In this document: piece by piece, positions 1 through 64,000 of the stretch
How positions within the stretch are numbered: position 1 is the stretch's first letter
Layout of the letters: every line of letters starts with the position of its first letter
Assembly (NCBI GenBank): GCA_003507445.1
Contig: DNVR01000019.1
Span: 206,132 to 270,131 of the forward strand
Origin: Candidatus Moraniibacteriota bacterium
GTDB taxonomy: Bacteria > Patescibacteriota > Minisyncoccia > Moranbacterales > GWC2-37-73
Length of the DNA stretch: 64,000 nucleotides
Direction of reading: 5' to 3'
Program-made: the position numbers and the translations under genes
Notes under the pieces: model-generated
The model's database searches: none
What the model was told of the DNA's origin: nothing
Seen by the model: the letters and a program-made list of their open reading frames with translations, nothing else

Positions 1-26
1 GTAATTCTTTTTGTTTGAGATTGTCT

Positions 27-266
27 TTAACGGAATGCTCTGACGATTGCAATTGCAACGACTGCGCCGAAGATGGCGACGAGGAAACTGTAAAGGTTAA
101 ATCCTGTGACACCACCTTGGCCGAAAAAACTCATCAGCCAACCACCAAGCACCGCACCGATTATTCCAATAACAATGTCCCAAACAAGGCTACCGCTTGA
201 TCCCATAATCATAGATGCAATCCAGCCCACGATTGCTCCGAAGATGATCCAAATAAGAATGTCCAT
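27..266 (-). CDS. GlsB/YeaQ/YmgE-family small stress-response membrane protein
   Basis: 79 aa, Gly-rich TM helices (IFGAIVGWIASMIMG...GAVLGGWLMSFFG) typical of the transglycosylase-associated/YeaQ family. Confidence 0.6.
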   Translation of the reverse strand: MDILIWIIFGAIVGWIASMIMGSSGSLVWDIVIGIIGAVLGGWLMSFFGQGGVTGFNLYSFLVAIFGAVVAIAIVRAFR

Positions 267-495
267 ATTATTTTTTATTAATTAATTAGTTTGTTATAAT
301 TTTTTAAAGAGCATTGCTCGTTGTTTTTTGACGCAATTTGCGTTGTTTAATGTGCCTAGCTTGATATAATTTTATACAATGTTGCTAGTCACATATTTCA
401 TAATGATAATTTTTGATATTTAGAAATAGTATTGGAAACAAAACGTATTACAATAAGGTTGGTGTATGATTTCTAATATGACTTGCCAATAAGAT

Positions 496-2265
496 ATGAA
501 CAATGAAAAACAACAGATTAATATACGTGATTTGATGCCATATTTGAAGGTTTTTAAGGGCAGAATAATCGCTAGCATTTTTTTGGTCATAGTCTCAAAG
601 TTTTTGTTGGTGGCTGGACCATATGTGATGAAGAAGCTCATCGATTTGCTGGTAACATATGGAACAGCAGCCTCAATTGCAACCATCGCATTTTTGTTGG
701 CGTTGTTCTTTATGCTGCAGTGGGGTGGAAATGTTTTGGATGGTATAAAGGATTATGTTTTCGCCAAAGTGCAGGCCAACATCCGAAGGACAATTTCGCT
801 GAAAGTTTTTGAGCATTTAATTTCTTTGCCTTCATCCTTTCATGCTGATCGTTCAACTGGCAGAGTGTCTCGCAAAATAACACGTGGGACAAATGCGCTG
901 GAAACAATTTTTATGTTTATGTCTTTTAATATTGTTCCGACTGTCATTCAAATTATTTTTGTAAGCATCGTTTTTGTGATGCTTTTCCCACTTTCATTTT
1001 TTCTGACATTTTTGGTTTTTGTGATTGTATATGTTGCGTTTACAATTTATATCACTGAGCGTAGGCAACAATTGCTTTTGGAAACAAATAAGCTTGACGA
1101 CAAGGCAACTGGGCAATCTATTGATGCACTTTTAAATTATGACACGGTCAAATATTTTACCAATGAAAAATATGAATATCAAAGATATGATTCACAGTTG
1201 GGAGATTGGTCTGGTATGTTTATAAAATCAATCAGATCTGGCGCAAATTTGAATATGGGACAAGGCTTTATAATCACAGCGGGACTTGCAGCCATTTTGA
1301 TTTTGGCTGTCGAGCATTTTGTTAATGGAGATGCGACAATTGGTGATTTTGTTTTGGTCACAACTTATCTGGCCAACATCGCAGTCCCGCTTGGTTTCTT
1401 GGGTTTTACTTATCGCGCTATCAAAGAAGGACTAGCTAATGTTGATGAGATGATGAAATTACTAAAAGAAAAAAATACAATTCAAGATAAAGCGGATGCA
1501 AGAGAATTGCAGGATTGGGCGGGGGAGATAAAATTTGAAAATGTAAGTTTCAGTTATGCCGAGGAAAGGGAGGTGCTTAGCGACATTTCGCTGACCGTGC
1601 CATTTAAAAAGCGTGTTGCACTTGTTGGATATTCTGGCTCTGGAAAATCAACGGTGCCAAAATTATTGCTAAGATTGTATGATGTTAACAATGGAAAAAT
1701 CACAATCAATGGCACAGATATTAGAGATTTAAAATTGCAAAATTTGCGCAGTCATATTGGAATTGTTGCTCAAGACACAACTTTGTTTAATGATACTATT
1801 TTTCACAATATTGCTTATGGCAAACCAGATGCAACAAAGGAAGATGTTGAGCGTGCGGCAAAAATGGCAAACATTTTCGATTTCATCGTTAATGATTTGC
1901 CCAGTGGATTTGAAACTGTTGTTGGCGAACGTGGAGTGAAATTGTCAGGCGGAGAAAAACAACGAGTTGCAATTGCAAGAATGCTAATAAAGAATCCTGA
2001 AATTTTGATTTTTGATGAAGCCACAGCTTCGCTTGATACAAAATCAGAAAAAATAATACAAGAGGAAATTGAAAAACTTTCCAAAGGAAACATCACCACC
2101 ATTGTTATCGCGCACAGGCTTTCAACGATTGTTGATTTTGACAATATTGTTGTTTTGGAAAAAGGAAAAATAGTCGAACAAGGAAATCACAAAGAGCTTT
2201 TATCCAAAAAGGGTGTTTATTACAGCCTATGGCAAACCCAAAGCAAGGGAATTGCTGAAGCATGA
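496..2265 (+). CDS. ABC transporter, fused permease/ATP-binding exporter (MsbA-like)
   Basis: 589 aa; N-terminal 6-TM region, Walker A GYSGSGKST, ABC signature LSGGEKQRVAIAR, Walker B ILIFDEATASLD. Confidence 0.85.
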   Translation: MNNEKQQINIRDLMPYLKVFKGRIIASIFLVIVSKFLLVAGPYVMKKLIDLLVTYGTAASIATIAFLLALFFMLQWGGNVLDGIKDYVFAKVQANIRRTISLKVFEHLISLPSSFHADRSTGRVSRKITRGTNALETIFMFMSFNIVPTVIQIIFVSIVFVMLFPLSFFLTFLVFVIVYVAFTIYITERRQQLLLETNKLDDKATGQSIDALLNYDTVKYFTNEKYEYQRYDSQLGDWSGMFIKSIRSGANLNMGQGFIITAGLAAILILAVEHFVNGDATIGDFVLVTTYLANIAVPLGFLGFTYRAIKEGLANVDEMMKLLKEKNTIQDKADARELQDWAGEIKFENVSFSYAEEREVLSDISLTVPFKKRVALVGYSGSGKSTVPKLLLRLYDVNNGKITINGTDIRDLKLQNLRSHIGIVAQDTTLFNDTIFHNIAYGKPDATKEDVERAAKMANIFDFIVNDLPSGFETVVGERGVKLSGGEKQRVAIARMLIKNPEILIFDEATASLDTKSEKIIQEEIEKLSKGNITTIVIAHRLSTIVDFDNIVVLEKGKIVEQGNHKELLSKKGVYYSLWQTQSKGIAEA

Positions 2266-2351
2266 TTATTTATATTACAATATTTCAGTATATTGTAATT
2301 AAACGCATAGCACGCTTGTATCTTACTTTTGAACATACGTATCCTTTTTGT

Positions 2352-2373
2352 GTTACGTAGCAAGTTACGCAAC
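2352..2373. repeat. degenerate copy of tandem 10-bp TACGTA palindrome element (gttacgtagcaagttacgcaac)
   Basis: matches GYTACGTARC-AT-GYTACGTARC family seen at 22391, 33109, 33682, 38309, 40457, 41927. Confidence 0.5.
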
Positions 2374-2401
2374 AACATAAATTATAATCAAAAACTCCAA
2401 C

Positions 2402-2432
2402 CACTCACTCAACGTCGGCCGTGGAAGAGTGA
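2402..2432. repeat. GC-rich 31-bp repeat CACTCACTCAACGTCGGCCGTGGAAGAGTGA (copy 1 of 3)
   Basis: near-identical copies at 40534-40564 and 41184-41215; inverted termini cactca/tgagtg around CGGCCG core. Confidence 0.6.
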
Positions 2433-2558
2433 ATGCACATCTTTGCGGAGGACCGTCCTTGGGAATTTCCTGCGGGTTTTTATTTGTGTTGGCTTGAGTT
2501 ATGGCTAGTTGGATGATATTATAAAATCAGTTTAAAAACCTTAATATATGATAAAAAT

Positions 2559-3293
2559 ATGTTTAAAGACAAGGTGGTTGTTGTGACTGGGGCATCAAGT
2601 GGGATTGGAGCTGAAACAGCTTTGGCTTTTGCAAAAGAAGGTGCAAATCTTGTTATTACATACAAAGATAACAAGGTGGGAGCAGAAGAAGTTGCTGCCA
2701 AAATAATCCAAGCAGGAGGCGGAGCTATTGTTGTTCAAGCTGATTTGATCAATGAGTCAGATGCTAAGAATGTTATTGAAAAGGCTAAATCAGAATATGG
2801 TAAAGTTGATATTTTAGTTAATAACGCTGGCAGATATATTGATGGCGATGAATGGAATGGGAATTCTGAAATTTGGACAAAAAGCCTTTTGCAAAATCTT
2901 GTTTCAGTGATGAGTGTCTCAAAATATGCAATCGAAATTTTTCAGCAGCAAAAATCAGGAGTAATTGTGAACATTTCGTCGCGATATTCAACAGACGGAC
3001 AATATGATGCATTGGCTTATGCGGCGGCAAAAGCTGGCGTGGTAAACATAACTCAAGCATATGCAAAATTACTCGCACCATTTGGAAGGGCTAATGCAAT
3101 TTCTCCTGGAGCAGTTAATACTGGCTATTGGCTGCGAGCGCCGAAAGAAGAATTGGAAAAAAATTTGGCCGCAATCCCATCTGGAAAACTGGTTGAGCCG
3201 AAAGAAGTTGCTGAAAAAGTTTTATTCTTAGCTTCAGACGAATCTTCAAATATAAATGGGCAAAATATTTTTATAAATAATATTATAAAATAA
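2559..3293 (+). CDS. SDR-family oxidoreductase (3-oxoacyl-ACP reductase-like)
   Basis: 244 aa; TGASSGIG Rossmann motif, NNAG, YxxxK (YAAAK) catalytic motif. Confidence 0.8.
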   Translation: MFKDKVVVVTGASSGIGAETALAFAKEGANLVITYKDNKVGAEEVAAKIIQAGGGAIVVQADLINESDAKNVIEKAKSEYGKVDILVNNAGRYIDGDEWNGNSEIWTKSLLQNLVSVMSVSKYAIEIFQQQKSGVIVNISSRYSTDGQYDALAYAAAKAGVVNITQAYAKLLAPFGRANAISPGAVNTGYWLRAPKEELEKNLAAIPSGKLVEPKEVAEKVLFLASDESSNINGQNIFINNIIK

Positions 3294-3297
3294 AATT

Positions 3298-3615
3298 ATG
3301 ACAAATGAATTTCAAGAAAAAGTCAAAATGTTCATGGATGAAAATAAGATGAATAATCCTATTGAAAATAGGGTTCTTGATTTGTTTGATGAAGTTGGTG
3401 AAGTTGCAAAAGAAGTTAATAAAATGTCCAGCTATGGTACAAAAAAGCCTGAATTTAGAGAAGAAATAATAATGGAGCTTGGTGATGCTTTTTATTCACT
3501 GATAACAGTTGCCAATTATTATGATGTGGATTTATTGAATTCTCTTTCCATGGCTGTTGAAAAATATGAAAAACGAATCAAGAAAGGCGGTCATGCGGGA
3601 TCGGAAAATGATTAA
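3298..3615 (+). CDS. MazG-like nucleotide pyrophosphohydrolase domain protein
   Basis: 105 aa all-alpha; EVGEVAKEV / ELGDAFYSL helix motifs typical of the MazG NTP-PPase family. Confidence 0.55.
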   Translation: MTNEFQEKVKMFMDENKMNNPIENRVLDLFDEVGEVAKEVNKMSSYGTKKPEFREEIIMELGDAFYSLITVANYYDVDLLNSLSMAVEKYEKRIKKGGHAGSEND

Positions 3616-3635
3616 TTTTGAAATTTTAAACTTAT

Positions 3636-4100
3636 ATGTATAATCACGCACCGGAAAATTACAATTGCCCGATATGCTTGGGCGTCAATGGAATTGAGAG
3701 TGATGCAACAATGCTAAAACAGGCAGACATTGTTTATAAGGATGATTTAGTTTGTGCTTTTGTAAATTCAAAATTTGTTGGAAATAATCCTGGTCATGTA
3801 ATTGTTGTCCCAAATGAACATTTTGAAAATTTGTATGATATGCCGGAAGATGTTTTGAGTAGAGCAATTTCTGTGTCTAAGAAAATTGCAATTGCAATGA
3901 AAAAAGCTCGCAATTGTGATGGTGTGATGATTCAACAGAATAACGAGCCAGCAAGCAATCAACACGCTTTTCACTATCACATGCACGTTTTCCCTAGATT
4001 CGATGGCGACGAAATTTATCAGCACATGAACAGCGCGCGAGTTTCAGATCCACAAGAAAGAATCGCTTATGCAGAAGAATTAAAAAAGTATTTAAACTAA
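3636..4100 (+). CDS. HIT-family hydrolase
   Basis: 154 aa; histidine triad HYHMHVFPR, N-terminal CxxC. Confidence 0.8.
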   Translation: MYNHAPENYNCPICLGVNGIESDATMLKQADIVYKDDLVCAFVNSKFVGNNPGHVIVVPNEHFENLYDMPEDVLSRAISVSKKIAIAMKKARNCDGVMIQQNNEPASNQHAFHYHMHVFPRFDGDEIYQHMNSARVSDPQERIAYAEELKKYLN

Positions 4101-4110
4101 GAATAAAACT

Positions 4111-4659
4111 ATGAAAATTTTCATCGTCAGACATGGAGAAACAGATTCAAACAAAAATAAGAAACTCATGGGGCAGAGAATGAATGACCCATTGAATGCC
4201 GAGGGCATTGAACAGATCAAAAAGCTTTCCGAAGAAATTGACACAGATTTTGATGTTATTTTTACCTCGCCATTAGTGCGAGCAAAACAATCTGCACAAA
4301 TTCTCGCTGCAAAAATTGGTGCTCCTGTTGTTGAAAAGCAGGAGATTATGGAACGAGATTTTGGTGATTTTTCAGGTAAAACCTGGGATGAGATGATTAA
4401 AAAACTTGGAGAAGCGGCGAGTGATTTGAAAAAAGAAGATTTTGAACAAAATTATGATTATCGTCCTTATGGCGGAGAATGTGCGGCAGATGTTAAGGGA
4501 AGGTTTTTGAAATTTGTTGAAGAATTAAAAAAAGACTATGCAGACAAGAAAGTTTTAATTGTTGCTCATGGTGGAATATTGAAATTGGCACACTTTCTAT
4601 TTTCTGAAATAAGAGTTGAACATGTGCAAAATGCTGCAATTTGCGAATTTGATATTTAG
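4111..4659 (+). CDS. histidine phosphatase family protein (phosphoglycerate mutase-like)
   Basis: 182 aa; RHGETDSN catalytic motif at N-terminus, second His in VAHGG. Confidence 0.75.
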   Translation: MKIFIVRHGETDSNKNKKLMGQRMNDPLNAEGIEQIKKLSEEIDTDFDVIFTSPLVRAKQSAQILAAKIGAPVVEKQEIMERDFGDFSGKTWDEMIKKLGEAASDLKKEDFEQNYDYRPYGGECAADVKGRFLKFVEELKKDYADKKVLIVAHGGILKLAHFLFSEIRVEHVQNAAICEFDI

Positions 4660-4684
4660 ACTTTGTAAAATATTTTTTAAAAAT

Positions 4685-4882
4685 ATGACAAGTGAAAATG
4701 AAAATATTTTTGTGGAAGACATAATTGCAGAGGCGGAAAAGTCTTCCGGTGATATTCAAGATGGTGTGGTAGATAAACTTCAGTCTTTATTGAAAGATGA
4801 ATTTTGTTCAGAAGAATCAAGCAATGCAACTATCACACAAATTGCAAAGAATCTTATTGAAGAGCAAGTTAAAGAACTATAA
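4685..4882 (+). CDS. small acidic hypothetical protein, upstream partner of Rad50-like ATPase
   Basis: 65-aa ORF (inner ATG of 4616..4882 ORF, past the overlap with the upstream gene); stop 4 nt before the ATPase ATG at 4887; no SD seen. Confidence 0.35.
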   Translation: MTSENENIFVEDIIAEAEKSSGDIQDGVVDKLQSLLKDEFCSEESSNATITQIAKNLIEEQVKEL

Positions 4883-4886
4883 AAGA

Positions 4887-7223
4887 ATGAAAATCAATAA
4901 AATTAAAATTGCATGGTTTCGTGGAGCATCTGATCCTGTCGAAATGGAACTGAATTCCAAATCACTTGTTATTTATGGCGAAAATGGAGCAGGGAAATCA
5001 TCATTTGTTGATTCGATCGAATATATAATAAACAACGGCAGAATAACACACCTTGCGCATGAACATAGTGGACGAAGGCAAGAAAAAGCTATTGTAAATA
5101 CTCATACACCTGGCAGTCAAAAAGGAGAAATAAAAGTTACGTTAGATGATAATTCTGAAGTCTTGGTTGAAATACAGCGCAATGGCGCTTTTTCTATTTC
5201 ACCAGATAACTCAGAAATATCAAAATGGAATTATCGTCGAACAGTTCTCAGACAAAATGAACTTGCTGATTTTATCGCTCATACAAAAGGCGATAAATAT
5301 TCTGCATTGTTGCCCTTGCTTGGATTGAGCTACTTGGAAGTTGCAGCAGAAAATCTTAGAAAATTAGAAAATTCGATTCAATCGCAAACTAGTCTTTTAG
5401 TGAAGAGGGAGGAAATTAGAAAAATAGAAGAAAAGAGACGGCTAGCTTTTGGAGATTTAGATAGAGCTGGTATTGAAAAGGAGGCAAAAGTTTTATTTAA
5501 AAAATACTGCAGTGAAAAAGAGGTTCCAGAAGATATCGATGATGTTGTTCTGGAAGCAAGTTCATCTCTGAATGTATTAATTGGAAAATTAGCAGATGAT
5601 CAAAAAAAATATACTACTCAATTAGAAATTTCTAGCTTTGAAATAAAAAAGCAAGTGGAGGACATTAGAATTAGTGCCTCTAAACTTGCAGAATACACAG
5701 TCCCTTTGATTATCGAAAAGCTTAATGTCTTAAAAACAGCTTCTGTGTTTGTTAAAAAAATAGAAGGGGAATCATTGATTGACTGTCCTGCATGTGGGCA
5801 ATCCATCTCTCCATCCGACTTCTCGTCCCATGTTGAAACAGAAGAATTGAGATTAAAGGAGGCTTCTGAAAATTTGGAATTGCATAAGTCCAACATAGGA
5901 AAACTTTGTGATAATTTGCAAAATTTAAAAAGGGCATGTGCTAAGGATGAGGTAAAAGATTGGAAGGATAAATGTAGTCATATCTATATTGATTATGTTG
6001 AGTCCCTTAATATTGATAATGTTCGTTTCGCTTGCACGGAAGAAATTCTTGCGGAAATTGATGAAAAAATAATTCCAATTTTGGAATCTGCAAAATTAGC
6101 CAGCGGAACAGTTCCTTCTGAGGTGAGGGAATTACTAACTGATCAAGAAAAATTAAAAACTATTAATGAAATTATTAAAGGGGACGCATTGAGGAAGTAT
6201 GTTTTAAAAATAGAAAATCTTGCTAAATTTATAAATTCTATTCAAAAGATATATAGAGAGCGGATCCGTTCGCAGTCATCGGCTGTTATTGCTGTTATTT
6301 CTGCAGATATTGCAAGAATGTGGGGTATTCTGCATCCTAATGAGAAGATTGAAAATGTTCATTTATATTTTCCAGAAAATGTGGATAAGGCTATCGAGAT
6401 TGGATTAAAGTTTTATGGTGTAGATCAGGAATCCCCGCGTTTAACTTTATCAGAAGGACACAGAAATAGTCTTGGTTTGTGCATTTTTCTATCAATGGTA
6501 AAGCGTGATATAAGTGCTGATTGTCCTGTTTTTCTTGATGATGTTGTTGTAAGTTTTGACCGTAATCATCGTGGAATGGTTGCGAACTTACTTGAAAGTG
6601 AATTTGATGGTAAGCAAATTATTCTTCTGACACATGATCGCGAGTGGTATATAGAATTAAAACATCAATTGTCAGCTCAAAATTGGGAGTTTAAGGCGCT
6701 GATGCCATGGGAAAGTCCTGATATTGGAATAAGATTTTCCTCAAAGCAGTATGCATTTGATGATGCTAGATTTTTTCTAAGTGGAAATCCAGATTCAGCT
6801 GGCAATACTGCACGCAAGATAATGGACACTCAAATTGCTATATTGAGCGAGCCTCTAAAAATTAGTCTTCCATATTTACATCGCGAACGAAATGATCACA
6901 GAACTGCTCATGATTTTCTTCCGAAGATTATTGCTCTTAGTCCAACGTCATTTTATATCAAAGAAGACGGGGTAAATTATATACCTTTTATAGCAGCGAT
7001 AGATGTTTTTAAAAAGGCAGATCGCCTTATTTTGGCTTGGGCAAATCGGGCATCGCATAGTTTTGATTTAGCTCAAAATGAAGCTACTGAACTTATAGAC
7101 ACTTGCGAAAGTGCATTATCTCAATTCGTTTGTTCTAATTGTGGAAAGGATGTTACGCGTCTTGATGATAAAAGTGCAAAATTTCTTCAATGTGCATGTG
7201 GAAATTTAAAATGGAAATATTAA
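4887..7223 (+). CDS. Rad50/SMC/RloC-like ABC ATPase with coiled-coil CxxC hook-like motif and C-terminal zinc ribbon (candidate defense ATPase)
   Basis: start taken at MKINKIKIAWF (ATG 4887) after the upstream stop; Walker A GENGAGKSS; long coiled-coil insert containing CPACGQS; signature-like LSEGHRNSLGL; Walker B/D-loop VFLDDVVVSFD; H-loop LLTHDREW; ~200-aa C-terminal extension ending CSNCGK...CACGN. Confidence 0.7.
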   Translation: MKINKIKIAWFRGASDPVEMELNSKSLVIYGENGAGKSSFVDSIEYIINNGRITHLAHEHSGRRQEKAIVNTHTPGSQKGEIKVTLDDNSEVLVEIQRNGAFSISPDNSEISKWNYRRTVLRQNELADFIAHTKGDKYSALLPLLGLSYLEVAAENLRKLENSIQSQTSLLVKREEIRKIEEKRRLAFGDLDRAGIEKEAKVLFKKYCSEKEVPEDIDDVVLEASSSLNVLIGKLADDQKKYTTQLEISSFEIKKQVEDIRISASKLAEYTVPLIIEKLNVLKTASVFVKKIEGESLIDCPACGQSISPSDFSSHVETEELRLKEASENLELHKSNIGKLCDNLQNLKRACAKDEVKDWKDKCSHIYIDYVESLNIDNVRFACTEEILAEIDEKIIPILESAKLASGTVPSEVRELLTDQEKLKTINEIIKGDALRKYVLKIENLAKFINSIQKIYRERIRSQSSAVIAVISADIARMWGILHPNEKIENVHLYFPENVDKAIEIGLKFYGVDQESPRLTLSEGHRNSLGLCIFLSMVKRDISADCPVFLDDVVVSFDRNHRGMVANLLESEFDGKQIILLTHDREWYIELKHQLSAQNWEFKALMPWESPDIGIRFSSKQYAFDDARFFLSGNPDSAGNTARKIMDTQIAILSEPLKISLPYLHRERNDHRTAHDFLPKIIALSPTSFYIKEDGVNYIPFIAAIDVFKKADRLILAWANRASHSFDLAQNEATELIDTCESALSQFVCSNCGKDVTRLDDKSAKFLQCACGNLKWKY

Positions 7224-7285
7224 GTTTATTAAAATTTTGGAGTAAAAATTTCAAAATATTTTTTTCTTCAATTATTGCAAAATGA

Positions 7286-7342
7286 GCTTTTCGTCACTCA
7301 CTTGGAAATGAAAATAAGTTTTCATTTCGCTCGCTTCGCTAG
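7286..7342. repeat. 57-bp palindromic intergenic repeat (copy 1; inverted copy at 60250-60310)
   Basis: gcttttcgtcactcacttggaaatgaaaataagttttcatttcgctcgcttcgctag; reverse-complement near-identical at 60250. Confidence 0.55.
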
Positions 7343-7396
7343 AAAATAAACAACGAGACTGATTTGTTTTCGGGTTAATTGATAATTTAAAAATAT

Positions 7397-8059
7397 ATGA
7401 ACAAACAAGAAATTATAAACAATACTGCAAAATATGCACGTGAAACGCTAGAGGGTGAAACTTCTGGTCACGACTGGTGGCACGTCTATCGTGTTTGGAA
7501 GATGGCACAGAACATAGGACAAAAAGAAAACGCCGACATGTTTGTGGTTGAACTGGCTGCACTTCTTCATGACATTGCTGATTATAAAATGCATAGTGGT
7601 GACGACACGGTCGGGTCAGGGGTTGCAAGAGAGTGGCTCGAAAAGCAAGGAGTTGATGATGAAACTATTTTCCATGTTTGTGAAATTATAAAAGAAGCAT
7701 CATTTAAGGGTGAAAAAGTTGAATCAAAAATAAATACTGTTGAGGGAAAAGTTGTGCAAGACGCAGATCGCTTGGATGCTATCGGCGCGATTGGTATAGC
7801 TAGAGGATTCATGTTTGCGGGAAATAAAAGTTTACCCATGTATGATCCAGATATAAAACCATTGGAGATACATGACTTCGAGGTATATAAAAATATAAAA
7901 AGACCAACATACACACAAATAAATCATTTCTATGAAAAACTTTTACTGCTCAAGGATTTGATGAATACTGAAAGTGGAAAAGAAATTGCACAGGGTAGGC
8001 ATGTGATCATGGAGAACTATTTGAAAGATTTTTTTAATGAGTGGGAGGGCAAGGCTTAA
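7397..8059 (+). CDS. HD-domain phosphohydrolase
   Basis: 220 aa; H...HD motif (AALLHDIADYK), downstream D (VQDADRLDAIG). Confidence 0.75.
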   Translation: MNKQEIINNTAKYARETLEGETSGHDWWHVYRVWKMAQNIGQKENADMFVVELAALLHDIADYKMHSGDDTVGSGVAREWLEKQGVDDETIFHVCEIIKEASFKGEKVESKINTVEGKVVQDADRLDAIGAIGIARGFMFAGNKSLPMYDPDIKPLEIHDFEVYKNIKRPTYTQINHFYEKLLLLKDLMNTESGKEIAQGRHVIMENYLKDFFNEWEGKA

Positions 8060-8071
8060 ATTTGCTTTTCC

Positions 8072-8160
8072 AAAGCCATTGCGCGGTTCAATCTGCTCTC
8101 AACCGACTCCCAATTTTCAAGGATATTAGTTCGAAGCGTGTACCCTAGCCCGTGCATAGA
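8072..8160. repeat. island-boundary conserved block, copy A
   Basis: AAAGCCATTGCGCGGTTCAATCTGCTCTCAAC...CCCAATTTTC...GTTCGAAGCGTGTACCCTAGC; 4 copies (8072, 9472, 10731, 11909); followed by terminator-like hairpin 8176-8205 and TTGACA box (12-nt spacer to TATGCT) 8235-8262. Confidence 0.7.
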
Positions 8161-8351
8161 TGAAGCAAGGCTCAAGTGAGCCTTGTTTTTGATAGGGGAA
8201 AATACATCTTCGAACCGAAATCTAAAAAATATTGACATTTTCCTTCGAATATGCTAAAAAGATAAGTCCACTGTGGACGAGATTTATGAATAAATCTTCA
8301 GTTCTTCGCAGTATAAATAATGGTCGAGGGACCTAAACCCAGGAGGCAAAA

Positions 8352-8918
8352 ATGGGCATAATTGATGACATTAAAGCATGGATGGGTAAACATCGGATTT
8401 TCGCAACTCTTGTTGTTCTGACACTGGTTGTCGTCCTTGGCGGCGGAACCTTCCGGGTCCTGTTTTGTACCTTTGTAGACAAGCACGAAACATGCTTCAT
8501 CTACGACAGAATTTCCGGTCAGGTAGAAATTCCGGATCGAACAGGCTACATCGTCCGCGCGCCAATCATTTATTCGGTGCACACGCTTGATACGCGTCCG
8601 TACCAGCTTTCTATCACTGCCAACATTGGGTCTCCTGGTACGTCTAGCGTTTCTTCGCGGGTTCTTAATGCCAAGCTGGTCAGGTTTAATCCCAAGGGCA
8701 TATCAACATTCATTTCCTGGCATGGACGTGACGCCGGCGACAAATTGGCAAATTTGCTGGAAATCATGAAGTGTTATGCCTTCGACAAAGAGGGAGGAAG
8801 GGATTGCCCGTTCATAACAGTTCTTAATGAAATCAATCCCAGTCAAACCCCCTCCCAGCTGGGGGATACCACTGCTTCCTCGATTACACCCAGTGTTCAT
8901 ACTGGAGCAAAGCCATGA
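8352..8918 (+). CDS. hypothetical membrane-anchored protein, paralog 1 (higher GC, ~50%)
   Basis: 188 aa; N-terminal TM helix; shares DTRP...LNAKLVRFN / KCYAFDKEGGRDCPFITVLNE blocks with downstream paralog; weak resemblance to SPFH N-terminal region. Confidence 0.5.
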   Translation: MGIIDDIKAWMGKHRIFATLVVLTLVVVLGGGTFRVLFCTFVDKHETCFIYDRISGQVEIPDRTGYIVRAPIIYSVHTLDTRPYQLSITANIGSPGTSSVSSRVLNAKLVRFNPKGISTFISWHGRDAGDKLANLLEIMKCYAFDKEGGRDCPFITVLNEINPSQTPSQLGDTTASSITPSVHTGAKP

Positions 8919-9394
8919 AGGGACTCGACGATATTCTGACGAAACATCGACTGAGGATACCAGTCATTATCTCAAGTGTCATATTCATCGTTGCACTCTT
9001 CTTCTATCTCTGTTTTCTAAACTATAATGAACCGACGGAGATTGGAATAGCTAGAAACGTGTTCTCTGGAGAAGCATGGTCACAGGAAGGTGGGGGTTGG
9101 CATCGTACGGCGCCGTGGGTGTTTGTGTCTAAGATCGACACGAGACCTATGAAAGTTGGTGTGACGACTTCCGGACACGGATTCAGTGCTAAACTTGTGC
9201 AGTTCAACACCAGGGAATGGCAGGAGTTCATCATGACAGAGGGCTTCCGCTACTGGTGGTGGGACAATCGCATCTCTTTCAACTTCGGATACAGTGAAGA
9301 ATATCGCGGGATGAAGGACATTCTGCGCGGCTACGCTTACAGCGTGAAACGCTACCCCTTCATAACAATACTGGAAGAGTATCAGACACAATAA
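8915..9394 (+). CDS. hypothetical membrane-anchored protein, paralog 2
   Basis: 159 aa; ATGA start/stop overlap with upstream gene; N-terminal TM; DTRP...SAKLVQFN / RGYAYSVKRYPFITILEE blocks paralogous to 8352 gene. Confidence 0.5.
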   Translation: MKGLDDILTKHRLRIPVIISSVIFIVALFFYLCFLNYNEPTEIGIARNVFSGEAWSQEGGGWHRTAPWVFVSKIDTRPMKVGVTTSGHGFSAKLVQFNTREWQEFIMTEGFRYWWWDNRISFNFGYSEEYRGMKDILRGYAYSVKRYPFITILEEYQTQ

Positions 9395-9471
9395 CAACAT
9401 CTTGAAAATGCAGGATTATACTGGCATGTTCATCTCACACGAGAAGAATGTGTCAGTTTTTTTATTTCATT

Positions 9472-9565
9472 AAAGTCATTACTTGCTCCAATCTTGTCTC
9501 AACAACATACCAATTTTTAAGTATATTAGTTCGAAGTGCGTACTTTAGCCCGTACAGACTAAAAT
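9472..9565. repeat. island-boundary conserved block, copy B
   Basis: AAAGTCATTACTTGCTCCAATCTTGTCTCAACAACATACCAATTTTT...GTTCGAAGTGCGTACTTTAGC; then hairpin/T-run 9565-9592. Confidence 0.7.
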
Positions 9566-9736
9566 AAGTCTTTACAGAGCCTTATTTTTTGTATAGAGAG
9601 ATTGGAATTATAACTGTGATATAATATTAATATAAATTTATCTTTAATAAGATAAACAAAAAATCGCGTGATACATTTTTGAAATTTTTGACGCAAATTA
9701 GGTTGAGCTGGTATAACAATTTTTAGAAATAAAAAT

Positions 9737-10699
9737 ATGGCAAAGAGATTATTTGAGTCGGTAGGTAATGACGTTTCCGCTATTACTAAGGGATCACAAC
9801 CGGAAGAAATAAAAAAAATTACAAAAGAAGCGGGGGAAGATTCTAGGAAATTATTATTTGAGGAGATGGAATCTGATATTGAAAAAATTGCTCCCAGTCT
9901 CGTTGATATTTGCGAAAAAGTATTAGAAGAAAAACCAGATATAATAATTTTTCTTGATAAGAGCGCACGTATTTTTGCGGGTCCAATTAAAAAGTACCTT
10001 GGAGATTCAACTGAAGGCAAAAAAGATGTTTTGCCGAAATTTTATTTTTATAATAATGATACAATTAACCAAGAAATTACCAAATATAGAGGTGGAGTTT
10101 TTTGTGCTCAGGTTGATTTAGATCTGGAAAAGAAAATTGCCGATGAATTCAAAATATTGACAGGAAAGAAAATTTTTATAGTTGATGAAAATTATTCCTC
10201 TGGAAAGGTTTTACGTATGTGGATAGAAGTTAATAATGTGCTTAATGGTCTTGATCCGGAAACACAAATTCATTTCTTTGCTTTAACAAGAGATGAACAA
10301 GAAAGAGAGTATAAAGAGAGAGTTAAATTTTTTAAAAATGAAACATTAGAAAAGGCTGTTGCTGAGCCAAATTTTAAGTTTACAATTTATGACGCCGTAA
10401 AAACAAATGTTTTTTCTAAATCTGATCATTTTCAATATGTTCAAGATCGTGACTTAAACGGTAGTGTTATATCTGAAGGAATTAACAATTCTTTGAAAAG
10501 AAGCAAAATTGGTATAAATTCTCCCTTGGATTTGTCTAGTGCGAAGACAGATGATACACATCACACAAGGACAGGTACGTATGAAGAACGTGAAGAAGCA
10601 AATACTCGTATATTTGAAGCTGTAAAAATAGCGAAACAACGAACCTATGAAAAGATGAAGGAATTTTCAAATAATAAAAAAAATATTATTGGCACCTAA
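9737..10699 (+). CDS. hypothetical protein with phosphoribosyltransferase-like fold motifs
   Basis: 320 aa; IIIFLDKSARIFAGPI and KIFIVDENYSSGKVL resemble type I PRTase PRPP-binding loop; low GC unlike neighbours. Confidence 0.4.
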   Translation: MAKRLFESVGNDVSAITKGSQPEEIKKITKEAGEDSRKLLFEEMESDIEKIAPSLVDICEKVLEEKPDIIIFLDKSARIFAGPIKKYLGDSTEGKKDVLPKFYFYNNDTINQEITKYRGGVFCAQVDLDLEKKIADEFKILTGKKIFIVDENYSSGKVLRMWIEVNNVLNGLDPETQIHFFALTRDEQEREYKERVKFFKNETLEKAVAEPNFKFTIYDAVKTNVFSKSDHFQYVQDRDLNGSVISEGINNSLKRSKIGINSPLDLSSAKTDDTHHTRTGTYEEREEANTRIFEAVKIAKQRTYEKMKEFSNNKKNIIGT

Positions 10700-10730
10700 A
10701 TTTCTAGCAGTTGAGTATTATTGTTTTATC

Positions 10731-10808
10731 AAAGCCTTTGCTCGCTCTAATCTTGCCTCAACAACATCCCAATTTTCGATGATATCGGTACCCTAGCTTG
10801 TGCATGCT
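10731..10808. repeat. island-boundary conserved block, copy C (10-nt deletion relative to others)
   Basis: AAAGCCTTTGCTCGCTCTAATCTTGCCTCAACAACATCCCAATTTTCGATGATATCGGTACCCTAGC; followed by terminator-like hairpin 10811-10838 and TTGACA box (12-nt spacer to TATGCA) 10877-10905. Confidence 0.7.
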
Positions 10809-10984
10809 AAACAGAACTCAGTTGAACTCTGTTTTTGTATAGAGAAATGAGCCTTTGAACAAAAAATTTAATAAATATTGACATTTTGCTTTGGATATGC
10901 AAATATTTGATATTCCTTAACAATTGTAAGAAGTGTTCATTTTTTTCTGATAATATCGACTATATCAAGACAAAGGAGAATGCC

Positions 10985-11623
10985 ATGGCTGACAACAGAG
11001 AGCATGATAGAGATTTCCTTAAACACGTAGAAATAATTAAGCCACCTTTTGCTGACCTTGCGAATGTGGACAGAAATGCCGGATGCAATTCGTTTCCTGC
11101 TTGGGTCGGCGAAGCATGCGTTGGACTTATCTTTGATCCTGCAAGACTTGCTCCTGATGAAAAAAGAATCTCAATTCTTCCTGATGACTGGATACTGGCA
11201 CTCATGAGACAGGATCCCCAAGATCTTTCGAACATGGCTGCGCTTTGGATGCATTACAATGTGTTTTGGGGCGGGGGAATAAGTACTTCTATTGAAAATA
11301 TTAAAATTCTTGGAAAGGGGAGATTAATGGAGAAAGGTCAGAAATGTTATCTGCCGACAATACACATGAAAATCAGGTCTGCAGGTTCGGTAAATGCTTT
11401 CATTGACGGGGATGTCTGTGACGTCGATGAGTATGAGATTATCGAACTGATAGGTCGGCGTCTTCCTCCTCTTGAATATGAACATGCTTGCTTGCCGCTT
11501 GATACTCCACGGATGGATAGAGGTATGTCCAAGTGGGAAGTGATTCACAAGGAAGGAAATATTATAGACGAGTTTGCGGTACGTGCTCTTCAGAAAATGG
11601 ATGTTGAAATTATTTGCGTTTGA
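10985..11623 (+). CDS. hypothetical protein (mid/high GC)
   Basis: 212 aa from MADNREHD (ATG 10985) preceded by AAGGAGA RBS; the longer ORF from 10886 runs through the promoter-like repeat. Confidence 0.45.
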   Translation: MADNREHDRDFLKHVEIIKPPFADLANVDRNAGCNSFPAWVGEACVGLIFDPARLAPDEKRISILPDDWILALMRQDPQDLSNMAALWMHYNVFWGGGISTSIENIKILGKGRLMEKGQKCYLPTIHMKIRSAGSVNAFIDGDVCDVDEYEIIELIGRRLPPLEYEHACLPLDTPRMDRGMSKWEVIHKEGNIIDEFAVRALQKMDVEIICV

Positions 11624-11659
11624 TAGGATTCTTAAGTCTAGAGAGAAAAGGAGGATTTT

Positions 11660-11839
11660 ATGGACAAGGTGGAAGCGGATGTGTTGCATCCCAGTCATGT
11701 CACTCGTATTTCGGACGCATCTTCTTTTGATGAGATATGCATTAATTGTGGTGCGACCGATAATCCTCTTGGACTGAGGGGTGAAGGTATATGGGGAGAG
11801 TTGGCCAAGCCATGCTCCAAAGCTGCTAAGACGCAATAA
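11660..11839 (+). CDS. small Cys-containing hypothetical protein (59 aa)
   Basis: not in ORF track (<60 aa); strong RBS AAAGGAGGA 7 nt upstream; CINCG...PCSK; followed by canonical terminator. Confidence 0.4.
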   Translation: MDKVEADVLHPSHVTRISDASSFDEICINCGATDNPLGLRGEGIWGELAKPCSKAAKTQ

Positions 11840-11864
11840 AAAGACATAACGGCAAATGCCATGG

Positions 11865-11899
11865 AGACTCGCAAATCGAAAGATTTGCGAGTCTTTTTT
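11865..11899 (+). terminator. rho-independent terminator
   Basis: gagactcgcaaatc-gaaa-gatttgcgagtc followed by TTTTTT. Confidence 0.65.
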
Positions 11900-11908
11900 C
11901 ATTTCATT

Positions 11909-11993
11909 AAAGTTTTTGCGCGCTCCAATCTTGTCTCAACAACATCCCAATTTTCTATTATATCGGTTCGAAGCGTGTACCCTAGCTCTGTGC
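11909..11993. repeat. island-boundary conserved block, copy D
   Basis: AAAGTTTTTGCGCGCTCCAATCTTGTCTCAACAACATCCCAATTTTCTATTATATCGGTTCGAAGCGTGTACCCTAGC; followed by the ddl promoter (TATAAT at ~12036). Confidence 0.7.
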
Positions 11994-12073
11994 AGGTGAT
12001 AAGATGCATCAATGCGATGTGTTCTGTGTTTTTTGGTGGTATAATGGGGTTATAAGCATATTATATAAAACAT

Positions 12074-13057
12074 ATGAAAAAGGTAGGCTTGTTTTTTGGG
12101 GGCTTGGGAAATGAAGCGGAAGTTTCGGTAATTTCAGCAAGGAACGTTGCTGAAAATTTTGATCATAAAAAATATGAGCTTGTTTTGGTATATTGGAATA
12201 AAAATGGATATTTTTATATCGTGAAAAATTTTGCTGAAATAAAAAATCCAAAGAAGAAAATTAAGGAAGAGGATTTCGCAAAATATTTTGACATTGCACT
12301 GCTAATGACTCATGGGCGATATGGAGAAGATGGAATTTTGCAGGGAATTCTTGAAAGATTTAGTGTTAAATATTGCGGTTGTCGATTGTTGTCATCAGCT
12401 TTGTGTATGGATAAGGCAGTTTGTAAGAGATTTCTGGAAGGGTATAAAATTAAACAATCAAAATTTGAAGTTATTGATTTAAATATCTTAGGAAAAAAAG
12501 AAATAGGAAATGTGATTAAAAAAATTAAGAAAGAATTTAAACTGCCAATGTTTGTGAAGCCCGCAAATTCAGGATCATCAGTTGGAATTACAAAAATTGA
12601 AAAAATAAGTCAATTGGAAAAAGGTATTAAAATAGCAGCAATGCATGATCAAAAGATTGTTGTTGAAGAAGGTGTCTTGGGAATGAGGGAGGTGGAAGTT
12701 GGAGTTTTGGGAAACAACTTGTTGAATGTGTCGCGACCAGGAGAGTTGATTTTGTCCAAAGATTTTTATGATTTTGATGAAAAATATAAAAACAATAAAA
12801 CAGAAATTAAAATTCCTGCAAAGCTTGCTGCCAAACAAGAAAAGGAGATTGTGCGTCTAGCTGAAAAAATTTATCACCTTTGTGATTGCAGGGGTTTTTC
12901 AAGGCTGGATTTCTTTGTGACAAAAAATAAAGTTTATTTTAATGAAATAAACACCCTGCCTGGCTTTACCCAATTTTCTATGTATCCACAGCTTATGATG
13001 AATAAAGGTATGAGTTATAAGGAGCTTGTAAATAAGATAATAGAGTTGGCGCTTTAA
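12074..13057 (+). CDS. ddl: D-alanine--D-alanine ligase
   Basis: 327 aa; N-terminal GG...EVS motif, ATP-grasp core (KPANSGSSVGI), C-terminal NEINTLPG. Confidence 0.85.
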   Translation: MKKVGLFFGGLGNEAEVSVISARNVAENFDHKKYELVLVYWNKNGYFYIVKNFAEIKNPKKKIKEEDFAKYFDIALLMTHGRYGEDGILQGILERFSVKYCGCRLLSSALCMDKAVCKRFLEGYKIKQSKFEVIDLNILGKKEIGNVIKKIKKEFKLPMFVKPANSGSSVGITKIEKISQLEKGIKIAAMHDQKIVVEEGVLGMREVEVGVLGNNLLNVSRPGELILSKDFYDFDEKYKNNKTEIKIPAKLAAKQEKEIVRLAEKIYHLCDCRGFSRLDFFVTKNKVYFNEINTLPGFTQFSMYPQLMMNKGMSYKELVNKIIELAL

Positions 13058-13092
13058 ATATAAATTGTTAAATTGTTGAGCGATTTATAAAA

Positions 13093-13416
13093 ATGAGAAA
13101 TTATTCAAAAACTGGCGGAAAAGTTGGCAAGCCTGGGTACAGGACTTCTTCAATGTTTATCAATAAGGTTCTTGCTCAGGTGTCAAAAATACCAAAAGGA
13201 AAAACCTTAACTTACAAAGAAGTCGCTAGTCTTGTTGGCAGTCCAAAGGCTTATCGCGCGGTTGGCAATGTGCTTAATAAAAATCATGATCCCAATATCC
13301 CTTGCCACAGGGTTATTCGAAGCGATGGAAAAATTGGAGGATACAATAGGGGATCTGAAAAAAAGAAAAAACTTCTCCAGGCCGAAGGCGCAATTAAAAA
13401 AATCCACCATTCTTAA
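13093..13416 (+). CDS. ogt: methylated-DNA--protein-cysteine methyltransferase (MGMT/Ogt DNA-binding domain)
   Basis: 107 aa; active-site PCHRVI motif, YRAVGNV. Confidence 0.75.
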   Translation: MRNYSKTGGKVGKPGYRTSSMFINKVLAQVSKIPKGKTLTYKEVASLVGSPKAYRAVGNVLNKNHDPNIPCHRVIRSDGKIGGYNRGSEKKKKLLQAEGAIKKIHHS

Positions 13417-13456
13417 GTAGAAATAGTGGATTTTTTTGTATGTTTGAAGGCTTGTT

Positions 13457-14716
13457 TTATACAAAGGTCAAGGCTGTTCCGGTTTTGCCGGCGCGGCCTG
13501 TTCGTCCGATGCGGTGGATATAATCTTCATATGTTGCAGGCACATCAAAGTTGATCACGTGCGAAACATTTGGAATGTCCAGTCCGCGAGCAGCCACGTC
13601 GGTTGCCACCAAAATTTCAACGTAGTTTTCTTTGAAAAGTTTGAGTGCTTTTTGACGTTTAGCGTGAGATTTGTCTCCGTGAATTGATTGAGCCTTGAAT
13701 CCATTTTTACCCAAAATGATTGAAAGTTTTTCAGCTCCGTGTTTGGTGCGAGAAAAAATCAAAACTTTTGAGAAGTTTGCTTTGCGCAAAAGGTCTTGCA
13801 GGACTTCAATTTTGTCTTCGCCTGGTTTGACGCGCACAACATCCTGATCAATGTTAGCTGCAGTTTCTCGAGTTCGAATTGAAATTTTGATTGGGTCAAC
13901 CAAAAATTCTTGAATCAATTTTTCAATTTCAGGGGCAAGTGTTGCAGAGAAAAACAAAGTTTGTCTTTTTGGCGCAACAAGTGAAAGCAAATATCTAACG
14001 TCAGGCATAAATCCCATATCAAGCATACGGTCTGCTTCATCAAGAACCACATTTGCAAAAGTGTTGAGATGAAGATTTTTGCGTTGAATCAAATCCTTGA
14101 GTCGTCCTGGAGTTCCGATCACAACATTGTAACGTGAGCGAAGACATTCGATTTGAGTTCGAATGTTGGCACCACCAACAACCACCACTGACCCAATGCG
14201 AAGTCCAGCAGCAAAGGCGCGGAATTCTTCTTGAATCTGGATAGCAAGTTCGCGAGTTGGAACAACAACCAAAAGTTTTTCATGAGGATTTTTGATAATC
14301 TTATCAAGCATTGGAAGCAAAAATGCTCCAGTTTTTCCTGTGCCTGTGTTGGCTAGTCCAATTAAATCTTTTCCCTCAAGAATGTGGGGGATGGTTTTAT
14401 CTTGAATTGGAGTTGGGTGCTCAAAGCCACGAGCAGCAATATTTTTCTTGATTGATTCCTCTATTTTGAAATCAGCAAAAATAGTGTCTGGGACATATGC
14501 CTCAGCCTCGACGATTGGTGCCGCTTTATTAATAAATCGGCTGATATCAATATAATTTCCAGTGAAACGCTTTTTGCGACCACCTTGGTTATTGAATGAA
14601 TTTTTTTGTCCGCCTTGGAATGGCGCTCTTGAGCGCGTCGGGCGCGAACTGCCCGCTTTGAAGTTTCTGCTATGCATGTATATTTTAAACAAAACAAACT
14701 GGGAAGAAGCTTCCAA
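13457..14716 (-). CDS. DEAD-box ATP-dependent RNA helicase
   Basis: Q-motif/PTPIQ, Walker A ANTGTGKT, PTRELA, DEAD (VLDEADRML), SAT, HRIGRTGRAG; true start may be MHSRNF (14677). Confidence 0.85.
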   Translation of the reverse strand: MEASSQFVLFKIYMHSRNFKAGSSRPTRSRAPFQGGQKNSFNNQGGRKKRFTGNYIDISRFINKAAPIVEAEAYVPDTIFADFKIEESIKKNIAARGFEHPTPIQDKTIPHILEGKDLIGLANTGTGKTGAFLLPMLDKIIKNPHEKLLVVVPTRELAIQIQEEFRAFAAGLRIGSVVVVGGANIRTQIECLRSRYNVVIGTPGRLKDLIQRKNLHLNTFANVVLDEADRMLDMGFMPDVRYLLSLVAPKRQTLFFSATLAPEIEKLIQEFLVDPIKISIRTRETAANIDQDVVRVKPGEDKIEVLQDLLRKANFSKVLIFSRTKHGAEKLSIILGKNGFKAQSIHGDKSHAKRQKALKLFKENYVEILVATDVAARGLDIPNVSHVINFDVPATYEDYIHRIGRTGRAGKTGTALTFV

Positions 14717-14818
14717 GCAAGAATCGTATACACAAAAAATTAAATGTTTTTTATGTATAGATACGCTTGATGACCAAACAACTGAAGGGTATTAACATAA
14801 AAAACAATTGTAGCATCA

Positions 14819-14847
14819 TTGACAAATTCTGTCAATAGGAGTATAAT
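14819..14847 (+). promoter_or_regulatory. sigma70-type promoter of glyQS leader
   Basis: TTGACA-17 nt-TATAAT perfect consensus hexamers. Confidence 0.55.
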
Positions 14848-14854
14848 AGAGCTA

Positions 14855-15060
14855 TGTGAGGTTGAGAAAGGGGTGGCTCCTTTTCCCCTGTAATAAGGGA
14901 AAATCGAACTTGCATAAAAAAGAGTTGTCCCGTCACTCGTGAGTGACAGGAAAGTCGGGTGGAACCGCCCCGTAAACATTTCCGAGATTTTAAATTCGCA
15001 AGAAATGTTTCGAGGTCCCGTGATAACCAAGAAATTTTGGTATGATTTTTTGGGAAATGC
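14855..15060 (+). promoter_or_regulatory. T-box riboswitch leader (glycine-specific) upstream of glyQS
   Basis: T-box core AAGUCGGGUGGAACCGCC (14951-14972) matches the AGGGUGGNACCGCG consensus; UGGA bulge fits discriminator U73 of tRNA-Gly; ~300-nt structured leader after the promoter. Confidence 0.55.
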
Positions 15061-15168
15061 ACGGGGCAGGCGAGCTACTTATTTGAAACTCGTTTTGCTT
15101 ATATCAACTTAGTTGATGTGCGCGAAATGGGTTTTTTATTTATTTAAATTTGTAATTAGTAGAATCAT

Positions 15169-16539
15169 ATGGAAGAAAAAAAAGTGGCAAAGATGGAGGA
15201 CATTGTTTCGTTTTGCAAAAGAAGGGGATTTATTTTTCCAACTTCTGAAATTTATGGAGGGCTGGCAAATTCATATAGCTATGGTCCATATGGAACGGAA
15301 CTGAAAAACAACATCAAAAAGATGTGGTGGAAAAAGTTTGTGCAAAAACGCGAAGACATTGTCGGAATGGATGGACCAATTTTGCTCAACACTAAACTCT
15401 GGGAAGCTTCCGGTCACATTGGAGGATTTAATGATGCTTCAGTGGATTGCAAAAATTGCAAAAAAAGATTTCGCGCTGATCACATTGTAAAAGAATTGAC
15501 AGGAGAGGATATGGAAGGGGAATTGGAAAAAATGACCAAGACTTTGCAAGCTGGGCTTAAATGTCCTGAGTGTGGAAAGTCAGACTGGACTGAAGTGCGA
15601 AATATGAGTCAAATGTTTCAAACTGAAATGAATAGTGTTGATGGCCCAATATATCTTCGTCCGGAAACCGCAGGAGCAATTTTCTCTGATTACAAAAATA
15701 TTATTGATTCAATGCGCGTGAAAATTCCTTTTGGAGTTGCACAAATTGGAAAGGCTTTCCGCAATGAAATTGTGGCAAGAAATTTCATTTTCAGAATCAG
15801 AGAATTTGAACAAATGGAAATCGAATATTTTATTAAGCCTGAAACTGATTGGGAACCATTGTTTGAAAAATGGTTGGATGAGCAAGAAGAATTCGCGCTT
15901 TCGCTTGGTGCAAAAAAAGAAGACTTGCGTCGCTATGAGCATCCCAAGGCAAAACTTTCACATTATTCCAAAAAGACCATCGATACGGAATATAATTTTC
16001 CATTCGGATTCGGAGAGCTTTTTGGATTGGCACATCGCGGCGATTTTGACTTGACTCAACATTCAAAATTTTCAGGACAAAAACTTGAATATTTTGATCC
16101 AGTGACCAATGAGAGATTTACTCCGCACGTGCTTGAACCGACGGTTGGTTTGGATCGTTTAATTTTGACTGCGATTTGCGCGGGTTATACTGAGGAAAAA
16201 TTGGAGGATGGTGAGCGCATTGTGATGAAGTTTCCCAACACTGTTGCGCCAATCAAGGTTGCAGTTTTTCCATTGATGAAAAATAAGCCAGAGTTGGTTG
16301 CAAAGGCCAAAGAAATTTTCCAAAATCTGAGCGAGGATTTTATGTGTGAGTTTGATGATAATGGAAATGTTGGGAAAAGATATCGCAGACAAGATGAGAT
16401 TGGAACTCCATATTGTGTGACGGTTGATTTTGATTCACTTGAAGACAGCACTGTCACAGTTCGCGACCGTGACACAATGCAGCAGGAAAGAATTGCAATC
16501 TCCGAACTGCAGAAATATTTCGGAGAGAAGTTGAAATAA
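15169..16539 (+). CDS. glyQS: glycine--tRNA ligase (alpha2 dimeric class II type)
   Basis: 456 aa; FPTSEIYGG, class II motifs, Zn-knuckle CKNCKK...CPECG insertion, C-terminal anticodon-binding domain. Confidence 0.9.
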   Translation: MEEKKVAKMEDIVSFCKRRGFIFPTSEIYGGLANSYSYGPYGTELKNNIKKMWWKKFVQKREDIVGMDGPILLNTKLWEASGHIGGFNDASVDCKNCKKRFRADHIVKELTGEDMEGELEKMTKTLQAGLKCPECGKSDWTEVRNMSQMFQTEMNSVDGPIYLRPETAGAIFSDYKNIIDSMRVKIPFGVAQIGKAFRNEIVARNFIFRIREFEQMEIEYFIKPETDWEPLFEKWLDEQEEFALSLGAKKEDLRRYEHPKAKLSHYSKKTIDTEYNFPFGFGELFGLAHRGDFDLTQHSKFSGQKLEYFDPVTNERFTPHVLEPTVGLDRLILTAICAGYTEEKLEDGERIVMKFPNTVAPIKVAVFPLMKNKPELVAKAKEIFQNLSEDFMCEFDDNGNVGKRYRRQDEIGTPYCVTVDFDSLEDSTVTVRDRDTMQQERIAISELQKYFGEKLK

Positions 16540-16554
16540 ATTTTGCACACGCAC

Positions 16555-16588
16555 AAAAAACGCTCCGCGATGTTGGAGCGTTTTTTTT
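16555..16588 (+). terminator. rho-independent terminator after glyQS
   Basis: aaacgctccgcgatgttggagcgtttttttt. Confidence 0.7.
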
Positions 16589-16640
16589 GGTTTAATATCT
16601 ATGGTATAATAAAAGTGTTGAATTTTTAAAATTTTTTTCT

Positions 16641-17222
16641 ATGGATAAAAAAAGTAAAATATTACTTTGGTTTTTGGCGCTTTTAATTATTGCTTCAGTG
16701 GGGGCAACCTATTGGCGAATTATGGTCAAAAAGGATTACGTCATCGAAGCACAGATAGATTGCGATCCATATGAGGACGCGTGTTTTGTTTGGGAGTGTG
16801 ATCCTGAGTCGACAGTGGAGGGCGAGGCTTGCACTGGTGATCCTGAATTAGACGTTTGGTATTTTTCAGTGGCAGCAAGAAAAGCTGCGAACATTCCGCT
16901 TTGTAATCCTGAGACTGATGAAGATTGTGACCCATGGACTTGTGAAGATGGCGAGAAAAAGTGTTCAGAAACTTTTTGCAGCGAGGAACTTATGGCGGCG
17001 CAATATGCTTCAGCCTGTGTCGATCCGATTCAATTTGTTATAGATAATCCAGTGGAAGAAGATGTTGTTGAATGTGAAGAAAGTGATGAGGAATGCTTGG
17101 CACTCCAATCTGACGAAATTATTTGTGATCTTGAAGAAGATCCGACTTGTGTGATTGATGACATGGTGGCGACTGAGGATGAAGGTGAGAGTGAATCTGC
17201 AGAATTTGATGTGACTGAATAA
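16641..17222 (+). CDS. membrane-anchored, highly acidic, cysteine-rich hypothetical protein
   Basis: 193 aa; N-terminal TM (ILLWFLALLIIASVGATYW); about 16 Cys in CDP/CxP repeats (CDPYEDAC, CDPESTVEGEAC, CNPETDEDCDPWTC); about 25% Asp+Glu. Confidence 0.5.
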   Translation: MDKKSKILLWFLALLIIASVGATYWRIMVKKDYVIEAQIDCDPYEDACFVWECDPESTVEGEACTGDPELDVWYFSVAARKAANIPLCNPETDEDCDPWTCEDGEKKCSETFCSEELMAAQYASACVDPIQFVIDNPVEEDVVECEESDEECLALQSDEIICDLEEDPTCVIDDMVATEDEGESESAEFDVTE

Positions 17223-17268
17223 TTAGTGATAATTGTCCCAGCTGACAATTCAGATTTATATTTAACTT

Positions 17269-17811
17269 ATGAAATTTGGGTGGATAAAAAAATTCAACTT
17301 GAAAATTTTGGCAATTGGCCATATCGTTTTTCATTCTTTTGATTATGCTTTCGATTATTTGCTTTACCCATATGTTATATATGAGTTAGGTCCTATTTAT
17401 GGTGGAGTGACGATGGCGGTTCTTTCGGCCATTGTCTGTCTCGGTATTGTGTGGGTGTATGATTTCCTGGAAAAAGACTGGCTTGGTATTGAAACAGTCA
17501 AAGAATTAGTGGAAGATTTTTTTAAGGAAGAAGAAGAAATTGCTAGAAAAAAATGGAGGAAGAAAGGAAAAAAAATTATGTATTGGATTTTTCATAGAAA
17601 TAAAATTGGTCAGTTTATATTTTTATCCATAGCATTTGATCCACTCATTACGACCGTATATCTAAGACCCGGATATCATCTTTATAACGGTTTCAGTAAA
17701 CGAGATTGGAAAGTTTTTTGGGGAAGTATTTTTGTTTCAAATGTTTGGTGGACCGGAGTTGCTTTTGTGGCAGTTTCGTCACTAAAGGAGTTGGTTATGA
17801 GGTTTTTTTAA
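17269..17811 (+). CDS. hypothetical integral membrane protein
   Basis: 180 aa; 3-4 predicted TM helices; no recognisable motif. Confidence 0.45.
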   Translation: MKFGWIKKFNLKILAIGHIVFHSFDYAFDYLLYPYVIYELGPIYGGVTMAVLSAIVCLGIVWVYDFLEKDWLGIETVKELVEDFFKEEEEIARKKWRKKGKKIMYWIFHRNKIGQFIFLSIAFDPLITTVYLRPGYHLYNGFSKRDWKVFWGSIFVSNVWWTGVAFVAVSSLKELVMRFF

Positions 17812-17889
17812 AAACAATTCAGGAGTATAATATAAAAAGGTGGCAATCAAAAGCAGTTCAAGTTAAATGTTAAGAAGAGTTGTGATTTC

Positions 17890-18696
17890 ATGAATGTGAA
17901 TCAAAAAGAAAAAATTAAAAAAAATAAATTTTCAATAGAAGATATTTACACTCCACTATCTGTTGCAAAAGAAGAAGTCTGGAAAAGGTGGAATGATAAG
18001 GAATTAAGAAAGAAGGTAGATGATTTTTTGAATGGGGATGTGCCTGAATTTTTTCTTAAGGATCCATTTTCGGTTATAGTTAGGCATCTTGCAAGCCCAA
18101 ACTACGAATCACTTTATTTTGCTGATTTAGCTAAGCAGTCGGGACTCGATGTCAAATTTTTTGAATTTCCAGATGATAAGTTTATAGCGAAAAACAGAGA
18201 TAAGTATAATTTATGCAGAATGTCTTTTTTTAATGGATTGGGAAAGAATTTTTACGAAATTATTGATGTTAAGAAGATAGTAAACATACAGGATTGTGAG
18301 GGAAAAAGATTTTGCGATATAAAAACTTTATGGGATGAAAACTTAGTTGATTTTCATCATAGATCATTATTTGAACTTTTGCCAGATGCAGACGGAAAAG
18401 TTTTTGATATATCGCCCTGGTTCAGAAGAAAAGGTAGCAAGCCAAAAGATTTCTATCTATATTATCTGGCACTTTTTGTTTGTTATGGAATTCTTTTTGA
18501 AAATTTTTCAGCAAAGGAGGAAATGGCAGAAAATAATTTTAATAAAGAAATAGTTTTTCCTGCGATTAATAAGCTGATTGATATTTTTGGCGTAAAGCCT
18601 TTGATTGTGCCTGCAATACCAGTTGAAAGCGAATCTCATTCTCATTGGTGGCATTATCCATCGGAAATAAAAAAAGTAATTCCACGAAATAACTAA
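17890..18696 (+). CDS. hypothetical protein
   Basis: 268 aa; soluble; no recognisable motif. Confidence 0.45.
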   Translation: MNVNQKEKIKKNKFSIEDIYTPLSVAKEEVWKRWNDKELRKKVDDFLNGDVPEFFLKDPFSVIVRHLASPNYESLYFADLAKQSGLDVKFFEFPDDKFIAKNRDKYNLCRMSFFNGLGKNFYEIIDVKKIVNIQDCEGKRFCDIKTLWDENLVDFHHRSLFELLPDADGKVFDISPWFRRKGSKPKDFYLYYLALFVCYGILFENFSAKEEMAENNFNKEIVFPAINKLIDIFGVKPLIVPAIPVESESHSHWWHYPSEIKKVIPRNN

Positions 18697-18718
18697 TTTT
18701 TTTTAAAAAACAAAAAAT

Positions 18719-20452
18719 ATGGACATATATCTGACGAGCCTTGAAGCTTGCGGTGAGGCAGTGGCAGAAGCATCAAAATTGCTTTATTATTCTCATGTGC
18801 CAACAGCCCTGGTGGCCTTGTTAATTGGGACGTTTGTTTTTTTTAAGGATAAAAAAAGTTTGATTAGCAAATTGTTGCTTTTGATAACAATATTTTTTTC
18901 ATTATGGTCTTTGGCTGATATTACTGTTTGGTTGTTTTATGATAGCAGTAATGTTGTGATGTTTGCATGGTCATTTTTTGGTTTTTTGTATCTCTCTATA
19001 TATGTATTAAGTCTGTATTTTTTTTATGTCTTTATTGAAAAGAAAGATCTGTCTATTCACAAAAAAATAGTGTTATTGTTGATATTGTTGCCAACTATTT
19101 TGTTTTTGCCAACTAGATTTAATCTTGGAGGATTCGATGGGACTGCCTGCGAAGCTTTTGAAGGTCAATATTTTACAAATTATTATTATTTGGCAAGCCT
19201 GGTGATTTTTTTATGGATTTTTTTATTGTCTCTTATAAAAATAAAAAAAGCTGAACAAGGCGAAAAAAGACAAATAATATTTCTTACTATAGGTATTGAA
19301 TTTTTTCTGTTTCTTTTTTTGAGCACGGGTTTCATTGTGAGTTATTTAAATGAAAAAGGTATAATAGAAAATTATAATTTTGAGCAGTATGGCTTGTTTG
19401 GAATGCCTATTTTTCTGGGGTTTCTTGCTTATCTTATTGTTAAATTTGGGGCATTCCATATTAAGCTTGTCGGAGCTCAAGCTCTAGTACTGTCGCTCGT
19501 TGCTCTTGTTGCTTCTCAATTTTTCTTTGCTCAGAATCTTACTAGCAATGTTTTGACAGGTGTAACATTGGTAATTGTAGGTGGAATTGGGATAGCATTG
19601 ATCCGTAGTGTAAAACACGAAGTTGAACGTAAAGAACAGCTTCAAGAAATGGCAACAAGGTTGGCGCAAGCGAATGATCAGCTTAGGACATTGGACAATG
19701 CAAAGACGGAGTTTATTTCGATTGCGTCGCATCAATTGCGCACACCAATCACGGCAATTAAGGGTTTTTCTTCGCTTTTGCTAGAAGGATCATATGGAGA
19801 AGTAAGTGAGAGTGTGCATGGTGCGCTGGAAAAAGTGTATTCTTCGGCAGAACGCTTGGTAAATTTGGTTGAGGATCTTTTAAATGTTTCGCGCATCGAA
19901 TCTGGCAGAATGCAATTTACTTTTGAAAAAGCTAGCGTTGAAAAACTGATCAAGGAGCTTTATGACAATTTTATTTTGATTGCTAAAAACAAAAAGCTTT
20001 ATTTGGATATTAAGTTGCCTGAAAATCCTTTGCCGGAGATTGTGATGGATTATTCCAAGATTCGAGAATTGGTTTCCAATTTTATTGATAATGCGCTTAA
20101 ATATACTGAAAAAGGAGGAGCAACAGTCAAAGCTGAACTTAGAGAAGAAGGTGTTGTGATTGATGAGAACGGGTTTGTTATTGTTGGAAAAAAATCGGAA
20201 TTTGGAACAATGATTCGTATCACAGTTTCCGACACCGGCATCGGCATTCCAAAAGAGGAAATCCCATATCTTTTCAAAAAGTTTTCTCGTGGCAAGGATG
20301 TGTCACGTCTTCACGTCGGTGGCACCGGCTTGGGACTATATGTCGGCAAAGCCATCGCCGAAACACACCACGGCCAAGTCTGGGTTGAATCTGATGGCGC
20401 CGGCAAGGGTTCAAGATTTATTATTGAAATACCGGTAGAGCATATATCATAA
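18719..20452 (+). CDS. sensor histidine kinase with multi-TM N-terminal sensor
   Basis: 577 aa; about 7 TM helices, coiled-coil, H-box SHQLRTPITAIKG, HATPase N/G boxes (NALKYT, DTGIGIP, GGTGLGL). Confidence 0.8.
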   Translation: MDIYLTSLEACGEAVAEASKLLYYSHVPTALVALLIGTFVFFKDKKSLISKLLLLITIFFSLWSLADITVWLFYDSSNVVMFAWSFFGFLYLSIYVLSLYFFYVFIEKKDLSIHKKIVLLLILLPTILFLPTRFNLGGFDGTACEAFEGQYFTNYYYLASLVIFLWIFLLSLIKIKKAEQGEKRQIIFLTIGIEFFLFLFLSTGFIVSYLNEKGIIENYNFEQYGLFGMPIFLGFLAYLIVKFGAFHIKLVGAQALVLSLVALVASQFFFAQNLTSNVLTGVTLVIVGGIGIALIRSVKHEVERKEQLQEMATRLAQANDQLRTLDNAKTEFISIASHQLRTPITAIKGFSSLLLEGSYGEVSESVHGALEKVYSSAERLVNLVEDLLNVSRIESGRMQFTFEKASVEKLIKELYDNFILIAKNKKLYLDIKLPENPLPEIVMDYSKIRELVSNFIDNALKYTEKGGATVKAELREEGVVIDENGFVIVGKKSEFGTMIRITVSDTGIGIPKEEIPYLFKKFSRGKDVSRLHVGGTGLGLYVGKAIAETHHGQVWVESDGAGKGSRFIIEIPVEHIS

Positions 20453-20466
20453 AACATATAACATGT

Positions 20467-20988
20467 ATGAAAATTATTAAAACTAAAAGATTTATTTTAA
20501 GACCAATGGTTTTGAAAGATGCAAAAGATATTGCAAGAAATATTAATAATTGGAATGTTATTAAAAATCTATCACAGTTGCCTTTTCCGTATGAGCTCAA
20601 ACATGCAAAGCAATTTGCTAGAAGAAAAGAGATGGAAATGAAAAAGGAAAAGCCAGAAGATTATGTTATGATGATTGAAATTGACGGAGAGGTTGTGGGT
20701 GCTGTTGGTGCACATAAAATTGTGCACGGGCATAAGGCGGAGATTGGTTATTGGTTGGCTGAAAAACACTGGGGGAAAGGAATTATGCCTGAAGCAGTGA
20801 AAAAATTTATGACTCATATTTTTTCCGAGTTTAGGCTTCGTCGCATTTGTGCTTTTGCTCATGCTGACAATGTTAAATCAATGAATGTTATGAAAAAAGT
20901 TGGTATGCAATTTGAGGGAATCCATAAAAAATATACAATTAAAGATGGAAAATACATAGACTGTCACATGTATGCCAAGGTTAAATGA
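20467..20988 (+). CDS. GNAT-family N-acetyltransferase (RimJ/RimL-like)
   Basis: 173 aa; acetyl-CoA motif VGAVG...GKGI, YWLAEKHWGKGIMPEA. Confidence 0.7.
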   Translation: MKIIKTKRFILRPMVLKDAKDIARNINNWNVIKNLSQLPFPYELKHAKQFARRKEMEMKKEKPEDYVMMIEIDGEVVGAVGAHKIVHGHKAEIGYWLAEKHWGKGIMPEAVKKFMTHIFSEFRLRRICAFAHADNVKSMNVMKKVGMQFEGIHKKYTIKDGKYIDCHMYAKVK

Positions 20989-21000
20989 ATATCTTAATCA

Positions 21001-21029
21001 AAAAACAGCCTTTTAATGAGGCTGTTTTT
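21001..21029 (+). terminator. rho-independent terminator
   Basis: aaaacagcc-ttttaatga-ggctgttttt. Confidence 0.6.
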
Positions 21030-21104
21030 GCTTGCAATAAAGCAAAAATTTGATACAATAGATTTATGAACCTTATAACTTTATGAACTTTATAACTGAC
21101 CCAT

Positions 21105-22346
21105 ATGAAACAATCACAACTTTTTACTAAAACTAAAAAAGATGCGCCATCTGATGAAGTTGCCAAAAATGCACAGCTGTTGATTCGGGCTGGTTTTATT
21201 CATAAGGAAATGGCGGGCGTATATGCATATATGCCACTTGGTCTTAGGGTTCTTGAAAATATTAAAAAAATTGTTCGCGAAGAAATGAACGGTGTTGGTG
21301 GACAAGAGCTTATGATGACAACACTTCAGCCTAAGGAGATTTGGGAAAAAACTGATCGTTGGGATGATGCCAAGGTGGACAATTGGTTTAAAACCAAACT
21401 TGTAAATGGGACAGAGCTTGGAGTAGGGTTGACCCATGAAGAACCAATTGTGGACGCTGTTAGCAATTATCTTGGTTCATATAAAGATATGCCTTTTGCT
21501 GTGTATCAGATTCAAAATAAATTTAGAAATGAAAAACGTGCCAAAAGTGGACTTTTGCGAGGTCGCGAATTTTTGATGAAGGATATGTATACTTTTTCTC
21601 GTGATCAAAAGCAGCATGAAGAGGAATATGAAAAAATCGTAAAAGCTTATTTCCGAGTGTATGACAGACTGGGATTGGGAGAAATCACTTATCGAACTTA
21701 TGCTGATGGCGGAATTTTCACGCCACGATTTAGTGATGAATTTCAAACATTGAGTGAGGTGGGAGAGGACAAGATATATGTTGACGAGAAAAAGAAGATT
21801 GCAATTAATGATGAAATATTCACAGATGAAAATCTTGAGAAGCTTGGACTTAAGCGCGAAGATTTGGTAGAGAAAAAAGGTGTTGAGGTTGGCAATACTT
21901 TTCATTTGGAAAGTAAATATACTGATGCTCTTGAATTATTTTACAGTGATGAAAAAGGTGAGAAGCAATCAATCATTATGGGATGTTATGGTATTGGTGT
22001 CAGTCGTTTAATGGGAGTAATCGCAGAATTATTTGCTGATGATAAAGGCTTGGTGTGGCCAGAAAATATTGCGCCATTTTCTGTGCATCTTTTGAGTTTG
22101 GGTGAAAATGAGGAGGCGGAAAAAATTTATGCGCAGCTTTTGGAAAAAGGCATTGAAGTTCTCCTTGATAACAGGGAAGTGCAAGCAGGCGAAAAATTTG
22201 CTGACAGTGATTTGATCGGAATTCCATATCGCGTCGTGATCAGTAAAAAAACTTTGGCTGCTGGCGGGATTGAAGTTAAAAAACGCAATGAAAGCGAAAG
22301 TAAGATAATGACAGTTGAGGAATTTCTGCAATTATTGAAAAAATAA
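21105..22346 (+). CDS. proS: proline--tRNA ligase (short form lacking editing insertion)
   Basis: 413 aa; N-terminal QLF...LIRAGFI...YMPLGLRVLENI, class II motifs, C-terminal anticodon-binding domain. Confidence 0.85.
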   Translation: MKQSQLFTKTKKDAPSDEVAKNAQLLIRAGFIHKEMAGVYAYMPLGLRVLENIKKIVREEMNGVGGQELMMTTLQPKEIWEKTDRWDDAKVDNWFKTKLVNGTELGVGLTHEEPIVDAVSNYLGSYKDMPFAVYQIQNKFRNEKRAKSGLLRGREFLMKDMYTFSRDQKQHEEEYEKIVKAYFRVYDRLGLGEITYRTYADGGIFTPRFSDEFQTLSEVGEDKIYVDEKKKIAINDEIFTDENLEKLGLKREDLVEKKGVEVGNTFHLESKYTDALELFYSDEKGEKQSIIMGCYGIGVSRLMGVIAELFADDKGLVWPENIAPFSVHLLSLGENEEAEKIYAQLLEKGIEVLLDNREVQAGEKFADSDLIGIPYRVVISKKTLAAGGIEVKKRNESESKIMTVEEFLQLLKK

Positions 22347-22390
22347 TTTGCAACACAAAATCCTTCGTTGTCACAGGCGGAGGATTTTAT

Positions 22391-22412
22391 GTTACGTAGC
22401 ATGCTACGTAAC
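22391..22412. repeat. tandem TACGTA palindrome element (gttacgtagc-at-gctacgtaac)
   Basis: two 10-bp self-palindromes GYTACGTARC separated by AT; 32 nt upstream of ABC ATPase gene. Confidence 0.7.
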
Positions 22413-22443
22413 ATAAAATTATTTTCTGAAAAAAAGGAATTTT

Positions 22444-23424
22444 ATGAAAAAACCAATAATTGAGGTAAAAAAATTGTGCAAGACATATGAATATGTAGAA
22501 AAAAATCCAGGGATCAAGCATTCTCTGCGAAATCTTTTTGCAAGAGAAAAAAAGCAAAAAGAAGCCGTGAAAGATGTTAGTTTCAAGATTGAAGAAGGGG
22601 AACTTGTGGGCTTTTTGGGTCCAAATGGAGCAGGTAAAACTACAACCTTAAAAATGTTGGCTGGAATTTTGACACCAACAAGTGGAGAAGTGGAAGTCTC
22701 GGGATATGAGCCGATTAAAAGACAAAAGGAATATCAAATGCAATTTGCTTTTGTGATGGGTCAAAAGATGCAACTTTGGTGGGATTTGCCACCAATGGAA
22801 AGTTTTTTGCTCAACAAAAAAATATATGAAGTTAATGATGAGGATTTTGAAAAAAATCTGTCTGAAATGATTGAGTTGCTTGATGTTGGCGGGATCGTGA
22901 ACAAACAGGTGCGTCAACTTTCTCTTGGTGAACGTATGAAATGTGAACTTATTGCTGCTCTTTTGCATAGTCCAAAAGTTCTCTTTTTGGATGAACCAAC
23001 AATTGGCTTGGATGTGGTGGCACAAAAAAAGATTCGTGATTTTATCAAAAAATATAATCAAGAAAGAAAGACCACGATCATTTTGACTTCGCATTATATG
23101 GAAGATATCGCCCAGCTTTGCAAACGCATTGTGATTATAGATATGGGAAAAATTATCTATGATGGGTCATTGGAAGATTTGATTTCAAAATATGTGCCCA
23201 ATAAAAAGATAACAATTTATTTTGAAAAAGAAGTTTCGAGAGAGGATGTGGAACAATTTGGCGCGTTGGTCGAATTTGATTTTCTTAAGCTCGTTTTTGA
23301 AATTCCACGTGAAAAGGTTAAGGATGTGGTTGGAAAAATTCTATCTTCAAATTTGGAAGTCAAAGATCTCGAAATTGATGAAGAGGATATCGAAAGTATT
23401 ATTAGAAATATTTTTACAAAATAA
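22444..23424 (+). CDS. ABC transporter ATP-binding protein (ABC-2 type)
   Basis: 326 aa; Walker A GPNGAGKTT, signature LSLGERMK, Walker B LFLDEPTIGLD. Confidence 0.85.
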   Translation: MKKPIIEVKKLCKTYEYVEKNPGIKHSLRNLFAREKKQKEAVKDVSFKIEEGELVGFLGPNGAGKTTTLKMLAGILTPTSGEVEVSGYEPIKRQKEYQMQFAFVMGQKMQLWWDLPPMESFLLNKKIYEVNDEDFEKNLSEMIELLDVGGIVNKQVRQLSLGERMKCELIAALLHSPKVLFLDEPTIGLDVVAQKKIRDFIKKYNQERKTTIILTSHYMEDIAQLCKRIVIIDMGKIIYDGSLEDLISKYVPNKKITIYFEKEVSREDVEQFGALVEFDFLKLVFEIPREKVKDVVGKILSSNLEVKDLEIDEEDIESIIRNIFTK

Positions 23425-23427
23425 CAA

Positions 23428-24219
23428 ATGGGGAAATATCTTGCGGTAGCAGCAAACAGTATAAAAAAGAATCTTGCATATCGGATGAATAATTTCATCA
23501 CGATGGTTTCAGTCTTCATTTCATTTATCGTTCTTTTTTATTTCTGGAACTCCATTTATAGGCAAGGAAATCAAATAGGAACATATTCTCTTGAAGAAAT
23601 GATTTCATATTATGTTTTTGTGACCATATTTCATTTATTGGTAATTGGTGATAACACTGCTTGGAGCGTTGGCGATGAAATAAACAATGGACAAATAACA
23701 TCCAGTGTATTAAGGCCTATAAATTATTTGAAATACAAGTTTTCCCAGCATATGGGAAATCTTGCTTATCGACTTATGATTTTTTTACCGATTATTCTGG
23801 TTGTTTTGTTTGTGCTCAGGAATTATATTACGCATGCGCAAAATTATACGACATATGCAATCTTTGCTCTCTGTGCAATGCTGAGTTATGGGTTGTATTT
23901 TTTGGTGTATTTCATTGTAGGGATAGTCGCTTTTTGGACAGCTGAAGCTAAAGGTTTTTTCTATACATGCTGGGTTGTAATCAACTTTATGCAGGGAGGA
24001 TTGATCCCATTGGATCTTTTGCCAAAATGGTTCTCATTAATTAGCGATTCTTTGCCGTTCAAATATCTGTTTTTTGTGCCAGTTAGTTTGGCATCGGGAA
24101 GAGTAAATTTCGATTATAAAATGATAGTAGTCCCAGTTTTGTGGTGCATTGGTATGTATTTTCTCGCTCAACTATTATATAAGAAAGGTTTAAAAAAATA
24201 CGAAGGATATGGTTTATAA
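23428..24219 (+). CDS. ABC-2 family transporter permease
   Basis: 263 aa; 6 predicted TM; adjacent to ABC ATPase. Confidence 0.55.
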   Translation: MGKYLAVAANSIKKNLAYRMNNFITMVSVFISFIVLFYFWNSIYRQGNQIGTYSLEEMISYYVFVTIFHLLVIGDNTAWSVGDEINNGQITSSVLRPINYLKYKFSQHMGNLAYRLMIFLPIILVVLFVLRNYITHAQNYTTYAIFALCAMLSYGLYFLVYFIVGIVAFWTAEAKGFFYTCWVVINFMQGGLIPLDLLPKWFSLISDSLPFKYLFFVPVSLASGRVNFDYKMIVVPVLWCIGMYFLAQLLYKKGLKKYEGYGL

Positions 24220-25012
24220 AAACTTTAAAAAATATTTTCTTATTTTTTTGCATTTGCAAAAAATAAATATTATGAGATGGGTGGCATATCCCGCATCATT
24301 CTTTATGAATTTCGTGGCAACCTTGTTAGTTATGATGCTTAGCATTTTATTTATAAAAGTTAATTTCGGTTATATTGATTCAATAGCAGGATGGTCATAT
24401 TATCAGGTTTTGGGCGTGGTCGGTAGCTATATGATTGTGGAGGGTATAATGTGGGTTTTATTTTCGATGCTTAATGCTATCAATGTTCATATTAAAGACG
24501 GAACACTGGATGGAATTTTGCTGAAACCAATCAATTCTCAATTCCTTGTTTCCTTTTGGAAAGGTGATCCTGAAGATAGTTTGCGCATTGTGACTGGAAT
24601 TATTTTGATAATTTTGGCTATGAGAAATACCATTGGTTTTGATTTGGGACATTTCATTTTATTTTTAATGCTCCTTATTAACGGAGTAATAGCTTTGTAT
24701 AGTTTTGATATATTCTTTCGTTCATTTTCCTTTTGGATTATTGATGGGTCTGGTCTGTGGCTTTTGATGGAAAGAATCACAATAAATTCTCAATATCCTG
24801 TTGATATTTACTATAATAAAATTGTGCGAGGAGTTTTTACTTTTATTGTCCCTCTGGCTTTTGTGGCAACAGTTCCTGCTAAGATTTTGACCAATATTGA
24901 TATTGATTGGCAATTCACTGCACTTTCATTTGTAGTGGCGTTTGTTTTTTTCTTTGGATCGCGCTGGTTCTGGGAGTTTTCCTTGAAACACTATTCAAGT
25001 GCAAGCAGCTGA
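24209..25012 (+). CDS. ABC-2 family transporter permease (second subunit)
   Basis: 267 aa; 6 predicted TM; alternative start at 24272 (MRWVAYP). Confidence 0.55.
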   Translation: MVYKNFKKYFLIFLHLQKINIMRWVAYPASFFMNFVATLLVMMLSILFIKVNFGYIDSIAGWSYYQVLGVVGSYMIVEGIMWVLFSMLNAINVHIKDGTLDGILLKPINSQFLVSFWKGDPEDSLRIVTGIILIILAMRNTIGFDLGHFILFLMLLINGVIALYSFDIFFRSFSFWIIDGSGLWLLMERITINSQYPVDIYYNKIVRGVFTFIVPLAFVATVPAKILTNIDIDWQFTALSFVVAFVFFFGSRWFWEFSLKHYSSASS

Positions 25013-25077
25013 CCCCCCGATTGCTTTTTTTGCTGATGATGGATATAATTTAGCGAATTGAATAATATATAAAAATT

Positions 25078-25956
25078 ATGGAAATTACACTTAGCCAGTA
25101 TGCTGGTTTTTGCGAGGGAGTGGAGCGGGCATATGATATTGTGGAAAAAATCGCCAAGGATCCGAAAGTAAAGAGGCCTATTTTTGTGCTGGGCTCGCTT
25201 GTTCATAATGAGGACGTGGTGGAAAAAATTGAAAAAATGGGAATTCAAAAAGTGCACGTTGAGGGTCCGCTTGAGGATTTTTTTGAAAAAATAAAAGACG
25301 AAGTTGGGACGCTCGTCATCACGTCTCACGGCATCGGACCAAGACTTTATGAGCTTGCCAAGGAATATGAAGTTCCACTGGTTGACGCCACTTGTCCGCG
25401 TGTAATTAAAGTGCAGAGATTGGCAAAAACATTTTTCGATCGGGATACTCAGATCGTTCTTATTGGCGAAAAAAATCATAAAGAAGTGAGGGGAATTTTT
25501 GAATGGGCGCAGAAAATTGCCGTGCTCATAGAAAGTGATGAGGATTTGTGCGGGCTTGTGCTTGACCCAAAAAAGAAAATCGCAGTTTTGTCGCAAACGA
25601 CACAAGATCAAGAATTTGTTGACAGAGCTGCCGCTCAAATTTCACGAAAATATCCAAAAGCAGAAGTCGTTGATTCTATTTGTTTGACCACACATCATCG
25701 CCAAACAGAAATAAAACAGTTGGCGCAAGAAAACGATGTTGTTATTGTTATCGGATCGCCAGAAAGTGCAAATTCAAAACGTCTTTGGGAAATCGCCAAG
25801 CGCGTCAATGAGTCATCATATTTTGTTCAGCGAGCTTCAGAGCTTGAAAGTAAATGGTTTGCTAATTGCAAAAAAGTGGCAGTAACCGCCGGAGCAAGCA
25901 CACCAGGGTGGATAATAGATGAGGTTATCGCAAAACTTGAAACATTGAGCACATAG
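25078..25956 (+). CDS. ispH: 4-hydroxy-3-methylbut-2-enyl diphosphate reductase
   Basis: 292 aa; GFCEGVERA N-terminal motif, conserved Cys at ~96 and ~193 (ATCPRV; DSICLTTHHRQ). Confidence 0.85.
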   Translation: MEITLSQYAGFCEGVERAYDIVEKIAKDPKVKRPIFVLGSLVHNEDVVEKIEKMGIQKVHVEGPLEDFFEKIKDEVGTLVITSHGIGPRLYELAKEYEVPLVDATCPRVIKVQRLAKTFFDRDTQIVLIGEKNHKEVRGIFEWAQKIAVLIESDEDLCGLVLDPKKKIAVLSQTTQDQEFVDRAAAQISRKYPKAEVVDSICLTTHHRQTEIKQLAQENDVVIVIGSPESANSKRLWEIAKRVNESSYFVQRASELESKWFANCKKVAVTAGASTPGWIIDEVIAKLETLST

Positions 25957-26114
25957 CATGGAACATAGGTACAAGTTGATTTTTTATGGAGAGTCTTTAT
26001 TTTTTTGTTTTATGTTTTATGTTTAGTGATCCATGATTGGGTTGCTTTTTACCCTTGAATTGGTTATACTTCAAATATTAAAAAATAGTAAAAATAACAA
26101 AAAAAGTTCAATTT

Positions 26115-26912
26115 ATGGCTAAGATAATGTTGGTGGAGGATGATCCAATGATTGCTGAAATATATCAAAAAAAATTCGAATCGGCTGGCTTTGATGTTGT
26201 TAATGCTGTGACAGGAAAAGAAGTTTTAAAATTTGCATTAGAAGACAAATTCGATCTTATTCTTTTGGATATGGTTTTGCCTGAAATGAGTGGAATGGAT
26301 GTGTTGAAAGAACTTCGCAGCAACACGCAATATGACAGCGATTTGAAAATAATCATTTTGAGCAATCTTAATAAGACTGAAAATGAAAAGGAAGCAATGG
26401 CAAATGGTGCCAATGATTTTATAGGCAAGACGCAGTTTAGTCCTTCTGAGCTTGTGGTTGAAGTGCAAAGACTTTTGAATGAATATGGAGAACAGAAAAA
26501 AAACAAACAGCGTTTGTCTAGCAAGAAAGAAGACGATGCTTGTGTTGGAAAGAAAATTCTTTTTATTGAAGATGAAGAAATTTTTTTGGAAATGTTTGGA
26601 AAAAAATTGGAAAACGAAGGGTTCTGTCTTGAATATGCCAAAAATGGTGCTTGGGGAAGTAAGCTTGCAACTGAAAACCAATACGATTTGATTATCACTG
26701 ATATGGTTATGCCTGCGATGGGTGGAGAGGAAATTATCAAGCGTCTTAAGTTGGATGACAAAACCAAAAACATTCCTATAATTGTGATTTCAGCATCATT
26801 GATCGAAGGGGATATCCAGCCGGTGCGAGATATGGGAGTGACTGATTTTTACGAAAAAACACGCCTAGTCCCCAGCGATCTTGCCCGGCGAGTAACAGAA
26901 CTGTTGAGTTAA
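26115..26912 (+). CDS. response regulator with two tandem receiver (REC) domains, no output domain
   Basis: 265 aa; REC1 VEDD...DLILLDMVLP; REC2 IEDE...DLIITDMVMP; conserved Asp/Lys positions. Confidence 0.75.
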   Translation: MAKIMLVEDDPMIAEIYQKKFESAGFDVVNAVTGKEVLKFALEDKFDLILLDMVLPEMSGMDVLKELRSNTQYDSDLKIIILSNLNKTENEKEAMANGANDFIGKTQFSPSELVVEVQRLLNEYGEQKKNKQRLSSKKEDDACVGKKILFIEDEEIFLEMFGKKLENEGFCLEYAKNGAWGSKLATENQYDLIITDMVMPAMGGEEIIKRLKLDDKTKNIPIIVISASLIEGDIQPVRDMGVTDFYEKTRLVPSDLARRVTELLS

Positions 26913-26920
26913 AAAGAAAT

Positions 26921-27676
26921 ATGAGAAAAATTATTGCGATTGGTGGTGGGGAGATAGGCAGGGCTGGTGTTAAAAATGAAACATTGGCTATTGATCGTGA
27001 AATAGTAAAACGTTCAGGAAAAGAAAATCCAAAGCTACTTTTTATTCCTACGGCTAGTGGAGATGCACTTGGGTATATTGAATCTGTTCAAAATCACTTT
27101 GGAAAGAAATTGGGATGCAAAATCGATTCACTTGAATTGATAATTAAAAAATATTCAAAAAAAGAAATTTCAGATAAAATATTAAATTCTGACATAATTT
27201 ATGTAGGAGGTGGAAACACATTGAAGATGATGAAGGTTTGGAGGAAATTCGGAGTTGATGCTTTATTGGAAAAAGCAATGAAAAAGGGTATTGTTTTGTC
27301 TGGATTGTCGGCTGGTTCTATTTGCTGGTTTCGATATGGCAACTCTGATTCTGCCAGATTTGGAAAAAACAAAGAGGCGAGTATGATTCGCGTGAAAGGT
27401 TTGAATATGATTCCAGCTCTGCATTGTCCTCATTATGATATTGAAAAGGGTCGCGAAGAATCACTTAAGGAAATGATGAAGAAAAACAGAGGAGTGGCCA
27501 TCGCGATTGATAATTGCTGCGCTATTGAAATTATTGACGATGAATATAAGATTTTGAAATCCAAAAAAACTGCCAATGCGTATAAAGTTTATTGGAAGAA
27601 TGGGAAATACTTCAAGGAGTTAATCCCAGTAAAAAAGAATTTACAATCACTAAGTGAAATATTGAATTTTTCATAA
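26921..27676 (+). CDS. peptidase S51 family (dipeptidase E/cyanophycinase-like)
   Basis: 251 aa; VGGGNT, Ser nucleophile context LSGLSAGSI, His in HCPHYD. Confidence 0.65.
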   Translation: MRKIIAIGGGEIGRAGVKNETLAIDREIVKRSGKENPKLLFIPTASGDALGYIESVQNHFGKKLGCKIDSLELIIKKYSKKEISDKILNSDIIYVGGGNTLKMMKVWRKFGVDALLEKAMKKGIVLSGLSAGSICWFRYGNSDSARFGKNKEASMIRVKGLNMIPALHCPHYDIEKGREESLKEMMKKNRGVAIAIDNCCAIEIIDDEYKILKSKKTANAYKVYWKNGKYFKELIPVKKNLQSLSEILNFS

Positions 27677-27890
27677 CAGTAGAAGCAAAAGAAGATCAAA
27701 AATACTATATTTGTGAATATAAAGAATAATATTGAAGGTGCTGAGACGATTTCCCTCGCGGAATTGCCTTTTTTGGTATATTGAGCTACAATCTCTAGGT
27801 AGATTAGGGGTTATATTAATATATATAATGAATAAAATGTGGTTGGTATTGAAATGTTTTGTTTCAAAATCAAACGTTAAAAGCTGAATT

Positions 27891-29678
27891 ATGATGCGAA
27901 CACACACATGCGGAGAATTAAATGAAAAATTGGTTGGGCAAAAAGTGGTTTTGACTGGATGGGTACATCGTCGAAGAGATCATGGCGGCATCGCTTTTAT
28001 CGATCTTCGAGATCGTTATGGAATAACTCAAATTAAATTTGATCCTGTTAAAAATGGCGACATAATGGATGAGGTTGATAAGATAAGAAACGAATGGGTT
28101 ATTAAAGTTACTGGAAATGTCATAGCTCGACCAGAAAGCATGATTAACTCAAAATTAAAGACTGGAGAAATAGAAATTGAAGCCATTGAACTTGATATTT
28201 TAAACAAATCTCAAACACCTCCTTTTGAAATTGATGGAGAAAAAAATGGGGAAGCAAATGAAGCACTCAGGTTGCAATATCGCTTTGTCGACCTTAGACG
28301 ACCAGAAGTTCAATCTCTTTTGGAACTTAAGGCTAAATATTTTCAATGCATGAGGGATTATTTTCAGAAATTGAATTTCGTTGAAATACAAACTCCAATT
28401 TTGGCAAATTCATCTCCAGAGGGAGCTCGTGATTTCTTGGTTCCTTCTCGTTTGCACCCAGGAAAATTTTATGCCTTGCCTCAAGCGCCACAGCAATTTA
28501 AACAGCTGCTTATGGTTGGTGGAATGGATAGATATTTTCAGATTGCCCCATGTTTTCGAGATGAGGACCCAAGAATGGACAGGCATTATGGCGAATTTTA
28601 TCAGCTAGATATGGAAATGAGTTTTGTTGGTCAGGATGATATTTTTAAGGTTATGGAGCCGTTGATGATTGAACTTACAGATAAATTTTCCAACAAGGAA
28701 ATTGTAAATATGGGAGAAAATGGAAGATTCAGGCAGATTCCATGGAAAGAGGCTTTGACAAGATATGGTAGTGATAAACCAGATCTCCGCTTCGAAATGG
28801 AAATTAAACCAATAACCGAGCTTGTTAAAGATTGTGGTTTTTCAGTTTTTACTGATGCTATTAAAAACGACGGGGTTGTGCATGCTTTGAAAGTTGAAGG
28901 AGGGGCGAAATTTAGTCGAAAAGAAATCGATGAAATTGTGGAAATTGCAAAAAGCAAAGATGCAAAAGGATTGGCATACATCGTGATTAAAGAAGATGGA
29001 GAATTGCAATCGCCGATCATTAAATTCTTGGGAGATGATTTGACTAAAAAAATTACAGATGAAGTTGAAGCTAAATCAGGGGATATTATTTTCTTTGGAG
29101 CTGATGTATGGAAAACTGTTTGCAGCGCCTTGGGAGCCGTCAGAAGTGAATGTGCGAAAAAATTAGGACTCAAAGACAATACAAAAGCAGCATGGTGTTG
29201 GATTGTTGATTTCCCAATGTATTCATATTCAGAAATAGAACCGGGGAAAATTGATTTTGAGCATAACCCATTTTCAATGCCACAAGGAGGGCTCAAAGCA
29301 TTGGAGGAAAAACAACCATTAGACATCTTGGCTTATCAGTATGATTTAGTGATTAATGGTTTTGAGGCTTCAAGTGGGGCAATCAGAAACCATGATCCAG
29401 AAATTATGTATAAAGCCTTTGAAATTGCTGGATACACAAAGGAACAAGTTGATGCTCGTTTCGGAGGATTGATTAATGCGTTTAAATTCGGTGCTCCTCC
29501 TCATGGTGGAAATGCTCCTGGAATAGATAGAATTCTTATGGTTCTTCATGATCTTGATTCTATTCGCGATATTTATGCTTTCCCGAAAGATGGTAGCGGC
29601 AGAGACTTGATGATGAATAGCCCAAGTGAAGTGGATGAAAAGCAATTGAAAGATTTGCATATAAAACTTGTCAAATGA
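27891..29678 (+). CDS. aspS: aspartate--tRNA ligase
   Basis: 595 aa; N-terminal OB (GWVHRRRDHGGIAFIDLRD), class II motifs (FRDEDPRMDRHYGEFYQLD; GGAPPHGGNAPGIDR). Confidence 0.9.
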   Translation: MMRTHTCGELNEKLVGQKVVLTGWVHRRRDHGGIAFIDLRDRYGITQIKFDPVKNGDIMDEVDKIRNEWVIKVTGNVIARPESMINSKLKTGEIEIEAIELDILNKSQTPPFEIDGEKNGEANEALRLQYRFVDLRRPEVQSLLELKAKYFQCMRDYFQKLNFVEIQTPILANSSPEGARDFLVPSRLHPGKFYALPQAPQQFKQLLMVGGMDRYFQIAPCFRDEDPRMDRHYGEFYQLDMEMSFVGQDDIFKVMEPLMIELTDKFSNKEIVNMGENGRFRQIPWKEALTRYGSDKPDLRFEMEIKPITELVKDCGFSVFTDAIKNDGVVHALKVEGGAKFSRKEIDEIVEIAKSKDAKGLAYIVIKEDGELQSPIIKFLGDDLTKKITDEVEAKSGDIIFFGADVWKTVCSALGAVRSECAKKLGLKDNTKAAWCWIVDFPMYSYSEIEPGKIDFEHNPFSMPQGGLKALEEKQPLDILAYQYDLVINGFEASSGAIRNHDPEIMYKAFEIAGYTKEQVDARFGGLINAFKFGAPPHGGNAPGIDRILMVLHDLDSIRDIYAFPKDGSGRDLMMNSPSEVDEKQLKDLHIKLVK

Positions 29679-29729
29679 TCAATATTTTTTAAAAAAGTAT
29701 AACGGCTTTTATATTTTAATTGATATTGT

Positions 29730-30071
29730 ATGGCTGATAATATAGAGATAGAAAAACTTGAACAATACAAAGGGAAACAAGTTAAAGTCAGAGGTATTGT
29801 TGAAAAAATAGAAGATCATGGGGGCATTTTGTTTTTGGAAATAAGTCATTCTTCATCTTTAGCCAAGGCTATTATTATCCCTGACAGGGAAAATGTTTTT
29901 TTGGTGGCGAAGAATATTAAAAAGGGTTACATTGTTGAAATGGTTGGGTTTGTTAAGGAATGTCCTTTGAGCAATGGTCACGCCTTGTGTGAGGTTGATG
30001 TTGAGATGTTGTCTATCATTTCCGCCAGAACAAGATTGGAAAATATGATAAAAATTGCCAGAGAGAATTAA
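29730..30071 (+). CDS. stand-alone AspRS/LysRS-type anticodon-binding OB-fold protein
   Basis: 113 aa; GKQVKVRGIVEKIEDHGGILFLEI parallels the aspS N-terminal GQKVVLTGWVHRRRDHGGIAFIDL. Confidence 0.5.
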   Translation: MADNIEIEKLEQYKGKQVKVRGIVEKIEDHGGILFLEISHSSSLAKAIIIPDRENVFLVAKNIKKGYIVEMVGFVKECPLSNGHALCEVDVEMLSIISARTRLENMIKIAREN

Positions 30072-30102
30072 GCGCAAAATAATAATTCAAAAATAAAAAT
30101 AA

Positions 30103-30140
30103 CCCCAGTTAAATGATTACAAAAAGCTAATTTAACGGGG
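30103..30140 (+). promoter_or_regulatory. SD-sequestering 5'-leader hairpin (CCCCAGUUAAAU...AUUUAACGGGGUAAAA) upstream of MFS gene
   Basis: 12-nt inverted repeat; 3' arm GGGG lies 10 nt before ATG at 30150. Confidence 0.45.
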
Positions 30141-30149
30141 TAAAAATTA

Positions 30150-31367
30150 ATGGCAAATAAAAAACACAAGGAAAAGCTTAATGATGGTAAATTGAAATTG
30201 ATAACGTTTGTTTCTTTTTTGTTGGGTTTTTCTCAATCGCTTCTTGTTTATGTTGAATCGTCATATTTCAAATTGTCTTTGGGCAGCGAAAATGTGAGTG
30301 TTTTTTATTTCTTGGCGTATGTCGTGTCGCTGCTTGGTCTTTTGAATATGCATAAATTCATCAAGCGTTTGGGAAAATCAACAACTTTTTTCCTGCTTTT
30401 CTTTTTGCAAATTTTTGCTATGGCGGTGCTTATTATGGTTCCGCCGTCAATGTTTGGAATATTTTTATTGATGATAAACATCATCACGTCATATTTGATG
30501 TATGTGGTGTTGGACATCATTATGGAATCGTATTCTGAAGACAGGAAATCAGGCAGAATACGCGGACTTCACTTGATGATCATCAGCGCTGGTTTTATGC
30601 TTGGACCAATTCTTTCTACTCGCATCTTGGAAGTGTATGATTATTCCGGACTTTTCTTTTTGTCGATGCTTATCAGTATGGTGATTTTTGTGATTGGTCT
30701 TGTTGGTTTGCGTGGCGGGAATAATAAATTTAATGGAAACATAACCATTCGGGATTTGGTAAAAAAAATATTTGTGAACAAGAATTTGATGCGCATATAT
30801 TGGGTGTCATTTGTGCTGGAATTTTTTTATGCGCTAATGACCGTGTACACTCCTTTGTATCTGCTTGACTTGGGAATGTCTTGGAGTCAGATTGGAGTAA
30901 TCTTTACCATAATGCTGATACCTTTTATTTTGATTAATTATCCCGTGGGAGCGCTTGCGGATAAAAAACTTGGAGAAAAAGAAATGATAATTTTTGCTTT
31001 GTTTGTGATGGCTATTTCAACCTTGAGTATTTTTTTCGTGACAAGCACATCAGTTTTCATTTGGGGAATGGTACTTTTTATGACGAGAATAGGTGCAGCA
31101 ATGATCGAAACATTGCGCGATTCTTATTTTTACAAAAGAATTGATGGCGACGATATGGATATTATAAGTTTTTTTAGAACCTCTCGAAGTGTCGCATATA
31201 TTGCCGCAACAGCCATTTCTGCAATGCTGCTGGTTGTCTTTCCAGTCAAAGCAATGTTTATTTTCCTCACGTTGGTTATTCTGCTTGCGCTGTATCCTGC
31301 TTTTACCTTGGTGGATAATAAAAGTGAAGAAGAAATTGAATTAGAAAAAAAATATTTGCGTAGTTAG
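30150..31367 (+). CDS. MFS transporter
   Basis: 405 aa; 12 predicted TM helices. Confidence 0.75.
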   Translation: MANKKHKEKLNDGKLKLITFVSFLLGFSQSLLVYVESSYFKLSLGSENVSVFYFLAYVVSLLGLLNMHKFIKRLGKSTTFFLLFFLQIFAMAVLIMVPPSMFGIFLLMINIITSYLMYVVLDIIMESYSEDRKSGRIRGLHLMIISAGFMLGPILSTRILEVYDYSGLFFLSMLISMVIFVIGLVGLRGGNNKFNGNITIRDLVKKIFVNKNLMRIYWVSFVLEFFYALMTVYTPLYLLDLGMSWSQIGVIFTIMLIPFILINYPVGALADKKLGEKEMIIFALFVMAISTLSIFFVTSTSVFIWGMVLFMTRIGAAMIETLRDSYFYKRIDGDDMDIISFFRTSRSVAYIAATAISAMLLVVFPVKAMFIFLTLVILLALYPAFTLVDNKSEEEIELEKKYLRS

Positions 31368-31374
31368 TCGGTTA

Positions 31375-32112
31375 TTGATTATTGAAATTATTATGTCTTA
31401 TCATTTTAAACTCGAACAATTTGAAGGGCCGCTGGATTTGCTTTTGCAACTGACTCAGCAGGAAAAGCTTGATATTACTCGAGTAAGTTTGGCGAAAATT
31501 GCAGATCAATATTTGGCATATATCGCTGAGGCCAAAGACATCACGCTTGCTCATCTGGCTGATTTTTTGTCAGTGGCATCTCGTCTTATTTTGATCAAAT
31601 CCAAAGCCTTGCTTCCGATGTTGGAATTTACTGAAGAGGAAGAGGAGGAAATTAAAGATTTGGAATATCAATTGGCAGAGTATAAAAAATTTAAAGATGC
31701 TTCGGCAAAGATTGCGCCCATTTTTGATTCGCCAAAAGCAAGTTTTGCGCGCGAAGGATTTTTGGGCTTGGCAACACTTTTTTATCCGCCAGAAAATATT
31801 GTTGCTTTTGATTTGCAAAAAGCTTTTGCCAAAGTGTTGGGCGAAATTCCGGTTCAAGAAAAATTGGAAGAAGAAATGGTAAAAGAAGTTCTAACTTTGG
31901 AAGACAGAATTGTCCATTTGCAAAACACCTTGAGAGACCGAGTGCAAACATCATTTTCCGAACTTGTTGCAAATGCAAAAGACAAAGTTGAAATTGTGGT
32001 TTCTTTTCTTGCAATGCTCGAATTGGTAAAACAACGAATCATCCACGTGGAGCAAGGAGAACTATTTTCCGAAATACATCTTAAACACAAAGATCATAAA
32101 AGTGCTACGTAA
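31375..32112 (+). CDS. scpA: segregation and condensation protein A
   Basis: 245 aa; FEGPLDLLLQL N-terminal motif, C-terminal winged helix; likely true start MSYHF (31393). Confidence 0.8.
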   Translation: MIIEIIMSYHFKLEQFEGPLDLLLQLTQQEKLDITRVSLAKIADQYLAYIAEAKDITLAHLADFLSVASRLILIKSKALLPMLEFTEEEEEEIKDLEYQLAEYKKFKDASAKIAPIFDSPKASFAREGFLGLATLFYPPENIVAFDLQKAFAKVLGEIPVQEKLEEEMVKEVLTLEDRIVHLQNTLRDRVQTSFSELVANAKDKVEIVVSFLAMLELVKQRIIHVEQGELFSEIHLKHKDHKSAT

Positions 32113-32130
32113 TTATAGTTCAAAAAAAGC

Positions 32131-32243
32131 TTTTGTTTTGCCTGCTTCCTTTCTCGGCACGCTTCGCAATCGAAGAACTATGATTGCTCGCTAAGAGTTC
32201 GCTGTCGCTCTCTGTTGCCTCGAAAGAAAACAGGCAAAACAAA
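32131..32243 (+). repeat. ~115-nt structured intergenic element E1 (MITE-like or sRNA; second copy at 46104-46222)
   Basis: imperfect 25-bp terminal inverted repeats TTTTGTTTTGCCTGCTTCCTTTCTCGG / CTCGAAAGAAAACAGGCAAAACAAA; internal hairpin gcaatc-GAAGAACUAU-gauugc covaries with the E2 copy. Confidence 0.5.
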
Positions 32244-32436
32244 TTGAACTTTTGAGACTTAGAGTCATAACTTGCATATGATTTGTCAAAAGTGAGTTGG
32301 GTAAAACCAGCTCGTTTTTTATATCCAAAAATCCTGTTTTCCCAGCAGGAAGAGGTTTCTGATTATTGTGTATTAATATTTATAAGATGAAAGAATGTCG
32401 CAAAAAAGTGGGAAAATATCATAATAATTAATATTC

Positions 32437-32477
32437 ACTCAAGTTAAATGGCGGGAGGTTTTGCAATTTAACTGGGT
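32437..32477 (+). promoter_or_regulatory. SD-region leader hairpin (variant of CCCAGUUAAAU/AUUUAACUGGG family) upstream of VOC gene
   Basis: CTCAAGTTAAAT...ATTTAACTGGGTAAAA then ATG 32486. Confidence 0.4.
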
Positions 32478-32485
32478 AAAATCAT

Positions 32486-32902
32486 ATGAAAAATCCAAGA
32501 CCCATACATTTTGAAATCAACGCAATTGATCCTGCGCGCACCGCCAAATTCTATGCGGATGTGTTCGGGTGGGAGTTTGAAAAGTGGGAGACGCCAGAAG
32601 CCAACATGGACTATTGGATGGTTATGACAGGCGACAAGGAAACCATGGGAATCAACGGTGGTATGAGCAAGCAAGACCAGCCTCCTGCCAAAGGAGGAGC
32701 CAATTCATTCATCCCAACAATGGGAGTTTCCAATTTTGACGAATATCACCAAAAGATTCTTTCAGCCGGTGGAACAGTGCAAATGGAAAAGCACGAGATT
32801 CCAACTGTCGGTTTGCATGGATATTACCATGACACCGAAGGCAACATCTTCGGCATCCTCGAACCATCAGAGGAGATGAAAAAAATGGAAGAAACGATGT
32901 AA
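32486..32902 (+). CDS. VOC/glyoxalase/bleomycin-resistance family protein
   Basis: 138 aa; paired beta-alpha-beta-beta-beta modules, HFEINAIDPART N-terminus. Confidence 0.7.
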   Translation: MKNPRPIHFEINAIDPARTAKFYADVFGWEFEKWETPEANMDYWMVMTGDKETMGINGGMSKQDQPPAKGGANSFIPTMGVSNFDEYHQKILSAGGTVQMEKHEIPTVGLHGYYHDTEGNIFGILEPSEEMKKMEETM

Positions 32903-33054
32903 TGATTTCAAAAAGAAATTTCCTGTCACCAGCGCAGGGAATTTTTTTAACTGAAAATTAGAAAAAAGCGTGAATTTGGGAAATTGAAGAATGATTTCGG
33001 GCTTAAAGTAGGTATTCTGCTCCATGCTCCATGTTTCATGTTTTATGATTTCGA

Positions 33055-33130
33055 GCTTGAATTATGGGTAAAATGAGAGTAGAATGGAAATATAAGTCAA
33101 CTGACGTTGTTACGTAGCATGTTACGTAAC
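33055..33130. repeat. 76-bp direct repeat, left flank of GNAT cassette
   Basis: about 95% identical to 33628-33703; ends in the TACGTA tandem palindrome. Confidence 0.75.
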
Positions 33131-33142
33131 AAAATTATATGT

Positions 33143-33601
33143 ATGGAAATCGTGATTAGAAAAACAAATGAATTCGAAAAAGCTTTGGGAATTGCGAAAA
33201 CATTGCCGGAGTTTTTCACGCAGCAAGGGCTGGATGAAATCAAGGTGCAGCTTCCTGATCAAGCAGTATATGGAGCATATGACGGCGAGGAATTGATCGC
33301 CTGCATTAGCTATAAGAAAGTCAATGACTCAACAATTGATATTGCTTTCCTTTTTATGCTGGAGACTTATCATGGAAAGGGCATTGGCACGCGACTTGTT
33401 GAAGAGAGTCTTGCTGTTGAAGGCGGGGAATTCAAGGTTTGCCAGGTTAATACTTTGGCAGAGACTGTTGAAGATGCAGGATATGCAAGAACAAGAAAAT
33501 TTTATGAAAAATTGGGTTTTATTCCAATTGAAATCATCCACCCCTATCCCGGTTGGGGCATGGAAAATCCGTGTCAGATTTATGTGAGATTTTTGAAATA
33601 A
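33143..33601 (+). CDS. GNAT-family N-acetyltransferase
   Basis: 152 aa from MEIVIRK; acetyl-CoA motif HGKGIGTRLVE; the ORF-track start 33107 lies inside the palindrome. Confidence 0.7.
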   Translation: MEIVIRKTNEFEKALGIAKTLPEFFTQQGLDEIKVQLPDQAVYGAYDGEELIACISYKKVNDSTIDIAFLFMLETYHGKGIGTRLVEESLAVEGGEFKVCQVNTLAETVEDAGYARTRKFYEKLGFIPIEIIHPYPGWGMENPCQIYVRFLK

Positions 33602-33627
33602 AGCAGGCCTTGAGTCTGTTTTATTGT

Positions 33628-33703
33628 GCTTGAATTATGGGTGGAATGAGAGTAGAATGGAAATATAAGTCAACTGATGTTGTTACGTAGCATGTTACGT
33701 AAC
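33628..33703. repeat. 76-bp direct repeat, right flank of GNAT cassette
   Basis: gcttgaattatgggtggaatgagagtagaatggaaatataagtcaactgatgttgttacgtagcatgttacgtaac. Confidence 0.75.
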
Positions 33704-33793
33704 AAGGTTTTATTTTTGAAAAATAAGTTATGCACAGTTGTGTTTGAATTTATTGAATGATATAATATCACTGTAAGAGTTTAAAATAAAAAT

Positions 33794-34765
33794 ATGACAC
33801 AAAAAATAATACAAGATATGGCCGTCAGTTTGAATATTCATCCAATTCATCTGCGGGTTTTTATGTCGAACTTTAAAAATGTATCAGCTGAAAATATCGT
33901 ATCGGCATACAAAGAATTCAAAGATGAAAATCCAAAACCGTTTGTAAAGTGGGTTGGAGGAAAAAGGCAATTGCTCAAACAATTTAGAGAGAGAGATTTG
34001 TATCCGCCCTATGATTTTGATCCGAAAACTGCAACTTACTTTGAGCCTTTTGTCGGTGGTGGAGCAATGTTTTTTGATTTGTTACCAAAAAAAGCTGTTT
34101 TGTCTGATATGAATGCCGAATTGGTAACAACTTATAATGTTATTAAAAATGACGTTGAAGGATTAATAAAAAAATTAAAAGAATATCAAAAGAAAAATAA
34201 TAAAGAATATTTTCTCAAAGTTCGTGCGCAAGATTTTAAAAAACTTTCCGATGTTGATGTTGCTGCTCGTTTTATATATCTAAATAGAACTTGTTTCAAT
34301 GGAATGTTTCGCGTTAATGGTAGTGGTCAATTTAATGTTCCATTTGGGGATAACAAGAATCCGCTTATTTGTGATGAAGAAAATTTGCGGAAAGCTCATG
34401 ATGCAATGAAGTATACTAAAATCTTGCATCAGGACTATGGAAAAGTTTTAGAAAAAGCAAAAAAAGGAGATTTTGTTTATTTTGATCCACCTTATTGTCC
34501 GGTTAACGCAACGTCTAGTTTTACGAGTTATACCAAGGAGGGATTTCTTGAAAAACAACAAATAGAATTGAAGGATGCCTTTATGGAGCTCCACAAGAGA
34601 GGTTGCTATGTTATGCTTTCAAATTCTGATACGCCATTTATCAATGAATTATATTCTGGACTAGGCAAAAAAATAAAAATTCACACTGTTGATGCTGGGC
34701 GTTCTATTAATTCAAAGGGAACAGGAAGAGGAAAAATTAAGGAGGTTGTCGTGATAAATTATTAA
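33794..34765 (+). CDS. dam: DNA adenine methyltransferase (Dam/D12 class N6-adenine MTase)
   Basis: 323 aa; KWVGGKRQLL, EPFVGGGA, YLNRTCFNGMFRVN, catalytic DPPY (VYFDPPYCP). Confidence 0.85.
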   Translation: MTQKIIQDMAVSLNIHPIHLRVFMSNFKNVSAENIVSAYKEFKDENPKPFVKWVGGKRQLLKQFRERDLYPPYDFDPKTATYFEPFVGGGAMFFDLLPKKAVLSDMNAELVTTYNVIKNDVEGLIKKLKEYQKKNNKEYFLKVRAQDFKKLSDVDVAARFIYLNRTCFNGMFRVNGSGQFNVPFGDNKNPLICDEENLRKAHDAMKYTKILHQDYGKVLEKAKKGDFVYFDPPYCPVNATSSFTSYTKEGFLEKQQIELKDAFMELHKRGCYVMLSNSDTPFINELYSGLGKKIKIHTVDAGRSINSKGTGRGKIKEVVVINY

Positions 34766-34774
34766 AAAATAATT

Positions 34775-36481
34775 ATGGCAAATTTTACAAAAACAGAGCC
34801 TTATACATTTGCAGCCCTTTGTGATTCTTTTAAAATGTTTAAGATACCAAATTTTCAGAGACCATATAAATGGACAAATAAAAATATCCAAGAATTTTGG
34901 AGCTCAATTATTTCAAATCAGAGTCCATATTTCATTGGGAATATAGTTGCAGTAAGTGACGAAAGTCTTCTTGTTATTGATGGGCAACAGAGATTAACAA
35001 CAATTAATTTGTTGTTAATAGCCCTAAGGGATACATATTCAAATATAAAAGTAAAAAAAAGCGATAAAACTAAAGTCAGTAGAACTATTGCAAGAATAGA
35101 TAAATATCTGAAGGATGATGATCTTTCGAAATCGGTAGAGTCTGAATATAAACGATTAGAACTTGGCAAAGATATGTATCAGAAAATTTTCAACATGTTG
35201 GTTGATAACGAAATCGATAACATTGATATAAAAAAGTTAACTGATAACCAAAAACGATTAATAAACAACTATGAAATATTAAAAAAATTTATACTATCAG
35301 AAATTAAGGGATCAGAGCTGAATAGTTTGGATGGTATTTTAAACAAAGTTTTAAATTTGCAGTTTATTGTTATTGTTTGTGCAACTGAAAATGATATATA
35401 TGGTATTTTCGAAGGATTTAATTCTACAGGATTGGGCTTGTCGGTAGCAGATCTTGTAAAAAATTCTATTTTAAAAGGAAGTGCGAGAGATACAAAAATG
35501 CAATCATTAATTGAGGAATTATGGAATGAAATGGAGTTAATGTTTGATGAAACAATTGCTTCAAAATTTCCTAAATTTCTTAGGCACCAATGGATTTCAG
35601 TTTATGGCCATGTTTCTATGTCCAACCTTTATAGGGAAATAAAGTCTGAGAAGATTGATAATAAGACACCGCAGATAATTAAGGAATATGTGGAATCAGT
35701 TTTATTTGATGCTAAGATATATCTTGGGATGCTATATTGGAAACACGAAAAAAACCTGGACTTGCCAAAAGATATATTGGAAGAAATATTTAAATTCAGA
35801 TTTTTGCAAAATGACCAGGTTTATGAGGTGTTGTTGACTTATCATCGGGCATTTAAAGAAAAAAGGATAACCCAATCTTTTTTTAAAAAATTTCTTAAAC
35901 GACTCTGGATTTTTACTGTTAGAGCTAGGTTCGTATCTGTAAATCCTTCTAAATATGAAAAAATCTTTTCAACACAATGTAAAGAAATTTACGAATGCAA
36001 AAATATTGAAGAAGTTTCTGCTGAAACTGAACGTTTTTTTTCAAAATTAAAAAAACTTGTTTCATCTGATGAGCAGTTTGTTGAGAATTTTATTGCAGAT
36101 GTTAAGTATGGGAAGGATAATAAATTAATATCTCTAGCAATTTCAGACTTAATGAGTTATGATAATCCAGAAATAAGCATAAAAGAGCCAGAAATAGAAC
36201 ACATTTTACCTCAAGAACCTAAAAAATGGGGATTTGCCAAGAGTGAAGTAAAAGATTATGTTGATAAAATTGGAAATTTAACTTTATTATTTAGTGATTT
36301 TAATAAAAAAAATAGCAATGAAACCATGTCATTTAAAAAAGCTATATTTAAAAAATCAAAACTTAAGTTCAACGTTGATATAGCAGATAAATGGGGCGAT
36401 ATTTTCGTTAAAGACTTCAAGAATGCTATTGAGCGGAGAAGTATTGATATGACAAAAAGAATTGAAAAAATTTGGAAATAA
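34775..36481 (+). CDS. GmrSD-like type IV restriction enzyme (DUF262 N-terminal / DUF1524 HNH-like C-terminal)
   Basis: 568 aa; DUF262 DGQQRLTT motif, C-terminal His-Me finger EIEHILPQ...IGNLTLL. Confidence 0.8.
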   Translation: MANFTKTEPYTFAALCDSFKMFKIPNFQRPYKWTNKNIQEFWSSIISNQSPYFIGNIVAVSDESLLVIDGQQRLTTINLLLIALRDTYSNIKVKKSDKTKVSRTIARIDKYLKDDDLSKSVESEYKRLELGKDMYQKIFNMLVDNEIDNIDIKKLTDNQKRLINNYEILKKFILSEIKGSELNSLDGILNKVLNLQFIVIVCATENDIYGIFEGFNSTGLGLSVADLVKNSILKGSARDTKMQSLIEELWNEMELMFDETIASKFPKFLRHQWISVYGHVSMSNLYREIKSEKIDNKTPQIIKEYVESVLFDAKIYLGMLYWKHEKNLDLPKDILEEIFKFRFLQNDQVYEVLLTYHRAFKEKRITQSFFKKFLKRLWIFTVRARFVSVNPSKYEKIFSTQCKEIYECKNIEEVSAETERFFSKLKKLVSSDEQFVENFIADVKYGKDNKLISLAISDLMSYDNPEISIKEPEIEHILPQEPKKWGFAKSEVKDYVDKIGNLTLLFSDFNKKNSNETMSFKKAIFKKSKLKFNVDIADKWGDIFVKDFKNAIERRSIDMTKRIEKIWK

Positions 36482-37107
36482 ATTTTAAAAATATGAATAA
36501 TTACAATTTAAGATTACTTGATAACTCGGAGGTTATTAAATGGTGCTATGAGGGTGTTACGGATATTTCTTTGAAGAATACTGAAAGTGAAAAAAAATTA
36601 AAAGAATCAAAGGAGATAGAAAAAGAATGGGGCAATAGCGTTATGAATACCACAGATGGAAAGCAGTGGACAACTTTGCTTTGTCAAAATTTAGTCATGG
36701 AGGCACTTGTTAGGCTTGGTAGAAAAAATGTCAGACAAACTACTGCAAAAAAAAGTACTCTTAGGGATAAAAAATACGATCCAGATTTAGAATGTGACGA
36801 ATTTGTTTATGAGGTGAAGGGCAGAAGTTGGTCTACCCCTGGAACTGCTGGTGAAAAAATACTTGGAGTGCCCTTGAAATATGGTGAATTGCCACGTTTA
36901 TACAAAAAACCACTTCAAATAGTTTTGGTAGGATATCAGGAATATGAAGCTCGAGAAAAATTCGCTTTCGGTGATTTATTAGACAAAAATAATCAAACAA
37001 CTGAATTACGAGACAGCCTAGCTTTTTACAAGGAGCACAATATTGAATATGTTGCCTTTACAGATATTTTGAAAAAAATAGGTTTTGATTATGGCTGTTG
37101 GAATTAA
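36472..37107 (+). CDS. putative type II restriction endonuclease (PD-(D/E)xK)
   Basis: 211 aa; YDPDLECDEFVYEVKGR fits PD...ExK; immediately upstream of MTase; alternative start 36493. Confidence 0.45.
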   Translation: MEINFKNMNNYNLRLLDNSEVIKWCYEGVTDISLKNTESEKKLKESKEIEKEWGNSVMNTTDGKQWTTLLCQNLVMEALVRLGRKNVRQTTAKKSTLRDKKYDPDLECDEFVYEVKGRSWSTPGTAGEKILGVPLKYGELPRLYKKPLQIVLVGYQEYEAREKFAFGDLLDKNNQTTELRDSLAFYKEHNIEYVAFTDILKKIGFDYGCWN

Positions 37108-37122
37108 AGATGATTTAAAAAA

Positions 37123-37869
37123 ATGAAAACAAAAATAAAATTGCATCCAGATGAATTTGAAATGGAATGTACCACTGTGTGGTCATTCCCTAGGCGTGGA
37201 AACTGGGCAACACATAAATCAGATTGGCGAGGAAATTGGGCACCAGAAGTGGTGCGTAATTTAATCCTGCGTTACTCAAAGGAAAGCGATCACATTCTTG
37301 ATTGTATGATTGGCGGTGGAACAACCGCAATAGAGGCAAAAATATTAAATCGTCACATCACTTGTATTGATGTTAATGAAGAGGCACTAGAACGTACGAA
37401 AAAATCATTAGAATTTGAGGTTGAAAACAATTCCAAACAAAGAATAATGAAGTGCGACGCTCGCAATATGGCATTCATTAAAAATGAGGAAATAGATTTT
37501 GTTCTTACTCATCCACCGTATGTTGATATTATAAAGTATAGCGAAGGAAAAATTAAAGAAGATTTATCTGGCATTCATAGTCTGGATGAATTTTGTGATG
37601 AAATTGAAAAAGTTGCCAGTGAATTATTTCGCGTTTTGAAAAAAGGAAAATATTGTGCAATTTTGATGGGGGATACTAGAAGAGAAAAAATGTATCAACC
37701 GTTGGCCTTTAAGGTTATGGAACGATTTTTAAAACAAGGTTTTGTATTAAAAGAGGATATTATTAAAAAACAACATAACTGCAAAGCCACCGGCTTTTGG
37801 GTAAAACGTTCCCAAGAAAGTAATTTTCTCTTGATTATGCATGAGCATCTTTTTGTATTTCAGAAATGA
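37123..37869 (+). CDS. DNA methyltransferase (N4-C/N6-A, gamma-like motif order)
   Basis: 248 aa; motif I DCMIGGGTTAIEA precedes motif IV LTHPPY. Confidence 0.75.
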   Translation: MKTKIKLHPDEFEMECTTVWSFPRRGNWATHKSDWRGNWAPEVVRNLILRYSKESDHILDCMIGGGTTAIEAKILNRHITCIDVNEEALERTKKSLEFEVENNSKQRIMKCDARNMAFIKNEEIDFVLTHPPYVDIIKYSEGKIKEDLSGIHSLDEFCDEIEKVASELFRVLKKGKYCAILMGDTRREKMYQPLAFKVMERFLKQGFVLKEDIIKKQHNCKATGFWVKRSQESNFLLIMHEHLFVFQK

Positions 37870-37879
37870 TTTTTTTATT

Positions 37880-38305
37880 ATGAAAACAAAGAAAGAAAAA
37901 AAGTTATCAGAAGAGTTTGTGAAAAACTCTGTTATTAAATATCTCTCCTCTAACGGCTGGGGTCATTTTAAATTTGGTGGATTAAGAGAGCATGGTGTTG
38001 ATATAAAAGCAAAAAAACAAAATTATGATCGGTATTTTCTTATTGAGGCAAAAGGCGAAGGAAGTCGTAGGGAAATGAATGAAAATTATTTTGTTTATTC
38101 ATTAGGGCAAATAATAACTCGTATGACTTCTGGCGGAACAACAAGAAATTATTATGGACTTGCACTTCCGGATTCAATAGCAAAAATTGCGCTTAGGCGC
38201 ATTCCATGGCAAGTAGCAAAAAAGTTGCTGCTGTATGTTTTTTCTGTTGATTCAAAAGGACAAGTGAAACAAAATTCTTGGCAGGATATAAAAAACAAAA
38301 AATAA
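37880..38305 (+). CDS. PD-(D/E)xK nuclease-like hypothetical protein
   Basis: 141 aa from MKTKKEKK; HGVDIKAK...YFLIEAKGEG fits D...ExK core. Confidence 0.4.
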   Translation: MKTKKEKKLSEEFVKNSVIKYLSSNGWGHFKFGGLREHGVDIKAKKQNYDRYFLIEAKGEGSRREMNENYFVYSLGQIITRMTSGGTTRNYYGLALPDSIAKIALRRIPWQVAKKLLLYVFSVDSKGQVKQNSWQDIKNKK

Positions 38306-38308
38306 TTT

Positions 38309-38330
38309 GCTACGTAACATGCTACGTAAC
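38309..38330. repeat. tandem TACGTA palindrome element (gctacgtaac-at-gctacgtaac)
   Basis: same family; 60 nt upstream of AbrB-like gene. Confidence 0.7.
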
Positions 38331-38357
38331 AAAATAAAAAATAAAAATTAATCTAGA

Positions 38358-38378
38358 TTCCGGATTTGCTGTCCGGAA
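38358..38378. promoter_or_regulatory. candidate operator: perfect inverted repeat TTCCGGA-N7-TCCGGAA
   Basis: 13 nt upstream of the AbrB/MazE-like ORF start; typical autoregulatory operator geometry. Confidence 0.4.
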
Positions 38379-38390
38379 TGATAAAGAAGT

Positions 38391-38555
38391 ATGAAAAAGA
38401 AAGAAGAACTTGTTCGCAAAGTGACTGGAGTTGGGAAGCGAAGCCTCTCAATCGTCATCCCATCCGAAATCGTCGCCGAACTCGGGATTAAAGAACGCCA
38501 AAAAATGACCTTCAAAATCGACCGCAAGAAAATAATTATAAGTGATTGGAAATAA
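38391..38555 (+). CDS. AbrB/MazE/SpoVT-family small DNA-binding protein (antitoxin-like)
   Basis: 54 aa, not in ORF track; KRSLSIVIPSEIVAELGIKERQKMTF matches swapped-hairpin AbrB/MazE domain. Confidence 0.55.
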   Translation: MKKKEELVRKVTGVGKRSLSIVIPSEIVAELGIKERQKMTFKIDRKKIIISDWK

Positions 38556-38567
38556 TTCTATTTATAT

Positions 38568-39995
38568 ATGCGTGAAAAACACATAACACAGGAATCATCA
38601 AAATTGCAAAATTCTAATTTATCTGGGATAAAATTTGAAAACGATCAAACTTATTCCAAGAGCATTTCGCAAGAGTTGGCTGAAATGAGGATACAACAAG
38701 AAAAAAAAGATATTGACGAAATAGATAAAATTATGGGATTTTTTCGTGTACCTGAAAGAAATAATGAAGTACATGTTTTTGATGCTGGCGAAAAATTTGA
38801 TCCATATTCTGAAATTGATAAAATTAGGGTTGGAAGTAAAAAAGAAAAAAGACATAATCTGGAAATATATAAGAAGAAATTAATATTTCAGCGTAAGGGG
38901 ATTACTGAAATGCAAACTCATTTGTACGAGTTAATGCAAAAGAAAGAGACAATGACGGTTGAAATGCTTAAGCAATCCATTGCCGACCTTGAAGATAAAT
39001 ATGCATTATGCGATGAGCAAAGACGTATTTTTGATTCTGCAATAAAAATATATGCCGAAAGACATAATGGTATAGTTGAAAATACTCGAGATTGCATTGA
39101 TGAAGAAGGGAACATTGATGGAAAAAAATTATATGAGAAAATTTTTGGTAGACAACCTTATGGGGATGTTAATGTTGAAATATTGCCAATTACTATATAT
39201 CTAAGAACTTTTGATTTTGAAGATTATGCGTATGTTCATTCAAATGCATATAAAAACAAAAGAGAAATTGATGATGATGAATTTAAAAATGCTAGTATGT
39301 CAGGAGGAGTAAAATTGTGGAACTCTGGATTTTCTGGTCTGGAAAGCGTTGTAACACTTCAAAACGCTAATAATGTCGTTAAAAGAATGTTTAAGAGTAT
39401 TTCTGATGAAACACGTGATCATGAAGATCAGCATAATTTTAATGATCTTATCGATGAAGCGTTTATAAATAACGGTAGCGCATCATCTCCTATTGGCGAA
39501 AACGAGGAAATATTACGGGATGTGGATGAAAAAGAAAAAAAGAAACAAGACGCTGAAAGTCGTGACATAGGCATTGAAATGATGATAGGGGATGAGATGT
39601 GCGCATTTTTTAAAACCGGTAATTCAGCTCAATATATTCATGACGCAATATTAAAAAAAGATACTATATATGAATATGGGAAGAATTATAGAAAAGAAAA
39701 AAGGAAACATGGAGAGCAATTTTCTCAAAATTACAAAGACCTTGTTGATGGAGGAATTGTTGCTATGTTTGATTTACTCGATCATGGTTATTCGCGAAAA
39801 GAGGTTATAGCCTTGCTATTTTTTGATCTTCCTTCACAGTGGGGAAAAGTTGTTTCTAGAGTTTTGGAAAGAAGAAAAACAACAACAGAAGAAAAACAAG
39901 ATAGAAAAAAAATTGTGAATATTATTGATAGAATCAGTAGACATATTACTGGGAAGTTTAGTGATATCTATGATTTTTTTAGGGTAAGATTATAA
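38568..39995 (+). CDS. hypothetical 475-aa protein, candidate effector paired with AbrB/MazE-like gene
   Basis: starts 13 nt after the AbrB-like stop; charged, Lys/Glu-rich; no recognisable catalytic motif. Confidence 0.5.
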   Translation: MREKHITQESSKLQNSNLSGIKFENDQTYSKSISQELAEMRIQQEKKDIDEIDKIMGFFRVPERNNEVHVFDAGEKFDPYSEIDKIRVGSKKEKRHNLEIYKKKLIFQRKGITEMQTHLYELMQKKETMTVEMLKQSIADLEDKYALCDEQRRIFDSAIKIYAERHNGIVENTRDCIDEEGNIDGKKLYEKIFGRQPYGDVNVEILPITIYLRTFDFEDYAYVHSNAYKNKREIDDDEFKNASMSGGVKLWNSGFSGLESVVTLQNANNVVKRMFKSISDETRDHEDQHNFNDLIDEAFINNGSASSPIGENEEILRDVDEKEKKKQDAESRDIGIEMMIGDEMCAFFKTGNSAQYIHDAILKKDTIYEYGKNYRKEKRKHGEQFSQNYKDLVDGGIVAMFDLLDHGYSRKEVIALLFFDLPSQWGKVVSRVLERRKTTTEEKQDRKKIVNIIDRISRHITGKFSDIYDFFRVRL

Positions 39996-40030
39996 AATAA
40001 TATGGGTATTGAAAAAATAATGATTTCAGA

Positions 40031-40453
40031 TTGGAAATAAAAAATATGAGAATTGTGGTTAGGGCTATAATTAAAAATGACGATTCACTGTTGGTAATTA
40101 AGAGAATTAAAAATGGGAAAACATATTTTGTTTTTCCTGGCGGCGGGGTTGATGATGGAGAAAGTCATCCCATTGCACTAAAAAGAGAATGCAAAGAAGA
40201 ATTGGGCCTAGATGTTTCAGTATTGGAATTTATGTATGATTTTGATTTTATCAAAAAGGATAATGAGCCACAGAAAGAATATTTTTATCAATGCGATATA
40301 TTAGGAGGAAAACTCGGAAGTGGTGAAGGAGAAGAATATAGCCCAGACCGCAATAGTGGAATTTATGAGCCAATGTGGATAAAGTTAGAGGAACTTTCAG
40401 ATTTGGATTTGAGACCAATCGAAATAAAAAATAAATTAATAGCTGAATTATAA
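40031..40453 (+). CDS. NUDIX hydrolase
   Basis: Nudix box GGGVDDGESHPIALKRECKEELGL; likely true start ATG 40046 (MRIVV). Confidence 0.75.
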   Translation: MEIKNMRIVVRAIIKNDDSLLVIKRIKNGKTYFVFPGGGVDDGESHPIALKRECKEELGLDVSVLEFMYDFDFIKKDNEPQKEYFYQCDILGGKLGSGEGEEYSPDRNSGIYEPMWIKLEELSDLDLRPIEIKNKLIAEL

Positions 40454-40456
40454 TTA

Positions 40457-40478
40457 GCTACGTAACATGTTACGTAGC
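40457..40478. repeat. tandem TACGTA palindrome element (gctacgtaac-at-gttacgtagc)
   Basis: same family. Confidence 0.7.
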
Positions 40479-40533
40479 ACTCCAGAGAAATAGAAGAGAT
40501 TTTACGGGGTAAAAAATAACCAATCAAACATAG

Positions 40534-40564
40534 CATTCACTCAACGTCGGCCGTGGAAGAGTGA
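40534..40564. repeat. GC-rich 31-bp repeat CATTCACTCAACGTCGGCCGTGGAAGAGTGA (copy 2)
   Basis: upstream flank of PaaX-like gene. Confidence 0.6.
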
Positions 40565-40622
40565 TGTAAGGTGGGATATTATTAAGATGGAGATCTTTAT
40601 TTTTTTATAGTATAATCGTGGT

Positions 40623-41210
40623 ATGTATAGGCCAGGAGTTGTTCAAAAGAAAATATTGTTGGCGCTTTTAGGTGGGGTTGCTTTGGGTGTGTCTTCATCG
40701 CCTCGACAATATTTTAGTACTTTGCGAAAATTGAAAAAAGAATGGGTAAAAATAAATCCACAGAATTTTAATCGCTCCATCAAGAGTCTTTCGAAGGAAA
40801 AACTTATAAGCGAGATCGAGCTTCCTGATGGTTCTTTTAAATTGACCTTAACTGAAAAAGGCAAGAAGCAGGCTCGCGTGCTGAATATCTTCGGAAAGTC
40901 GATAGATTTCAAGAAGCCGAAGAAATGGGATGGCAAGTGGCGAGTTGTTATGTTTGATATCCCTGAAAAAGATAGACTTTTTCGCGACGTGCTCAGAAAT
41001 CACTTGAAGGATTTGAAATTTAGGAAATTGCAGCACAGCGTTTTTGTTTCACCTTATCCTTTCGAGAAACCTATCTTGGAATTGGTCGCTCTGTATTCGG
41101 CGGAAAAATTTGTCAGAGTCATAACTGCACAGAAATTGGATAATGGTAAATATCTCGAAAAAATGTTTTTCAAAAAAAACAAACACTCACTCAACGTCGG
41201 CCGTGGATGA
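40623..41210 (+). CDS. PaaX-like winged-helix regulator domain protein
   Basis: 195 aa; N-terminal wHTH-like region; C-terminal WDGKWRVVMFDIPEKDRLFRDVLRNHLKDLKFRKLQHSVFV resembles the PaaX C-terminal (also Cas2-like) fold motif; last 9 codons run into repeat copy 3. Confidence 0.4.
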   Translation: MYRPGVVQKKILLALLGGVALGVSSSPRQYFSTLRKLKKEWVKINPQNFNRSIKSLSKEKLISEIELPDGSFKLTLTEKGKKQARVLNIFGKSIDFKKPKKWDGKWRVVMFDIPEKDRLFRDVLRNHLKDLKFRKLQHSVFVSPYPFEKPILELVALYSAEKFVRVITAQKLDNGKYLEKMFFKKNKHSLNVGRG

Positions 41211-41215
41211 GTGAG
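41184..41215. repeat. GC-rich 31-bp repeat CACTCACTCAACGTCGGCCGTGGATGAGTGAG (copy 3)
   Basis: downstream flank of PaaX-like gene. Confidence 0.6.
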
Positions 41216-41240
41216 TTAATAACAAATAAATAATTTCAGA

Positions 41241-41918
41241 TTGGAAATAAAAAATATGGAAAAAAGTAAGATAAAAGCAATAATATTTGATATGGATGGT
41301 GTGTTGGTTAATTCTGAACCAATACATGAAAGAGCGGAAATGGAGATTTGTCTTGAGTTTGGTATGAAGGTTTCAAAACGTGAATGGGATGGTTTTCGGG
41401 GCAAGAAGCTTGAAGACATCTTTTCATACGCCAGCAAAAAATATGGAACTGGAAATGAGCCTATTGAGGAGATGATTGAGCGTAAGATTGCTCGGTATTT
41501 GTCATTGGCACTTGCTGAAATGGATCTCGTCCCCGGTGCATATGATTTTCTGCAGAAGCTAAAAAAGAATGGAAAATATAGCTACGCGCTGACGACCTCA
41601 GGCAGGAAGGTACAGCAGGAAAAAATTCTTTCAAAATTCAAACTTGCTGATTATTTTGAAATCATGATTACTTCGGATGATGTGAAGAATGGCAAGCCTC
41701 ATCCAGAGCCATATGCAATCACAGTGCAAAAACTGAATGAGCTGCCCGAGGCATGCTTGGTTATCGAAGATTCTGATAATGGAATTTTGTCTGCCAAGGC
41801 TGCAGGATGTTTTGCTTGCGGGATCACGACGACATTTGGTCGCGAGAAATTGGAAGGTGCAGGCGCAGACATGGTAGTTTCTGATTTTTTTGAATTATCA
41901 AAAATATTATTCGATTAG
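41241..41918 (+). CDS. HAD-superfamily hydrolase (beta-phosphoglucomutase-like, subfamily IA)
   Basis: motif I IIFDMDGVL, motif III K, motif IV EDSDNG; likely true start ATG 41256. Confidence 0.8.
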   Translation: MEIKNMEKSKIKAIIFDMDGVLVNSEPIHERAEMEICLEFGMKVSKREWDGFRGKKLEDIFSYASKKYGTGNEPIEEMIERKIARYLSLALAEMDLVPGAYDFLQKLKKNGKYSYALTTSGRKVQQEKILSKFKLADYFEIMITSDDVKNGKPHPEPYAITVQKLNELPEACLVIEDSDNGILSAKAAGCFACGITTTFGREKLEGAGADMVVSDFFELSKILFD

Positions 41919-41926
41919 TATTACAT

Positions 41927-41948
41927 GCTACGTAACATGCTACGTAGC
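41927..41948. repeat. tandem TACGTA palindrome element (gctacgtaac-at-gctacgtagc)
   Basis: same family; last copy before scpB. Confidence 0.7.
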
Positions 41949-42094
41949 AACCCAATGAAATAATATTAAATTTCATGGGTTAAAAAATAAAAAGCATTTA
42001 AACAATCTCACATCCCATAGGGAATTACGTAGCTAATTACATAATTCCGAAAAAGCTGGTATACTTTCAGTAAGTAATAAAAAAATTAAAAGCT

Positions 42095-42643
42095 ATGGAA
42101 TTGGAAAAATTACAAGGGGTTATTGAAAGCATTTTGTTTGTTAGTGGGGAGCCGATTAAGAGGGCGAAGTTGGCAAAGATCGTGGGGCTTGGGGCTGAAG
42201 AAGTTGATGCTGCTTTGGCTGTGTTGAGCGAGAAATATGCTTTGGCGGGCAGCGGGCTTAGTTTGCTTGTTAAGGGCGAGGAAGTGCAATTGGTTTCTAA
42301 TCCTGAAAATGCTGAGTTTATTGAAAAATTGGTTAAAAGTGAACTTCAAGATTCGCTTTCTAATGCTGCTTTGGAAGTCGTTTCAATCATTGCATATCGC
42401 GGTCCAATTTCGAAAACTGAAATTGAGGCAATTCGAGGTGTTAATTGCGCTTATACACTCAGAAATCTGCTTTTGAGAGGGCTTATTGAGCGAAGTGACA
42501 ATCCAAATGATTCTCGAGGCTATGTTTATGCGATTACATTTGATTTTCTTAAAAAGTTGGGGATTGAATCCGTGAAAAATCTTCCAGAGTATGGTATACT
42601 TTCAGCAGATGAGAGAATTAATTCAATAATCTCAAAAGAATAA
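42095..42643 (+). CDS. scpB: segregation and condensation protein B
   Basis: 182 aa; two winged-helix repeats, ILESILFVSGEPI N-terminal motif. Confidence 0.8.
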   Translation: MELEKLQGVIESILFVSGEPIKRAKLAKIVGLGAEEVDAALAVLSEKYALAGSGLSLLVKGEEVQLVSNPENAEFIEKLVKSELQDSLSNAALEVVSIIAYRGPISKTEIEAIRGVNCAYTLRNLLLRGLIERSDNPNDSRGYVYAITFDFLKKLGIESVKNLPEYGILSADERINSIISKE

Positions 42644-43686
42644 TGGGTATAGGGGCAACCATTTTAATGATCGCATTTTTCCCGCTTAATTCCTTTTTGC
42701 TTTTTCACGAAAGTTGGGCAGGAGGAAGGCAAGTGCAGGCTGATTTTTCGACTGAAAATAAAAGTATTCAAGGATTGGCTCAGGGTGTGGAAACTGAAAA
42801 GAAACCGGAAGCGATTAAATTGTTGAAAGCGCAAGCTGTTGATGATCCACAATATCAACCTGTGCGCAAAGAAGGGGTTAGTGATCTTGTTTTGCCGAAT
42901 GCTCATGCATCGGTTGTTATTGACGGAGACACGGGAACGATTTTGCATTACAATGAAGGACGCACTCAAAGGCAAATTGCATCACTCACAAAAATAATGA
43001 CAGCTGTTTTGGTGATGGAAAATGTTAAGGATTTGAATGAAGCGGTTACTATTGATGAGGAAGCTGTTTATATTGAAGGCACAAAAATAGGTTGTCCTCG
43101 CAGCGGATATTGCATAAGCCCGCGTCTTAAGGTTGGCGAAAAAATCAGTGTTAAAAGTTTGCTTCAGGCAATGTTGATGAACAGTGCAAATGATGCGGCA
43201 CTCGCACTCGGAAAACATATTTCAGGAACAGAAGAAGAATTTGCTGATTTGATGAACAAAAAAGCCAAAGAATTGGGATTGGTGGACACAAAATTTTGCA
43301 CAGCCTCAGGACTTGATCTTGATGATGAAGAAGCTGCTGCCAAATGTTATTCTTCTGCATATGACATTGCTCGCATCGGTGCATATTCACTTCGTTATGA
43401 CACTATTTGGAAAATGTTTCGTATGCCAAACAATTCAATCGTGACTTCATTGGATGGAAAAATTGAGCACACGATTTTGAACACAGATCTTGCGCTTGAT
43501 CAGATTTCAAATGTATACGGTGGAAAAACCGGATTTACTCCAATGGCTGGGTATTCTCTCTTGATGGCTGTTTCTGATCCTAGTACAAAACATCGCATCA
43601 TTGTGGTTGTTTTGGATGACCCTCAACGTTGGCAGGATATTCGCACCGCAATTGATTGGACACTTAATTCCTACAGTTGGCGATAG
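42643..43686 (+). CDS. D-alanyl-D-alanine carboxypeptidase (peptidase S11)
   Basis: 347 aa; signal/TM; SxxK (ASLTK), SxN (SAN), KTG (GGKTGFT). Confidence 0.75.
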   Translation: MGIGATILMIAFFPLNSFLLFHESWAGGRQVQADFSTENKSIQGLAQGVETEKKPEAIKLLKAQAVDDPQYQPVRKEGVSDLVLPNAHASVVIDGDTGTILHYNEGRTQRQIASLTKIMTAVLVMENVKDLNEAVTIDEEAVYIEGTKIGCPRSGYCISPRLKVGEKISVKSLLQAMLMNSANDAALALGKHISGTEEEFADLMNKKAKELGLVDTKFCTASGLDLDDEEAAAKCYSSAYDIARIGAYSLRYDTIWKMFRMPNNSIVTSLDGKIEHTILNTDLALDQISNVYGGKTGFTPMAGYSLLMAVSDPSTKHRIIVVVLDDPQRWQDIRTAIDWTLNSYSWR

Positions 43687-43782
43687 CGCAACTAATAATA
43701 AATAACTAATAACAAACAACAAACAACTAGGATTACGAACGAAAAGTTGTGAGTTGTGAGTTGTAGGTTATAAGTTAATATT

Positions 43783-44883
43783 ATGCAATTTGCTCAAATT
43801 CAAACAATTCCGGAAGTCGTTAATGTTCTCAAGATTCTCATCACGGGACTCCTTGCTTTTTTGTTGGCTTTTGGGATCACACCTCTTTGGACGCACTTGC
43901 TTTATAAATATAAATTTGGAATTAAAATTAAAAGCAATGATGTTAGTGGTGGAAAACTGACATTTGTCAGTAAGTTGCACGCTCATAAATCAGGAACTCC
44001 CACGATGGGCGGAGTTATTATGTGGGTAACGATTATTATTTTGGTTTTTTCTTCACATTTTATTTTTCCTTGGATTGGAAAACTTTTGGATATTGATTTT
44101 ATTGCTAGACTTGATTTTTTGAGTCGTAAACAAGTTTGGCTGCCACTTTTTGCATTAGCTTCCGCTGGAATTCTTGGTCTTTTTGATGACGTGATGAGTG
44201 TTCGTGGCTGGGGAAGCAACAAGGGTGGAGGAATGCGTTTTGCAATGAGATTTGGCTGGCTGATTGTTATTGCTTTGGCTGGTGGCTGGTGGTTTTTTTA
44301 TAAACTTGGTTGGGATGTTTTGCATATTCCTGCTTTTGGGGATTTCTCAATTGGTTTTTGGTACATTCCACTTTTTGTTTTTGTGATTTTATTTTCCGCA
44401 GTGTCTTCAAATGAAACAGATGGTTTAGATGGGTTGAATGGTGGGGTACTGCTACTTGCTTTCTTTTCTTTTACAATCATTGCTTTTTTTCAAAACAAAG
44501 TTGATCTGGCTTCATTTTGCAGCGCTATGTCTGGCGTGCTGCTGGCTTTCTTGTGGTTCAATATTGCACCTGCGCGCTTTATGATGGGCGATACGGGTGC
44601 GATGGCACTTGGAACAACGCTTGGTGTTGTTGCTATGCTTACAAATTCAGCGTTGGCCCTTTTCTTTATTGTGTTTATATATGTGCTTGAATCTGGAAGT
44701 GTGGTGATTCAGCTTACTAGTAAAAAGTTTTTTCATCGTAAAGTTTTTTTGGCGGCGCCACTTCACCATCATTTTGAGGCAAAAGGTTGGCCTGAATGCA
44801 AAATTGTTATGCGTGCTTGGATTTTCACAATGATCACCGCTCTGGTGGGCGTCGTGATTGCCATTTTCGGCATGGGAAGATAA
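43783..44883 (+). CDS. mraY: phospho-N-acetylmuramoyl-pentapeptide transferase
   Basis: 366 aa; 10 TM; GLFDDVMS, NETDGLDGL, HHHFE motifs. Confidence 0.8.
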   Translation: MQFAQIQTIPEVVNVLKILITGLLAFLLAFGITPLWTHLLYKYKFGIKIKSNDVSGGKLTFVSKLHAHKSGTPTMGGVIMWVTIIILVFSSHFIFPWIGKLLDIDFIARLDFLSRKQVWLPLFALASAGILGLFDDVMSVRGWGSNKGGGMRFAMRFGWLIVIALAGGWWFFYKLGWDVLHIPAFGDFSIGFWYIPLFVFVILFSAVSSNETDGLDGLNGGVLLLAFFSFTIIAFFQNKVDLASFCSAMSGVLLAFLWFNIAPARFMMGDTGAMALGTTLGVVAMLTNSALALFFIVFIYVLESGSVVIQLTSKKFFHRKVFLAAPLHHHFEAKGWPECKIVMRAWIFTMITALVGVVIAIFGMGR

Positions 44884-44964
44884 ATTCATATAACATAAAA
44901 CATATAACATGTAACAAATAAAAACAGATAGTGAGTAGCGCATAGTATTAATTTTTTTTGCTAT

Positions 44965-46047
44965 ATGCTATATGCTATATGTTTCATGAACAACGTGAGT
45001 ATTAAAAAAATACAGGAAGGGGTTTTTTTGGATAAGAAAATTTTGGTTAGAGCAGATTTCAATGTTGCGCTTGAGGATGGAAAGATAAAGGAAAAATTCA
45101 AATTGGAAGCATGCAAAAAAACGATTGACCACCTGTCAGCTCAGAGTGGTTCTAAAGTTGCACTAATATCTCATCTTGGACGCCCAGAAGGGAAAAAGAA
45201 TCCAGAATTTTCACTTGAGCAGATTAAAGACGAACTTGAAATAATTTTGGAAAGAAAAATTGTTTTTGTGAATGATTGTGTTGGCAGTGAAGTTTCAAAA
45301 GCACTGGACGCACTTAATGTTGGCGAGATTATTCTTTTGGAAAACGTTCGTTTTTATGAGGGAGAAGAAAAAAATGATGTTGAATTTTCCAAAAAACTTG
45401 CTGAAAATTTTGATGTTTATATTAATGACGCATTTAGTGTTTGTCATCGCAATCAGGCATCGGTAACTGGAATTACTGCTCACATTGAAAGCTATGCTGG
45501 TCTTCGTCTTCAAGAAGAAATCAAAAATCTCAATCGTGTTATTCATGAACCAGAAAGTCCCGCAACTGCTATTATTGGTGGCGCCAAAATTGAAACAAAA
45601 TTGCCGCTTATAAATAATTTTGAAAAAGCATATTCGCACATTTTGGTTGGCGGAAAAATAGCCAATGAAGCAATTGATCAGAAATTGGCATTTTCGCCAA
45701 AAGTTATTTTGCCTTTTGATTTTGCCAAAGATCGTTTTGATATTGGCCCCAAGACAATCAGAAGATTTAAAGAAATTATTGCGCAATCCAAAGTTATTGT
45801 TTGGAATGGTCCGATGGGCAAATTCGAAGAGCAGCCATATGACATAGGAACGCGTGAAATTTTAGACGCAATTGTGGAGAGCGATGCTTTCACATTAATC
45901 GGCGGTGGAGAATCAGTTCAGGTTTTGGAAGAGAATAATCTTATGAACAAGATTTCTTTTGTCTCAACGGGTGGTGGTGCAATGCTAGAATATCTCAGTG
46001 GAAATCAAATGCCTGGAATTGAGGCTTTGCGCATGAAAAAGGAATAA
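44965..46047 (+). CDS. pgk: phosphoglycerate kinase
   Basis: RADFNV, SHLGRPEG, GGGA/GGGES hinge motifs; true start probably MNNVSIKK (44989). Confidence 0.85.
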   Translation: MLYAICFMNNVSIKKIQEGVFLDKKILVRADFNVALEDGKIKEKFKLEACKKTIDHLSAQSGSKVALISHLGRPEGKKNPEFSLEQIKDELEIILERKIVFVNDCVGSEVSKALDALNVGEIILLENVRFYEGEEKNDVEFSKKLAENFDVYINDAFSVCHRNQASVTGITAHIESYAGLRLQEEIKNLNRVIHEPESPATAIIGGAKIETKLPLINNFEKAYSHILVGGKIANEAIDQKLAFSPKVILPFDFAKDRFDIGPKTIRRFKEIIAQSKVIVWNGPMGKFEEQPYDIGTREILDAIVESDAFTLIGGGESVQVLEENNLMNKISFVSTGGGAMLEYLSGNQMPGIEALRMKKE

Positions 46048-46103
46048 TAATATTTTGGGAAATGATGCGACAATGTGGTATACTGAAGTAGTCGTAAGGA
46101 GTT

Positions 46104-46222
46104 GTTTTTTTGTTTCGCCTGTTTCCTCTTTCGGCACGCTCTTGGCCGAAAGCTATGGCCAATCGCTCTTGCCTGCTATTTCGCAGCCAACGGCCTCAAG
46201 AGAAAACAGGCTCACAAAAAAC
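46104..46222 (+). repeat. structured intergenic element E2 (paralog of E1 at 32131-32243)
   Basis: same terminal arms; internal hairpin uuggcc-GAAAGCUAU-ggccaa differs from E1 by compensatory changes; ORF 46055..46279 overlapping it is judged spurious. Confidence 0.5.
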
Positions 46223-46282
46223 CACATGTTATATATGATCCTTAGTTTCATTGATATTTTTTTAAAAAAACAAAAATAAATT

Positions 46283-46894
46283 ATGAAAAGTCCTCAATTT
46301 AAGGCGGGCGATATAGGTGTATTTAACAAAAAAGTATCATTAATTGAACTTAGGAAAGTTGATCCAATTTCAATAGTTGGGCTGTATGTTTCAGAGGCTT
46401 TGTTGTTTTTGGGGATCTTGCTTATTTTGCTTAACAATTTAAATGTTGTTGCTCCAGGGAGTTATTTTGGTGCATATAACTGGGTAACTGTTACGGTTTT
46501 TTCCATTGGGCTTGTTATTAATTTTATTTCCATTCCATTTTTATATTTTTCCAGTTTGAGAAATTTTGTAAAAGAAAGTGAATTTTGGGACAAGGAAACA
46601 TTTTGGATTTTGCCATTGTTTTTTTTCGGAACATTTTTTCTATACAATAGTCTTATAGCTCCGGCGCTGGTTTTGCTTATTTTGTCGATTATGACCATCG
46701 CATCTATCCATATCAAATTTATATTCAAGGCTCGAAAAATAAATATGGAAAATGAAAAAGGTTTATATGCTAGCAGGGAGCAATATGTAATAACCTTAAA
46801 ATATCTTTCGGCTTATTACGTCTTATTGTTGGCATTGCTTGTTTCTTTTGATCCATTGTATCAAGTGTTCTTTTGGATTCGTTTACATACTTAA
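46283..46894 (+). CDS. hypothetical integral membrane protein
   Basis: 203 aa; 5-6 TM helices. Confidence 0.45.
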   Translation: MKSPQFKAGDIGVFNKKVSLIELRKVDPISIVGLYVSEALLFLGILLILLNNLNVVAPGSYFGAYNWVTVTVFSIGLVINFISIPFLYFSSLRNFVKESEFWDKETFWILPLFFFGTFFLYNSLIAPALVLLILSIMTIASIHIKFIFKARKINMENEKGLYASREQYVITLKYLSAYYVLLLALLVSFDPLYQVFFWIRLHT

Positions 46895-46912
46895 AATAAG
46901 TTTGAGTTAAAC

Positions 46913-46949
46913 CCCAGTTAAATACTCGCCAAAGGCGAATTTAACGGGG
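46913..46949 (+). promoter_or_regulatory. SD-sequestering 5'-leader hairpin upstream of eno
   Basis: CCCCAGTTAAAT-actcgccaaaggcga-ATTTAACGGGGTAAAA then ATG 46958; near-identical arms to 30103 copy. Confidence 0.45.
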
Positions 46950-46957
46950 TAAAATAT

Positions 46958-48253
46958 ATGATGAAAATTACAAATATTGTCGGCAGGGAAATTTTGGATT
47001 CACGAGGAAATCCCACGGTGGAAGTGGAAGTTTTTTTGAGTGGCGGTGAAAGCGCTGCGGCAGCTGTTCCTTCGGGAGCTTCAACTGGAAAATTTGAAGC
47101 ACTTGAACTTAGGGATGGCGATGAAGCACGTTATGGTGGTTTGGGTGTTTTGAAAGCTGTAAAAAATATCAACACAGAAATTAAGGAAGCCCTTGTTGGC
47201 AAGGATGCAAGTCAGCAGTTTACTATTGATGAGATTATGCTTGAGCTTGATGGCACGGAAAATAAATCGCATTTGGGAGCAAATGCCATTTTGGGTGTTT
47301 CTCTTGCAGTTTGTCGCGCAGTTGCAAAGGCAAAAAAAATTCCTCTTTACGAATATATTAATGAAATTTCCAATCTTAACGTGAAGCCAAAACTTCCTGT
47401 GCCAATGTTTAATGTGCTTAATGGTGGAATGCATAGTGACAGTGGACTTAGCATTCAAGAATTTAAAGTTATTCCAACCGGAATTAAAACATTCAAGGAA
47501 CAATTAAGAGCGGGAAGTGAAATATTTCATAAACTTAAAAAGATTATTGAAGCAGGCCGCCATAGTAGTGGTGTTGGCGATGAAGGAGGTTTTTCTCCGA
47601 AGTTGGAAAGCAACACGCAAGCCTTGGAACTTATTAATCAAGCGATCTCAGAAAGCGGTTACAGACTTGGAACCGAGGTTAATTTGGGCATTGATGCCGC
47701 CGCCAGTAATTTTTATGAAGAAGATGAGAAACATTATTTGGTTAAGCCGGAAGGTGTACACTTGGAACGCGAGCGCTTGATTAACATGTACAAGGAATGG
47801 ATTGATAAATATCACGTTGTTTCAGTGGAAGATGGTTTGGCTGAGGATGATTGGGAAGGATGGAAAATTATGACTGAAAAAATTGCAGGCAAACAAATTT
47901 TGAATGGAATTCCTAAAAATGTTTTAAGTGAAAATTTGTTGGTCGGAGATGATTTGTTGGTCACAAATGTGAAGCGCGTTGAGCGGGCAATCAAGGAAAA
48001 AGCTTGCAATGCAGTTTTGATTAAAGTTAATCAAATTGGCAGTCTTTCTGAAACACTTGAATGCATACGTTTGGCCAAAAAGAATAAAATGAAAATTATG
48101 ATTTCGCATCGCTCCGGAGAAACCACTGATGATTTTATTGCTGATTTGGCGGCAGGCACTGCAGCTGAATTTATAAAATCTGGATCACTTTCAAGAGGAG
48201 AAAGACTTTGCAAATATAATCGACTTATGAAAATCGAGCAAGAATTAAGATGA
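46958..48253 (+). CDS. eno: enolase
   Basis: 431 aa; ILDSRGNPTVEVEV, SHRSGETTD, active-site Lys (LIKVNQIGSL). Confidence 0.9.
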   Translation: MMKITNIVGREILDSRGNPTVEVEVFLSGGESAAAAVPSGASTGKFEALELRDGDEARYGGLGVLKAVKNINTEIKEALVGKDASQQFTIDEIMLELDGTENKSHLGANAILGVSLAVCRAVAKAKKIPLYEYINEISNLNVKPKLPVPMFNVLNGGMHSDSGLSIQEFKVIPTGIKTFKEQLRAGSEIFHKLKKIIEAGRHSSGVGDEGGFSPKLESNTQALELINQAISESGYRLGTEVNLGIDAAASNFYEEDEKHYLVKPEGVHLERERLINMYKEWIDKYHVVSVEDGLAEDDWEGWKIMTEKIAGKQILNGIPKNVLSENLLVGDDLLVTNVKRVERAIKEKACNAVLIKVNQIGSLSETLECIRLAKKNKMKIMISHRSGETTDDFIADLAAGTAAEFIKSGSLSRGERLCKYNRLMKIEQELR

Positions 48254-48260
48254 AAAATAA

Positions 48261-49268
48261 ATGTACAATATAATTTGCATTGGCTCCACCTCTAAAGATA
48301 TTTTTTTCCCAACAAATGAGGGTGTTATTTTTGATACTCCTTTGGAAATTACTTCGCAAAAAAAAATCGCATTTGAGTTGGGTGCGAAATATCAAGTGAA
48401 AGAGCGCTTTGAAGCGCTGGGTGGCTGCGCTGCTAATGTTGCGCAAGGGTTAACAAAACTTGGCGAACAGTCGGAATGTTATTCCAAGATTGGCGATGAT
48501 GAACTTGGACACTGGATAAAAAAAACGCTTATTAATGGAGGCGTTGGCGTGGAGGCGCTTGAAATTGAAAAAGAATGCAAGAGTGATCTTTCCTTGATTA
48601 TAGTGAATATGAATTCTGGAGAGAGAACTGTTTTTTCCGATAGGGATGCTAATAATAAGCTTACTATACTGCCAGAAAAACTTAAGCATGCACATTGGAT
48701 TTTCATCAGTTCACTCAATGGTGATTGGCAGCAGCATTTAAGAACAATATTGGTTATAGCAAAAGAGAAAAACATTCGTGTTGCATTTAATCCTGGTCAA
48801 AAAAATATTAAAACCGATCTTCTTGAAGTTACTAATGCAATAACTGCAAGTGAAATATTTTTTATAAATAAAGATGAGGCAATTGAAATAGTTGGTGGCT
48901 TGGGGGATAATATGATTTCTGAACTTTTAGAAAATGAAGAATATTTGGCTAAAGTTTTGTATCGACTTAGTCGTGGGATTATTGTTATTACAGATGGAGA
49001 AAGAGGTGCTTGGTGTTATAATGGAGATAGTTTTTTTCATGGTGATGCTTTGATACAAAAAGCTGTTGATACTACGGGCGCAGGTGACGCATTCACCAGT
49101 GGATTTTTTGCAGCATATTTGAAAGGAAAGGATCCTGAGGAATGTTTGAGCTGGGGGATTGTGAATTCGAGTAGTTCAGTTAAGGAATATGGTGGACAAA
49201 AAGGATTGTTAACGCAAGAAGAAATAGAGAAGATGCTTTCTCAAATTAAAATAAAAAAAGTGAACTAA
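48261..49268 (+). CDS. PfkB-family carbohydrate kinase (ribokinase-like)
   Basis: 335 aa; GG motif (ALGGCAANVA), DTTGAGDAF ATP-binding motif. Confidence 0.75.
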   Translation: MYNIICIGSTSKDIFFPTNEGVIFDTPLEITSQKKIAFELGAKYQVKERFEALGGCAANVAQGLTKLGEQSECYSKIGDDELGHWIKKTLINGGVGVEALEIEKECKSDLSLIIVNMNSGERTVFSDRDANNKLTILPEKLKHAHWIFISSLNGDWQQHLRTILVIAKEKNIRVAFNPGQKNIKTDLLEVTNAITASEIFFINKDEAIEIVGGLGDNMISELLENEEYLAKVLYRLSRGIIVITDGERGAWCYNGDSFFHGDALIQKAVDTTGAGDAFTSGFFAAYLKGKDPEECLSWGIVNSSSSVKEYGGQKGLLTQEEIEKMLSQIKIKKVN

Positions 49269-49286
49269 TGTATTTCAAGTTTCATT

Positions 49287-50546
49287 ATGTCTATTTTTTC
49301 TAAAATATTTTCAAAAAACAACGCTGAATATTATTTGGCGCTGGACATTGGAACTGAAGTTGCCAAGGCTTTGGTTTTTCAGATTAATGCTGAAGAAAAG
49401 GTTGGCTATGTTGTTGGTGTTGGAAAAGAAAGACAGAAAAAAGGGAATATGCAAAGCGGCGCAGTCTCTGATATTTCAGGTGTAATTGAAACTTGTCAGA
49501 TTTCCATAAGCAAAGCTCTTGAGAAAGCTAATATAAAAAAAGTTAAAAAGGCAATCGTTGGTATTGCTGGAGAATTGGTGAAGGGAACCACCACAACAGT
49601 GCATTATGAACGTGGAAATCCTGATTCGCGCATTGATTTTCCTGAACTGAAAAATATTATTGCAAAAGTTCAAACTAAAGCATATGAAAGAATCCAAGAG
49701 CAGATTGCTTGGGAAACAGGACAGGATATTGAAGTAAAATTAATAAACGCGGCCATTGTTGATGTCAGAATTGATGGTTATCAAGTAACTAATCCGATTG
49801 GTTTTCAAGGTAAGGATGTTTCGGTTAGTATTTTCAATGCATATGCGCCGATGATTCATTTGGGAGCACTTCAAGCTATTGCTGATGAACTTAATATTGA
49901 TTTGCTTAGTATTGCAGCAGAACCTTATGCTGTGGCGCGAAGCGTTGATTATGACGACGCCCTTGATTTTAGTGCTATATTTATTGACATAGGAGGTGGA
50001 ACAACGGATATTGCAGTTGTGAGAAATGGTGGACTTGAGGGCACTAAAATGTTTGCATTTGGTGGACGAGCTTTTACTAAAAAACTAGCGCAAGAACTGC
50101 GAATTGATTTTGAAGAAGCTGAAGAATTGAAAATAAAATATGCCGAAGGAAAATTGGGCGCTGATGTGAGCTCAAAAGTGGAACAAATTTTGCAAAGTGA
50201 TGCATCAGTGTGGCTGAGTGGTGTTGAACTTTCACTTTCTGAATTTGCTGGCAGCGATGTTTTGCCATCAAAAATATTGCTTTGTGGTGGTGGTAGCGGC
50301 TTGCCGGGTATAAAAAAAATATTGCTGACAAAGGAATGGGCTGCTAATTTGCCTTTCTCAAAACCCCCGAGTGTGAATTATTTGCAGCCGCGAGATGTAG
50401 TACGAATTGTGGATCAAACAAATGAACTTAAAAATCCTCAAGATGTTACTCCAATGGGCTTGGCTAATTTGGTGATGGATGTGACAGGTGAAGAAAAAGT
50501 AATGGCTGGAATACTCAGAAGAGTTTTACAAACAATGCAAGACTAA
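49287..50546 (+). CDS. ftsA: FtsA-like actin-fold ATPase (cell division protein FtsA/PilM-like)
   Basis: 419 aa; LALDIGTEVAKALV phosphate-1, DIGGGTTDIAVV phosphate-2, GGG adenosine motif. Confidence 0.6.
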   Translation: MSIFSKIFSKNNAEYYLALDIGTEVAKALVFQINAEEKVGYVVGVGKERQKKGNMQSGAVSDISGVIETCQISISKALEKANIKKVKKAIVGIAGELVKGTTTTVHYERGNPDSRIDFPELKNIIAKVQTKAYERIQEQIAWETGQDIEVKLINAAIVDVRIDGYQVTNPIGFQGKDVSVSIFNAYAPMIHLGALQAIADELNIDLLSIAAEPYAVARSVDYDDALDFSAIFIDIGGGTTDIAVVRNGGLEGTKMFAFGGRAFTKKLAQELRIDFEEAEELKIKYAEGKLGADVSSKVEQILQSDASVWLSGVELSLSEFAGSDVLPSKILLCGGGSGLPGIKKILLTKEWAANLPFSKPPSVNYLQPRDVVRIVDQTNELKNPQDVTPMGLANLVMDVTGEEKVMAGILRRVLQTMQD

Positions 50547-50643
50547 GATAGTTATAAAGTTATAAAGTTATAAAGTCGCAAGGTCTGTAAGGAAATATTT
50601 TCTTTAAGAACCTTAAGAACTTTAAAAACTTGGAACTAATGTT

Positions 50644-52497
50644 ATGCATCAGACATTTTACATCGATTTGGAAGAGGAAATCTCATCAGTGATTGACCGA
50701 CTGAATAAATCTATGGCTACGGATAATTATTTCGTGGTGCCAAAGCGTGCAATTTTTCTGCAAAGCGTTGTTAATTTGAAACTTTTGAAACGTGAAGCTG
50801 ACAAAGTTGGAAAGCATATAATTATTATTACGCAAGATGAGATTGGAGCATCGATGGCTCAGCGATGCGGGATTGATACTCGCAGCACAACTGATGGTTT
50901 GGAATCAATTATGGACAATGAGGATGAAGAAATGGAAGATGAACTTGAATATGAAACTCCTGAAGTTGTTATTAAAGCTGAACAAAAAAAACAAAACAGA
51001 TTGAGAGGTGTTGGATCAAATGATTTTTATGATTTGGCTACGAGTATTGATGAGAAAGATTCTCAATCGGATGTAACTTTTTCTAATTCGAAACGTGCTC
51101 ATATTAATTCAGTTTCATCTGCGAATAAAAAAAGAGAAGCTTCATATGCGGAGCCATCTCGAGTTCCTGTTTATAAAAATGTTCAACCAAGAATGAATGC
51201 TGCCCGCAGGCCCCAGGTTGTTACTGGTTTGGGAAATAAAAATCGTCTTGATTTTGAAAAAGAAAAAACTCTTGAAAAAATGTATGCAGTAAAGGAAAAA
51301 AATGTAAAAGAGCCTGCAGCTCCAGTTTCGAGCAGTGAAAGAAAAATTAAAAAAATATTCCTGATGTTTATAGGGCTTTGCGCGCTTGTCTTTGTTGGTG
51401 TGGCAGTATATTTATTTTTACCAAGTGCAAAAATAATCATCGAGCCAAATATTACGAAAAATAAAATAGATCTTGATTTGAATGGTGTGGCTGGTTCTGC
51501 TGAAACCAATCAAACCAGCATTCCGATTCGTGTAATCAGCAAAGAAGAAAGTGTTGCTCTTTCTTATGAAGTGAAAGGTGGCTCTGCGGTGGCGGGCAAA
51601 AAAGCTCACGGCAATGTTGTGATTTATAATGAATATGATTCTTCTCCTCAAACATTGATCGCCACAACAAGATTTGAATCAAAAGATGGCAAAATATTTC
51701 GTCTTGTGAAAAACATCGTTGTTCCTGGAACAAGTGCCATTGCAGGGGAAATTAAGCCAGGTGCAATTACTGCCGAGATAATTGCTGATGAGCCCGGACC
51801 ATCTTATAATATTGAGCCTACAGATTTTACCATTCCCGGCTTCAAGGGTGGACCGAAATATACAAAATTTTATGCCAAATCAACGGAGCCAATGGCGGGA
51901 GGCTCTATTGAAGGTGAAACTGCAGGAGGTGCGGTTAGTCAAAATGATATTGATGGTGCAAAACAAAAAACAGAAACCAGTCTTAAAGAGCAGCTCATTA
52001 AAGCTGTTAATGATGAGTTAAAGAATGATGAAGTAGCTCTTGAGCAGACTCAAAAAATTACAATCACAAAATCTAGCGCCGGTGTGAAGGTGGGAGATAT
52101 GGTGGGAGAGCTTGAATACACTGCAGTTGCATCCGTCTACGTTTTGGTATTTTCAGAAAATGACGTAAGAACTGTAATTGAGCAGTCTTTGGCGAGTGAG
52201 CAAACACAAGATGTCAAAAAAGATATTTCCAAAATAGAATATGGAACAGCCGATGCTGATTTCGAGAAAAACACCCTTAAATTGAAGGTATATGGTGAGA
52301 TAACATCCACTCCTATTATTGATAAAGAACAAATAAAGAAGGAATTATTGGGCAAAACCGATGAGCAATTGCCAGCAATTTTAAGAAAATATTCAACAGT
52401 AAAGAGTGTTAATGTTGAATTTCAGCCAAAATTTGTTTCGCGTATACCTCAATATTCACAGAGAGTAAGCGTCGAAATCAAAAATATAGCAAATTAG
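50644..52497 (+). CDS. hypothetical bitopic membrane protein (617 aa)
   Basis: about 240-aa N-terminal cytoplasmic region, acidic linker, single TM (IFLMFIGLCALVFVGVAVYLFL), large extracytoplasmic domain. Confidence 0.5.
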   Translation: MHQTFYIDLEEEISSVIDRLNKSMATDNYFVVPKRAIFLQSVVNLKLLKREADKVGKHIIIITQDEIGASMAQRCGIDTRSTTDGLESIMDNEDEEMEDELEYETPEVVIKAEQKKQNRLRGVGSNDFYDLATSIDEKDSQSDVTFSNSKRAHINSVSSANKKREASYAEPSRVPVYKNVQPRMNAARRPQVVTGLGNKNRLDFEKEKTLEKMYAVKEKNVKEPAAPVSSSERKIKKIFLMFIGLCALVFVGVAVYLFLPSAKIIIEPNITKNKIDLDLNGVAGSAETNQTSIPIRVISKEESVALSYEVKGGSAVAGKKAHGNVVIYNEYDSSPQTLIATTRFESKDGKIFRLVKNIVVPGTSAIAGEIKPGAITAEIIADEPGPSYNIEPTDFTIPGFKGGPKYTKFYAKSTEPMAGGSIEGETAGGAVSQNDIDGAKQKTETSLKEQLIKAVNDELKNDEVALEQTQKITITKSSAGVKVGDMVGELEYTAVASVYVLVFSENDVRTVIEQSLASEQTQDVKKDISKIEYGTADADFEKNTLKLKVYGEITSTPIIDKEQIKKELLGKTDEQLPAILRKYSTVKSVNVEFQPKFVSRIPQYSQRVSVEIKNIAN

Positions 52498-52728
52498 GTC
52501 TAATTTAAGCCAAAAAGTAAAAGAATAGGAATCTGAAAAGAAAGGAGGTATTTTAGGGTGCACACTGGGGTTGACAATAAAACAATACTTTGTTAAGATT
52601 GCTATACGTTTTAGAAAAACTTAATAAAGCCTACAGATTAGAGGAACTTACTATTTGAATTTCAAGAATGAGGATAGTGTGTGGCAAGTAAATCCCCTCT
52701 ATTTTTATGTTGTAATTGAAAGTAAAAT

Positions 52729-52953
52729 ATGGCCCCAAAACAGGAAAAAGAATTGATAAAACTTGAGGGAACTATCATTGAAACGTTGCCAAGCACGACG
52801 TTTCGAGTGCGTTTGGACAATGGCCATGAAGTGCTTGCACATATTTCAGGAAGAATGAGAGTGAACTATATCAGATTACTCCCCGGTGATCGTGTACTTA
52901 TGGAAATGAGTCCATATGATCTAACAAAGGGACGAGTAACTCAAAGAATGTAA
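52729..52953 (+). CDS. infA: translation initiation factor IF-1
   Basis: 74 aa S1-like OB; [31 protein letters not shown]. Confidence 0.85.
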
Positions 52954-53044
52954 TAACTAATAACTAAAGACTCACAACTAATGACAATTGCCACGTTGGC
53001 GATTGGAGAAAAAGTTATAAGTAGTTGGGTAGTGGATAAATTTT

Positions 53045-53158
53045 ATGAAAGTACGAGCATCAGTTAAGAAAATGTGTGCTAAATGTAAAATTGTTAGACG
53101 TAGAGGGCGAGTCTATGTGGTTTGTTCTACGCCAAAACATAAACAACGACAAGGCTAA
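53045..53158 (+). CDS. rpmJ: 50S ribosomal protein L36
   Basis: 37 aa [37 protein letters not shown]; not in ORF track; zinc ribbon C-x2-C...C. Confidence 0.8.
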
Positions 53159-53242
53159 TTTCCCAAGAATTTCGTCCGCCAGCCGGCGGATCAAATTTCG
53201 TTTTTCGTTATAATTCAAAATTCTAAAATTTATTAAATCTAT

Positions 53243-53629
53243 ATGATACGTATTGCCGGAATAAATCTTCCTGATGAAAAAAGAATAGAAATTGCTTTGA
53301 CATATGTCTTTGGAATTGGACCTTCAACTAGTCGTAAGCTTTTGAAGCTTCTTGAAATTGATATGACTACTCGCACGAAAGATTTGTCAGCTGAGGATGC
53401 AAATCGACTACGCGACGAAATTGAAAAAAAATATAAAGTTGAAGGAGAACTGAAACACGAGGTGAAGATGAATATCAAACGACTTAAAGAAATTGGAAGC
53501 TATCGCGGAAGTCGACATCAAAAAGGACTTCCAGTGAACGGTCAGCGAACAAAGACCAATAGTAGAACAGTTCGAGGAAACGTTCGAAGAACTATGGGAA
53601 GTGGACGAAGATCAGAATCAAAGACATAG
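53243..53629 (+). CDS. rpsM: 30S ribosomal protein S13
   Basis: MIRIAGINLPDEKRIEIALTYVFGIG. Confidence 0.9.
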   Translation: MIRIAGINLPDEKRIEIALTYVFGIGPSTSRKLLKLLEIDMTTRTKDLSAEDANRLRDEIEKKYKVEGELKHEVKMNIKRLKEIGSYRGSRHQKGLPVNGQRTKTNSRTVRGNVRRTMGSGRRSESKT

Positions 53630-53742
53630 ATCCAAATAATGATGCGAATTATATCCGAATATAATCCGAATCATAAATATAAAAATTCAATTAAAAATAA
53701 TTCGGATGTAATTGGGATATAATTTGGATAAAAAATTAGGAT

Positions 53743-54222
53743 ATGGCAGATGAAATTAAAACAACTGAAGAAGTGATGGCTGAAGTTTCTTTGGAAACTG
53801 AGGTTGTTGGTGCTGCTGAAGCTGAACAAGCTACAGAAGCTGAAACAAAGAAGAAAAAGAAGAAATTGAAGAGACAAATCTTGAAAGGGCAAGCTCACAT
53901 CAAATGCACCTATAATAATACCATGGTGATGATTTCTGATGCTAATGGTGCAATGTTGGGATGGTCAAGTTCTGGATTATTGGGATTTAAGGGCGCAAAA
54001 AAAGCGACTCCATATGCAGCAACGCAAGTTGTGCACGATGTTTCAGAAAAAGTTAAGAAATATGGTATGCACGAATTGGACGTTTTTGTTAGAGGCGTTG
54101 GCAGCGGTCGTGAATCATCAATTCGATCATTGGCAAACAAAGGTTTTGAACTTACTGCAATCAAAGATGTGACACCAATTCCTCATAACGGATGCAGAGC
54201 GAAAAAACCGCGACGAGTATAA
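53743..54222 (+). CDS. rpsK: 30S ribosomal protein S11 (with ~45-aa acidic/Lys N-terminal extension)
   Basis: core GQAHIKCTYNNTMVMISDANGAML...GFKGAKKATPYAA. Confidence 0.9.
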   Translation: MADEIKTTEEVMAEVSLETEVVGAAEAEQATEAETKKKKKKLKRQILKGQAHIKCTYNNTMVMISDANGAMLGWSSSGLLGFKGAKKATPYAATQVVHDVSEKVKKYGMHELDVFVRGVGSGRESSIRSLANKGFELTAIKDVTPIPHNGCRAKKPRRV

Positions 54223-54225
54223 TTT

Positions 54226-54307
54226 CCACATAACATAGAACATAAAACACATAACATGAATACGGATTAGGAATTTTTGTTCCATGCTCCATGTTCCATG
54301 TTCAATG
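54226..54307. repeat. CATG-rich intergenic hairpin element (rpsK-rpsD spacer)
   Basis: arms cacataacatagaacataaaacacataacatg / catgctccatgttccatgttcaatg around conserved loop GAATACGGATTAGGAATTTTTGTTCCATG. Confidence 0.6.
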
Positions 54308-54314
54308 ACAAGAT

Positions 54315-54950
54315 ATGGCACGAGATTTATTAGGGTCAAAATGTAAGAGATGTCGCAGAGCTCAAGAAAAGCTTTTCTTGAAAGGCGACCGATGTAACAG
54401 CGCAAAATGTGCTATTTCACGGCGTCCATATGCACCTGGTGTTCATGGTAAGAACATTTCCAGAGGATTGAGCGAATTTGGAAAACAACTTGCAATGAAG
54501 CAACGCATTAAAAGAATGTATGGAGTCTTGGAGAGACAATTTCGTAAGCACTATGACGAAATTAGCAACAAACCTGGCGTTACTGGAGACTTGCTAATGA
54601 CACGACTTGAAATGCGATTGGATAATGTTGTTCGCAAAATGGGACTCGCATCTTCTCCAATTCAAGCAAGACAGTTGGTAACTCACGGAGCATTTTTGGT
54701 TAACGGCAAAAAACTTACAATTCCTTCTTGTTTGGTTAAGATTGGCGACGTTATTTCAGTTAAAGAATCAAAGAAGGGAAATGCATATTTTGTAAATCAA
54801 ATTCAAACTCTCGCTAATAAGAAAGATTTTCCGCGTTGGATTCAATTTGATCAATCAAAGTTGGAAGGCAAGGTTATTTCATTGCCAACCCGCGAAGATG
54901 TGGGAGTGCATGTTGATCCACAAATGGTTGTTGAATCATATTCACGTTAA
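54315..54950 (+). CDS. rpsD: 30S ribosomal protein S4
   Basis: N-terminal Zn-finger-like CKRCRR...C...C, S4 RNA-binding domain. Confidence 0.9.
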   Translation: MARDLLGSKCKRCRRAQEKLFLKGDRCNSAKCAISRRPYAPGVHGKNISRGLSEFGKQLAMKQRIKRMYGVLERQFRKHYDEISNKPGVTGDLLMTRLEMRLDNVVRKMGLASSPIQARQLVTHGAFLVNGKKLTIPSCLVKIGDVISVKESKKGNAYFVNQIQTLANKKDFPRWIQFDQSKLEGKVISLPTREDVGVHVDPQMVVESYSR

Positions 54951-55044
54951 TATTGTTTTTGTTTAGAAATTATTTAACTTTTTTAATTGAAAAACGCTTT
55001 TCTTGTTCCGCCCAGCGGGATGATTAATGTGTTAGAAAGAGGAT

Positions 55045-56010
55045 ATGCAAATAGTGTCGCTTCCTCAAAAGCCAAAATACACCCCAATTGATGAGAATAG
55101 TGGGAAATTCGAAATCATGGGATGTTATCCGGGTTATGGTATGACCCTTGGTAATGCGCTTAGGCGTGTTCTTTTAGCATCTTTGGAAGGTGCAGCAGTT
55201 ACATCAGTGAAAATTAAAGGTGTTTCTCATGAATTTTCAACTCTTGATGGAGTTATGGAAGATGCAGTACAAATCATTTTGAATCTTAAGAAGATTCGTT
55301 TTAAAATGCACAGCGAAGAACCAGTAAAGGTTAGTCTTAAATTCAAAGGAGAAGGAAAGGTTACTGCAAAGGAAATCAAATGTCCTTCAAGCGTGGAAGT
55401 TGTTAATACTGATCAAATTATTGCTACTGTTACTGACAAGAAAGTTGAATTTGAAATGGAATTGGAAATCTCTCGCGGCTTGGGATATGTACCAATTGAT
55501 CAACAAGATAGACCAGAAAAGGAAATTGGTGTTATTGCAATTGATGCAGTTTACACACCGATTCGTCGCGTGAACTATGAAGTTGAAAATATGCGCGTTG
55601 GAAAAAGAACTGATTATAACAAAATTACACTTGATATTGTTACTGATGGAAGCATTACTCCTGAGGAAGCATTTAAAAAAGCTGTTGTTATTTTGGTAGA
55701 ACAGTTTTCAGTGCTTGGTGGTATTGAAATGGTTGAAGAAGTTAAGGAAGTTGAAGCAAAAGAAGCTGTGATTGTTGAGGAAAAAGCTGCTGAGCAGGAG
55801 GCTGTTGATCCTTTGAAGATTAAAGTCACTGAGCTGAAAAATCTTTCAACAAGAACGCTTAATGTGCTTGAAGCAAGTAAAATTGTTAAAATCAAGGACA
55901 TTGCAAAACTAAACGAAGAAGGATTGCTCGCATTGGAAGGTATGGGCGACAAAGGAGTAAAGGAAATTAAAAAAGCTATAGGAGAATTTGGAATAACATT
56001 AAAACAGTAA
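55045..56010 (+). CDS. rpoA: DNA-directed RNA polymerase subunit alpha
   Basis: 321 aa; NTD GYGMTLGNALRRVLL, alpha-CTD with HhH. Confidence 0.9.
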   Translation: MQIVSLPQKPKYTPIDENSGKFEIMGCYPGYGMTLGNALRRVLLASLEGAAVTSVKIKGVSHEFSTLDGVMEDAVQIILNLKKIRFKMHSEEPVKVSLKFKGEGKVTAKEIKCPSSVEVVNTDQIIATVTDKKVEFEMELEISRGLGYVPIDQQDRPEKEIGVIAIDAVYTPIRRVNYEVENMRVGKRTDYNKITLDIVTDGSITPEEAFKKAVVILVEQFSVLGGIEMVEEVKEVEAKEAVIVEEKAAEQEAVDPLKIKVTELKNLSTRTLNVLEASKIVKIKDIAKLNEEGLLALEGMGDKGVKEIKKAIGEFGITLKQ

Positions 56011-56116
56011 GTAGAAAGTTATAAAGTAGAAAGTTATAAGGTCAATAGAGTCGCTTTAGCGACATGCAAAGCAACTTTATGAACTTTAAAACTTTATGAA
56101 CTTTTAACTAATAGAT

Positions 56117-56482
56117 ATGAATCATCTTGGAAGAACAAGAAAATTTAGCAGAGTGAAAAAACAACGAGTAGCGCTTCTTAAAACGCTCTTGGGTAGTTTT
56201 ATTATGAAAGAAAAGATAACAACCACAGAAGCAAAGGCAAAAGAAATCAAGCCAATGATGGATAAGCTTATCACGAAAGTGAAAAAGATTTCTAATGATG
56301 AGACGAAAAAGGTTGCTGTGCTTAGAGATTTGAGAAAAAACCTTCCTTTGGTTGCTGTTAAAAAGCTTTCTGGTGAGTTTGCCCAGAAGTTTTCTCAGCG
56401 TCAAAGCGGTTATACTCGAATTATGAAAATCGCACAAAGAAAGAGCGATGGAGCACAAATGGCAGTAATAGAATTTGTATAA
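56117..56482 (+). CDS. rplQ: 50S ribosomal protein L17
   Basis: MNHLGRTRKFSR...SGYTRIMKIAQRKSD. Confidence 0.85.
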   Translation: MNHLGRTRKFSRVKKQRVALLKTLLGSFIMKEKITTTEAKAKEIKPMMDKLITKVKKISNDETKKVAVLRDLRKNLPLVAVKKLSGEFAQKFSQRQSGYTRIMKIAQRKSDGAQMAVIEFV

Positions 56483-56487
56483 ATAAA

Positions 56488-56587
56488 CTCATAGAACATA
56501 CAGCATAGAACATAGAGCATTGGAATTATAAAAAGAAATCGTGAGAAAGTAGATTTTTGTTCCATGTTATGTGTTACGTGTTTCATG
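56488..56587. repeat. CATG-rich intergenic hairpin element (rplQ-rplM spacer)
   Basis: catagaacatacagcatagaacatagagcat ... tttttgttccatgttatgtgttacgtgtttcatg. Confidence 0.6.
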
Positions 56588-56595
56588 AAATAGTT

Positions 56596-56988
56596 ATGAA
56601 CAGACAATATCATCTCTTTGATGCTCAGGGAAAAGTGCTAGGAAGGCTGGCAACTGAAATTGCAAAGATATTAAGTGGCCGAAATAAAGTTGACTACGTT
56701 CCTCATATTGATGGAGGGGATTTTGTTATTGTTATCAATGCGGACAAAGTTCGTGTTACTGGTAACAAAATGGAAGGAAAGATTTACCACAAATACAGTG
56801 GATATCCTGGTGGAATTTCATCAATTGCGCTTAAGGATTTGTTGGTTAAGGATGCTGGTAAAGTTATCCAAAACGCTGTATATGGAATGCTTCCAAAAAA
56901 CAAACTTAGAGACAAGATGATGCTTCGCTTGACTGCTGTCGCCGGAGAAGATCATGGATGTAAAACGACTATTAATATAACACATTAA
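56596..56988 (+). CDS. rplM: 50S ribosomal protein L13
   Basis: start at MNRQYHLFDA (the ORF-track start lies in the hairpin repeat); GKVLGRLATEIAKIL. Confidence 0.85.
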   Translation: MNRQYHLFDAQGKVLGRLATEIAKILSGRNKVDYVPHIDGGDFVIVINADKVRVTGNKMEGKIYHKYSGYPGGISSIALKDLLVKDAGKVIQNAVYGMLPKNKLRDKMMLRLTAVAGEDHGCKTTINITH

Positions 56989-57071
56989 TCATAAAACATA
57001 GAACATAAAGCATATAACATGAAATGCGGATTCAGAATTTTTGTTCCATGATCCATGTTCCATGTTCTGTG
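56989..57071. repeat. CATG-rich intergenic hairpin element (rplM-rpsI spacer)
   Basis: tcataaaacatagaacataaagcatataacatg-aaatgcggattcagaatttttgttccatg-atccatgttccatgttctgtg. Confidence 0.6.
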
Positions 57072-57079
57072 ACCAAGAT

Positions 57080-57667
57080 ATGGCAGTAAAAAAAGTAGAG
57101 AAAACTGAAAAAGTTGTAAAACCTAAGACAGCCAAGGTTGCAAAGCCAAAGGCTGAGAAGGTTGTTAAGGCTGCAAAAAAAGTTGTCAAAAAAGAAGTGG
57201 CTCCGGTGGCTGTTGAAAAGGTTGCTGCCGTTCCGGTTGTTAAGGAAAAGGTTGCAAAGAAGATCGCTGGTGTTTATTTTTATGCTGTTGGACGAAGAAA
57301 AACTTCTGTTGCTCAAGTACGCTTGTATGAAAATGACAAAGCTACAGAAAATGATATTATTATCAATGACAAGAAATTGAAAGATTATTTTCCAACAATT
57401 TCACTTCAGAACAATTTGCTTTCACCGCTTAAGGCTGTTGGAATGCACAACAAATTTTCAATGACAGTATTGGTGCGAGGAGGAGGAGTGACTGGTCAAG
57501 TTGAAGCAGTTCGCTTGGGAATCGCTCGCGCATTGGTTGTTTTCAATGCTGAACTCAAAAAGACTTTGAAAGATCTTGGACTTATGACTAGAGATGCCAG
57601 AGAGGTTGAACGAAAGAAAGCCGGACTCAAAAAAGCCCGCAAAGCTCCACAGTGGGCAAAACGATAA
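57080..57667 (+). CDS. rpsI: 30S ribosomal protein S9 with ~60-aa Lys/Ala/Val-rich N-terminal extension
   Basis: core GRRKTSVAQVRL...RGGGVTGQVEAVRLGIARAL...KKARKAPQWAKR; extension of KVVKPKTAKVAKPKAEK repeats. Confidence 0.85.
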   Translation: MAVKKVEKTEKVVKPKTAKVAKPKAEKVVKAAKKVVKKEVAPVAVEKVAAVPVVKEKVAKKIAGVYFYAVGRRKTSVAQVRLYENDKATENDIIINDKKLKDYFPTISLQNNLLSPLKAVGMHNKFSMTVLVRGGGVTGQVEAVRLGIARALVVFNAELKKTLKDLGLMTRDAREVERKKAGLKKARKAPQWAKR

Positions 57668-57684
57668 CAAAAAAATTCAAAAGG

Positions 57685-57707
57685 CTCCCATTTCGGGAGT
57701 TTTTTTG
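57685..57707 (+). terminator. rho-independent terminator after rpsI
   Basis: ctcccatttcgggag followed by TTTTTTT. Confidence 0.7.
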
Positions 57708-57715
57708 TTTCGTTT

Positions 57716-57930
57716 TGCATACTGTGGACAGAAAAGGGGTCGGGAAAAACTGGGTTTTCCCGCGGCGGAAGTTTGAAACCGCTGGGTTTCAAGGAGCGAA
57801 GCGACTCCACATCGGGCAAAACGTTAGGGCACGAATTTTCACGGATTTGGGCTCACGGATTTTCACGAATCACGGATCAAAATACTTTACATATCAATAC
57901 TCAAAAAACGCCTCAAACAAGGCGTTTTTT
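57716..57930 (+). ncRNA. candidate GC-rich small RNA bounded by two terminators
   Basis: about 215 nt, GC far above local average; hairpins CGGGAAAAC-ugg-GUUUUCCCG and GCGG...CCGC; three CACGGAU repeats; ends in terminator aaaacgcctcaaacaaggcgtttttt (57903-57930); no ORF with RBS. Confidence 0.3.
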
Positions 57931-58039
57931 GTATGTGGAAAATTTACTATTGACTTTTAGCTGAAAAAGGAGTATAATAGCAGGTTGTTTAAAATAAATG
58001 TTTGCAAATGCAAACTTCATAAGAAAGAGGGGTAAAATC

Positions 58040-58468
58040 ATGAAATCATTGGCTCAGCAGTTAATCGAAAAGGGATTGGCTCCAAAAGATTCTCTCAAAA
58101 AGTCCAAAATTACAGAGAGGATGATTGAAGGTCAGCATCTTAAATCGTCTGGATTCCAAAGAATAACTTCAATTGTCAGATCAATCGATGATTTGGAGAA
58201 ATGCCAGAGCGTGAGGGAATTCAAGGAGGCAGCAAGAGAAATAGTGTTGTCTGATATCTCCAGCATTAGCGCCATCGTAAAAAAAGCTCATATGCTTAAG
58301 GATGGGGATGGTGGCAAGCGGTTAATTGGTATGATGTATGCTCTCAGGGAAGGGCTTAGTAGGGCGCCAACCTCAGATCATGACCGCATGATCAGGCAAG
58401 CTTTTCGAAAAGCAGGGGGAGTGGTTAATCTACCTGGTAATGAAAGAAAAAAGAAAGGCAAAAAATAA
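58040..58468 (+). CDS. hypothetical protein
   Basis: 142 aa from MKSLAQQL, preceded by AGAGGGGT RBS; no recognisable motif. Confidence 0.4.
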   Translation: MKSLAQQLIEKGLAPKDSLKKSKITERMIEGQHLKSSGFQRITSIVRSIDDLEKCQSVREFKEAAREIVLSDISSISAIVKKAHMLKDGDGGKRLIGMMYALREGLSRAPTSDHDRMIRQAFRKAGGVVNLPGNERKKKGKK

Positions 58469-58491
58469 AATAGTTGTCTTATTAAGACCAG

Positions 58492-58530
58492 CCGTTACAT
58501 TTCGTAGATTCGAAGTGTAACGGTTTTTTT
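58492..58530 (+). terminator. rho-independent terminator (long hairpin + T7)
   Basis: ccgttacatttcgtagattcgaagtgtaacgg ttttttt; lies between convergent genes. Confidence 0.7.
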
Positions 58531-58607
58531 ATACCAAAAAACGCACCTCACAATACGTTTTTTCTTTTTGCATTTTTTCCTAACACCTAAAACCTAGAAC
58601 CTAACAC

Positions 58608-60110
58608 CTAGTTCTGCACTGTGCTGGTCCCAGTCGTAGGGAAGAAGTTTTGTAGGAATGTTGTGCGTTCGGGGAAATAGATGGCGTGGAGAGAATTTTG
58701 TCCTTGTTCGTTCTTTTCAGTGTAATACAGCTTACCATCTGTAAAGTTGTTTACCAAAAGGGAAGTGCTATCGTTGAGTGAAAGCACGTCCATCATATTG
58801 CGTTGATCGCGGTTGTCGATTTCGATTAATTTGATTTTGTTGTTGTTTGTAAAGAGTATATGCTCATAATCTCTGGTCCATTGAACATTTCCAATTGTGT
58901 CTGAGAATTTGGTGATGGACATTGTTTCATCTTCATTTCGAATTGGTTGCACTTCCCATTTTCTGACAAAATAGGCGGAAATTTCATTTTTGTTCCAAAA
59001 GAGCAATTTTTTGCCATCGTCGGAAAATTGACTGCCCGTGGCATTATCGGAGAGTTGTTTGAAATAAACATCGCCTTCTTCGCCTTTGTTATATGTGTAT
59101 AAATCGTTGCTCTTGTTGAGGAACACGATGCGGTCTTCGTCATATATGATGATTTGATATGAAGGGTCGTTCATATTGGAAGGACCAGAAGTGGTGATTT
59201 GAGTTGGAGTGTTGGTGGCATCAAAACTTGTTTCATATATGATGCCTTCAGGCAGCTGGAAGTAAAAAAGATTTTTTGGTGTCAGGTCATAGCTGGCAAT
59301 ATTTTGAGCTACAAGTTTTTTATTTTGCAGGTCATTAAGATCCAATCTATATAAATTGTTGTCTGACATATAGAAAAGCACATCTTTGCTTTTTGGATCC
59401 CAGCGCGAATGAGAAAGATTGTTGTCGCCCGTCAAATCTCTGAGATTGACAGTGTCCTGTGAATTATCGACTGAGGCGATAAAATAATTTTTTTCGTTTT
59501 CTTTATTGATAGCGGGAATGATAAGTCTGTGCGCCTCAGGAGACCATTCAATGTTTTCTTTTTCATTGGTTGTAAAAATGTAATCATCTGCGGCAAAAAC
59601 TTGAGTCATCGCAAGTGTTTCAGGGTCAAAAATTTTCACGAAAAAGACATTTTCAACCTGCTGAGAAAAAGCTGCCAAATTTTTACGAGGTGAAATGAAG
59701 AATTTCTGAATACCAGCGGATTCATAGTCTTCGCGAGCATAAGAATCTTGAGTAAGAACAATGTTCCAAAATTCTGTGGAAATTCCGCTGTGCACTGATA
59801 TTTTTTTTGACCAACTTTTATAACCAGGAGATTTTACTTCAAGCAGATAATTCCCAGGGTTGACGCCTCCTATGTGATAAGAGTTATTGATGCGATTGAA
59901 CGATTTTGAAGGCATCAATATTCCATCTACATATACATCGACTTGTTGAGGGGTTGTTTTCATCGTGATAGATCCGGCATATACAAAAATTCCACTTTCA
60001 AAATTGAAGCGGTATCCAAAGGCATATCCTATAATAGAGGCTGCAGTAAGCCAAAAAAGGACCACAAGTGTCCAGAAAAAGATTGTTTTAGGCATTTCTG
60101 ATTTGTCCAT
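58608..60110 (-). CDS. PEGA-domain / TolB-like beta-propeller membrane-anchored protein
   Basis: 500 aa; N-terminal TM; PEGA-like VYVDGILMPSKS...GNYLLEVKSPGYKSW; WD40/TolB-like repeats downstream. Confidence 0.55.
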   Translation of the reverse strand: MDKSEMPKTIFFWTLVVLFWLTAASIIGYAFGYRFNFESGIFVYAGSITMKTTPQQVDVYVDGILMPSKSFNRINNSYHIGGVNPGNYLLEVKSPGYKSWSKKISVHSGISTEFWNIVLTQDSYAREDYESAGIQKFFISPRKNLAAFSQQVENVFFVKIFDPETLAMTQVFAADDYIFTTNEKENIEWSPEAHRLIIPAINKENEKNYFIASVDNSQDTVNLRDLTGDNNLSHSRWDPKSKDVLFYMSDNNLYRLDLNDLQNKKLVAQNIASYDLTPKNLFYFQLPEGIIYETSFDATNTPTQITTSGPSNMNDPSYQIIIYDEDRIVFLNKSNDLYTYNKGEEGDVYFKQLSDNATGSQFSDDGKKLLFWNKNEISAYFVRKWEVQPIRNEDETMSITKFSDTIGNVQWTRDYEHILFTNNNKIKLIEIDNRDQRNMMDVLSLNDSTSLLVNNFTDGKLYYTEKNEQGQNSLHAIYFPERTTFLQNFFPTTGTSTVQN

Positions 60111-60249
60111 ACTGGTAAGTATTATATCTTTTATTTATAATTTTGTCCACTGTGAAAAATCCTTGCGAATACTGATAAATACGAGTAAAATATACACATA
60201 AGCTGACAAATTTAATATTGTAGGACTTACGCATTTTCTCAACAATTTT

Positions 60250-60310
60250 CTAGCGAAGCCGAGTGAAATGAAAGTACTCTTTCAATTTCCGAGCGAGCGA
60301 CGAAAAGCTC
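60250..60310. repeat. inverted copy of the 57-bp palindromic repeat seen at 7286-7342
   Basis: ctagcgaagccgagtgaaatgaaagtactctttcaatttccgagcgagcgacgaaaagctc. Confidence 0.55.
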
Positions 60311-60432
60311 ATTTCTTTTTTGGCACGCTTTTGGATAAATACTCAATATCCAAAAGCTCAAAGAGTCGCTGTCGCCAACTATTGGCCAAAAAAGAAATGT
60401 TTCGAAACGCGTAACCCCTTTATTTATACTTT

Positions 60433-60930
60433 ATGCAATTGGACAAACTTTTTTCAAATTTTGGGCTGGCGAGCAGTGCTGCTGAGTTGGTAACCTTGAT
60501 CTTGGTTCTCTTGGTTTTGAGCACACTTTTTTGGCTTTTGGTTGGGCGTTTTCGTTTGCACAATTTTTTGATTAATATGTATATTTCTCTTGCAATTTTG
60601 CAAGTTATCCCAAAAGACGTGATGGCTTTTTCTAAAAATTCTTCTATTTTAGTTTTTCTTATTTCCGTTGTTTTGCTTACTTTGCTGAACAAATATTTGT
60701 TTGATATTCATCAATCAGGCAGTGGTCTTGCACTTTGGCAAGTTTTTGTGATGAGTTTTTTTGAAGTGGTTCTTTTGCTTAGCATTGTTATTTCGTTTTT
60801 GCCAGCCAAAGAGGTTACATCGTATATTTCTAAAAATTCCCTGAATTACTTCATTGATCCTATATGGCGCTTGGTCTGGATGATTGCACCTCTAGCCTTC
60901 TTGGTATTTGTCAGAAAAAGAGAGAGATAG
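60433..60930 (+). CDS. hypothetical integral membrane protein
   Basis: 165 aa; 4-5 TM helices. Confidence 0.4.
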   Translation: MQLDKLFSNFGLASSAAELVTLILVLLVLSTLFWLLVGRFRLHNFLINMYISLAILQVIPKDVMAFSKNSSILVFLISVVLLTLLNKYLFDIHQSGSGLALWQVFVMSFFEVVLLLSIVISFLPAKEVTSYISKNSLNYFIDPIWRLVWMIAPLAFLVFVRKRER

Positions 60931-61000
60931 GGTAGGGGTTGACCTTAATTTTTATATCAGATATAATTAACAGCGTTGACTTAATATTTCAAAAATGAGC

Positions 61001-61073
61001 GGGCACATAGCTCAGTTGGTAGAGCAGCGGCCTTTTAAGCCGATGGTCGGGGGTTCGAATCCCTCTGTGCCCA
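61001..61073 (+). tRNA. tRNA-Lys (anticodon UUU)
   Basis: manual fold: 7-bp acceptor GGGCACA/UGUGCCC, D-arm GCUC/GAGC, anticodon loop CUUUUAA, T-arm GGGGG-UUCGAAU-CCCUC, discriminator A; no encoded CCA. Confidence 0.9.
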
Positions 61074-61112
61074 CAAAAACGAAAATCCCTTTTGGGATTT
61101 TTTTGTTTTTGT
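61067..61112. repeat. 46-bp direct repeat 1 (tRNA-Lys 3' end + terminator hairpin)
   Basis: gtgcccacaaaaacgaaaatcccttttgggatttttttgtttttgt; identical copy at 61268-61313; followed by inverted tRNA fragment gcacagagggattcgaac (61113-61130). Confidence 0.7.
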
Positions 61113-61267
61113 GCACAGAGGGATTCGAACGGGCAGAAGCTAAGCAAGTTGACTTTCAGCAGAAAGGCAACGCAGCGTGCGTCGATGAATGCGAGGAATA
61201 CGAGCATTCAGCGCTGCCCAGGACAAGGAGCACGTGAGCGGCGGCGAACGAGCGACGCGCGCAGAGT

Positions 61268-61313
61268 GTGCCCACAAAAACGAAAATCCCTTTTGGGATT
61301 TTTTTGTTTTTGT
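61268..61313. repeat. 46-bp direct repeat 2 (att-like duplicate of tRNA-Lys 3' end + terminator)
   Basis: brackets a 155-bp GC-rich segment (61113-61267). Confidence 0.7.
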
Positions 61314-61396
61314 ACTAAACCAACACTTCTGGATTCTTTCTGATTTCTTTGCTATAATTCAAATATTAAGGGGCGATTATAAACATAAAAAATTCA

Positions 61397-61536
61397 CCCT
61401 GTTAAATAATTTTAAAAAATAGTAATTTTTTAAAATTAAGATTTGGGTGATAAGCAGCTTCTGTATTAGCATAAAAAAGCTTAAATTTGAATAAGTTGGT
61501 TCTATAGATGATAGACCCAAATCTTATTTAACAGGG
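61397..61536 (+). promoter_or_regulatory. long structured 5' leader (nested inverted repeats CCCTGTTAAAT...ATTTAACAGGG) upstream of lipoprotein gene
   Basis: 11-bp perfect arms 118 nt apart; inner arms aagatttgggt/acccaaatctt; 3' arm abuts ATG 61540. Confidence 0.4.
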
Positions 61537-61539
61537 TAA

Positions 61540-62604
61540 ATGATAAAAAAAATATTATTAGTCATTCCAATAATTGCAATGACAACTCTTCTTTCTGGTT
61601 GTAGTTTTGGCGAGAGTTTTACGCCAGCCAAGATTACAATGGAAAATGCCACTGTGATTAAAACTGAAGATGGTGGTGCAAGTTGGAATCCAAAAATAAG
61701 AATTGATGACAAAAAAACCATCTCGGGAGTGGATGTTTTATCAATGGCAATACACCCAAACAATCCAAATATAATTTATATCGGAACAATGTCTAATGGG
61801 TTGTTCGTTTCAAAGGATGCGGGAGAAAGTTGGACTGCAGTGGCATATCCTGGCAAAGCATATGGCTTGGTTTTTGATCCAGCAAATCCTGATGTGATGT
61901 ATGGCAGTGGTGTTTTCAATGGACGAGCAAAAATATTCAAACGACTTGCTGAGGGTCAAGAATGGAAAGAGGTTTATACTGAACCAGCAGATGGCACCGT
62001 CATTTCTTCACTTGCAATTAGCAAAGTTAATTCTAATATTCTTTATGCGGGAACAAATGCAGGGATTATTATAAAAACAACTGATGGCGGACAAACTTGG
62101 GTTAATTTGAAAATCAATCAAGACATCAACTCGCCAATCACGAGCATCGTTTTCGATCAGGCAAATGACCAACACGTGTTCTTTGCTCTTTTTCAAGAAG
62201 GAGTTTTGGAAACAAAAAATGCTGGAGCAACCATTGAAAATATCACTGATCAAATTGACACAAAAGGTAACACCACAAGCGTATATAGTCTTGTGGCTGA
62301 TCCATATTTGGGCGGAGTTGCATATGCTGGCACGGAAGCGGGAATTTTTCGCAGAAATGCGGATGGTTCTTGGAGTTCAATGAATTTGATTGAAAGTTCA
62401 AAAGCTTTTGCAATCAGATCAATTGCAGTAAATCCAAAAAATTCCAAGGAAATTATGTATTCTTCGGCTAAGGCGATTTATAAATCAACAGATGGTGGAG
62501 CAAAATGGGCAACATTTCAATTGGATACTGCCAAGGAAATTAGTATTTTGAAATATGATGTAACAGATCCTGCAAAAATTTATGCCGGACTTAGGAGTTT
62601 TTAA
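61540..62604 (+). CDS. BNR/Asp-box repeat (Ycf48-like beta-propeller) lipoprotein
   Basis: 354 aa; lipobox LLSGC; repeated DGG.sW motifs (TEDGGASWN, KDAGESWT, TTDGGQTWV, STDGGAKWA). Confidence 0.65.
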   Translation: MIKKILLVIPIIAMTTLLSGCSFGESFTPAKITMENATVIKTEDGGASWNPKIRIDDKKTISGVDVLSMAIHPNNPNIIYIGTMSNGLFVSKDAGESWTAVAYPGKAYGLVFDPANPDVMYGSGVFNGRAKIFKRLAEGQEWKEVYTEPADGTVISSLAISKVNSNILYAGTNAGIIIKTTDGGQTWVNLKINQDINSPITSIVFDQANDQHVFFALFQEGVLETKNAGATIENITDQIDTKGNTTSVYSLVADPYLGGVAYAGTEAGIFRRNADGSWSSMNLIESSKAFAIRSIAVNPKNSKEIMYSSAKAIYKSTDGGAKWATFQLDTAKEISILKYDVTDPAKIYAGLRSF

Positions 62605-62654
62605 TAATATTCAGAACCTAAAACCTAATAACTAAAACCTAATAACTAAAAAAT

Positions 62655-63212
62655 ATGTACAATGAAATTATAAACCTGCATAAAGAAGACTTGAAAAAGT
62701 CAGTTGAACATTTTAAAAATGAAGCGGGAAAAATTAGAACTGGTCGTGCTAATCCATCTTTGGTGGAGGATTTGTTGGTGGACTATTATGGAGCAAAAAC
62801 TCCGCTTAAGCAGATCGCTAGTATCAACACTCCTGAGCCGAGAACTATTGCCATTCAACCGTGGGACAGAGGTGCTCTCGGCGCCATTGAAACAGCTATT
62901 CGAAATTCTGATTTGAATATGAATCCTACTAACGATGGAGTGTTGGTGCGAATCAACATCCCAATGCTTACAGAAGAACGAAGAAAGGAAATGGTAAAAA
63001 TGCTCAATCAAAAAGGCGAGGAAGCTCGTATTGCTGTTCGTTCGATTCGCGAAGAAATTTTAAAAGAAATTAAAGATGCTGAAAAAGCAGGCGAAATTTC
63101 TGAGGACGATGAGTTTGCTGGCAAAGAAAAATTGCAAGTAGTTGTTGATGAATATAACAAAAAAATTGAAGAACTCCGCGCCAAAAAAGAAGTGGAGATA
63201 ATGACAGTGTAG
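62655..63212 (+). CDS. frr: ribosome recycling factor
   Basis: 185 aa; KTGRANPSLVEDLLVDYYG, three-helix bundle C-terminus. Confidence 0.9.
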   Translation: MYNEIINLHKEDLKKSVEHFKNEAGKIRTGRANPSLVEDLLVDYYGAKTPLKQIASINTPEPRTIAIQPWDRGALGAIETAIRNSDLNMNPTNDGVLVRINIPMLTEERRKEMVKMLNQKGEEARIAVRSIREEILKEIKDAEKAGEISEDDEFAGKEKLQVVVDEYNKKIEELRAKKEVEIMTV

Positions 63213-63373
63213 GTATAAAATATCCAATATCTAATATCTAATTTCCAATAAAAAAAATAATTCTAAATTTCAAAAACTTAGAAATTGAATAATTGGAAAT
63301 TTTGTTAGAAATTAGGAATTAGTAATTAGATATTAAAATCCTTAATTGGTATAAAAAATAATAATAAAAAATC

Positions 63374-64000
63374 ATGTTGACTTTAATAGTGTTTTTAATA
63401 ATCTTGGGTCTTTTGGTTTTTGTTCACGAGCTTGGTCATTTTGTGGTGGCACGCAGGAATGGTATTAAATGTGAAGAATTTGGTTTTGGTTTTCCACCCC
63501 GCGCGGTCGGTTGCTATTTTAATGAGAAAAGTAAAAAGTGGGAAATTGTTGCTGGCAATAAGCATATTGAATCAAAAAATACTGTTTATTCTTTGAACTG
63601 GTTTCCGTTGGGAGGTTTTGTGCGCATTAAAGGCGAAGATGGAACAGGGAAAGTGGACAAGGATAGTTTTGCAAGCAAATCAGCATGGATTAGGATTAAA
63701 GTTTTGGCTGCTGGTGTAATTATGAATTTCATCTTGGCTTGGGTTTTGTTTTCATTCCTTTTATTTTTGGGTATAAACCAAGAAGTTGATCAAAATGACA
63801 CAACAATAAAAGACGCTAAAATTCAAATTGTTACTGTCGCGCCAAAAAGTCCTGCCTATGAAATGGGAATTCGTGAAGGGGATACGGTGGTTAAATGTGT
63901 TGGCGATGATTCGAGATGCGCTCAATCGTTTTCCAACATTGCTCAGCTACAAAATTTTGTGATTGACAACAAAGGCAAGCAAATTACTTTTGAAGTTTTA
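63374..64000 (+). CDS. rseP: RIP metalloprotease RseP (site-2 protease), 3'-truncated at window edge
   Basis: N-terminal TM with HELGHF zinc motif, PDZ-like region; ORF runs off the window end. Confidence 0.8.
   Translation, partial: MLTLIVFLIILGLLVFVHELGHFVVARRNGIKCEEFGFGFPPRAVGCYFNEKSKKWEIVAGNKHIESKNTVYSLNWFPLGGFVRIKGEDGTGKVDKDSFASKSAWIRIKVLAAGVIMNFILAWVLFSFLLFLGINQEVDQNDTTIKDAKIQIVTVAPKSPAYEMGIREGDTVVKCVGDDSRCAQSFSNIAQLQNFVIDNKGKQITFEVL

Follow-up and report, generated by a model that had tools for sequence, protein, structure and literature searches.

AbrB of Bacillus autoregulates through its own promoter and is known to follow no strict consensus. With Abh and SpoVT it shares a swapped-hairpin DNA-binding domain of about 50 residues (PF04014; PDB 1z0r, 1yfb, 2k1n), and the antitoxins MazE, PemI and VapB (AbrB-type) belong to the same Pfam family. 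Here we analyse a window of 64,000 nucleotides from a Moranbacteria-like genome of the candidate phyla radiation (CPR, Patescibacteria), in which a palindromic motif accompanies the gene of a 54-aa protein that resembles the AbrB N-domain, Abh and SpoVT (E=9e-5) and for which the same beta-beta-alpha-beta-beta topology is predicted. We found nothing in the literature on this motif system. As in AbrB, there is a site at the promoter of the protein's own gene, and the chromosome has several sites, some of them intragenic. The CPR protein differs in that it consists of the N-domain only, without the C-terminal tetramerisation domain of AbrB, carries four extra residues (KRSL) within its first loop, belongs to CPR bacteria rather than sporulating Firmicutes, and has as its putative target a sharply defined 24-bp palindrome whose conservation extends over CPR lineages.

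Three other kinds of system resemble the locus in arrangement. Restriction-modification (R-M) controller (C) proteins are likewise small regulators with a palindromic operator, the C-box, before their own gene amid R-M genes; the neighbours here are a Dam methyltransferase (MTase), GmrSD and a type II restriction endonuclease (REase)/MTase pair, and elsewhere HsdR-like and MTase genes. However, C proteins are of the helix-turn-helix (Xre) type and not of the AbrB fold, and C-boxes are system-specific, whereas the CPR motif is common to CPR lineages and is found apart from R-M genes as well. With parS/ParB, Noc-NBS and MatP-matS the motif shares conservation between very distant lineages, a small number of copies in each genome, the presence of one beside the gene of the binding protein and tolerance in coding sequence; its half-site TGTTAC|GTAACA resembles parS TGTTTCAC|GTGAAACA. 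ParB, in contrast, has another fold, no ParA-type ATPase is linked here, and the CPR sites concentrate in accessory DNA that close relatives lack, which is unexpected for a core segregation site; beyond the window and loci L044, L081 and L107, no significant linkage of the motif to smc, scpA or scpB was found. Integron attC sites, too, are imperfect palindromes directly after promoterless-looking ORFs of the same direction, in arrays whose cassette content differs between relatives, but they are roughly 55-140 nt long against 24-36 nt for the CPR motif, which is conserved in sequence and not in structure, and neither an integron integrase nor an attI site is present here.

Scanning the window for GYTACGTARC-NN-GYTACGTARC with up to 2 mismatches returned seven copies (2352, 22391, 33109, 33682, 38309, 40457 and 41927; Table 1), all of them those of a preliminary description of this DNA, against 0 in 100 dinucleotide-preserving shuffles; exact motif 10-mers number 13, with 0 expected. 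That description took each unit for two perfect 10-bp palindromes, which does not hold for most units: of the 13 ten-mers, just 3 (33121, 33694, 41939) are perfect palindromes, and the remaining 10 are GTTACGTAGC or GCTACGTAAC, reverse complements of each other. The symmetry belongs to the whole 22-26-mer, with AT at its centre, and the true motif unit, (T)TGYTACGTARCA|TGYTACGTARCA(A), is palindromic over 24-26 bp. Arrays are built from two 12-nt units (TGYTACGTARCA), with three units in about 13% of arrays. Whole-site perfect palindromes are restricted to copies 22391 and 40457, and copy 2352 is degenerate, with an AA spacer and CGCAAC in its second unit; a 31-nt repeat (CACTCACTCAACGTCGGCCGTGGAAGAGTGA) begins 30 nt after it. 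Two further sites, which that description overlooked, are a degenerate double unit and a single unit at the junctions of the scpA-scpB island.

Table 1. Motif sites and associated features of the window
Feature	Position	Strand	Remarks
Degenerate motif copy GTTACGTAGCAAGTTACGCAAC	2352..2373	.	Between ABC transporter gene (496-2265) and short-chain dehydrogenase gene (2559-3293)
ABC-transporter module, three genes	22350..25075	+	Missing in syntenic relatives L200, L202, L203
Motif copy, perfect 22-mer palindrome	22391..22412	.	Nested in 36-nt perfect palindrome ATTTTATGTTACGTAGCATGCTACGTAACATAAAAT
Single motif unit GCTACGTAAT	32103..32112	.	Supplies last codons and stop of scpA, whose 3' end differs in relatives; left island junction
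Accessory/defence island, 10 kb	32113..42094	+	Inserted between scpA and scpB
Motif copy	33109..33130	.	9-13 nt before GNAT start codon
Motif copy	33682..33703	.	Within second 95-nt promoter-plus-motif repeat (33628-33722, 91% identical)
Motif copy	38309..38330	.	4 nt past preceding gene's stop, 61 nt before AbrB-like gene
AbrB/MazE-fold protein, 54 aa, MKKKEELVRKVTGVGKRSLSIVIPSEIVAELGIKERQKMTFKIDRKKIIISDWK	38391..38555	+	Presumed motif-binding protein
Motif copy, perfect 22-mer palindrome	40457..40478	.	4 nt past NUDIX stop, 145 nt before PaaX-like gene
Motif copy	41927..41948	.	9 nt past HAD stop
Degenerate double unit ATTACGTAGCTAATTACATAAT	42024..42045	.	4 mismatches; 50 nt before scpB; right island junction

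All seven copies are intergenic and 5' of + strand genes, and five fall between scpA (31375-32112) and scpB (42095-42643), both as first described. Copies 38309, 40457 and 41927, however, begin 4-9 nt past the stop of the gene before them, so that "upstream of genes" describes their position only in part. Copy 22391 lies 45 nt past the stop of an aminoacyl-tRNA synthetase (aaRS) gene and 32 nt before the ABC ATPase start, on the 5' side of the inserted ABC-transporter module. The island reads glyoxalase-like, GNAT, Dam-family MTase, GmrSD/HEC-06 type IV nuclease and type II REase plus MTase, followed by AbrB-like, a 475-aa unknown, NUDIX, PaaX/Cas2-like and HAD. Within it, copy 33109 belongs to a 95-nt promoter-plus-motif repeat (33055-33149) and sits about 16 nt 3' of the transcription start predicted for its TTGAAT-17-TAGAAT promoter; copy 33682 has the same spacing from the duplicated promoter and lies 91 nt before the Dam MTase-GmrSD-REase-MTase gene string.

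The evidence that ties the motif to the AbrB-like protein is positional. Among 80 metagenomic loci picked by the protein alone, 69 carry the motif (up to 3 mismatches, in most cases none) at 0-116 nt before the AbrB-like start codon, with a median of about 14 nt, where chance, judged from 5 strict sites in 324 kb elsewhere in those loci, would give roughly 0.25 in 80. In the reverse direction, an AbrB-like gene stands immediately 3' of the motif in about 17 of 118 motif-selected genome blocks, including Saccharibacteria, Doudnabacteria, Paceibacterota, Moraniibacteriota and one Auribacterota MAG. The motif is present across many CPR lineages, and 2.9 million viral contigs hold no exact match. 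Because the motif so regularly lies just upstream of this gene, we read it as the operator of the AbrB-like protein, and the dimeric or tetrameric DNA-binding-protein operator proposed earlier is the best reading. Of the two binders suggested, the AbrB-like protein is strongly implicated. Among about 200 loci fetched, a PaaX-like gene lies alongside the motif in only 5 (L199, L119, L044, L001, L117), at least two of which are re-samplings (L199 is the window's own arrangement; L119 and L044 are apparently the same contig), and all five also carry the AbrB-like gene.

The 54-aa protein matches PF04014 with 27.3 bits against a cutoff of 24.7, and the family profile matches solved AbrB N-domains, including the DNA-bound 2k1n, over their full length (E=9e-5 to 1e-4). 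Its AlphaFold2 model is beta-beta-alpha-beta-beta (pLDDT 74), with AbrB and MazE as best Foldseek matches at E-values that are not significant; from profile and model, the protein is predicted to have a DNA-binding fold. The stretches RKVTRVGKRS and RERQK are near-invariant across the family, which we count as matching an invariant operator; G13 in the window's protein, where the family has R, is a point against it. JGI annotates the relatives as MazE or PrlF antitoxins, and a small protein with a palindromic site right before its own gene is indeed a likeness to MazE, PemI and VapB. No toxin partner follows the CPR gene, however, the 3' genes being diverse (475-aa unknown, NUDIX, SMC, membrane proteins), and the site turns up again at many unlinked loci as well as within genes; the diverse, toxin-free downstream genes thus indicate a stand-alone regulator and not a toxin-antitoxin pair.

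Substitutions in the motif indicate that the constraint acts on DNA and not on RNA. The inner pair (positions 9 and 14) varies independently (chi-square p=0.57), and sense-strand A·C mismatches stand at 15 against 5 G·U wobbles at gene-upstream sites; in the window, the coding strand of copies 38309 and 41927 shows A·C mismatches. Positions 2 and 21, the outer pair, do covary (p=9e-8), a point against our reading for which lineage or a constraint on symmetry could account. In other CPR genomes about a quarter of sites are intragenic (MiaA, MurE-type ligase, PrmC) and without exception use the frame that encodes LLR(S/N)MLR(N/S)K, and sites away from the regulator gene favour gene 3' ends or convergent gaps (14/47 against a baseline of 103/632, p=0.026). 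Neither property is predicted by a simple promoter operator. Outside the regulator's promoter, strict sites occur about once per 65 kb, a second site is found in only 3 of 118 8-kb blocks, and single units are rare.

The motif copies of this genome, by comparison with relatives, sit in recently inserted accessory and defence modules. In the part of the window that can be compared, each of the six copies falls within inserted DNA, namely the ABC-transporter module and the 10-kb R-M/defence island; scpA and scpB are adjacent in four syntenic relatives, the aaRS and lytB genes in three (L200, L202, L203; L201 diverges upstream of lytB and was left out), and the 82 kb of these relatives contain no motif copy. 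The window and L044, a closer relative, become homologous precisely where copy 38309 has its left edge, and homology sets in again at 42022; L044 keeps copy 40457 and the degenerate double unit, and a different 369-aa gene replaces the HAD gene, copy 41927 and 73 nt beyond. The view that the motif marks module boundaries is borne out by these comparisons. The motif might instead, or in addition, be a site-specific recombination site or cassette junction at which modules are exchanged. The 12-2-12 layout (TTGTTACGTAGC-AT-GCTACGTAACAA) is like serine-recombinase crossover sites such as hix and gix, motif remnants lie at both island junctions, and the copies shortly after stop codons recall attC. 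We nevertheless consider this unlikely. The window ORFs scanned include no recombinase, integrase or transposase, and none of these forms a recurrent neighbour cluster (at least 4 members) around 97 AbrB-like loci; only one end of the ABC module bears a copy; in relatives the empty sites are without motif, so it was not a pre-existing target; the other breakpoints between the window and L044 coincide with a different repeat; and the conserved copies that run in frame through housekeeping genes are at odds with such a site.

Enrichment in recently acquired DNA, together with the single tolerable reading frame used in coding sequence, as in USS and DUS, could also point to a self-spreading or uptake-driven repeat, either a REP/MITE-like element or a DNA uptake sequence accumulated through biased transformation; natural competence is known from CPR bacteria. 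USS and DUS, however, occur about once per kb, far above the density found here, and a sequence common to CPR lineages is not species-specific as REPs are; the scarcity of single units, the absence of an associated transposase from the ORFs scanned and the near-obligatory place before one gene family make this very improbable. A hairpin in RNA or DNA (intrinsic terminator, 3'-end stabiliser, RNase processing site or 5'-UTR element) has slightly less to commend it still: the 22-26-mer is able to form a 10-12 bp stem, a terminator scan flags 22383-22420, 33107-32, 33680-705 and 38306-33, and many sites lie near gene 3' ends and in convergent gaps, but the consensus flanks run 5'-T-rich, stem, A-rich-3', the reverse of a terminator's trailing U-run, and the motif is conserved across lineages in sequence and not merely in pairing. 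The inner pair and the A·C excess argue likewise, as do gap-free copies within MurE and MiaA coding sequence, where a terminator would harm; the earlier rejection of a simple terminator was right. Least probable of all is that TACGTA is the recognition sequence of the island's R-M system, or that the PaaX-like protein is the one that uses the motif. The island does hold a type II REase/MTase pair and a Dam-family MTase, and a PaaX-like gene follows copy 40457 and motif copies in L044, L001 and L117. Yet TACGTA outside the motif occurs 5 times against 2.7 expected; it is not avoided, and the R-M target suggested for it is therefore unsupported, the depleted palindrome being GGCC (0.52 of expectation). 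Many genomes have the motif without these R-M genes, and the PaaX-like gene, rare at motif loci as noted above, is adjoined by its own separate 31-nt repeat.

We thus consider it likely that the motif is the double-stranded DNA operator of a small, CPR-conserved protein of the AbrB N-domain type, encoded in the window's island. The motif, its consensus, its occurrence throughout CPR lineages, its close association with the gene and its restriction here to inserted DNA are shown; physical binding, stoichiometry and repression we infer. By analogy with AbrB and MazE, a single swapped-hairpin dimer probably binds each 12-bp unit, so that two neighbouring dimers would share one site. Copy 38309 is the presumed operator of the AbrB-like gene itself, and its place just upstream suggests autoregulation. 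The other copies in this genome flank, on their 5' side, modules acquired by horizontal transfer, namely GNAT, the R-M/GmrSD string, the PaaX-HAD pair and the ABC transporter. With some copies just 3' of a promoter, the protein would be a repressor or roadblock shared by accessory and defence genes.

The seven copies of the TACGTA-cored palindrome in the window, which start at 2352, 22391, 33109, 33682, 38309, 40457 and 41927, are borne out by a degenerate pattern that matches exactly these positions and gave 0 matches in 100 dinucleotide-preserving shuffles. Exact GYTACGTARC units number 13 in the window against 0 expected, and TACGTA itself occurs 19 times against 3.5 expected, with 13 of the 19 inside the motif. 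The preliminary description had taken each copy for two perfect 10-bp palindromes; this needs to be corrected, as 10 of the 13 units read GTTACGTAGC or GCTACGTAAC, two words that are each the reverse complement of the other and not self-complementary. What is symmetric is the entire unit, whose centre is AT, and it forms a perfect palindrome at 22391 and 40457 only. Two degenerate members had also been overlooked, one double and one single (see the table). Scanned with the Rfam gathering thresholds, the window gave tRNA-Lys only; the motif belongs to no known RNA family.

Copy 38309 is located 61 nt upstream of an unannotated-looking ORF of 54 aa (38391-38555, + strand), whose product, here called the AbrB-like protein, matches PF04014 (MazE/AbrB) at 27.3 bits (E=3.6e-6; curated cutoff 24.7); among 34 close homologues, 31 have the same assignment precomputed. 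Built from 14 members of the family, a profile matches the AbrB N-domain (1z0r, 2k1n and 1yfb) over residues 1-52 with E=9e-5 to 1.7e-4; of these, 2k1n is a DNA-bound structure, and the family has a 4-residue loop insertion. The AlphaFold2 monomer model adopts a beta-beta-alpha-beta-beta order (pLDDT 74, pTM 0.42), and its best Foldseek matches are AbrB and MazE, at non-significant values (E 0.36 or worse). An exhaustive search (E 1e-3 or better) places 52 representatives at 50% identity in this compact family, whose members are 44-90 aa long, apart from a few repeats located inside longer proteins. RKVTRVGKRS and RERQK, the stretches presumed to contact DNA, hardly vary in the family, which matches the invariance of the site. 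The rare operator variants with TGCGTA, TACATA or TCCGTA cores come with no corresponding protein change, a comparison that is uninformative. We take TTGTTACGTAGCATGCTACGTAACAA as the presumed site of this protein, that is, the candidate operator.

Gene and motif are tightly paired. In a reverse test, 80 metagenome loci were fetched by alignment of the protein alone, and the motif was located 0-116 nt upstream of the AbrB-like start codon in 69 of them, at a median of ~14 nt and mostly with zero mismatches; several of the other 11 show decayed copies. Elsewhere in these 324 kb there are 5 strict sites only, and therefore ~0.25 upstream matches would be expected. Conversely, ~17 of the 118 listed blocks that were selected by the motif have the AbrB-like gene directly behind it (tblastn); they span several CPR (candidate phyla radiation) lineages and include one Auribacterota MAG. 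The pairing, its position and its conservation are direct observations. The site stands at or beside the promoter of the regulator's own gene consistently across homologues, which is where an autoregulated operator would be placed, and judging from the sequences the protein presumably binds there. Downstream of the gene, the ORFs are mutually unrelated (a 475-aa unknown, NUDIX, SMC, membrane proteins), and no recurrent toxin cluster was present among 304 neighbour proteins; because of this, we regard the gene as a stand-alone regulator, not one half of a toxin-antitoxin pair. In other lineages, the genes flanking it repeatedly include NUDIX, HsdR-like, MTase, RhuM-like and PaaX-like genes; thus, it usually resides in flexible genome regions rich in defence genes. 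The 475-aa protein (38568-39995), which has no family match, directly follows the regulator gene in the window and in L073, a Moraniibacteriota locus, is absent from the closer relative L044, and may be a defence-island gene. The regulator gene and motif are also directly upstream of smc in L081 (~2985-3191), a Patescibacteria MAG, and lie here between scpA and scpB (31375-42643); no SMC/ScpA/ScpB cluster was found among the neighbours of 97 loci, and this linkage is probably a coincidence.

Across 185,579 species genomes, the query TACGTARCATGYTACGTA matched at least 118 blocks, and among the matches listed these are overwhelmingly from Patescibacteria/CPR, including Saccharibacteria, Moranbacteria, Paceibacterota, Falkowbacteria, Kaiserbacteria, Doudnabacteria, Buchananbacteria and others. 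The consensus from the 121 listed sites is (T)TGTTACGTAGCA|TGCTACGTAACA(A), in which even the flanks that the query left unconstrained are conserved: 112 sites have T at position 0, and 114 have A at position 23. Among the same listed matches, 93 arrays have two units, 15 have three, forming a 36-nt palindrome, and 10 are lone units, mostly decayed doubles. Matches outside CPR (Bradyrhizobium, Flavobacteriaceae and others) are without the TGT/ACA flanks and resemble palindromes that arose by chance. A second site is present in only 3 of the 118 blocks listed, and the background density is ~1 site per 65 kb; together with the gene-bearing blocks (12-17 of the 118 listed), this rate suggests ~5-20 sites per 1-Mb genome, as an indirect estimate. 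A phage origin was rejected, with no exact motif match in 2.9 million viral contigs, and so was LexA or another known global operator, with no conserved regulon among the flanking genes. Full-text literature on the motif sequence, or on AbrB and regulons of Patescibacteria, CPR or Saccharibacteria, contained nothing relevant within the coverage of the search, to which subscription literature does not belong.

By its ScpB homologues, the window belongs to the lineage Candidatus Moranbacteria, and it was compared with four syntenic Moranbacteria relatives (L200-L203, ScpB 74-84% identical). The gap between scpA and scpB is 20-27 nt in all four; a class II aminoacyl-tRNA synthetase gene adjoins lytB in L200, L202 and L203, with other genes upstream of lytB in L201; and no copy of the motif was found in their 82 kb, even at 4 mismatches. 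The adjacent genes and the absence of the motif mean that the window carries two insertions, an ABC-transporter module and the accessory and defence island between scpA (31375-32112) and scpB (42095-42643). The comparison of orthologous loci suggested in the preliminary description found the island absent, together with the motif, from all four relatives, and the ABC-transporter module absent from L200, L202 and L203. Each transcription unit of the island begins with a motif copy. Copies 33109 and 33682 are parts of a duplicated 95-nt module, in which the start predicted for a TTGAAT-17-TAGAAT promoter precedes the motif by ~16 nt; this is a classic repressor or roadblock position. L044 (GW2011_GWC1_36_108), 80-92% identical, retains the order motif, AbrB, NUDIX, motif, PaaX, scpB and is without the 475-aa gene. 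Its DNA left of copy 38309 differs, with homology beginning at 38306, and another gene, of 369 aa, replaces the HAD gene and copy 41927, with homology resuming at 42022, at the degenerate copy.

Coordinates of motif members, inserted modules, intragenic copies and other repeats (window positions unless a locus is named)
Feature	Position	Remark
ABC-transporter module, three genes	22350-25075	copy 22391 at 32 nt before first gene
10-kb island	32113-42094	glyoxalase-like, GNAT, Dam-family MTase, GmrSD/HEC-06 type IV nuclease, type II REase + MTase, AbrB-like, 475-aa unknown, NUDIX, PaaX/Cas2-like, HAD hydrolase
Single unit GCTACGTAAT	32103-12	provides scpA stop codon
Degenerate double member ATTACGTAGCTAATTACATAAT	42024-45	50 nt before scpB
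MiaA intragenic copies	L043 2601, L049 2795, L018 88	homologous positions, in-frame
MurE-type ligase intragenic copies	L048 4863, L109 4114, L110 3476	homologous positions, in-frame
PrmC intragenic copies	L103 1841, L113 5182, L084 1930	homologous positions, in-frame
31-nt repeat CACTCACTCAACGTCGGCCGTGGAAGAGTGA	2403-2432, 40535-40564, 41185-41214; L044 3888-3915, 4538-4565, 5080-5107	6-bp stem TCACTC/GAGTGA around CGGCCG-containing loop
Shared 40-nt leader (…AATAATTTCAGATTGGAAATAAAAAATATG)	40007-40048, 41217-41258; L044 ~5075-5040, 3885-3848	precedes NUDIX and HAD genes; in L044 an unrelated 369-aa gene
Periodic-hairpin gaps	43687-43782, 44884-44999, 50547-50643, 53630-53742, 54223-54314, 56011-56116, 56483-56600, 56989-57080, 62605-62654, 63213-63373	some between ribosomal-protein genes
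~115-nt long-hairpin repeat (GCCTGYTTCC…GGCACGC…GAAAACAGGC)	32131-32245, 46105-46238, ~60290-60400; L202 7851-7985	one copy at left end of scpA-scpB island
93-nt repeat, four copies	8057-8149, 9457-9549, 10716-10808, 11894-11986	62-83% identical; spacing ~1.2-1.4 kb
Exact 47-nt duplication	61066-61112 / 61267-61313	201 nt apart; starts in 3' end of tRNA-Lys (61001-61074)

Several other repeats share the window with the motif. The 31-nt repeat follows two motif copies by 30-60 nt, precedes the SDR, PaaX-like and HAD genes and overlaps the PaaX-like 3' end; among 118 fetched loci, exact copies beyond the window occur in the close relative L044 only, and it is therefore a separate, lineage-specific element, which could serve either as a site for the PaaX-like protein itself or as an RNA element. 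A related palindrome, CCACGGCCGTGG, lies between motif and AbrB-like gene in L037, L181 and L183. Different cassette ORFs sit behind the common 40-nt 5' leader. The periodic-hairpin gaps, short and intergenic, consist of a tandem 7-8-nt repeat (for example ACATAAA or AGTTATAA) followed by an imperfect complementary tandem repeat, so as to form long hairpins. Many of their mismatches read A·C on the + strand; the - strand would have G·U at these places. The ~115-nt hairpin repeat matched nothing in Rfam beyond chance miRNA-like hits. Each 93-nt copy follows a gene with no or weak Pfam matches, and these repeats resemble a further cassette-like array whose members share a 3' element; the 47-nt duplication resembles what an element leaves behind on integration at the tRNA.

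The motif is not confined to promoters. In other CPR genomes, about one quarter of the sites among the matches listed are inside genuine genes, namely MiaA (three), a MurE-type ligase (three or four), PrmC (three), PNP and GT4, and 19 of 20 such copies are read in one frame, encoding (L/M)LR(S/N)MLR(N/S)K. The MurE peptide KLLRNMLRNK aligns gap-free to the conserved helix KLMAKMVHNG of a solved MurE, and the MiaA copy is likewise without insertion; thus, the DNA word was written into the coding sequence by substitution, which suggests selection, or drive, at the level of double-stranded DNA. Sites away from the regulator gene prefer gene 3' ends and convergent gaps (14/47 vs 103/632, p=0.026), and their median distance is 60 nt to a 3' end vs 167 nt to a 5' end. 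A promoter-operator role does not account for the in-frame copies in housekeeping genes, and the 3'-end preference likewise falls outside the proposed explanation. These two patterns hint at a position-independent role (roadblock, insulator or chromosomal landmark) or a role in module exchange.

In an alternative that we consider unlikely but keep alive, the motif is a recombination or cassette site. Motif remnants are present at both island junctions, homology breakpoints coincide with motif edges, and the 12-2-12 layout is like that of hix and gix; however, no recombinase was found among the scanned window ORFs or as a recurrent neighbour cluster elsewhere, and the relatives' empty sites contain no motif. 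A REP, MITE or uptake sequence agrees neither with so few copies, nor with conservation across CPR lineages, nor with the fixed position before one gene, and no transposase was found among the scanned window ORFs. A parS/ParB-type centromere was rejected, since the partner has an AbrB fold and the window sites are in DNA that the four relatives lack; the window contains no canonical parS beyond chance. TACGTA had also been proposed as the target of the local R-M system, and we reject this: outside the motif it occurs 5 times against 2.7 expected, with no avoidance. The most depleted 4-bp palindrome in the window is GGCC (43 vs 83 expected, 0.52), and CATG is underrepresented too (0.69); resident restriction systems, perhaps the type II pair at 36472-37869, may plausibly target these words.

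Against a terminator or an RNA hairpin, our results agree with the preliminary description, which had already judged a simple terminator a poor fit. The consensus flanks are T-rich 5' and A-rich 3', the reverse of a terminator; copies occur inside ORFs; and the motif sequence is invariant across lineages, whereas a terminator stem would be free to vary. The inner pair (positions 9 and 14) is G-C in 43, G-T in 21, A-C in 17 and A-T in 12 of the matches listed, which cannot be told from independent variation (p=0.57), and at 50 non-redundant regulator-upstream sites the sense strand reads as 15 A·C mismatches vs 5 G·U wobbles, a clear result against the hairpin. At gene 3' ends the orientation is 8 G·U vs 4 A·C, from too few asymmetric sites to be weighed. 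As for the binder, two candidates had been named, and the AbrB-like protein is the one that the protein-selected loci favour. The PaaX-like protein is an unlikely binder; it co-occurs in 5 loci only, never without the AbrB-like gene, and has the 31-nt repeat as a neighbour of its own.

We regard the AbrB-like protein as the probable binder of the motif and infer binding, stoichiometry and sign of regulation as follows. Each 12-bp unit TGYTACGTARCA, a near-palindrome, would suit one AbrB-type dimer, so that two adjacent dimers may occupy each site and three may occupy the 36-nt arrays. The site before the regulator's own gene would provide autoregulation, and the sites heading acquired modules would place those modules under the same repressor. 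A small autoregulated protein of the AbrB/MazE fold with a palindromic operator is a familiar kind of system. Less familiar is that the protein consists of the N-domain alone and that its presumed 24-bp site is sharply defined, conserved across CPR and concentrated in recently inserted defence and accessory modules, and at times encoded in-frame in essential genes.

Members of CPR are mostly uncultured, and to our knowledge almost nothing is known about their gene regulation. The 54-aa protein and its 24-bp site, common to many CPR lineages, offer a concrete and testable candidate regulator-operator pair. It could help in annotating regulatory sites across thousands of MAGs, in recognising accessory or defence modules of recent acquisition and in building a repressible promoter tool for the few genetically tractable Saccharibacteria, and it could be used to ask how a DNA-level signal enters essential coding sequences. 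A bolder reading, which we consider rather improbable at present, is that protein and palindrome form a regulatory standard shared across CPR, such that exchanged modules, especially R-M and defence cassettes, travel with a ready-made operator, and that the pair may also be recruited as a fixed chromosomal landmark. Landmark recruitment, if true, would explain the in-frame motif in conserved helices of MurE, MiaA and PrmC and the remnants at the island junctions. If the standard exists, a CPR recipient already having the regulator could silence or time modules on arrival, which would mean shared control of mobile defence genes across the superphylum.

Follow-up and report, generated by a model that had tools for sequence, protein, structure and literature searches.

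The window analysed here, a stretch of 64,000 nucleotides from the genome of a groundwater Candidatus Moranbacteria (CPR/Patescibacteria), carries scpA with its stop at 32112 and scpB with its first base at 42095. The 9,982 bp separating them agree exactly with the ~10-kb split described by an earlier sequence-only reading of this DNA. The features are as follows.

31375..32112, + strand, scpA (PF02616, 8.5e-27; 239 aa from 31393 in the public annotation)
32131..32243, ~113-nt element bounded by 28-nt terminal inverted repeats, immediately within the left island edge
32486..32902, + strand, VOC/glyoxalase-family gene (PF00903)
33055..33149, + strand, putative promoter-plus-operator unit, copy 1 (95-nt direct repeat with 91% identity to copy 2)
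33143..33601, + strand, GNAT acetyltransferase (PF13508, PF00583)
33628..33722, + strand, putative promoter-plus-operator unit, copy 2 (palindrome at 33681-33704)
33794..34765, + strand, Dam-family N6-adenine DNA methyltransferase (PF02086, 3e-64; TIGR00571, 1.7e-86)
34775..36481, + strand, GmrSD-type (DUF262/DUF1524) type IV restriction enzyme (PF03235 and PF07510, GmrSD_N and GmrSD_C; PADLOC match HEC-06/Orf5)
36472..37107, + strand, type II restriction endonuclease candidate, 211 aa (PADLOC REase_II PDLC03457, 6.2e-29; 36493-37107 in the public annotation)
37123..37869, + strand, N4/N6 DNA methyltransferase (PF01555; PADLOC MTase_II, 3.6e-91)
37853..38305, + strand, PD-(D/E)xK-like nuclease-fold protein, 150 aa (from homologues, AF2 model and Foldseek)
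38308..38331, palindrome copy overlapping the predicted promoter of the AbrB-like gene
38391..38555, + strand, 54-aa AbrB/MazE (SpoVT-AbrB) fold protein, 'sm54' (PF04014, 27.3 bits, cutoff 24.7)
38568..39995, + strand, 475-aa protein of an unannotated family with an invariant HExxH...E
40014..40040, + strand, AbrB-like 3'-end remnant (encodes ..ISDWK*), a direct repeat with 38529-38555
40046..40453, + strand, NUDIX hydrolase (PF00293; PADLOC candidate PDC-S07, 1.4e-16)
40456..40479, palindrome copy, 3 bp past the NUDIX stop and ~110 bp upstream of the PaaX-like promoter-like site
40623..41210, + strand, PaaX_M (Cas2-like middle domain) protein (PF20803, 1.2e-22)
41256..41918, + strand, HAD-family hydrolase (PF13419, 3.5e-35)
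41926..41949, palindrome copy, 7 bp past the HAD stop
42023..42094, + strand, native scpA-scpB spacer (75% homologous to the uninterrupted L012 spacer)
42095..42643, + strand, scpB (PF04079, 6.7e-44)

Profile matches (Pfam, TIGR, PADLOC) and the PD-(D/E)xK-like fold bear out or refine the gene content that had been read from the sequence, from VOC to HAD. The N4/N6 methyltransferase is the partner of the preceding endonuclease candidate, which itself has no match in Pfam or PDB. The earlier label of a defence island holds for the restriction genes, but about half of the island genes encode small-molecule enzymes rather than defence functions. Likewise, GC outliers are present (VOC 46% and GmrSD 29% against 36.7 ± 3.4% for the core), but the composition is heterogeneous and not uniformly deviant. 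No integrase or transposase was found in the island or in the scanned flanking genes. Misassembly was considered as a cause of the split and rejected: all 13 contigs read that encode an identical ScpB carry this layout, and the gene order is the same at the three places shown (ENA and Logan assemblies), the other contigs being collapsed as similar.

scpA and scpB are indeed normally adjacent, as had been supposed. They are contiguous in 34 of 37 informative Moranbacteria/Parcubacteria loci, with gaps of ~12-306 bp and followed by Dac-GT4-PGK, the same synteny that lies downstream of scpB in the window. The adjacent pairs span the sampled diversity, down to 29% ScpA identity and including a Halanaerobiaceae genome, and none of the informative relatives has the island's content as ancestral synteny. 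Three relatives carry differing inserts at this site, supporting the proposed insertion hotspot:

L002, Fic / Dam-DpnII-DUF6997-MTase-two unknowns / AbrB-NUDIX
L006, SRPBCC / VOC / RadC / Fic / SDH protease ... MTase
L013, a 548-aa Schlafen AlbA_2/HATPase_c_4 protein

The window, L002 and L006 islands share some segments and differ in most genes; flanking-gene identity is mosaic close to the junction, and the island-free L001 (95% ScpA identity) is nested inside the island-bearing clade. The view of an insertion inside a conserved operon needs one qualification. In the native spacer lies a degenerate double palindrome of AT type (42023-42046). Its second unit provides the -35 (ATTACA) of a predicted extended -10 promoter (TGGTATACT) for scpB, the whole promoter-like site extending over 42036-42065. 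Since scpB retains its own promoter-like site, the scpA-scpB 'operon' is not necessarily crippled.

Comparison of the segments shows how modules differ. The L006 VOC protein is 95% identical to that of the window. GNAT is a single-gene cassette bracketed by the two 95-nt repeat copies, and L002 has a single repeat copy without GNAT. Copy 1 contains a promoter-like TTGAAT-17-TAGAAT (33057-33085) and a palindrome (33108-33131); copy 2 precedes the Dam-GmrSD-REase-MTase-nuclease run and is homologous to L002 12249-12352, where it also stands ahead of Dam. Dam is 97% identical between window and L002 and the N4/N6 methyltransferase 96%, with GmrSD and REase_II between them in the window versus DpnII and DUF6997 in L002; GmrSD fills the DpnII position, and the endonuclease candidate has no homology to the DUF6997 protein that takes its position in L002. 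These swap breakpoints lie at gene borders where there is no repeat. Another window/L002 breakpoint, at 38306, is beside the palindrome at 38308-38331. Farther right, an AbrB remnant stands directly before NUDIX, and in L002 NUDIX follows AbrB without the 475-aa gene in between. A second AbrB remnant (41224-41250) repeats upstream of HAD, PaaX_M 3'-end remnants (HSLNVGRG) occur at 40534-40564 and 2402-2432, and in L171 a PaaX_M gene is two genes downstream of the AbrB homologue. At the left edge, the 113-nt element has copies at other intergenic sites in L006, L005, L007 and L004; the 373-nt spacer containing it has a fold z-score of -3.8 as a whole, and an Rfam search with the element gave no match.

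The recurring palindromes pointed out earlier are real. YTACGTARCATGYTACGTAR occurs in five perfect copies in the island and two elsewhere in the window, with none expected in shuffles, giving 5 copies per 10 kb versus 2 per 54 kb. The element consensus, 24-26 bp, is TTG-YTACGTAR-CATG-YTACGTAR-CAA, with two and sometimes three 12-bp TACGTA units. The last codons of scpA, GCT ACG TAA, are a half-copy of this unit (half-site GCTACGTAAT at 32104-32113), an ending shared by the island-bearing L002 and L006 and not present in the island-free L001, and the uninterrupted L012 spacer carries ATTACGTAAT-TA-ATTACGTAAT. Two island copies directly follow stop codons, and the next promoter-like site is over 100 bp away. 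No copies occur in ~20 kb each of L001, L003 and L005, close relatives that lack the island, and other relatives have 0-3 per roughly 20 kb. Because the L006 island lacks the double motif and L013 has no motif, the hotspot does not depend on the motif.

The motif is associated with AbrB-like genes. sm54, missing from the public annotation, has weak AbrB matches in PDB and 34 homologues. Its predicted promoter consists of a -35-like GTAACA inside the palindrome copy at 38308-38331, 17 bp, and TAATCT; more generally, upstream of AbrB-like genes the GTAACA within the motif is followed after 16-17 bp by TATAAT or TAATCT. The motif lies within ~130 bp upstream of 20 of 27 AbrB-like ORFs in the loci, and all four independent groups of protein-selected homologues (L171, L172, L173/174 and L175/176) have it, from overlapping the called start to ~40 bp upstream; the homologues in L002, L004, L009 and L164 are likewise preceded by it. 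In two related loci the motif variant tracks the protein variant, AATTACGTAATT with RKLTKIG... and TGYTACGTARCA with RKVTRVGKRS.... Across 124 instances, flanking bases outside the search pattern show 94-96% conservation; the flanks are rich in T upstream and in A downstream, and no T-run follows the palindrome. The contigs span 31-62% GC. There were no matches among 2.9 million viral contigs, and no recombinase or RAYT-like neighbour recurred within 2.5 kb of 126 instances. In a metagenome sample the motif lies 24 times between convergent and 4 times between divergent genes (background 71 versus 69), and most copies do not adjoin an AbrB-like gene, so that promoter-operator function alone cannot account for every copy.

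We consider it rather probable that this is a horizontally acquired mosaic island in an integrase-free exchange hotspot, turned over by recombination, with the palindromes as a putative AbrB-like operator. The comparisons above establish the island, its differing content from genome to genome and the association of the motif with AbrB-like genes. The hotspot is of the ordinary integrase-free gene-exchange kind. Homologous or short-homology recombination, probably following uptake of DNA, would turn over its content, with crossovers in the conserved core genes on either side and in short modules repeated within the island, namely the 95-nt promoter/operator unit, AbrB-like gene copies or 3'-end remnants, and the conserved methyltransferase genes. 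The repeat-less swaps at gene borders between Dam and the second methyltransferase also fit this recombination picture. We infer this route from the breakpoints and the lack of a recombinase only; a recombinase in trans, for example Xer, may be involved, the genome in view being 64 kb. As for the palindromes, they are most likely regulator binding sites, not insertion scars or att sites, because they stand upstream of four of four AbrB groups, overlap a -35-like hexamer, have no T-tail, no viral matches and no recurrent recombinase. Their position and co-occurrence suggest that they could be the operator of the island's own 54-aa AbrB/MazE-fold protein. This protein would repress transcription from its own promoter, whose -35 and spacer are covered by the motif; other motif copies might extend its action to the GNAT promoter, the PaaX-HAD pair, scpB and the Dam-GmrSD-REase-MTase-nuclease run. 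If true, the shared copies would give the island one common control. The small repressor RptR binds tandem short palindromes and controls defence islands (PMC12255303); the role proposed for the 54-aa regulator is analogous to that of RptR and of C-proteins, but the fold is different, being AbrB/MazE-type here. The new point is the palindromes as candidate operator for the island's own small regulator, the hotspot itself being of known kind.

Let us consider instead site-specific recombination as the builder of the island: a recombinase encoded elsewhere in the genome would insert and excise modules at the 24-bp palindrome, whose inverted arms of 9-11 bp flank a 6-bp centre (RCATGY), and the island would be an array of cassettes comparable to integrons, Xer/dif IMEX elements or Acinetobacter pdif modules. 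Palindromes do lie at module borders, one of them exactly at a window/L002 breakpoint, a half-site caps scpA in three related island-bearing genomes with a degenerate full site before scpB, L012 has an 'empty' double palindrome between adjacent genes, palindrome-containing direct repeats flank GNAT, the L009 AbrB gene is bracketed by two motif copies, and the bias towards gene 3' ends would fit inserted DNA. Nevertheless, we regard this as quite unlikely, given several swaps with no palindrome at the breakpoints, the inserts of L006 and L013 from which the motif is missing, and the lack of a recombinase in the island, in the other scanned window genes or recurrently near the motif. Furthermore, the GNAT repeat runs 53 nt past the palindrome and includes a promoter, the motif is just 24-26 bp without the R''/L''-L'/R' structure of integron attC, viral contigs have no matches, and the tight, fixed distance to AbrB-like start codons is what an operator would predict. 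The 3' bias might alternatively mean that the palindromes mark 3' ends as conserved sequences without a dedicated regulator, whether as hairpin terminators, as RNA-stability elements, as DNA-uptake sequences or as REP-like repeats that a RAYT-type enzyme has spread, the module-border position merely reflecting gene ends. The convergent enrichment and divergent depletion, several copies 3-10 bp past stop codons, T-runs after the AT-type variants in L007 and L009, the terminator-like label that a simple scan gives two island copies, and a Y1 transposase gene ~2 kb from one homologue locus would all suit this idea. It is rather unlikely in our judgement, since the 124 instances have no T-run, the sequence is conserved across contigs of widely different GC, unlike ordinary terminators, no RAYT-like neighbour recurs, the motif is upstream of every protein-selected AbrB homologue, and its density follows the AbrB gene and the island, not the genome.

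It is highly improbable that the content is ancestral and that contiguous scpA-scpB arose elsewhere by repeated deletion. The shared segments of the window, L002 and L006 islands and the nested position of L001, which makes at least one loss or replacement likely, speak for it; the 34 of 37 adjacent loci down to 29% ScpA identity largely refute it, and most genes differ among the three related islands, L013 has an unrelated insert and composition is mosaic. A further idea supplements rather than replaces the favoured mosaic-island reading: the AbrB-like gene and the 475-aa protein could form a functional pair, either a repressor and its anti-repressor protease, the latter de-repressing the island when stress or phage is signalled, as in ImmR/ImmA and DdrO/IrrE, or a toxin-antitoxin-like defence module. 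The two genes are 12 bp apart, and L164, another Moranbacterium, has the AbrB homologue and motif upstream of a 52% homologue of the 475-aa protein, beside Peptidase_S24 (LexA-type) and IMS (Y-family polymerase) genes. The 475-aa protein has no match in Pfam or PDB; its family comprises 834 representative clusters at E<=1e-3, and H285, E286, H289 and E343, the HExxH...E, are invariant across 35 diverse members. The protein may be a zinc metallopeptidase. In L083 the gene after another AbrB homologue encodes DUF5700, an unrelated putative Zn peptidase. We hold such a pair to be unlikely, as neither an AbrB gene nor the motif is near the 475-aa homologues of L165, L168 and L169, NUDIX follows the 93% identical AbrB gene in L002, and genes downstream of AbrB homologues are very diverse, PGK appearing three times. 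In addition, the 475-aa protein has no detectable homology to the L083 peptidase, and its AF2 model (pLDDT 45) was unusable, so that no fold was obtained.

The PD-(D/E)xK-like protein belongs to a family highly conserved across CPR lineages, with 549 homologues, the best 120 of which are 60-85% identical to the query, and some are fused to HARE-HTH (PF05066). D41, E56 and K58 are invariant, and its AF2 model (pLDDT 85) has XisH as the best Foldseek match (E 3.9e-4, TM 0.52), followed by Hjc, splicing endonucleases and restriction endonucleases.

The borders of the 9,982-bp island were confirmed by profile searches, with scpA (PF02616) ending at 32112 and scpB (PF04079) starting at 42095, and the gene content that the sequence-only reading had assigned to this interval held up and could be sharpened as follows.

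Island genes and their profile matches
Island: VOC and GNAT genes, from profile search
From 33794: Dam, TIGR00571, 1.7e-86
Island: GmrSD, one 568-aa protein with both domains, PF03235 (DUF262) 8e-36 and PF07510 (DUF1524) 1.1e-15
36472-37107: 211-aa protein, sole match the PADLOC type II REase model (REase_II), 6e-29
Directly after the 211-aa protein: N4/N6 MTase, PADLOC MTase_II, 4e-91
37853-38305: 150-aa protein
38391-38555, + strand: 54-aa protein, PF04014 (AbrB/MazE), scoring above the gathering score
38568-39995: 475-aa protein
Island: NUDIX, PaaX_M/Cas2-like protein and HAD, from profile search

The defence content is clustered (PADLOC, Pfam), comprising the GmrSD type IV enzyme, the type II REase with its MTase and the Dam MTase, plus a PD-(D/E)xK-like protein. 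The N-terminal DUF262 ParB-like NTPase and C-terminal DUF1524 HNH-like domains of the 568-aa protein are the layout of a predicted GmrSD type IV enzyme, and the adjacency of the candidate REase to the MTase is that of a putative type II restriction-modification system. PDB sequence searches with the REase candidate and the 150-aa protein returned no matches. The 150-aa family comprises at least 549 proteins, for the most part from CPR; the best 120 of the 549 homologues share 60-85% identity with the query, some with a HARE-HTH fusion. Since D41, E56 and K58 are invariant across 27 sequences of this family and a confident structural model (pLDDT 85) has XisH, Hjc, splicing endonucleases and restriction enzymes as best matches, at a TM of only ~0.4-0.5, the earlier label of an extra PD-(D/E)xK protein is reasonable, and fold and D...(D/E)xK motif together make this protein a probable member of that nuclease superfamily. 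Compositional deviation, also considered as a mark of the island, was found in part: GC is widely spread, from 29% (GmrSD) to 46% (VOC) against 36.7 ± 3.4% in core genes, but codon usage is only mildly and inconsistently deviant.

The window has low GC (~36%), genes nearly all on the + strand and a steadily positive GC skew, and by its ScpA homologues it belongs to Candidatus Moranbacteria, in the Parcubacteria of CPR/Patescibacteria. An identical ScpB protein was found by exact-protein look-up in 13 contigs, three of them at listed places and the others similar. The three listed places come from ENA and Logan assemblies, one of them a groundwater metagenome, and have identical gene order from scpA to scpB, so the arrangement is not an assembly artefact and is seemingly fixed in that population.

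To place the island among relatives, 42 ScpA-relative loci (handles L001 onwards) were retrieved with 10 kb on either side, and all window proteins were mapped onto each. In 34 of the 37 informative loci scpA and scpB are adjacent, with a gap of ~12-306 bp, followed by Dac, GT4 and PGK, and this adjacency persists down to 29% ScpA identity; the left border MFS-scpA and the right border scpB-Dac-GT4-PGK are kept in most of the 42. Three loci carry inserts that differ from each other. That of L002 (90% ScpA identity) holds Fic, Dam-DpnII-DUF6997-MTase, proteins of 236 and 1175 aa lacking an assignment, and AbrB-NUDIX; that of L006 holds SRPBCC, VOC, RadC, Fic, an SDH-type protease, DUF6680 and a 692-aa MTase and extends past 10 kb; that of L013 is unrelated, 2.2 kb long, and encodes a Schlafen AlbA_2/HATPase_c_4 protein. 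The nearest relative by ScpA, L001 (95%), is insert-free and nested within the clade of L006, L002 and the window, and the last 400 bp of scpA show an abrupt shift in nucleotide identity to L002 and L006. The suggestion that a defence island occupies an insertion hotspot inside a normally contiguous pair is thus supported by the comparison of relatives it called for: common core borders, variable or absent content and at least two recognised defence systems. With its fast-changing content, the scpA-scpB interval has the features of a gene-exchange hotspot of the general kind that Oliveira et al. 2017 (PMC5635113) described; Patescibacteria islands bearing R-M genes have also been reported already (PMC12455944). 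Splitting of the pair is probably harmless, since scpB retains a promoter-like site.

The turnover has left visible scars. Between the window (33794-37869) and L002 (12424-15872), Dam and the second, N4/N6 MTase are conserved (94% and 89% nucleotide identity, 97% and 96% protein identity) and the intervening genes are not: GmrSD and REase_II lie there in the window, DpnII and DUF6997 in L002, and the REase_II and DUF6997 proteins, both directly upstream of the MTase, show no homology. The breakpoints of this swap fall at gene borders without any repeat. Dam in the window, with no adjoining REase where L002 has DpnII, has lost its cognate partner and now adjoins a type IV enzyme. GATC avoidance, tried as a mark of long-term Dam/DpnII pressure, was uninformative (observed/expected 0.87). 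Elsewhere, GNAT is enclosed by two 95-nt repeats, 91% identical, and L002 has a single copy of this repeat; the 475-aa gene is preceded by the AbrB gene's end and followed by a 27-nt duplicate of it (..ISDWK*), and in L002 NUDIX directly follows the AbrB gene without the 475-aa gene in between; HAD is preceded by a second AbrB 3'-end remnant. A 26-31-nt repeat, CACTCAACGTCGGCCGTGGAAGAGTG, codes for the C-terminus (HSLNVGRG) of the PaaX_M protein and occurs at window 2402-2432, 40534-40564 and 41184-41214 and at L002 20601-20631; some of these copies are isolated remnants, which suggests repeated recombination within the ends of PaaX-like genes. No integrase, transposase or other recombinase domain, including Phage_integrase/IntI, was found by Pfam search of the island genes, two minus-strand genes and 20-odd flanking genes, nor a xer gene among the window genes scanned. 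From these repeats, gene-end remnants and repeat-free swaps we infer recombination between short shared segments without a dedicated site-specific system.

The recurring palindromes, already apparent from the sequence, are present as five perfect copies in the island (33108, 33681, 38308, 40456 and 41926), with two more in the window at 2351 (one mismatch) and 22390, where none is expected by chance. Their consensus is TG-YTACGTAR-CATG-YTACGTAR-CA. In addition, the scpA stop codon carries a half-site, and a degenerate AT-type copy is present at 42023-42046. The uninterrupted L012 spacer between scpA and scpB, which holds ATTACGTAAT-TA-ATTACGTAAT, is homologous to 42023-42094, so an AT-type copy in the spacer probably predates the insertion. 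A scan of metagenome contigs with the palindrome pattern gave at least 118 loci, of 31-62% GC. Across 124 instances the bases outside the search pattern (TTG...CAA) are 94-96% conserved, 17 instances have a third in-phase unit, and the palindrome is not followed by a T-run. The element is therefore a real palindrome, conserved over 26 bp, rather than an intrinsic terminator. Rfam searches (gathering threshold for the whole window, E-value for the island) gave nothing relevant, so the repeats belong to no known RNA family.

What do these palindromes do? One reading takes them as sites of a site-specific cassette system. Integrons have an IntI tyrosine recombinase gene next to the array and an attC site of ~55-140 bp (R''-L''/L'-R') after every cassette, and IMEX/pdif modules are each bounded by 28-bp dif-like sites (11-6-11) recombined by XerC/D. 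Arms of 9-11 bp about a 6-bp centre can be made out in the motif, and the island shares with such systems single-orientation modules, recurring palindromic separators and an 'empty' site in a relative, L012; the half-site at scpA, an AbrB gene flanked by palindromes in L009 and one breakpoint exactly at a palindrome lend this reading some further support. However, no recombinase recurs among the ORFs within 2.5 kb of motif instances, swaps happen without the motif, and the inserts of L006 and L013 are free of it. Integrons in particular are unlikely, as the repeats are perfect 24-26-bp palindromes without attC-like arms and no IntI adjoins the array in the island or the scanned flanking genes. 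Unlike integron and pdif sites, the element also keeps a constant distance from one gene family, on its upstream side. A phage att site was dropped because 2.9 million viral contigs held no match, and a parS-like site (TGTT..ACGT..AACA), considered because of the SMC link, disagrees with copies that track the island and the AbrB gene, in tandem at promoters.

The favoured reading is that of an operator. The 54-aa AbrB-like protein scores 27.3 bits against PF04014 (gathering score 24.7), has weak PDB matches to AbrB N-domains (E 0.01) and homologues precomputed as PF04014, and is thus predicted to have a SpoVT/AbrB (MazE_antitoxin) domain. Its gene is uncalled in the gene tables of the three listed assemblies, and small regulators of this type may be under-annotated in CPR genomes. 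At loci selected by the motif, a copy lies within ~130 bp upstream of 20 of 27 AbrB-like ORFs. Because this selection was made by motif, homologues were then selected by protein, and the motif was immediately upstream in all four independent groups (L171, L172, L173/174 and L175/176), ~28-40 bp from the start in three and overlapping the called start of an 81-aa version in L172; the homologues of L002, L004, L009 and L164 also have it upstream. The right-hand unit contains a -35-like GTAACA, followed after 16-17 bp by TATAAT (L164) or TAATCT (window), and in L173 TATAAT starts 3 nt past the motif. Where the protein is divergent, in L004 and L009 (RKLTKIG..., not RKVTRVGKRS...), the motif is of the AT type. 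When the ORFs within 2.5 kb of motif instances (n=678) were clustered, AbrB-like proteins were the sole recurrent family.

Within the island, one copy overlaps the predicted promoter of the AbrB-like gene, and two follow consensus-like promoters (TTGAAT-17-TAGAAT) at a distance of ~25 nt, one such unit preceding GNAT and the other the Dam-GmrSD-REase-MTase-nuclease run; two come after NUDIX and HAD, and the degenerate copy provides the -35 of an extended -10 promoter-like site for scpB. The genes after AbrB homologues differ at nearly every locus (PGK three times, pyruvate kinase, SDR, MTase, RhuM, Fic, Mrr-type nucleases, peptidases), with no conserved adjacent toxin. Because of this diversity the protein is not a classical antitoxin, although it shares with AbrB/MazE antitoxins of type II TA the domain, a size of ~50-80 aa and a putative palindromic operator in its own promoter. 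All this is read most simply as a small repressor that would control its own promoter and have its operator at further sites as well. Most palindrome copies have no neighbouring AbrB gene, and in the metagenome loci the palindrome is commoner between convergent genes (24 versus 4 divergent; background 71 versus 69). This bias may mean that the palindrome is carried by DNA insertions, which occur preferentially at gene ends; alternatively, the palindrome may have a second role as roadblock or recombination anchor.

Could the adjoining 475-aa protein belong to the switch? A word-indexed search found three proteins only, giving a near-ORFan look, but an exhaustive profile search recovered 834 clusters. 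Profile searches gave no Pfam or PDB relatives. All of 35 diverse members share H285, E286, H289 and E343, and this HExxH...E pattern is a putative metallopeptidase-like (gluzincin-like) signature. The pairing with the AbrB gene and the motif recurs in another Moranbacterium, L164; the pair is missing at three other loci with homologues of the 475-aa protein. The AF2 model built from 3 sequences is unusable (pLDDT 45). A switch made of repressor and protease is therefore given a low probability. Comparison of the 475-aa protein with the L083 peptidase by hhalign showed no homology.

We infer a palindrome/AbrB module solely from position and co-occurrence, and consider it possible, if rather doubtful, that a ~54-aa AbrB-fold family and the strictly conserved 24-26-bp TACGTA double palindrome form an undescribed regulatory module, widespread in CPR, that travels with cassettes and serves both as one repressor per island and as portable homology. 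Such a module would accompany accessory and defence cassettes beside HsdR, Mrr, R-M, PaaX_M and NUDIX genes. Whole islands might then be placed under a single repressor, possibly relieved by the adjoining HExxH protein. Its copies, as portable homology, would let cassettes accumulate at hotspots (scpA/scpB, GT4/PGK) without an integrase. As a separate observation, the AbrB homologue and palindrome of L171 (2501-4370) and L172 (1-3495) are flanked on one side by a helicase or HsdR gene and on the other by Mrr_cat/NA-iREase1 nuclease genes, followed in L171 by a PaaX_M gene; the co-occurring gene families are those of the window island.

A functional precedent for the putative control, in a different fold, comes from RptR (PMC12255303): this small helical repressor controls a defence island and binds to repeats in tandem that contain TAGCTA. 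As with RptR, C-proteins and BrxR/CapW (PMC12255303, PMC9122601), a small in-island regulator and its site are conserved together in many genomes near R-M, Mrr and HsdR genes, with tandem short palindromic units over the promoter (TAGCTA in RptR, TACGTA here); in contrast, the 54-aa protein has the predicted swapped-hairpin AbrB/MazE fold instead of the helical RptR, HTH C-protein or WYL fold, and many motif copies lie away from promoters. The turnover resembles that of integrase-free hotspots (PMC5635113; E. coli, PMC10121019) in variable content at one core-flanked interval, fast exchange, mixed defence and accessory genes and no recognisable mobile-element machinery. It differs in its streamlined CPR host, the split scpA-scpB pair, and the internal promoter/operator repeats and gene-end remnants as apparent recombination anchors. 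The Patescibacteria islands of PMC12455944 share the phylum, aquifer habitat and restriction-modification genes, and competence uptake was proposed there as the route; those islands were predicted from composition, without a defined site-specific hotspot, junctions or regulation, whereas the present comparison maps the empty site, the alternative contents and the repeats.

The wider interest is twofold. CPR/Patescibacteria have tiny genomes and were long thought poor in defence systems; at the hotspot mapped here, close relatives exchange restriction systems and small enzymes with no mobile-element genes involved, in keeping with uptake of DNA and recombination as the chief way in which genes are gained. 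The more useful lead, and the most interesting remainder of the locus, is the conserved palindrome/AbrB pairing, a testable candidate for island co-regulation in an uncultured lineage, whose 24-bp palindrome offers a sequence tag for finding accessory cassettes in CPR metagenomes.

Several other features of the window and its relatives may be recorded. A ~113-nt element with 28-nt terminal inverted repeats occupies differing intergenic positions in different Moranbacteria; it shows compensatory changes at a few base pairs and no Rfam match, and could be MITE-like or a structured RNA. The GT4-PGK spacer is a second small hotspot.

Copies of the ~113-nt element and contents of the GT4-PGK spacer
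Window 32131-32243; L006 3721-3835; L005 8604-8715; L007 ~13885-14000; L004 368-406: ~113-nt element
Window 46108-46140: ~113-nt element, partial copy
Window 44884-44964: GT4-PGK spacer
L009 13665-14115: spacer with palindrome-AbrB gene-palindrome
L004 8668-8966: spacer with palindrome-AbrB gene
L015 13621-13741: spacer with palindrome only
L007 13699-14095: spacer with split palindrome and 113-nt element
L001 and L005: short plain spacers

At window 2351-7223, a palindrome copy and a PaaX-end remnant are followed by SDR, MazG, HIT and histidine phosphatase genes, in a run that includes an 808-aa SMC_N/AAA_13/AAA_15 ATPase and may be another accessory/defence cluster. GC peaks at 8001-9000 (0.45) and 11001-12000 (0.43), and the ORF at 8352-8918 (49% GC) is atypical in its codon usage. 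Finally, the perfect palindrome at 22390-22413 has a class II aminoacyl-tRNA synthetase gene on one side and an ABC-2 type exporter operon on the other, with the ATG 31 bp downstream of the palindrome.

Follow-up and report, generated by a model that had tools for sequence, protein, structure and literature searches.

A probable family of non-autonomous DNA transposons with a covarying three-way-junction core in Moranbacteria

Results

Two structured repeats, E1 and E2, in the window (the whole 64,000-nt stretch of Candidatus Moraniibacteriota DNA analyzed here) very probably make up the conserved central domain in a family of non-autonomous DNA transposons (MITEs) from Moranbacteria/Parcubacteria (Candidate Phyla Radiation, CPR), a reading given a probability of roughly 0.8. 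The first-pass annotation described the pair as a MITE-like element or small RNA, and the MITE-like reading is supported by further copies, target duplications, an empty site, and outer inverted repeats. The hairpin covariation is genuine, and the fold of the central domain is maintained by compensatory substitutions.

E1 and E2 share a branched core

Both elements lie where the first-pass annotation placed them, and a covariance model built from the element family itself sets their limits at the following positions.

32131..32244, + strand: E1 core (sequence, folds, and covariance-model match of 124.2 bits, E 2e-28)
32131-32153 with 32222-32244, + strand: long stem P1 of the E1 core
32156-32158 with 32217-32219, + strand: P2 (GGC/GCC) of the E1 core
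32156-32163, + strand: GGCACGCT box of the E1 core
32166-32187, + strand: hairpin A (GCAATC/GATTGC) of the E1 core
32194-32213, + strand: hairpin B of the E1 core
46108..46220, + strand: E2 core (sequence, folds, and covariance-model match of 98.9 bits)
46133-46140, + strand: GGCACGCT box of the E2 core
46142-46162, + strand: hairpin A (TTGGCC/GGCCAA) of the E2 core
46169-46190, + strand: hairpin B of the E2 core

The two cores are only 63% identical and have in common a 23-bp stem, the GGCACGCT box, and two internal hairpins. The core ends are TTTTGYTTYGCC...GGCAAARCAAAA. The conserved box noted earlier was found in both elements, where it extends to a wider TCGGCACGCT sequence (32154-32163 in E1 and 46131-46140 in E2), and hairpin A has the same structure with a different sequence in each, again as described. 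The arms that had been called 25-bp terminal inverted repeats do pair, over about 23 bp, but they form an internal stem and the termini are the outer repeats. RNA folding of the two elements gave z-scores against shuffled sequences of -3.9 and -4.4 for the plus strand and of -6.3 and -6.6 for the minus strand. Each strand is far more stably folded than the shuffles, and the three-way junction of E1 and E2 is also predicted with DNA folding parameters. The open reading frame at 46055..46279 over E2 is present and, as the annotation had pointed out, is not common to both elements, with no plus strand counterpart of at least 40 aa over E1. The element is small and non-coding.

The mobile unit is bordered by outer repeats and target duplications

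Outer inverted repeats (about GGGTCATACGCAATATATGGTTTC; GGGTCATACGCAATATATGG-type) lie 0-33 nt outside the core in most copies. Both repeats are present with ≤7 mismatches in 19 positions in 10 of the 27 distinct copies, and others, E1 among them, show decayed versions. The annotation suggested looking for target-site duplications, and 8 of the 10 copies with both outer repeats carry them as 8-bp direct repeats matching at 7-8 of 8 positions, six perfectly, directly outside the outer repeats. The chance rate estimated from shuffled flanks is 0.06 per element (binomial P = 6.6e-9). Because the duplications lie outside the outer repeats, the mobile unit measures about 185-190 bp, not 115. Copies that have both repeats keep a constant overall length (174-191 bp), and the linkers between core and outer repeat range in length from 0 to about 33 nt. 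L038 4361-4550 serves as the model copy, with a length of 190 bp and the duplication TAAAAAGA.

In order, the complete element consists of an outer repeat, a short asymmetric linker, the 23-bp stem, a three-way junction that bears two hairpins, another linker, and the other outer repeat. It spans about 185-190 bp and is bordered by an 8-bp duplication of its AT-rich intergenic target. All copies are located in intergenic DNA, in both orientations with respect to the neighboring genes (13:5). Within the frame, the core of L030, L053, and L059 points the opposite way to that of L004 and L058, and the core of L029 is likewise flipped compared with L025.

The family has many copies in CPR genomes

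The search for further copies proposed by the annotation returned 18 true copies from the assemblies of four CPR genomes and 18 metagenome loci. A total of 27 distinct cores come from at least four Moranbacteria/Parcubacteria (CPR) genomes and metagenome contigs, with at least nine copies in the searched fragments of STA_10, four in GWE2_36_40, four in GWD2_38_11, and three in the window. The initial description as a two-copy element does not hold, given the third, divergent copy in the window and the 27 distinct cores recovered elsewhere. No copies were found in the viral contigs, phage records, and plasmid records searched. Fuzzy matching of both outer-repeat types, which also sought solitary repeat pairs flanking a gene, found no autonomous insertion sequence with the same outer repeats in about 0.4 Mb of CPR sequence and the window. 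The window also holds a separate family of seven 22-nt palindromes, and a Pfam scan of the genes between them found no transposase.

The core fold covaries

In the structural alignment 89.8% of cells pair, compared with 42-52% with slid partners. Thirteen pairs change on both sides, a count reached in 0 of 500 shuffles, and the further copies thus show the compensatory changes that were seen between E1 and E2. Hairpin A accounts for six covarying pairs of seven, and 98.4% of its cells pair. Every subfamily that was folded gives the same predicted junction, as does type II, and the subfamilies that share it are only 63-83% identical. Hairpin-templated repair can also produce compensatory changes in a DNA palindrome, with no selection involved.

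The mismatches of E1 and E2 are C/A on the plus strand and would be G-U wobbles on the minus strand, as the annotation observed, but the family as a whole carries no such signal. The long stem contains 48 A·C cells versus 9 G·T cells, an excess confounded by the database search patterns, which held the right arm fixed and left only left-arm changes visible. The argument for a minus strand RNA from wobble pairs fails because the search pattern fixed one arm. Where the pattern left the bases free, the A·C:G·T ratio is 3:0 in hairpin A and 1:3 events in the outer stem, which is not significant. The C·A cells in hairpin A of L012, L014, and L016 are single-sided intermediates. Given the confounded mismatches, the 13:5 orientation, and the flipped cores, the minus strand is not supported as the functional RNA strand, and the flips and mixed orientation fit poorly with any strand-specific RNA function.

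No promoter or terminator consensus common to the copies was found. An intrinsic terminator role was considered and rejected, as no terminator-like site was found at the three copies scanned. At the gathering threshold, the only Rfam match in the window is a tRNA; at E values up to 10, only chance microRNA-hairpin matches appear over E1 and none over the E2 core. Known ribozymes (including small ones), small RNAs, 6S, and Y RNA were rejected because Rfam gave nothing relevant.

E1 is an old copy at scpA

E1 appears to be an old, fixed copy, an age judged only from its sharing with the syntenic copy L004. Its boundaries and duplication are tentative because the copy is old.

32097..32294, + strand: whole E1 element (flank comparison with the family consensus and syntenic copy L004; boundaries tentative)
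about 32105-32124 (left) and about 32262-32286 (right), + strand: decayed outer inverted repeats of E1 (flank comparison)
32097-32104 (TAAAAGTG) and 32287-32294 (CAAAAGTG), + strand: possible 8-bp duplication of E1 (tentative)

The possible duplication matches at only 7 of 8 positions, and the left outer repeat, which contains the scpA stop codon (32110-32112), looks shortened. The copy at the 3′ end of scpA is shared with Moranbacteria GW2011_GWE2_36_40, and the locus forms the conserved boundary of a block of variable accessory genes lying between scpA and scpB. The E1 core matches the syntenic L004 core at 97.4% identity, the flanks carry substitutions, and the linkers carry indels; column identity averages 89% over the region. 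The polarity of E1 was not given by the closest glyoxalase homologue, which is not syntenic.

E2 is a truncated insertion near pgk

E2 is a recent copy that lacks its left end and is polymorphic in the Rifle groundwater population.

46114..46241, + strand: E2 segment missing from the sister strain, comprising the core and the right outer repeat (alignments with L002/L070 and outgroups L066 and L068)
46220-46241, + strand: right outer inverted repeat of E2, reverse complement GGATCATATATAACATGTGGTT (same alignments)
46055..46084, + strand: promoter-like TTGGGA-18-TATACT with upstream TG (consensus scan), the immediate upstream neighbor of E2 and outside the element

An empty site, which the annotation proposed to look for, is seen in the sister strain, where E2 is missing and the sequence (L002, L070-L073) has an identity of 97.9% on the upstream side and 93.1% on the downstream side. 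A single sample, JGI 3300025009, contains both the filled (L047-type) and the empty (L002-type) allele. E2 is also missing in two outgroup species, GWC1_36_108 and GWD2_38_11, and is therefore an insertion and not a deletion elsewhere. The left junction is ambiguous within the T-run at 46105-46113. Alignment with element-free relatives showed neither a left outer repeat nor a target duplication, and E2 is thus a left-truncated copy. Reading L002 as the clean, empty counterpart of a complete element is only partly right, because E2 is truncated and has no duplication. The ATGCGACAATGTGGTATAC sequence upstream of E2 was rejected as a left outer repeat; it belongs to the promoter-like sequence, which is kept in the element-free relatives L070 and L066. 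E2 lies between this site, which may function as a promoter, and the gene at 46283-46894 downstream of pgk.

A third copy belongs to a divergent type II family

The third copy in the window represents type II.

60221..60415, + strand: whole type II element (covariance-model match of 38.8 bits, E 8e-7; sequence)
60310-60399, + strand: type II core, containing TTGGCACGCT, hairpin A TTTGGATA/TATCCAAA, and the GCTGTCGC loop
60221-60243 (TAGGACTTACGCATTTTCTCAAC) and 60399-60415 (GTTTCGAAACGCGTAAC), + strand: type II outer repeats (sequence)
60249..60313, + strand: nested palindromic insert of about 65 nt, absent from the syntenic L060 copy

Type II relatives are the syntenic copy L060 and the independent copy L049, which was folded. 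Type II keeps the three-way junction, and its hairpin A is a fourth sequence version. A clear target duplication is missing from both independent type II insertions. In the sister strain (L002/L070), a 33-nt unit consists of type II ends only, with no core. Inverted sequence related to the nested insert occurs at 7280-7314 (inverted-repeat pair I7). The GGCACGCT and GCTGTCGC junction/loop sequences are common to types I and II; type II copies were found with the family model, and this box conservation is not an independent result because the model and the search patterns partly imposed the boxes.

Discussion

The 8-bp duplications suggest that the elements are mobilized by a DDE-type transposase supplied in trans, which would bind the outer repeats and make 8-bp staggered cuts that yield the duplications. 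In the least speculative reading, the elements would be read through within neighboring mRNAs and the RNA would fold into a very stable branched hairpin. The hairpin may be tolerated or favored as a structure at mRNA ends or in processing, in line with reports on Correia and ERIC elements. Alternatively, the fold may act in transposition itself.

The compensatory pattern could also be a mutational by-product in which template switching or mismatch correction copies one hairpin arm onto the other, with no structural selection. This is possible, if on the unlikely side. Quasi-palindrome mutagenesis is an established mechanism, the whole element is one long imperfect palindrome whose hairpins form with DNA parameters too, and hairpin A contains the single-sided C·A intermediates. 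Such copying leaves unexplained the similar unpaired junction/loop sequences between subfamilies and, at the syntenic E1/L004 locus, the stronger conservation of the core compared with its flanks. These same features, with the strong covariation of hairpin A and a junction kept from divergent type I subfamilies to type II, might instead point to a functional core, either a structured RNA gene or a cis-regulatory RNA, that the element carries or that was domesticated from it, with covariation reflecting RNA function. We regard this as unlikely: the Rfam search was empty of relevant matches even at E up to 10, the copies have no promoter or terminator consensus in common, gene neighborhoods are unrelated with both orientations represented, the core flips within its frame, and close strains have a truncated or absent core with no obvious consequence. 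The box conservation that would favor it was partly imposed by the search patterns and the model that found type II.

It is very unlikely that the 115-nt core itself is the mobile or modular unit, with the outer repeats as separate short REP-like palindromes and the core at their center. The variable linkers and flipped cores would fit, as would related cores in two different outer-repeat types, the missing left repeat of E2, the coreless 33-nt unit of the sister strain, and a similar TTACG motif in the seven 22-nt palindromes. The duplications, however, lie outside the outer repeats and not beside the inner stem, where direct repeats are absent in the copies inspected; the total length is constant in copies with both repeats; and recombination between the 23-bp stem arms is a simpler account of the flipping. 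A REPIN-type doublet moved by a REP-associated tyrosine transposase, or an integron attC-like single-strand recombination site, is extremely improbable. REP/REPIN sequences are likewise intergenic palindromic repeats able to form long hairpins, and the element, often located directly downstream of a gene, is a long imperfect palindrome whose minus strand folds better than the plus. REPINs are moved by RAYT transposases without target duplications, and neither the REPIN/RAYT nor the attC mechanism is known to make 8-bp target duplications. The Moranbacteria family differs in having such duplications and separate outer inverted repeats, neither a GTAG-type REP head nor GTTRRRY/RYYYAAC boxes are visible at its ends, and neither such a transposase nor an integrase is present among the window genes scanned.

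The MITE reading places the family among elements to which it is likened by features, with no sequence relationship claimed. Bacterial MITEs including QMITE2 are, like this family, small, AT-rich, non-coding, and multi-copy in AT-rich intergenic DNA, with terminal inverted repeats about 23 nt long, direct repeats of the target, a core of about 115-145 nt in the center, and a transcript predicted to form a very stable stem-loop (PMC10969869). The direct target repeats of QMITE2 in Coxiella burnetii are 7-9 bp (PMC10969869). The Moranbacteria family differs from described MITEs in its CPR host and in a branched three-way-junction center kept by covariation across subfamilies. Correia (Neisseria) and ERIC (enterobacteria) elements are palindromic repeats of about 100-160 bp that are co-transcribed with neighboring genes; Correia RNA hairpins are cut by RNase III, and ERIC hairpins alter RNase E access and mRNA level (PMC10969869). 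Their hosts and sequences differ from those of the Moranbacteria family, yet they are the closest analogues for a possible mode of action of its element. Correia elements have Neisseria-type 26-bp repeats and duplicate a TA dinucleotide, in contrast to the 8-bp duplications found here. IS110 bridge RNA and IS200/IS605 omega RNA resemble the core as covarying RNA-like folds inside a mobile element, a likeness that serves as a lead only. Those RNAs adjoin the transposase or nuclease gene of an autonomous element, and IS110 and IS200/IS605 elements have no terminal inverted repeats and no 8-bp duplications; the Moranbacteria element has no adjacent transposase or nuclease gene.

A functional three-way-junction core, as a structured RNA or single-stranded DNA fold needed by the element or recruited by the host (a transposase scaffold or guide, or a mobile mRNA-end/processing module that rewires core-gene expression in streamlined CPR genomes), is distinctly unlikely. 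If true, it would explain why covarying stems persist with their junction/loop sequences across the type I subfamilies and type II, why conservation at the syntenic E1 locus is higher in the core than around it, and why E1 sits at the conserved edge of the variable scpA-scpB accessory block.

The elements constitute a new family of MITEs, a well-known kind of element. They are of modest practical value and leave the understanding of MITEs unchanged. Moranbacteria are tiny bacteria of groundwater. CPR bacteria have very small genomes and are not known for active transposons; a literature search found no description of MITEs in them. Perfect target duplications and an insertion polymorphic within a single groundwater population show recent transposition in this family. 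The polymorphic E2 inserted beside the pgk-eno cluster of glycolytic genes, and E1 supplies the scpA stop codon. The elements are ready strain markers for Moranbacteria populations and a clean case in which to ask whether a fold within selfish DNA is maintained by selection.

Architecture of the E1 and E2 cores

The placement of E1 and E2 in the first-pass annotation was borne out by the sequence, and the genes flanking both elements are co-directional on the + strand.

32131-32244, E1, after scpA
46108-46220, E2, between pgk and a gene for a 203-aa protein, which is followed by eno
60221-60415, third copy, of the divergent family designated type II

The E1 and E2 cores have a ~23-bp end-to-end stem, a 2x2 internal loop, a short GGC/GCC helix, the box GGCACGCT and two internal hairpins, which RNA folding arranges as a three-way junction in both copies. 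Compared to dinucleotide shuffles, the fold z-scores for E1 and E2 were -3.9 and -4.4 for the plus-strand RNA and -6.3 and -6.6 for the minus-strand RNA, so both strands fold far better than the shuffles. DNA parameters reproduce this architecture, and the predicted RNA folding energy of the core alone is -40 to -59 kcal/mol. The hairpin A stems are unrelated in sequence between the copies (GCAATC/GATTGC in E1, TTGGCC/GGCCAA in E2), as described in the initial reading, and the ORF over E2 has no + strand counterpart in E1. No Rfam family matches the core, even at E values up to 10.

The element belongs to a dispersed family

A pattern derived from E1 and E2 and run on one genome per species identified 18 true copies, spread over four CPR assemblies (Candidatus Moranbacteria GW2011_GWE2_36_40, Moraniibacteriota STA_10, Parcubacteria GW2011_GWD2_38_11 and a bin labelled Bdellovibrionales), plus ~19 high-GC chance matches without the stem. 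With a stricter pattern, 18 metagenome loci were recovered, and 27 distinct cores were left after duplicates were removed. A covariance model from these cores detected type II, including the window copy at 60221-60415. The element is therefore not the two-copy element originally proposed. All-against-all comparison places sharp edges at -23 and +91 from the box, the same 115-nt unit first delineated, and all copies are intergenic. The window matches Rifle groundwater contigs at 99.9-100% identity, and its genes have their nearest named relatives in Moranbacteria and Parcubacteria. One short soil-metagenome contig (L062) carries core copies at 726-837 and 977-1088 in the same orientation, 251 nt apart.

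Outer repeats and target duplications define the mobile unit

Most copies have a second inverted repeat, approximately GGGTCATACGCAATATATGGTTTC, located 0-33 nt beyond the core on each side. In eight of the ten copies with both outer repeats recognisable, the abutting 8-mers are direct repeats matching at 7-8 of 8 positions, and in six the duplication is perfect; examples are AGAAAAAG, ATAATTTG, TAAAAAGA and TTTTATCT. A 7/8 match occurred in 6% of shuffled-flank trials, giving a binomial P of ~7e-9. Copies with both outer repeats are 174-191 bp long, and the model copy is a clean 190-bp element at 4361-4550 of the retrieved locus L038 (duplication TAAAAAGA). The target-site duplications that the first-pass annotation proposed looking for thus lie outside the outer repeats. 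Its ~25-bp arms are not the terminal inverted repeats, and the mobile unit is larger than 115 nt. Terminal inverted repeats together with an 8-bp target duplication are a hallmark of insertion by a DDE transposase, cut-and-paste or replicative, and these features argue for DDE-type mobilisation. No transposase gene bearing the outer repeats was found in ~0.4 Mb of CPR sequence.

E2 is a truncated insertion and E1 is an older copy with decayed ends

A related strain (L002 and L070-L073), 97.9% identical to the window upstream and 93.1% downstream, lacks 46114-46241 and has GG in its place, and filled and empty E2 alleles occur together in one sample (JGI 3300025009). The segment is also missing from the outgroups GWC1_36_108 and GWD2_38_11, whose neighbouring proteins are 89% and 82% identical. 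The empty site sought as a sign of mobility was therefore found in the related strain and two outgroup species, and E2 was inserted in the lineage leading to the window. The sequence upstream of E2 was considered as a left outer repeat and rejected because it is conserved in element-free relatives. It fits TTGGGA-18-TATACT with TG upstream and, given this match and its conservation, probably serves the gene downstream of E2 as its native promoter. As this sequence is not element-derived, E2 comprises just the core and the right outer repeat. There is no target duplication, and this truncated copy probably lies in the 5' leader of the gene for the 203-aa protein. Directly past the pgk stop, the related strain carries a 42-nt extra segment (L002 3424-3456; also L070-L073) that is absent from the window. 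Its core, TAGGACTTACGCATTTTCTTAAC+ACGCGTAAC, brings the two type II outer repeats together without an intervening element core and is either a minimal or an internally deleted type II element.

E1 and its flanks are common to the window and GW2011_GWE2_36_40 (L004). The cores are 97.4% identical; the surroundings contain substitutions and indels in both linkers, with a mean column identity of 89% across the whole region. The E1 outer repeats are decayed, the scpA stop codon lies inside the left one, and a 7/8 direct repeat (TAAAAGTG/CAAAAGTG) encloses 182 bp. The E1 boundaries drawn here are tentative.

A variable ~10-kb block of unrelated accessory and defence genes (32113-42094) separates scpA (31375-32112) from scpB (42095-42643), and E1 lies at its conserved boundary with scpA. 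The block encodes a glyoxalase, GNAT, Dam-like methylase, GmrSD endonuclease, second methylase, NUDIX, PaaX/Cas2-like protein and HAD hydrolase. Its content differs in L004 (AHSA1-like, glyoxalase, RadC, Fic), and strain L001 has another gene in place of the HAD gene.

The core structure is maintained

Standard pairs fill 89.8% of cells in the 27-sequence alignment, compared to 42-52% when partners were slid by 1-3 columns, although the copies share descent and cell counts exceed the number of independent events. Both sides changed at 13 pairs, which was equalled in 0 of 500 shuffles. Boxes TCGGCACGCT and TCRARAGAAAACAGGC were fixed by the search patterns, making their invariance uninformative. 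Hairpin A is an unbiased sample because it is located in an unconstrained gap of these patterns; covariation is seen at 6 of its 7 pairs, and 98.4% of its cells are paired. The same junction forms in every subfamily folded. It also forms in type II, where hairpin A has a fourth version of its sequence (TTTGGATA/TATCCAAA) and an unbroken helix takes the place of the type I internal loop. The compensatory pattern initially seen in two copies is therefore general and extends to the additional copies. The core structure is maintained.

Strand preference

Every copy folds better on the minus strand, mainly because of one C.A mismatch (G.U on the opposite strand), which 25 of the 27 copies carry and which is therefore mostly inherited. 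The long stem contains 48 A.C versus 9 G.T mismatch cells, an excess rejected as strand evidence because the search pattern held the right arm fixed and only left-arm changes are visible. Unfixed regions give counts too small to be significant: 3 A.C versus 0 G.T events in hairpin A, and 1 versus 3 in the outer stem. Of the copies between co-directional genes, 13 share the window orientation and 5 are reversed. In loci L030, L053 and L059 compared to L004 and L058, and in L029 compared to L025, the core is flipped with respect to the asymmetric linkers, as would result from recombination between the two arms of the stem. Mismatches, orientation and core flips do not point to a single functional strand, and the earlier minus-strand inference from G-U wobbles fails.

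Other repeats in the window

Seven copies of a perfect or near-perfect 22-nt palindrome, GTTACGTAGCATGYTACGTAAC, are present, against none expected by chance.

2352, 22391, 33109, 33682, 38309, 40457, 41927: 22-nt palindrome
20430-20467, 25929-26046, 44883-44999, 54227-54318, 56472-57082: 7-nt tandem runs
2379-2432, 40511-40564, 41161-41214: ~30-nt motif CACTCACTCAACGTCGGCCGTGGAAGAGTGA
33055-33149 / 33628-33722: 95-nt direct repeats

Five of the seven palindromes are inside the scpA-scpB block, and three begin 3-9 nt past a stop codon (38305, 40453, 41918). The palindrome resembles a cassette-end or REP-like repeat, and its TTACG motif is similar to the MITE families' outer repeats. The 95-nt repeats, 91% identical, flank the GNAT acetyltransferase gene and each include one palindrome. 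The tandem units are CATAGAA/CATAAAA (complements TTCCATG/TTTTATG) and run through several intergenic regions. Motif CACTCACTCAACGTCGGCCGTGGAAGAGTGA, located upstream of genes, is a GC-rich hairpin, whereas the genome is AT-rich. A ~65-nt palindromic insert (60249-60313) nested in the type II element is absent from the syntenic copy in L060; related inverted sequence occurs at 7280-7314, and the insert is probably another small mobile repeat. At 61001-61130, the 3' half of tRNA-Lys (61001-61074) recurs as an inverted copy after a 4-nt gap (arms 61053-61089 / 61094-61130, 86% complementary), which may be a terminator or integration scar.

Discussion

The initial "MITE-like" reading is correct: the family has outer inverted repeats, 8-bp duplications, multiple copies and an empty site. 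Every testable defining feature of a MITE was found apart from an autonomous partner, which was sought in ~0.4 Mb of CPR sequence. Correia elements, REPINs, attC sites and all Rfam families were each rejected as its identity, and the 8-bp target duplications contradict a REPIN or attC-like element. Our literature search found no MITE descriptions for CPR bacteria, and the family is therefore rated as new, of a known kind. Its unusual features are a branched, covarying core common to two families with different termini and the flipping of this core within the element.

Rival accounts, each less likely, concern the core. It could itself be the true mobile module, but the target duplications abut the outer repeats. 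It could be a functional RNA with a maintained fold, against which both orientations occur between co-directional genes. Hairpin-templated correction could also keep the pairing without selection.

Beyond the observed anatomy, copy number, target duplications, insertion polymorphism and covariation, we propose that a DDE transposase would mobilise the element in trans via the outer repeats and that read-through transcription of adjacent genes would extend into the copies. No promoter or terminator consensus common to the copies was found. Hairpin effects on mRNA have been shown for Correia elements via RNase III and for ERIC elements via RNase E (reviewed in PMC10969869). The chance of the core being a functional nucleic-acid fold with a role in transposition or host gene expression is roughly one in eight. 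The element RNA would fold into a very stable branched hairpin that could protect or mark mRNA ends.
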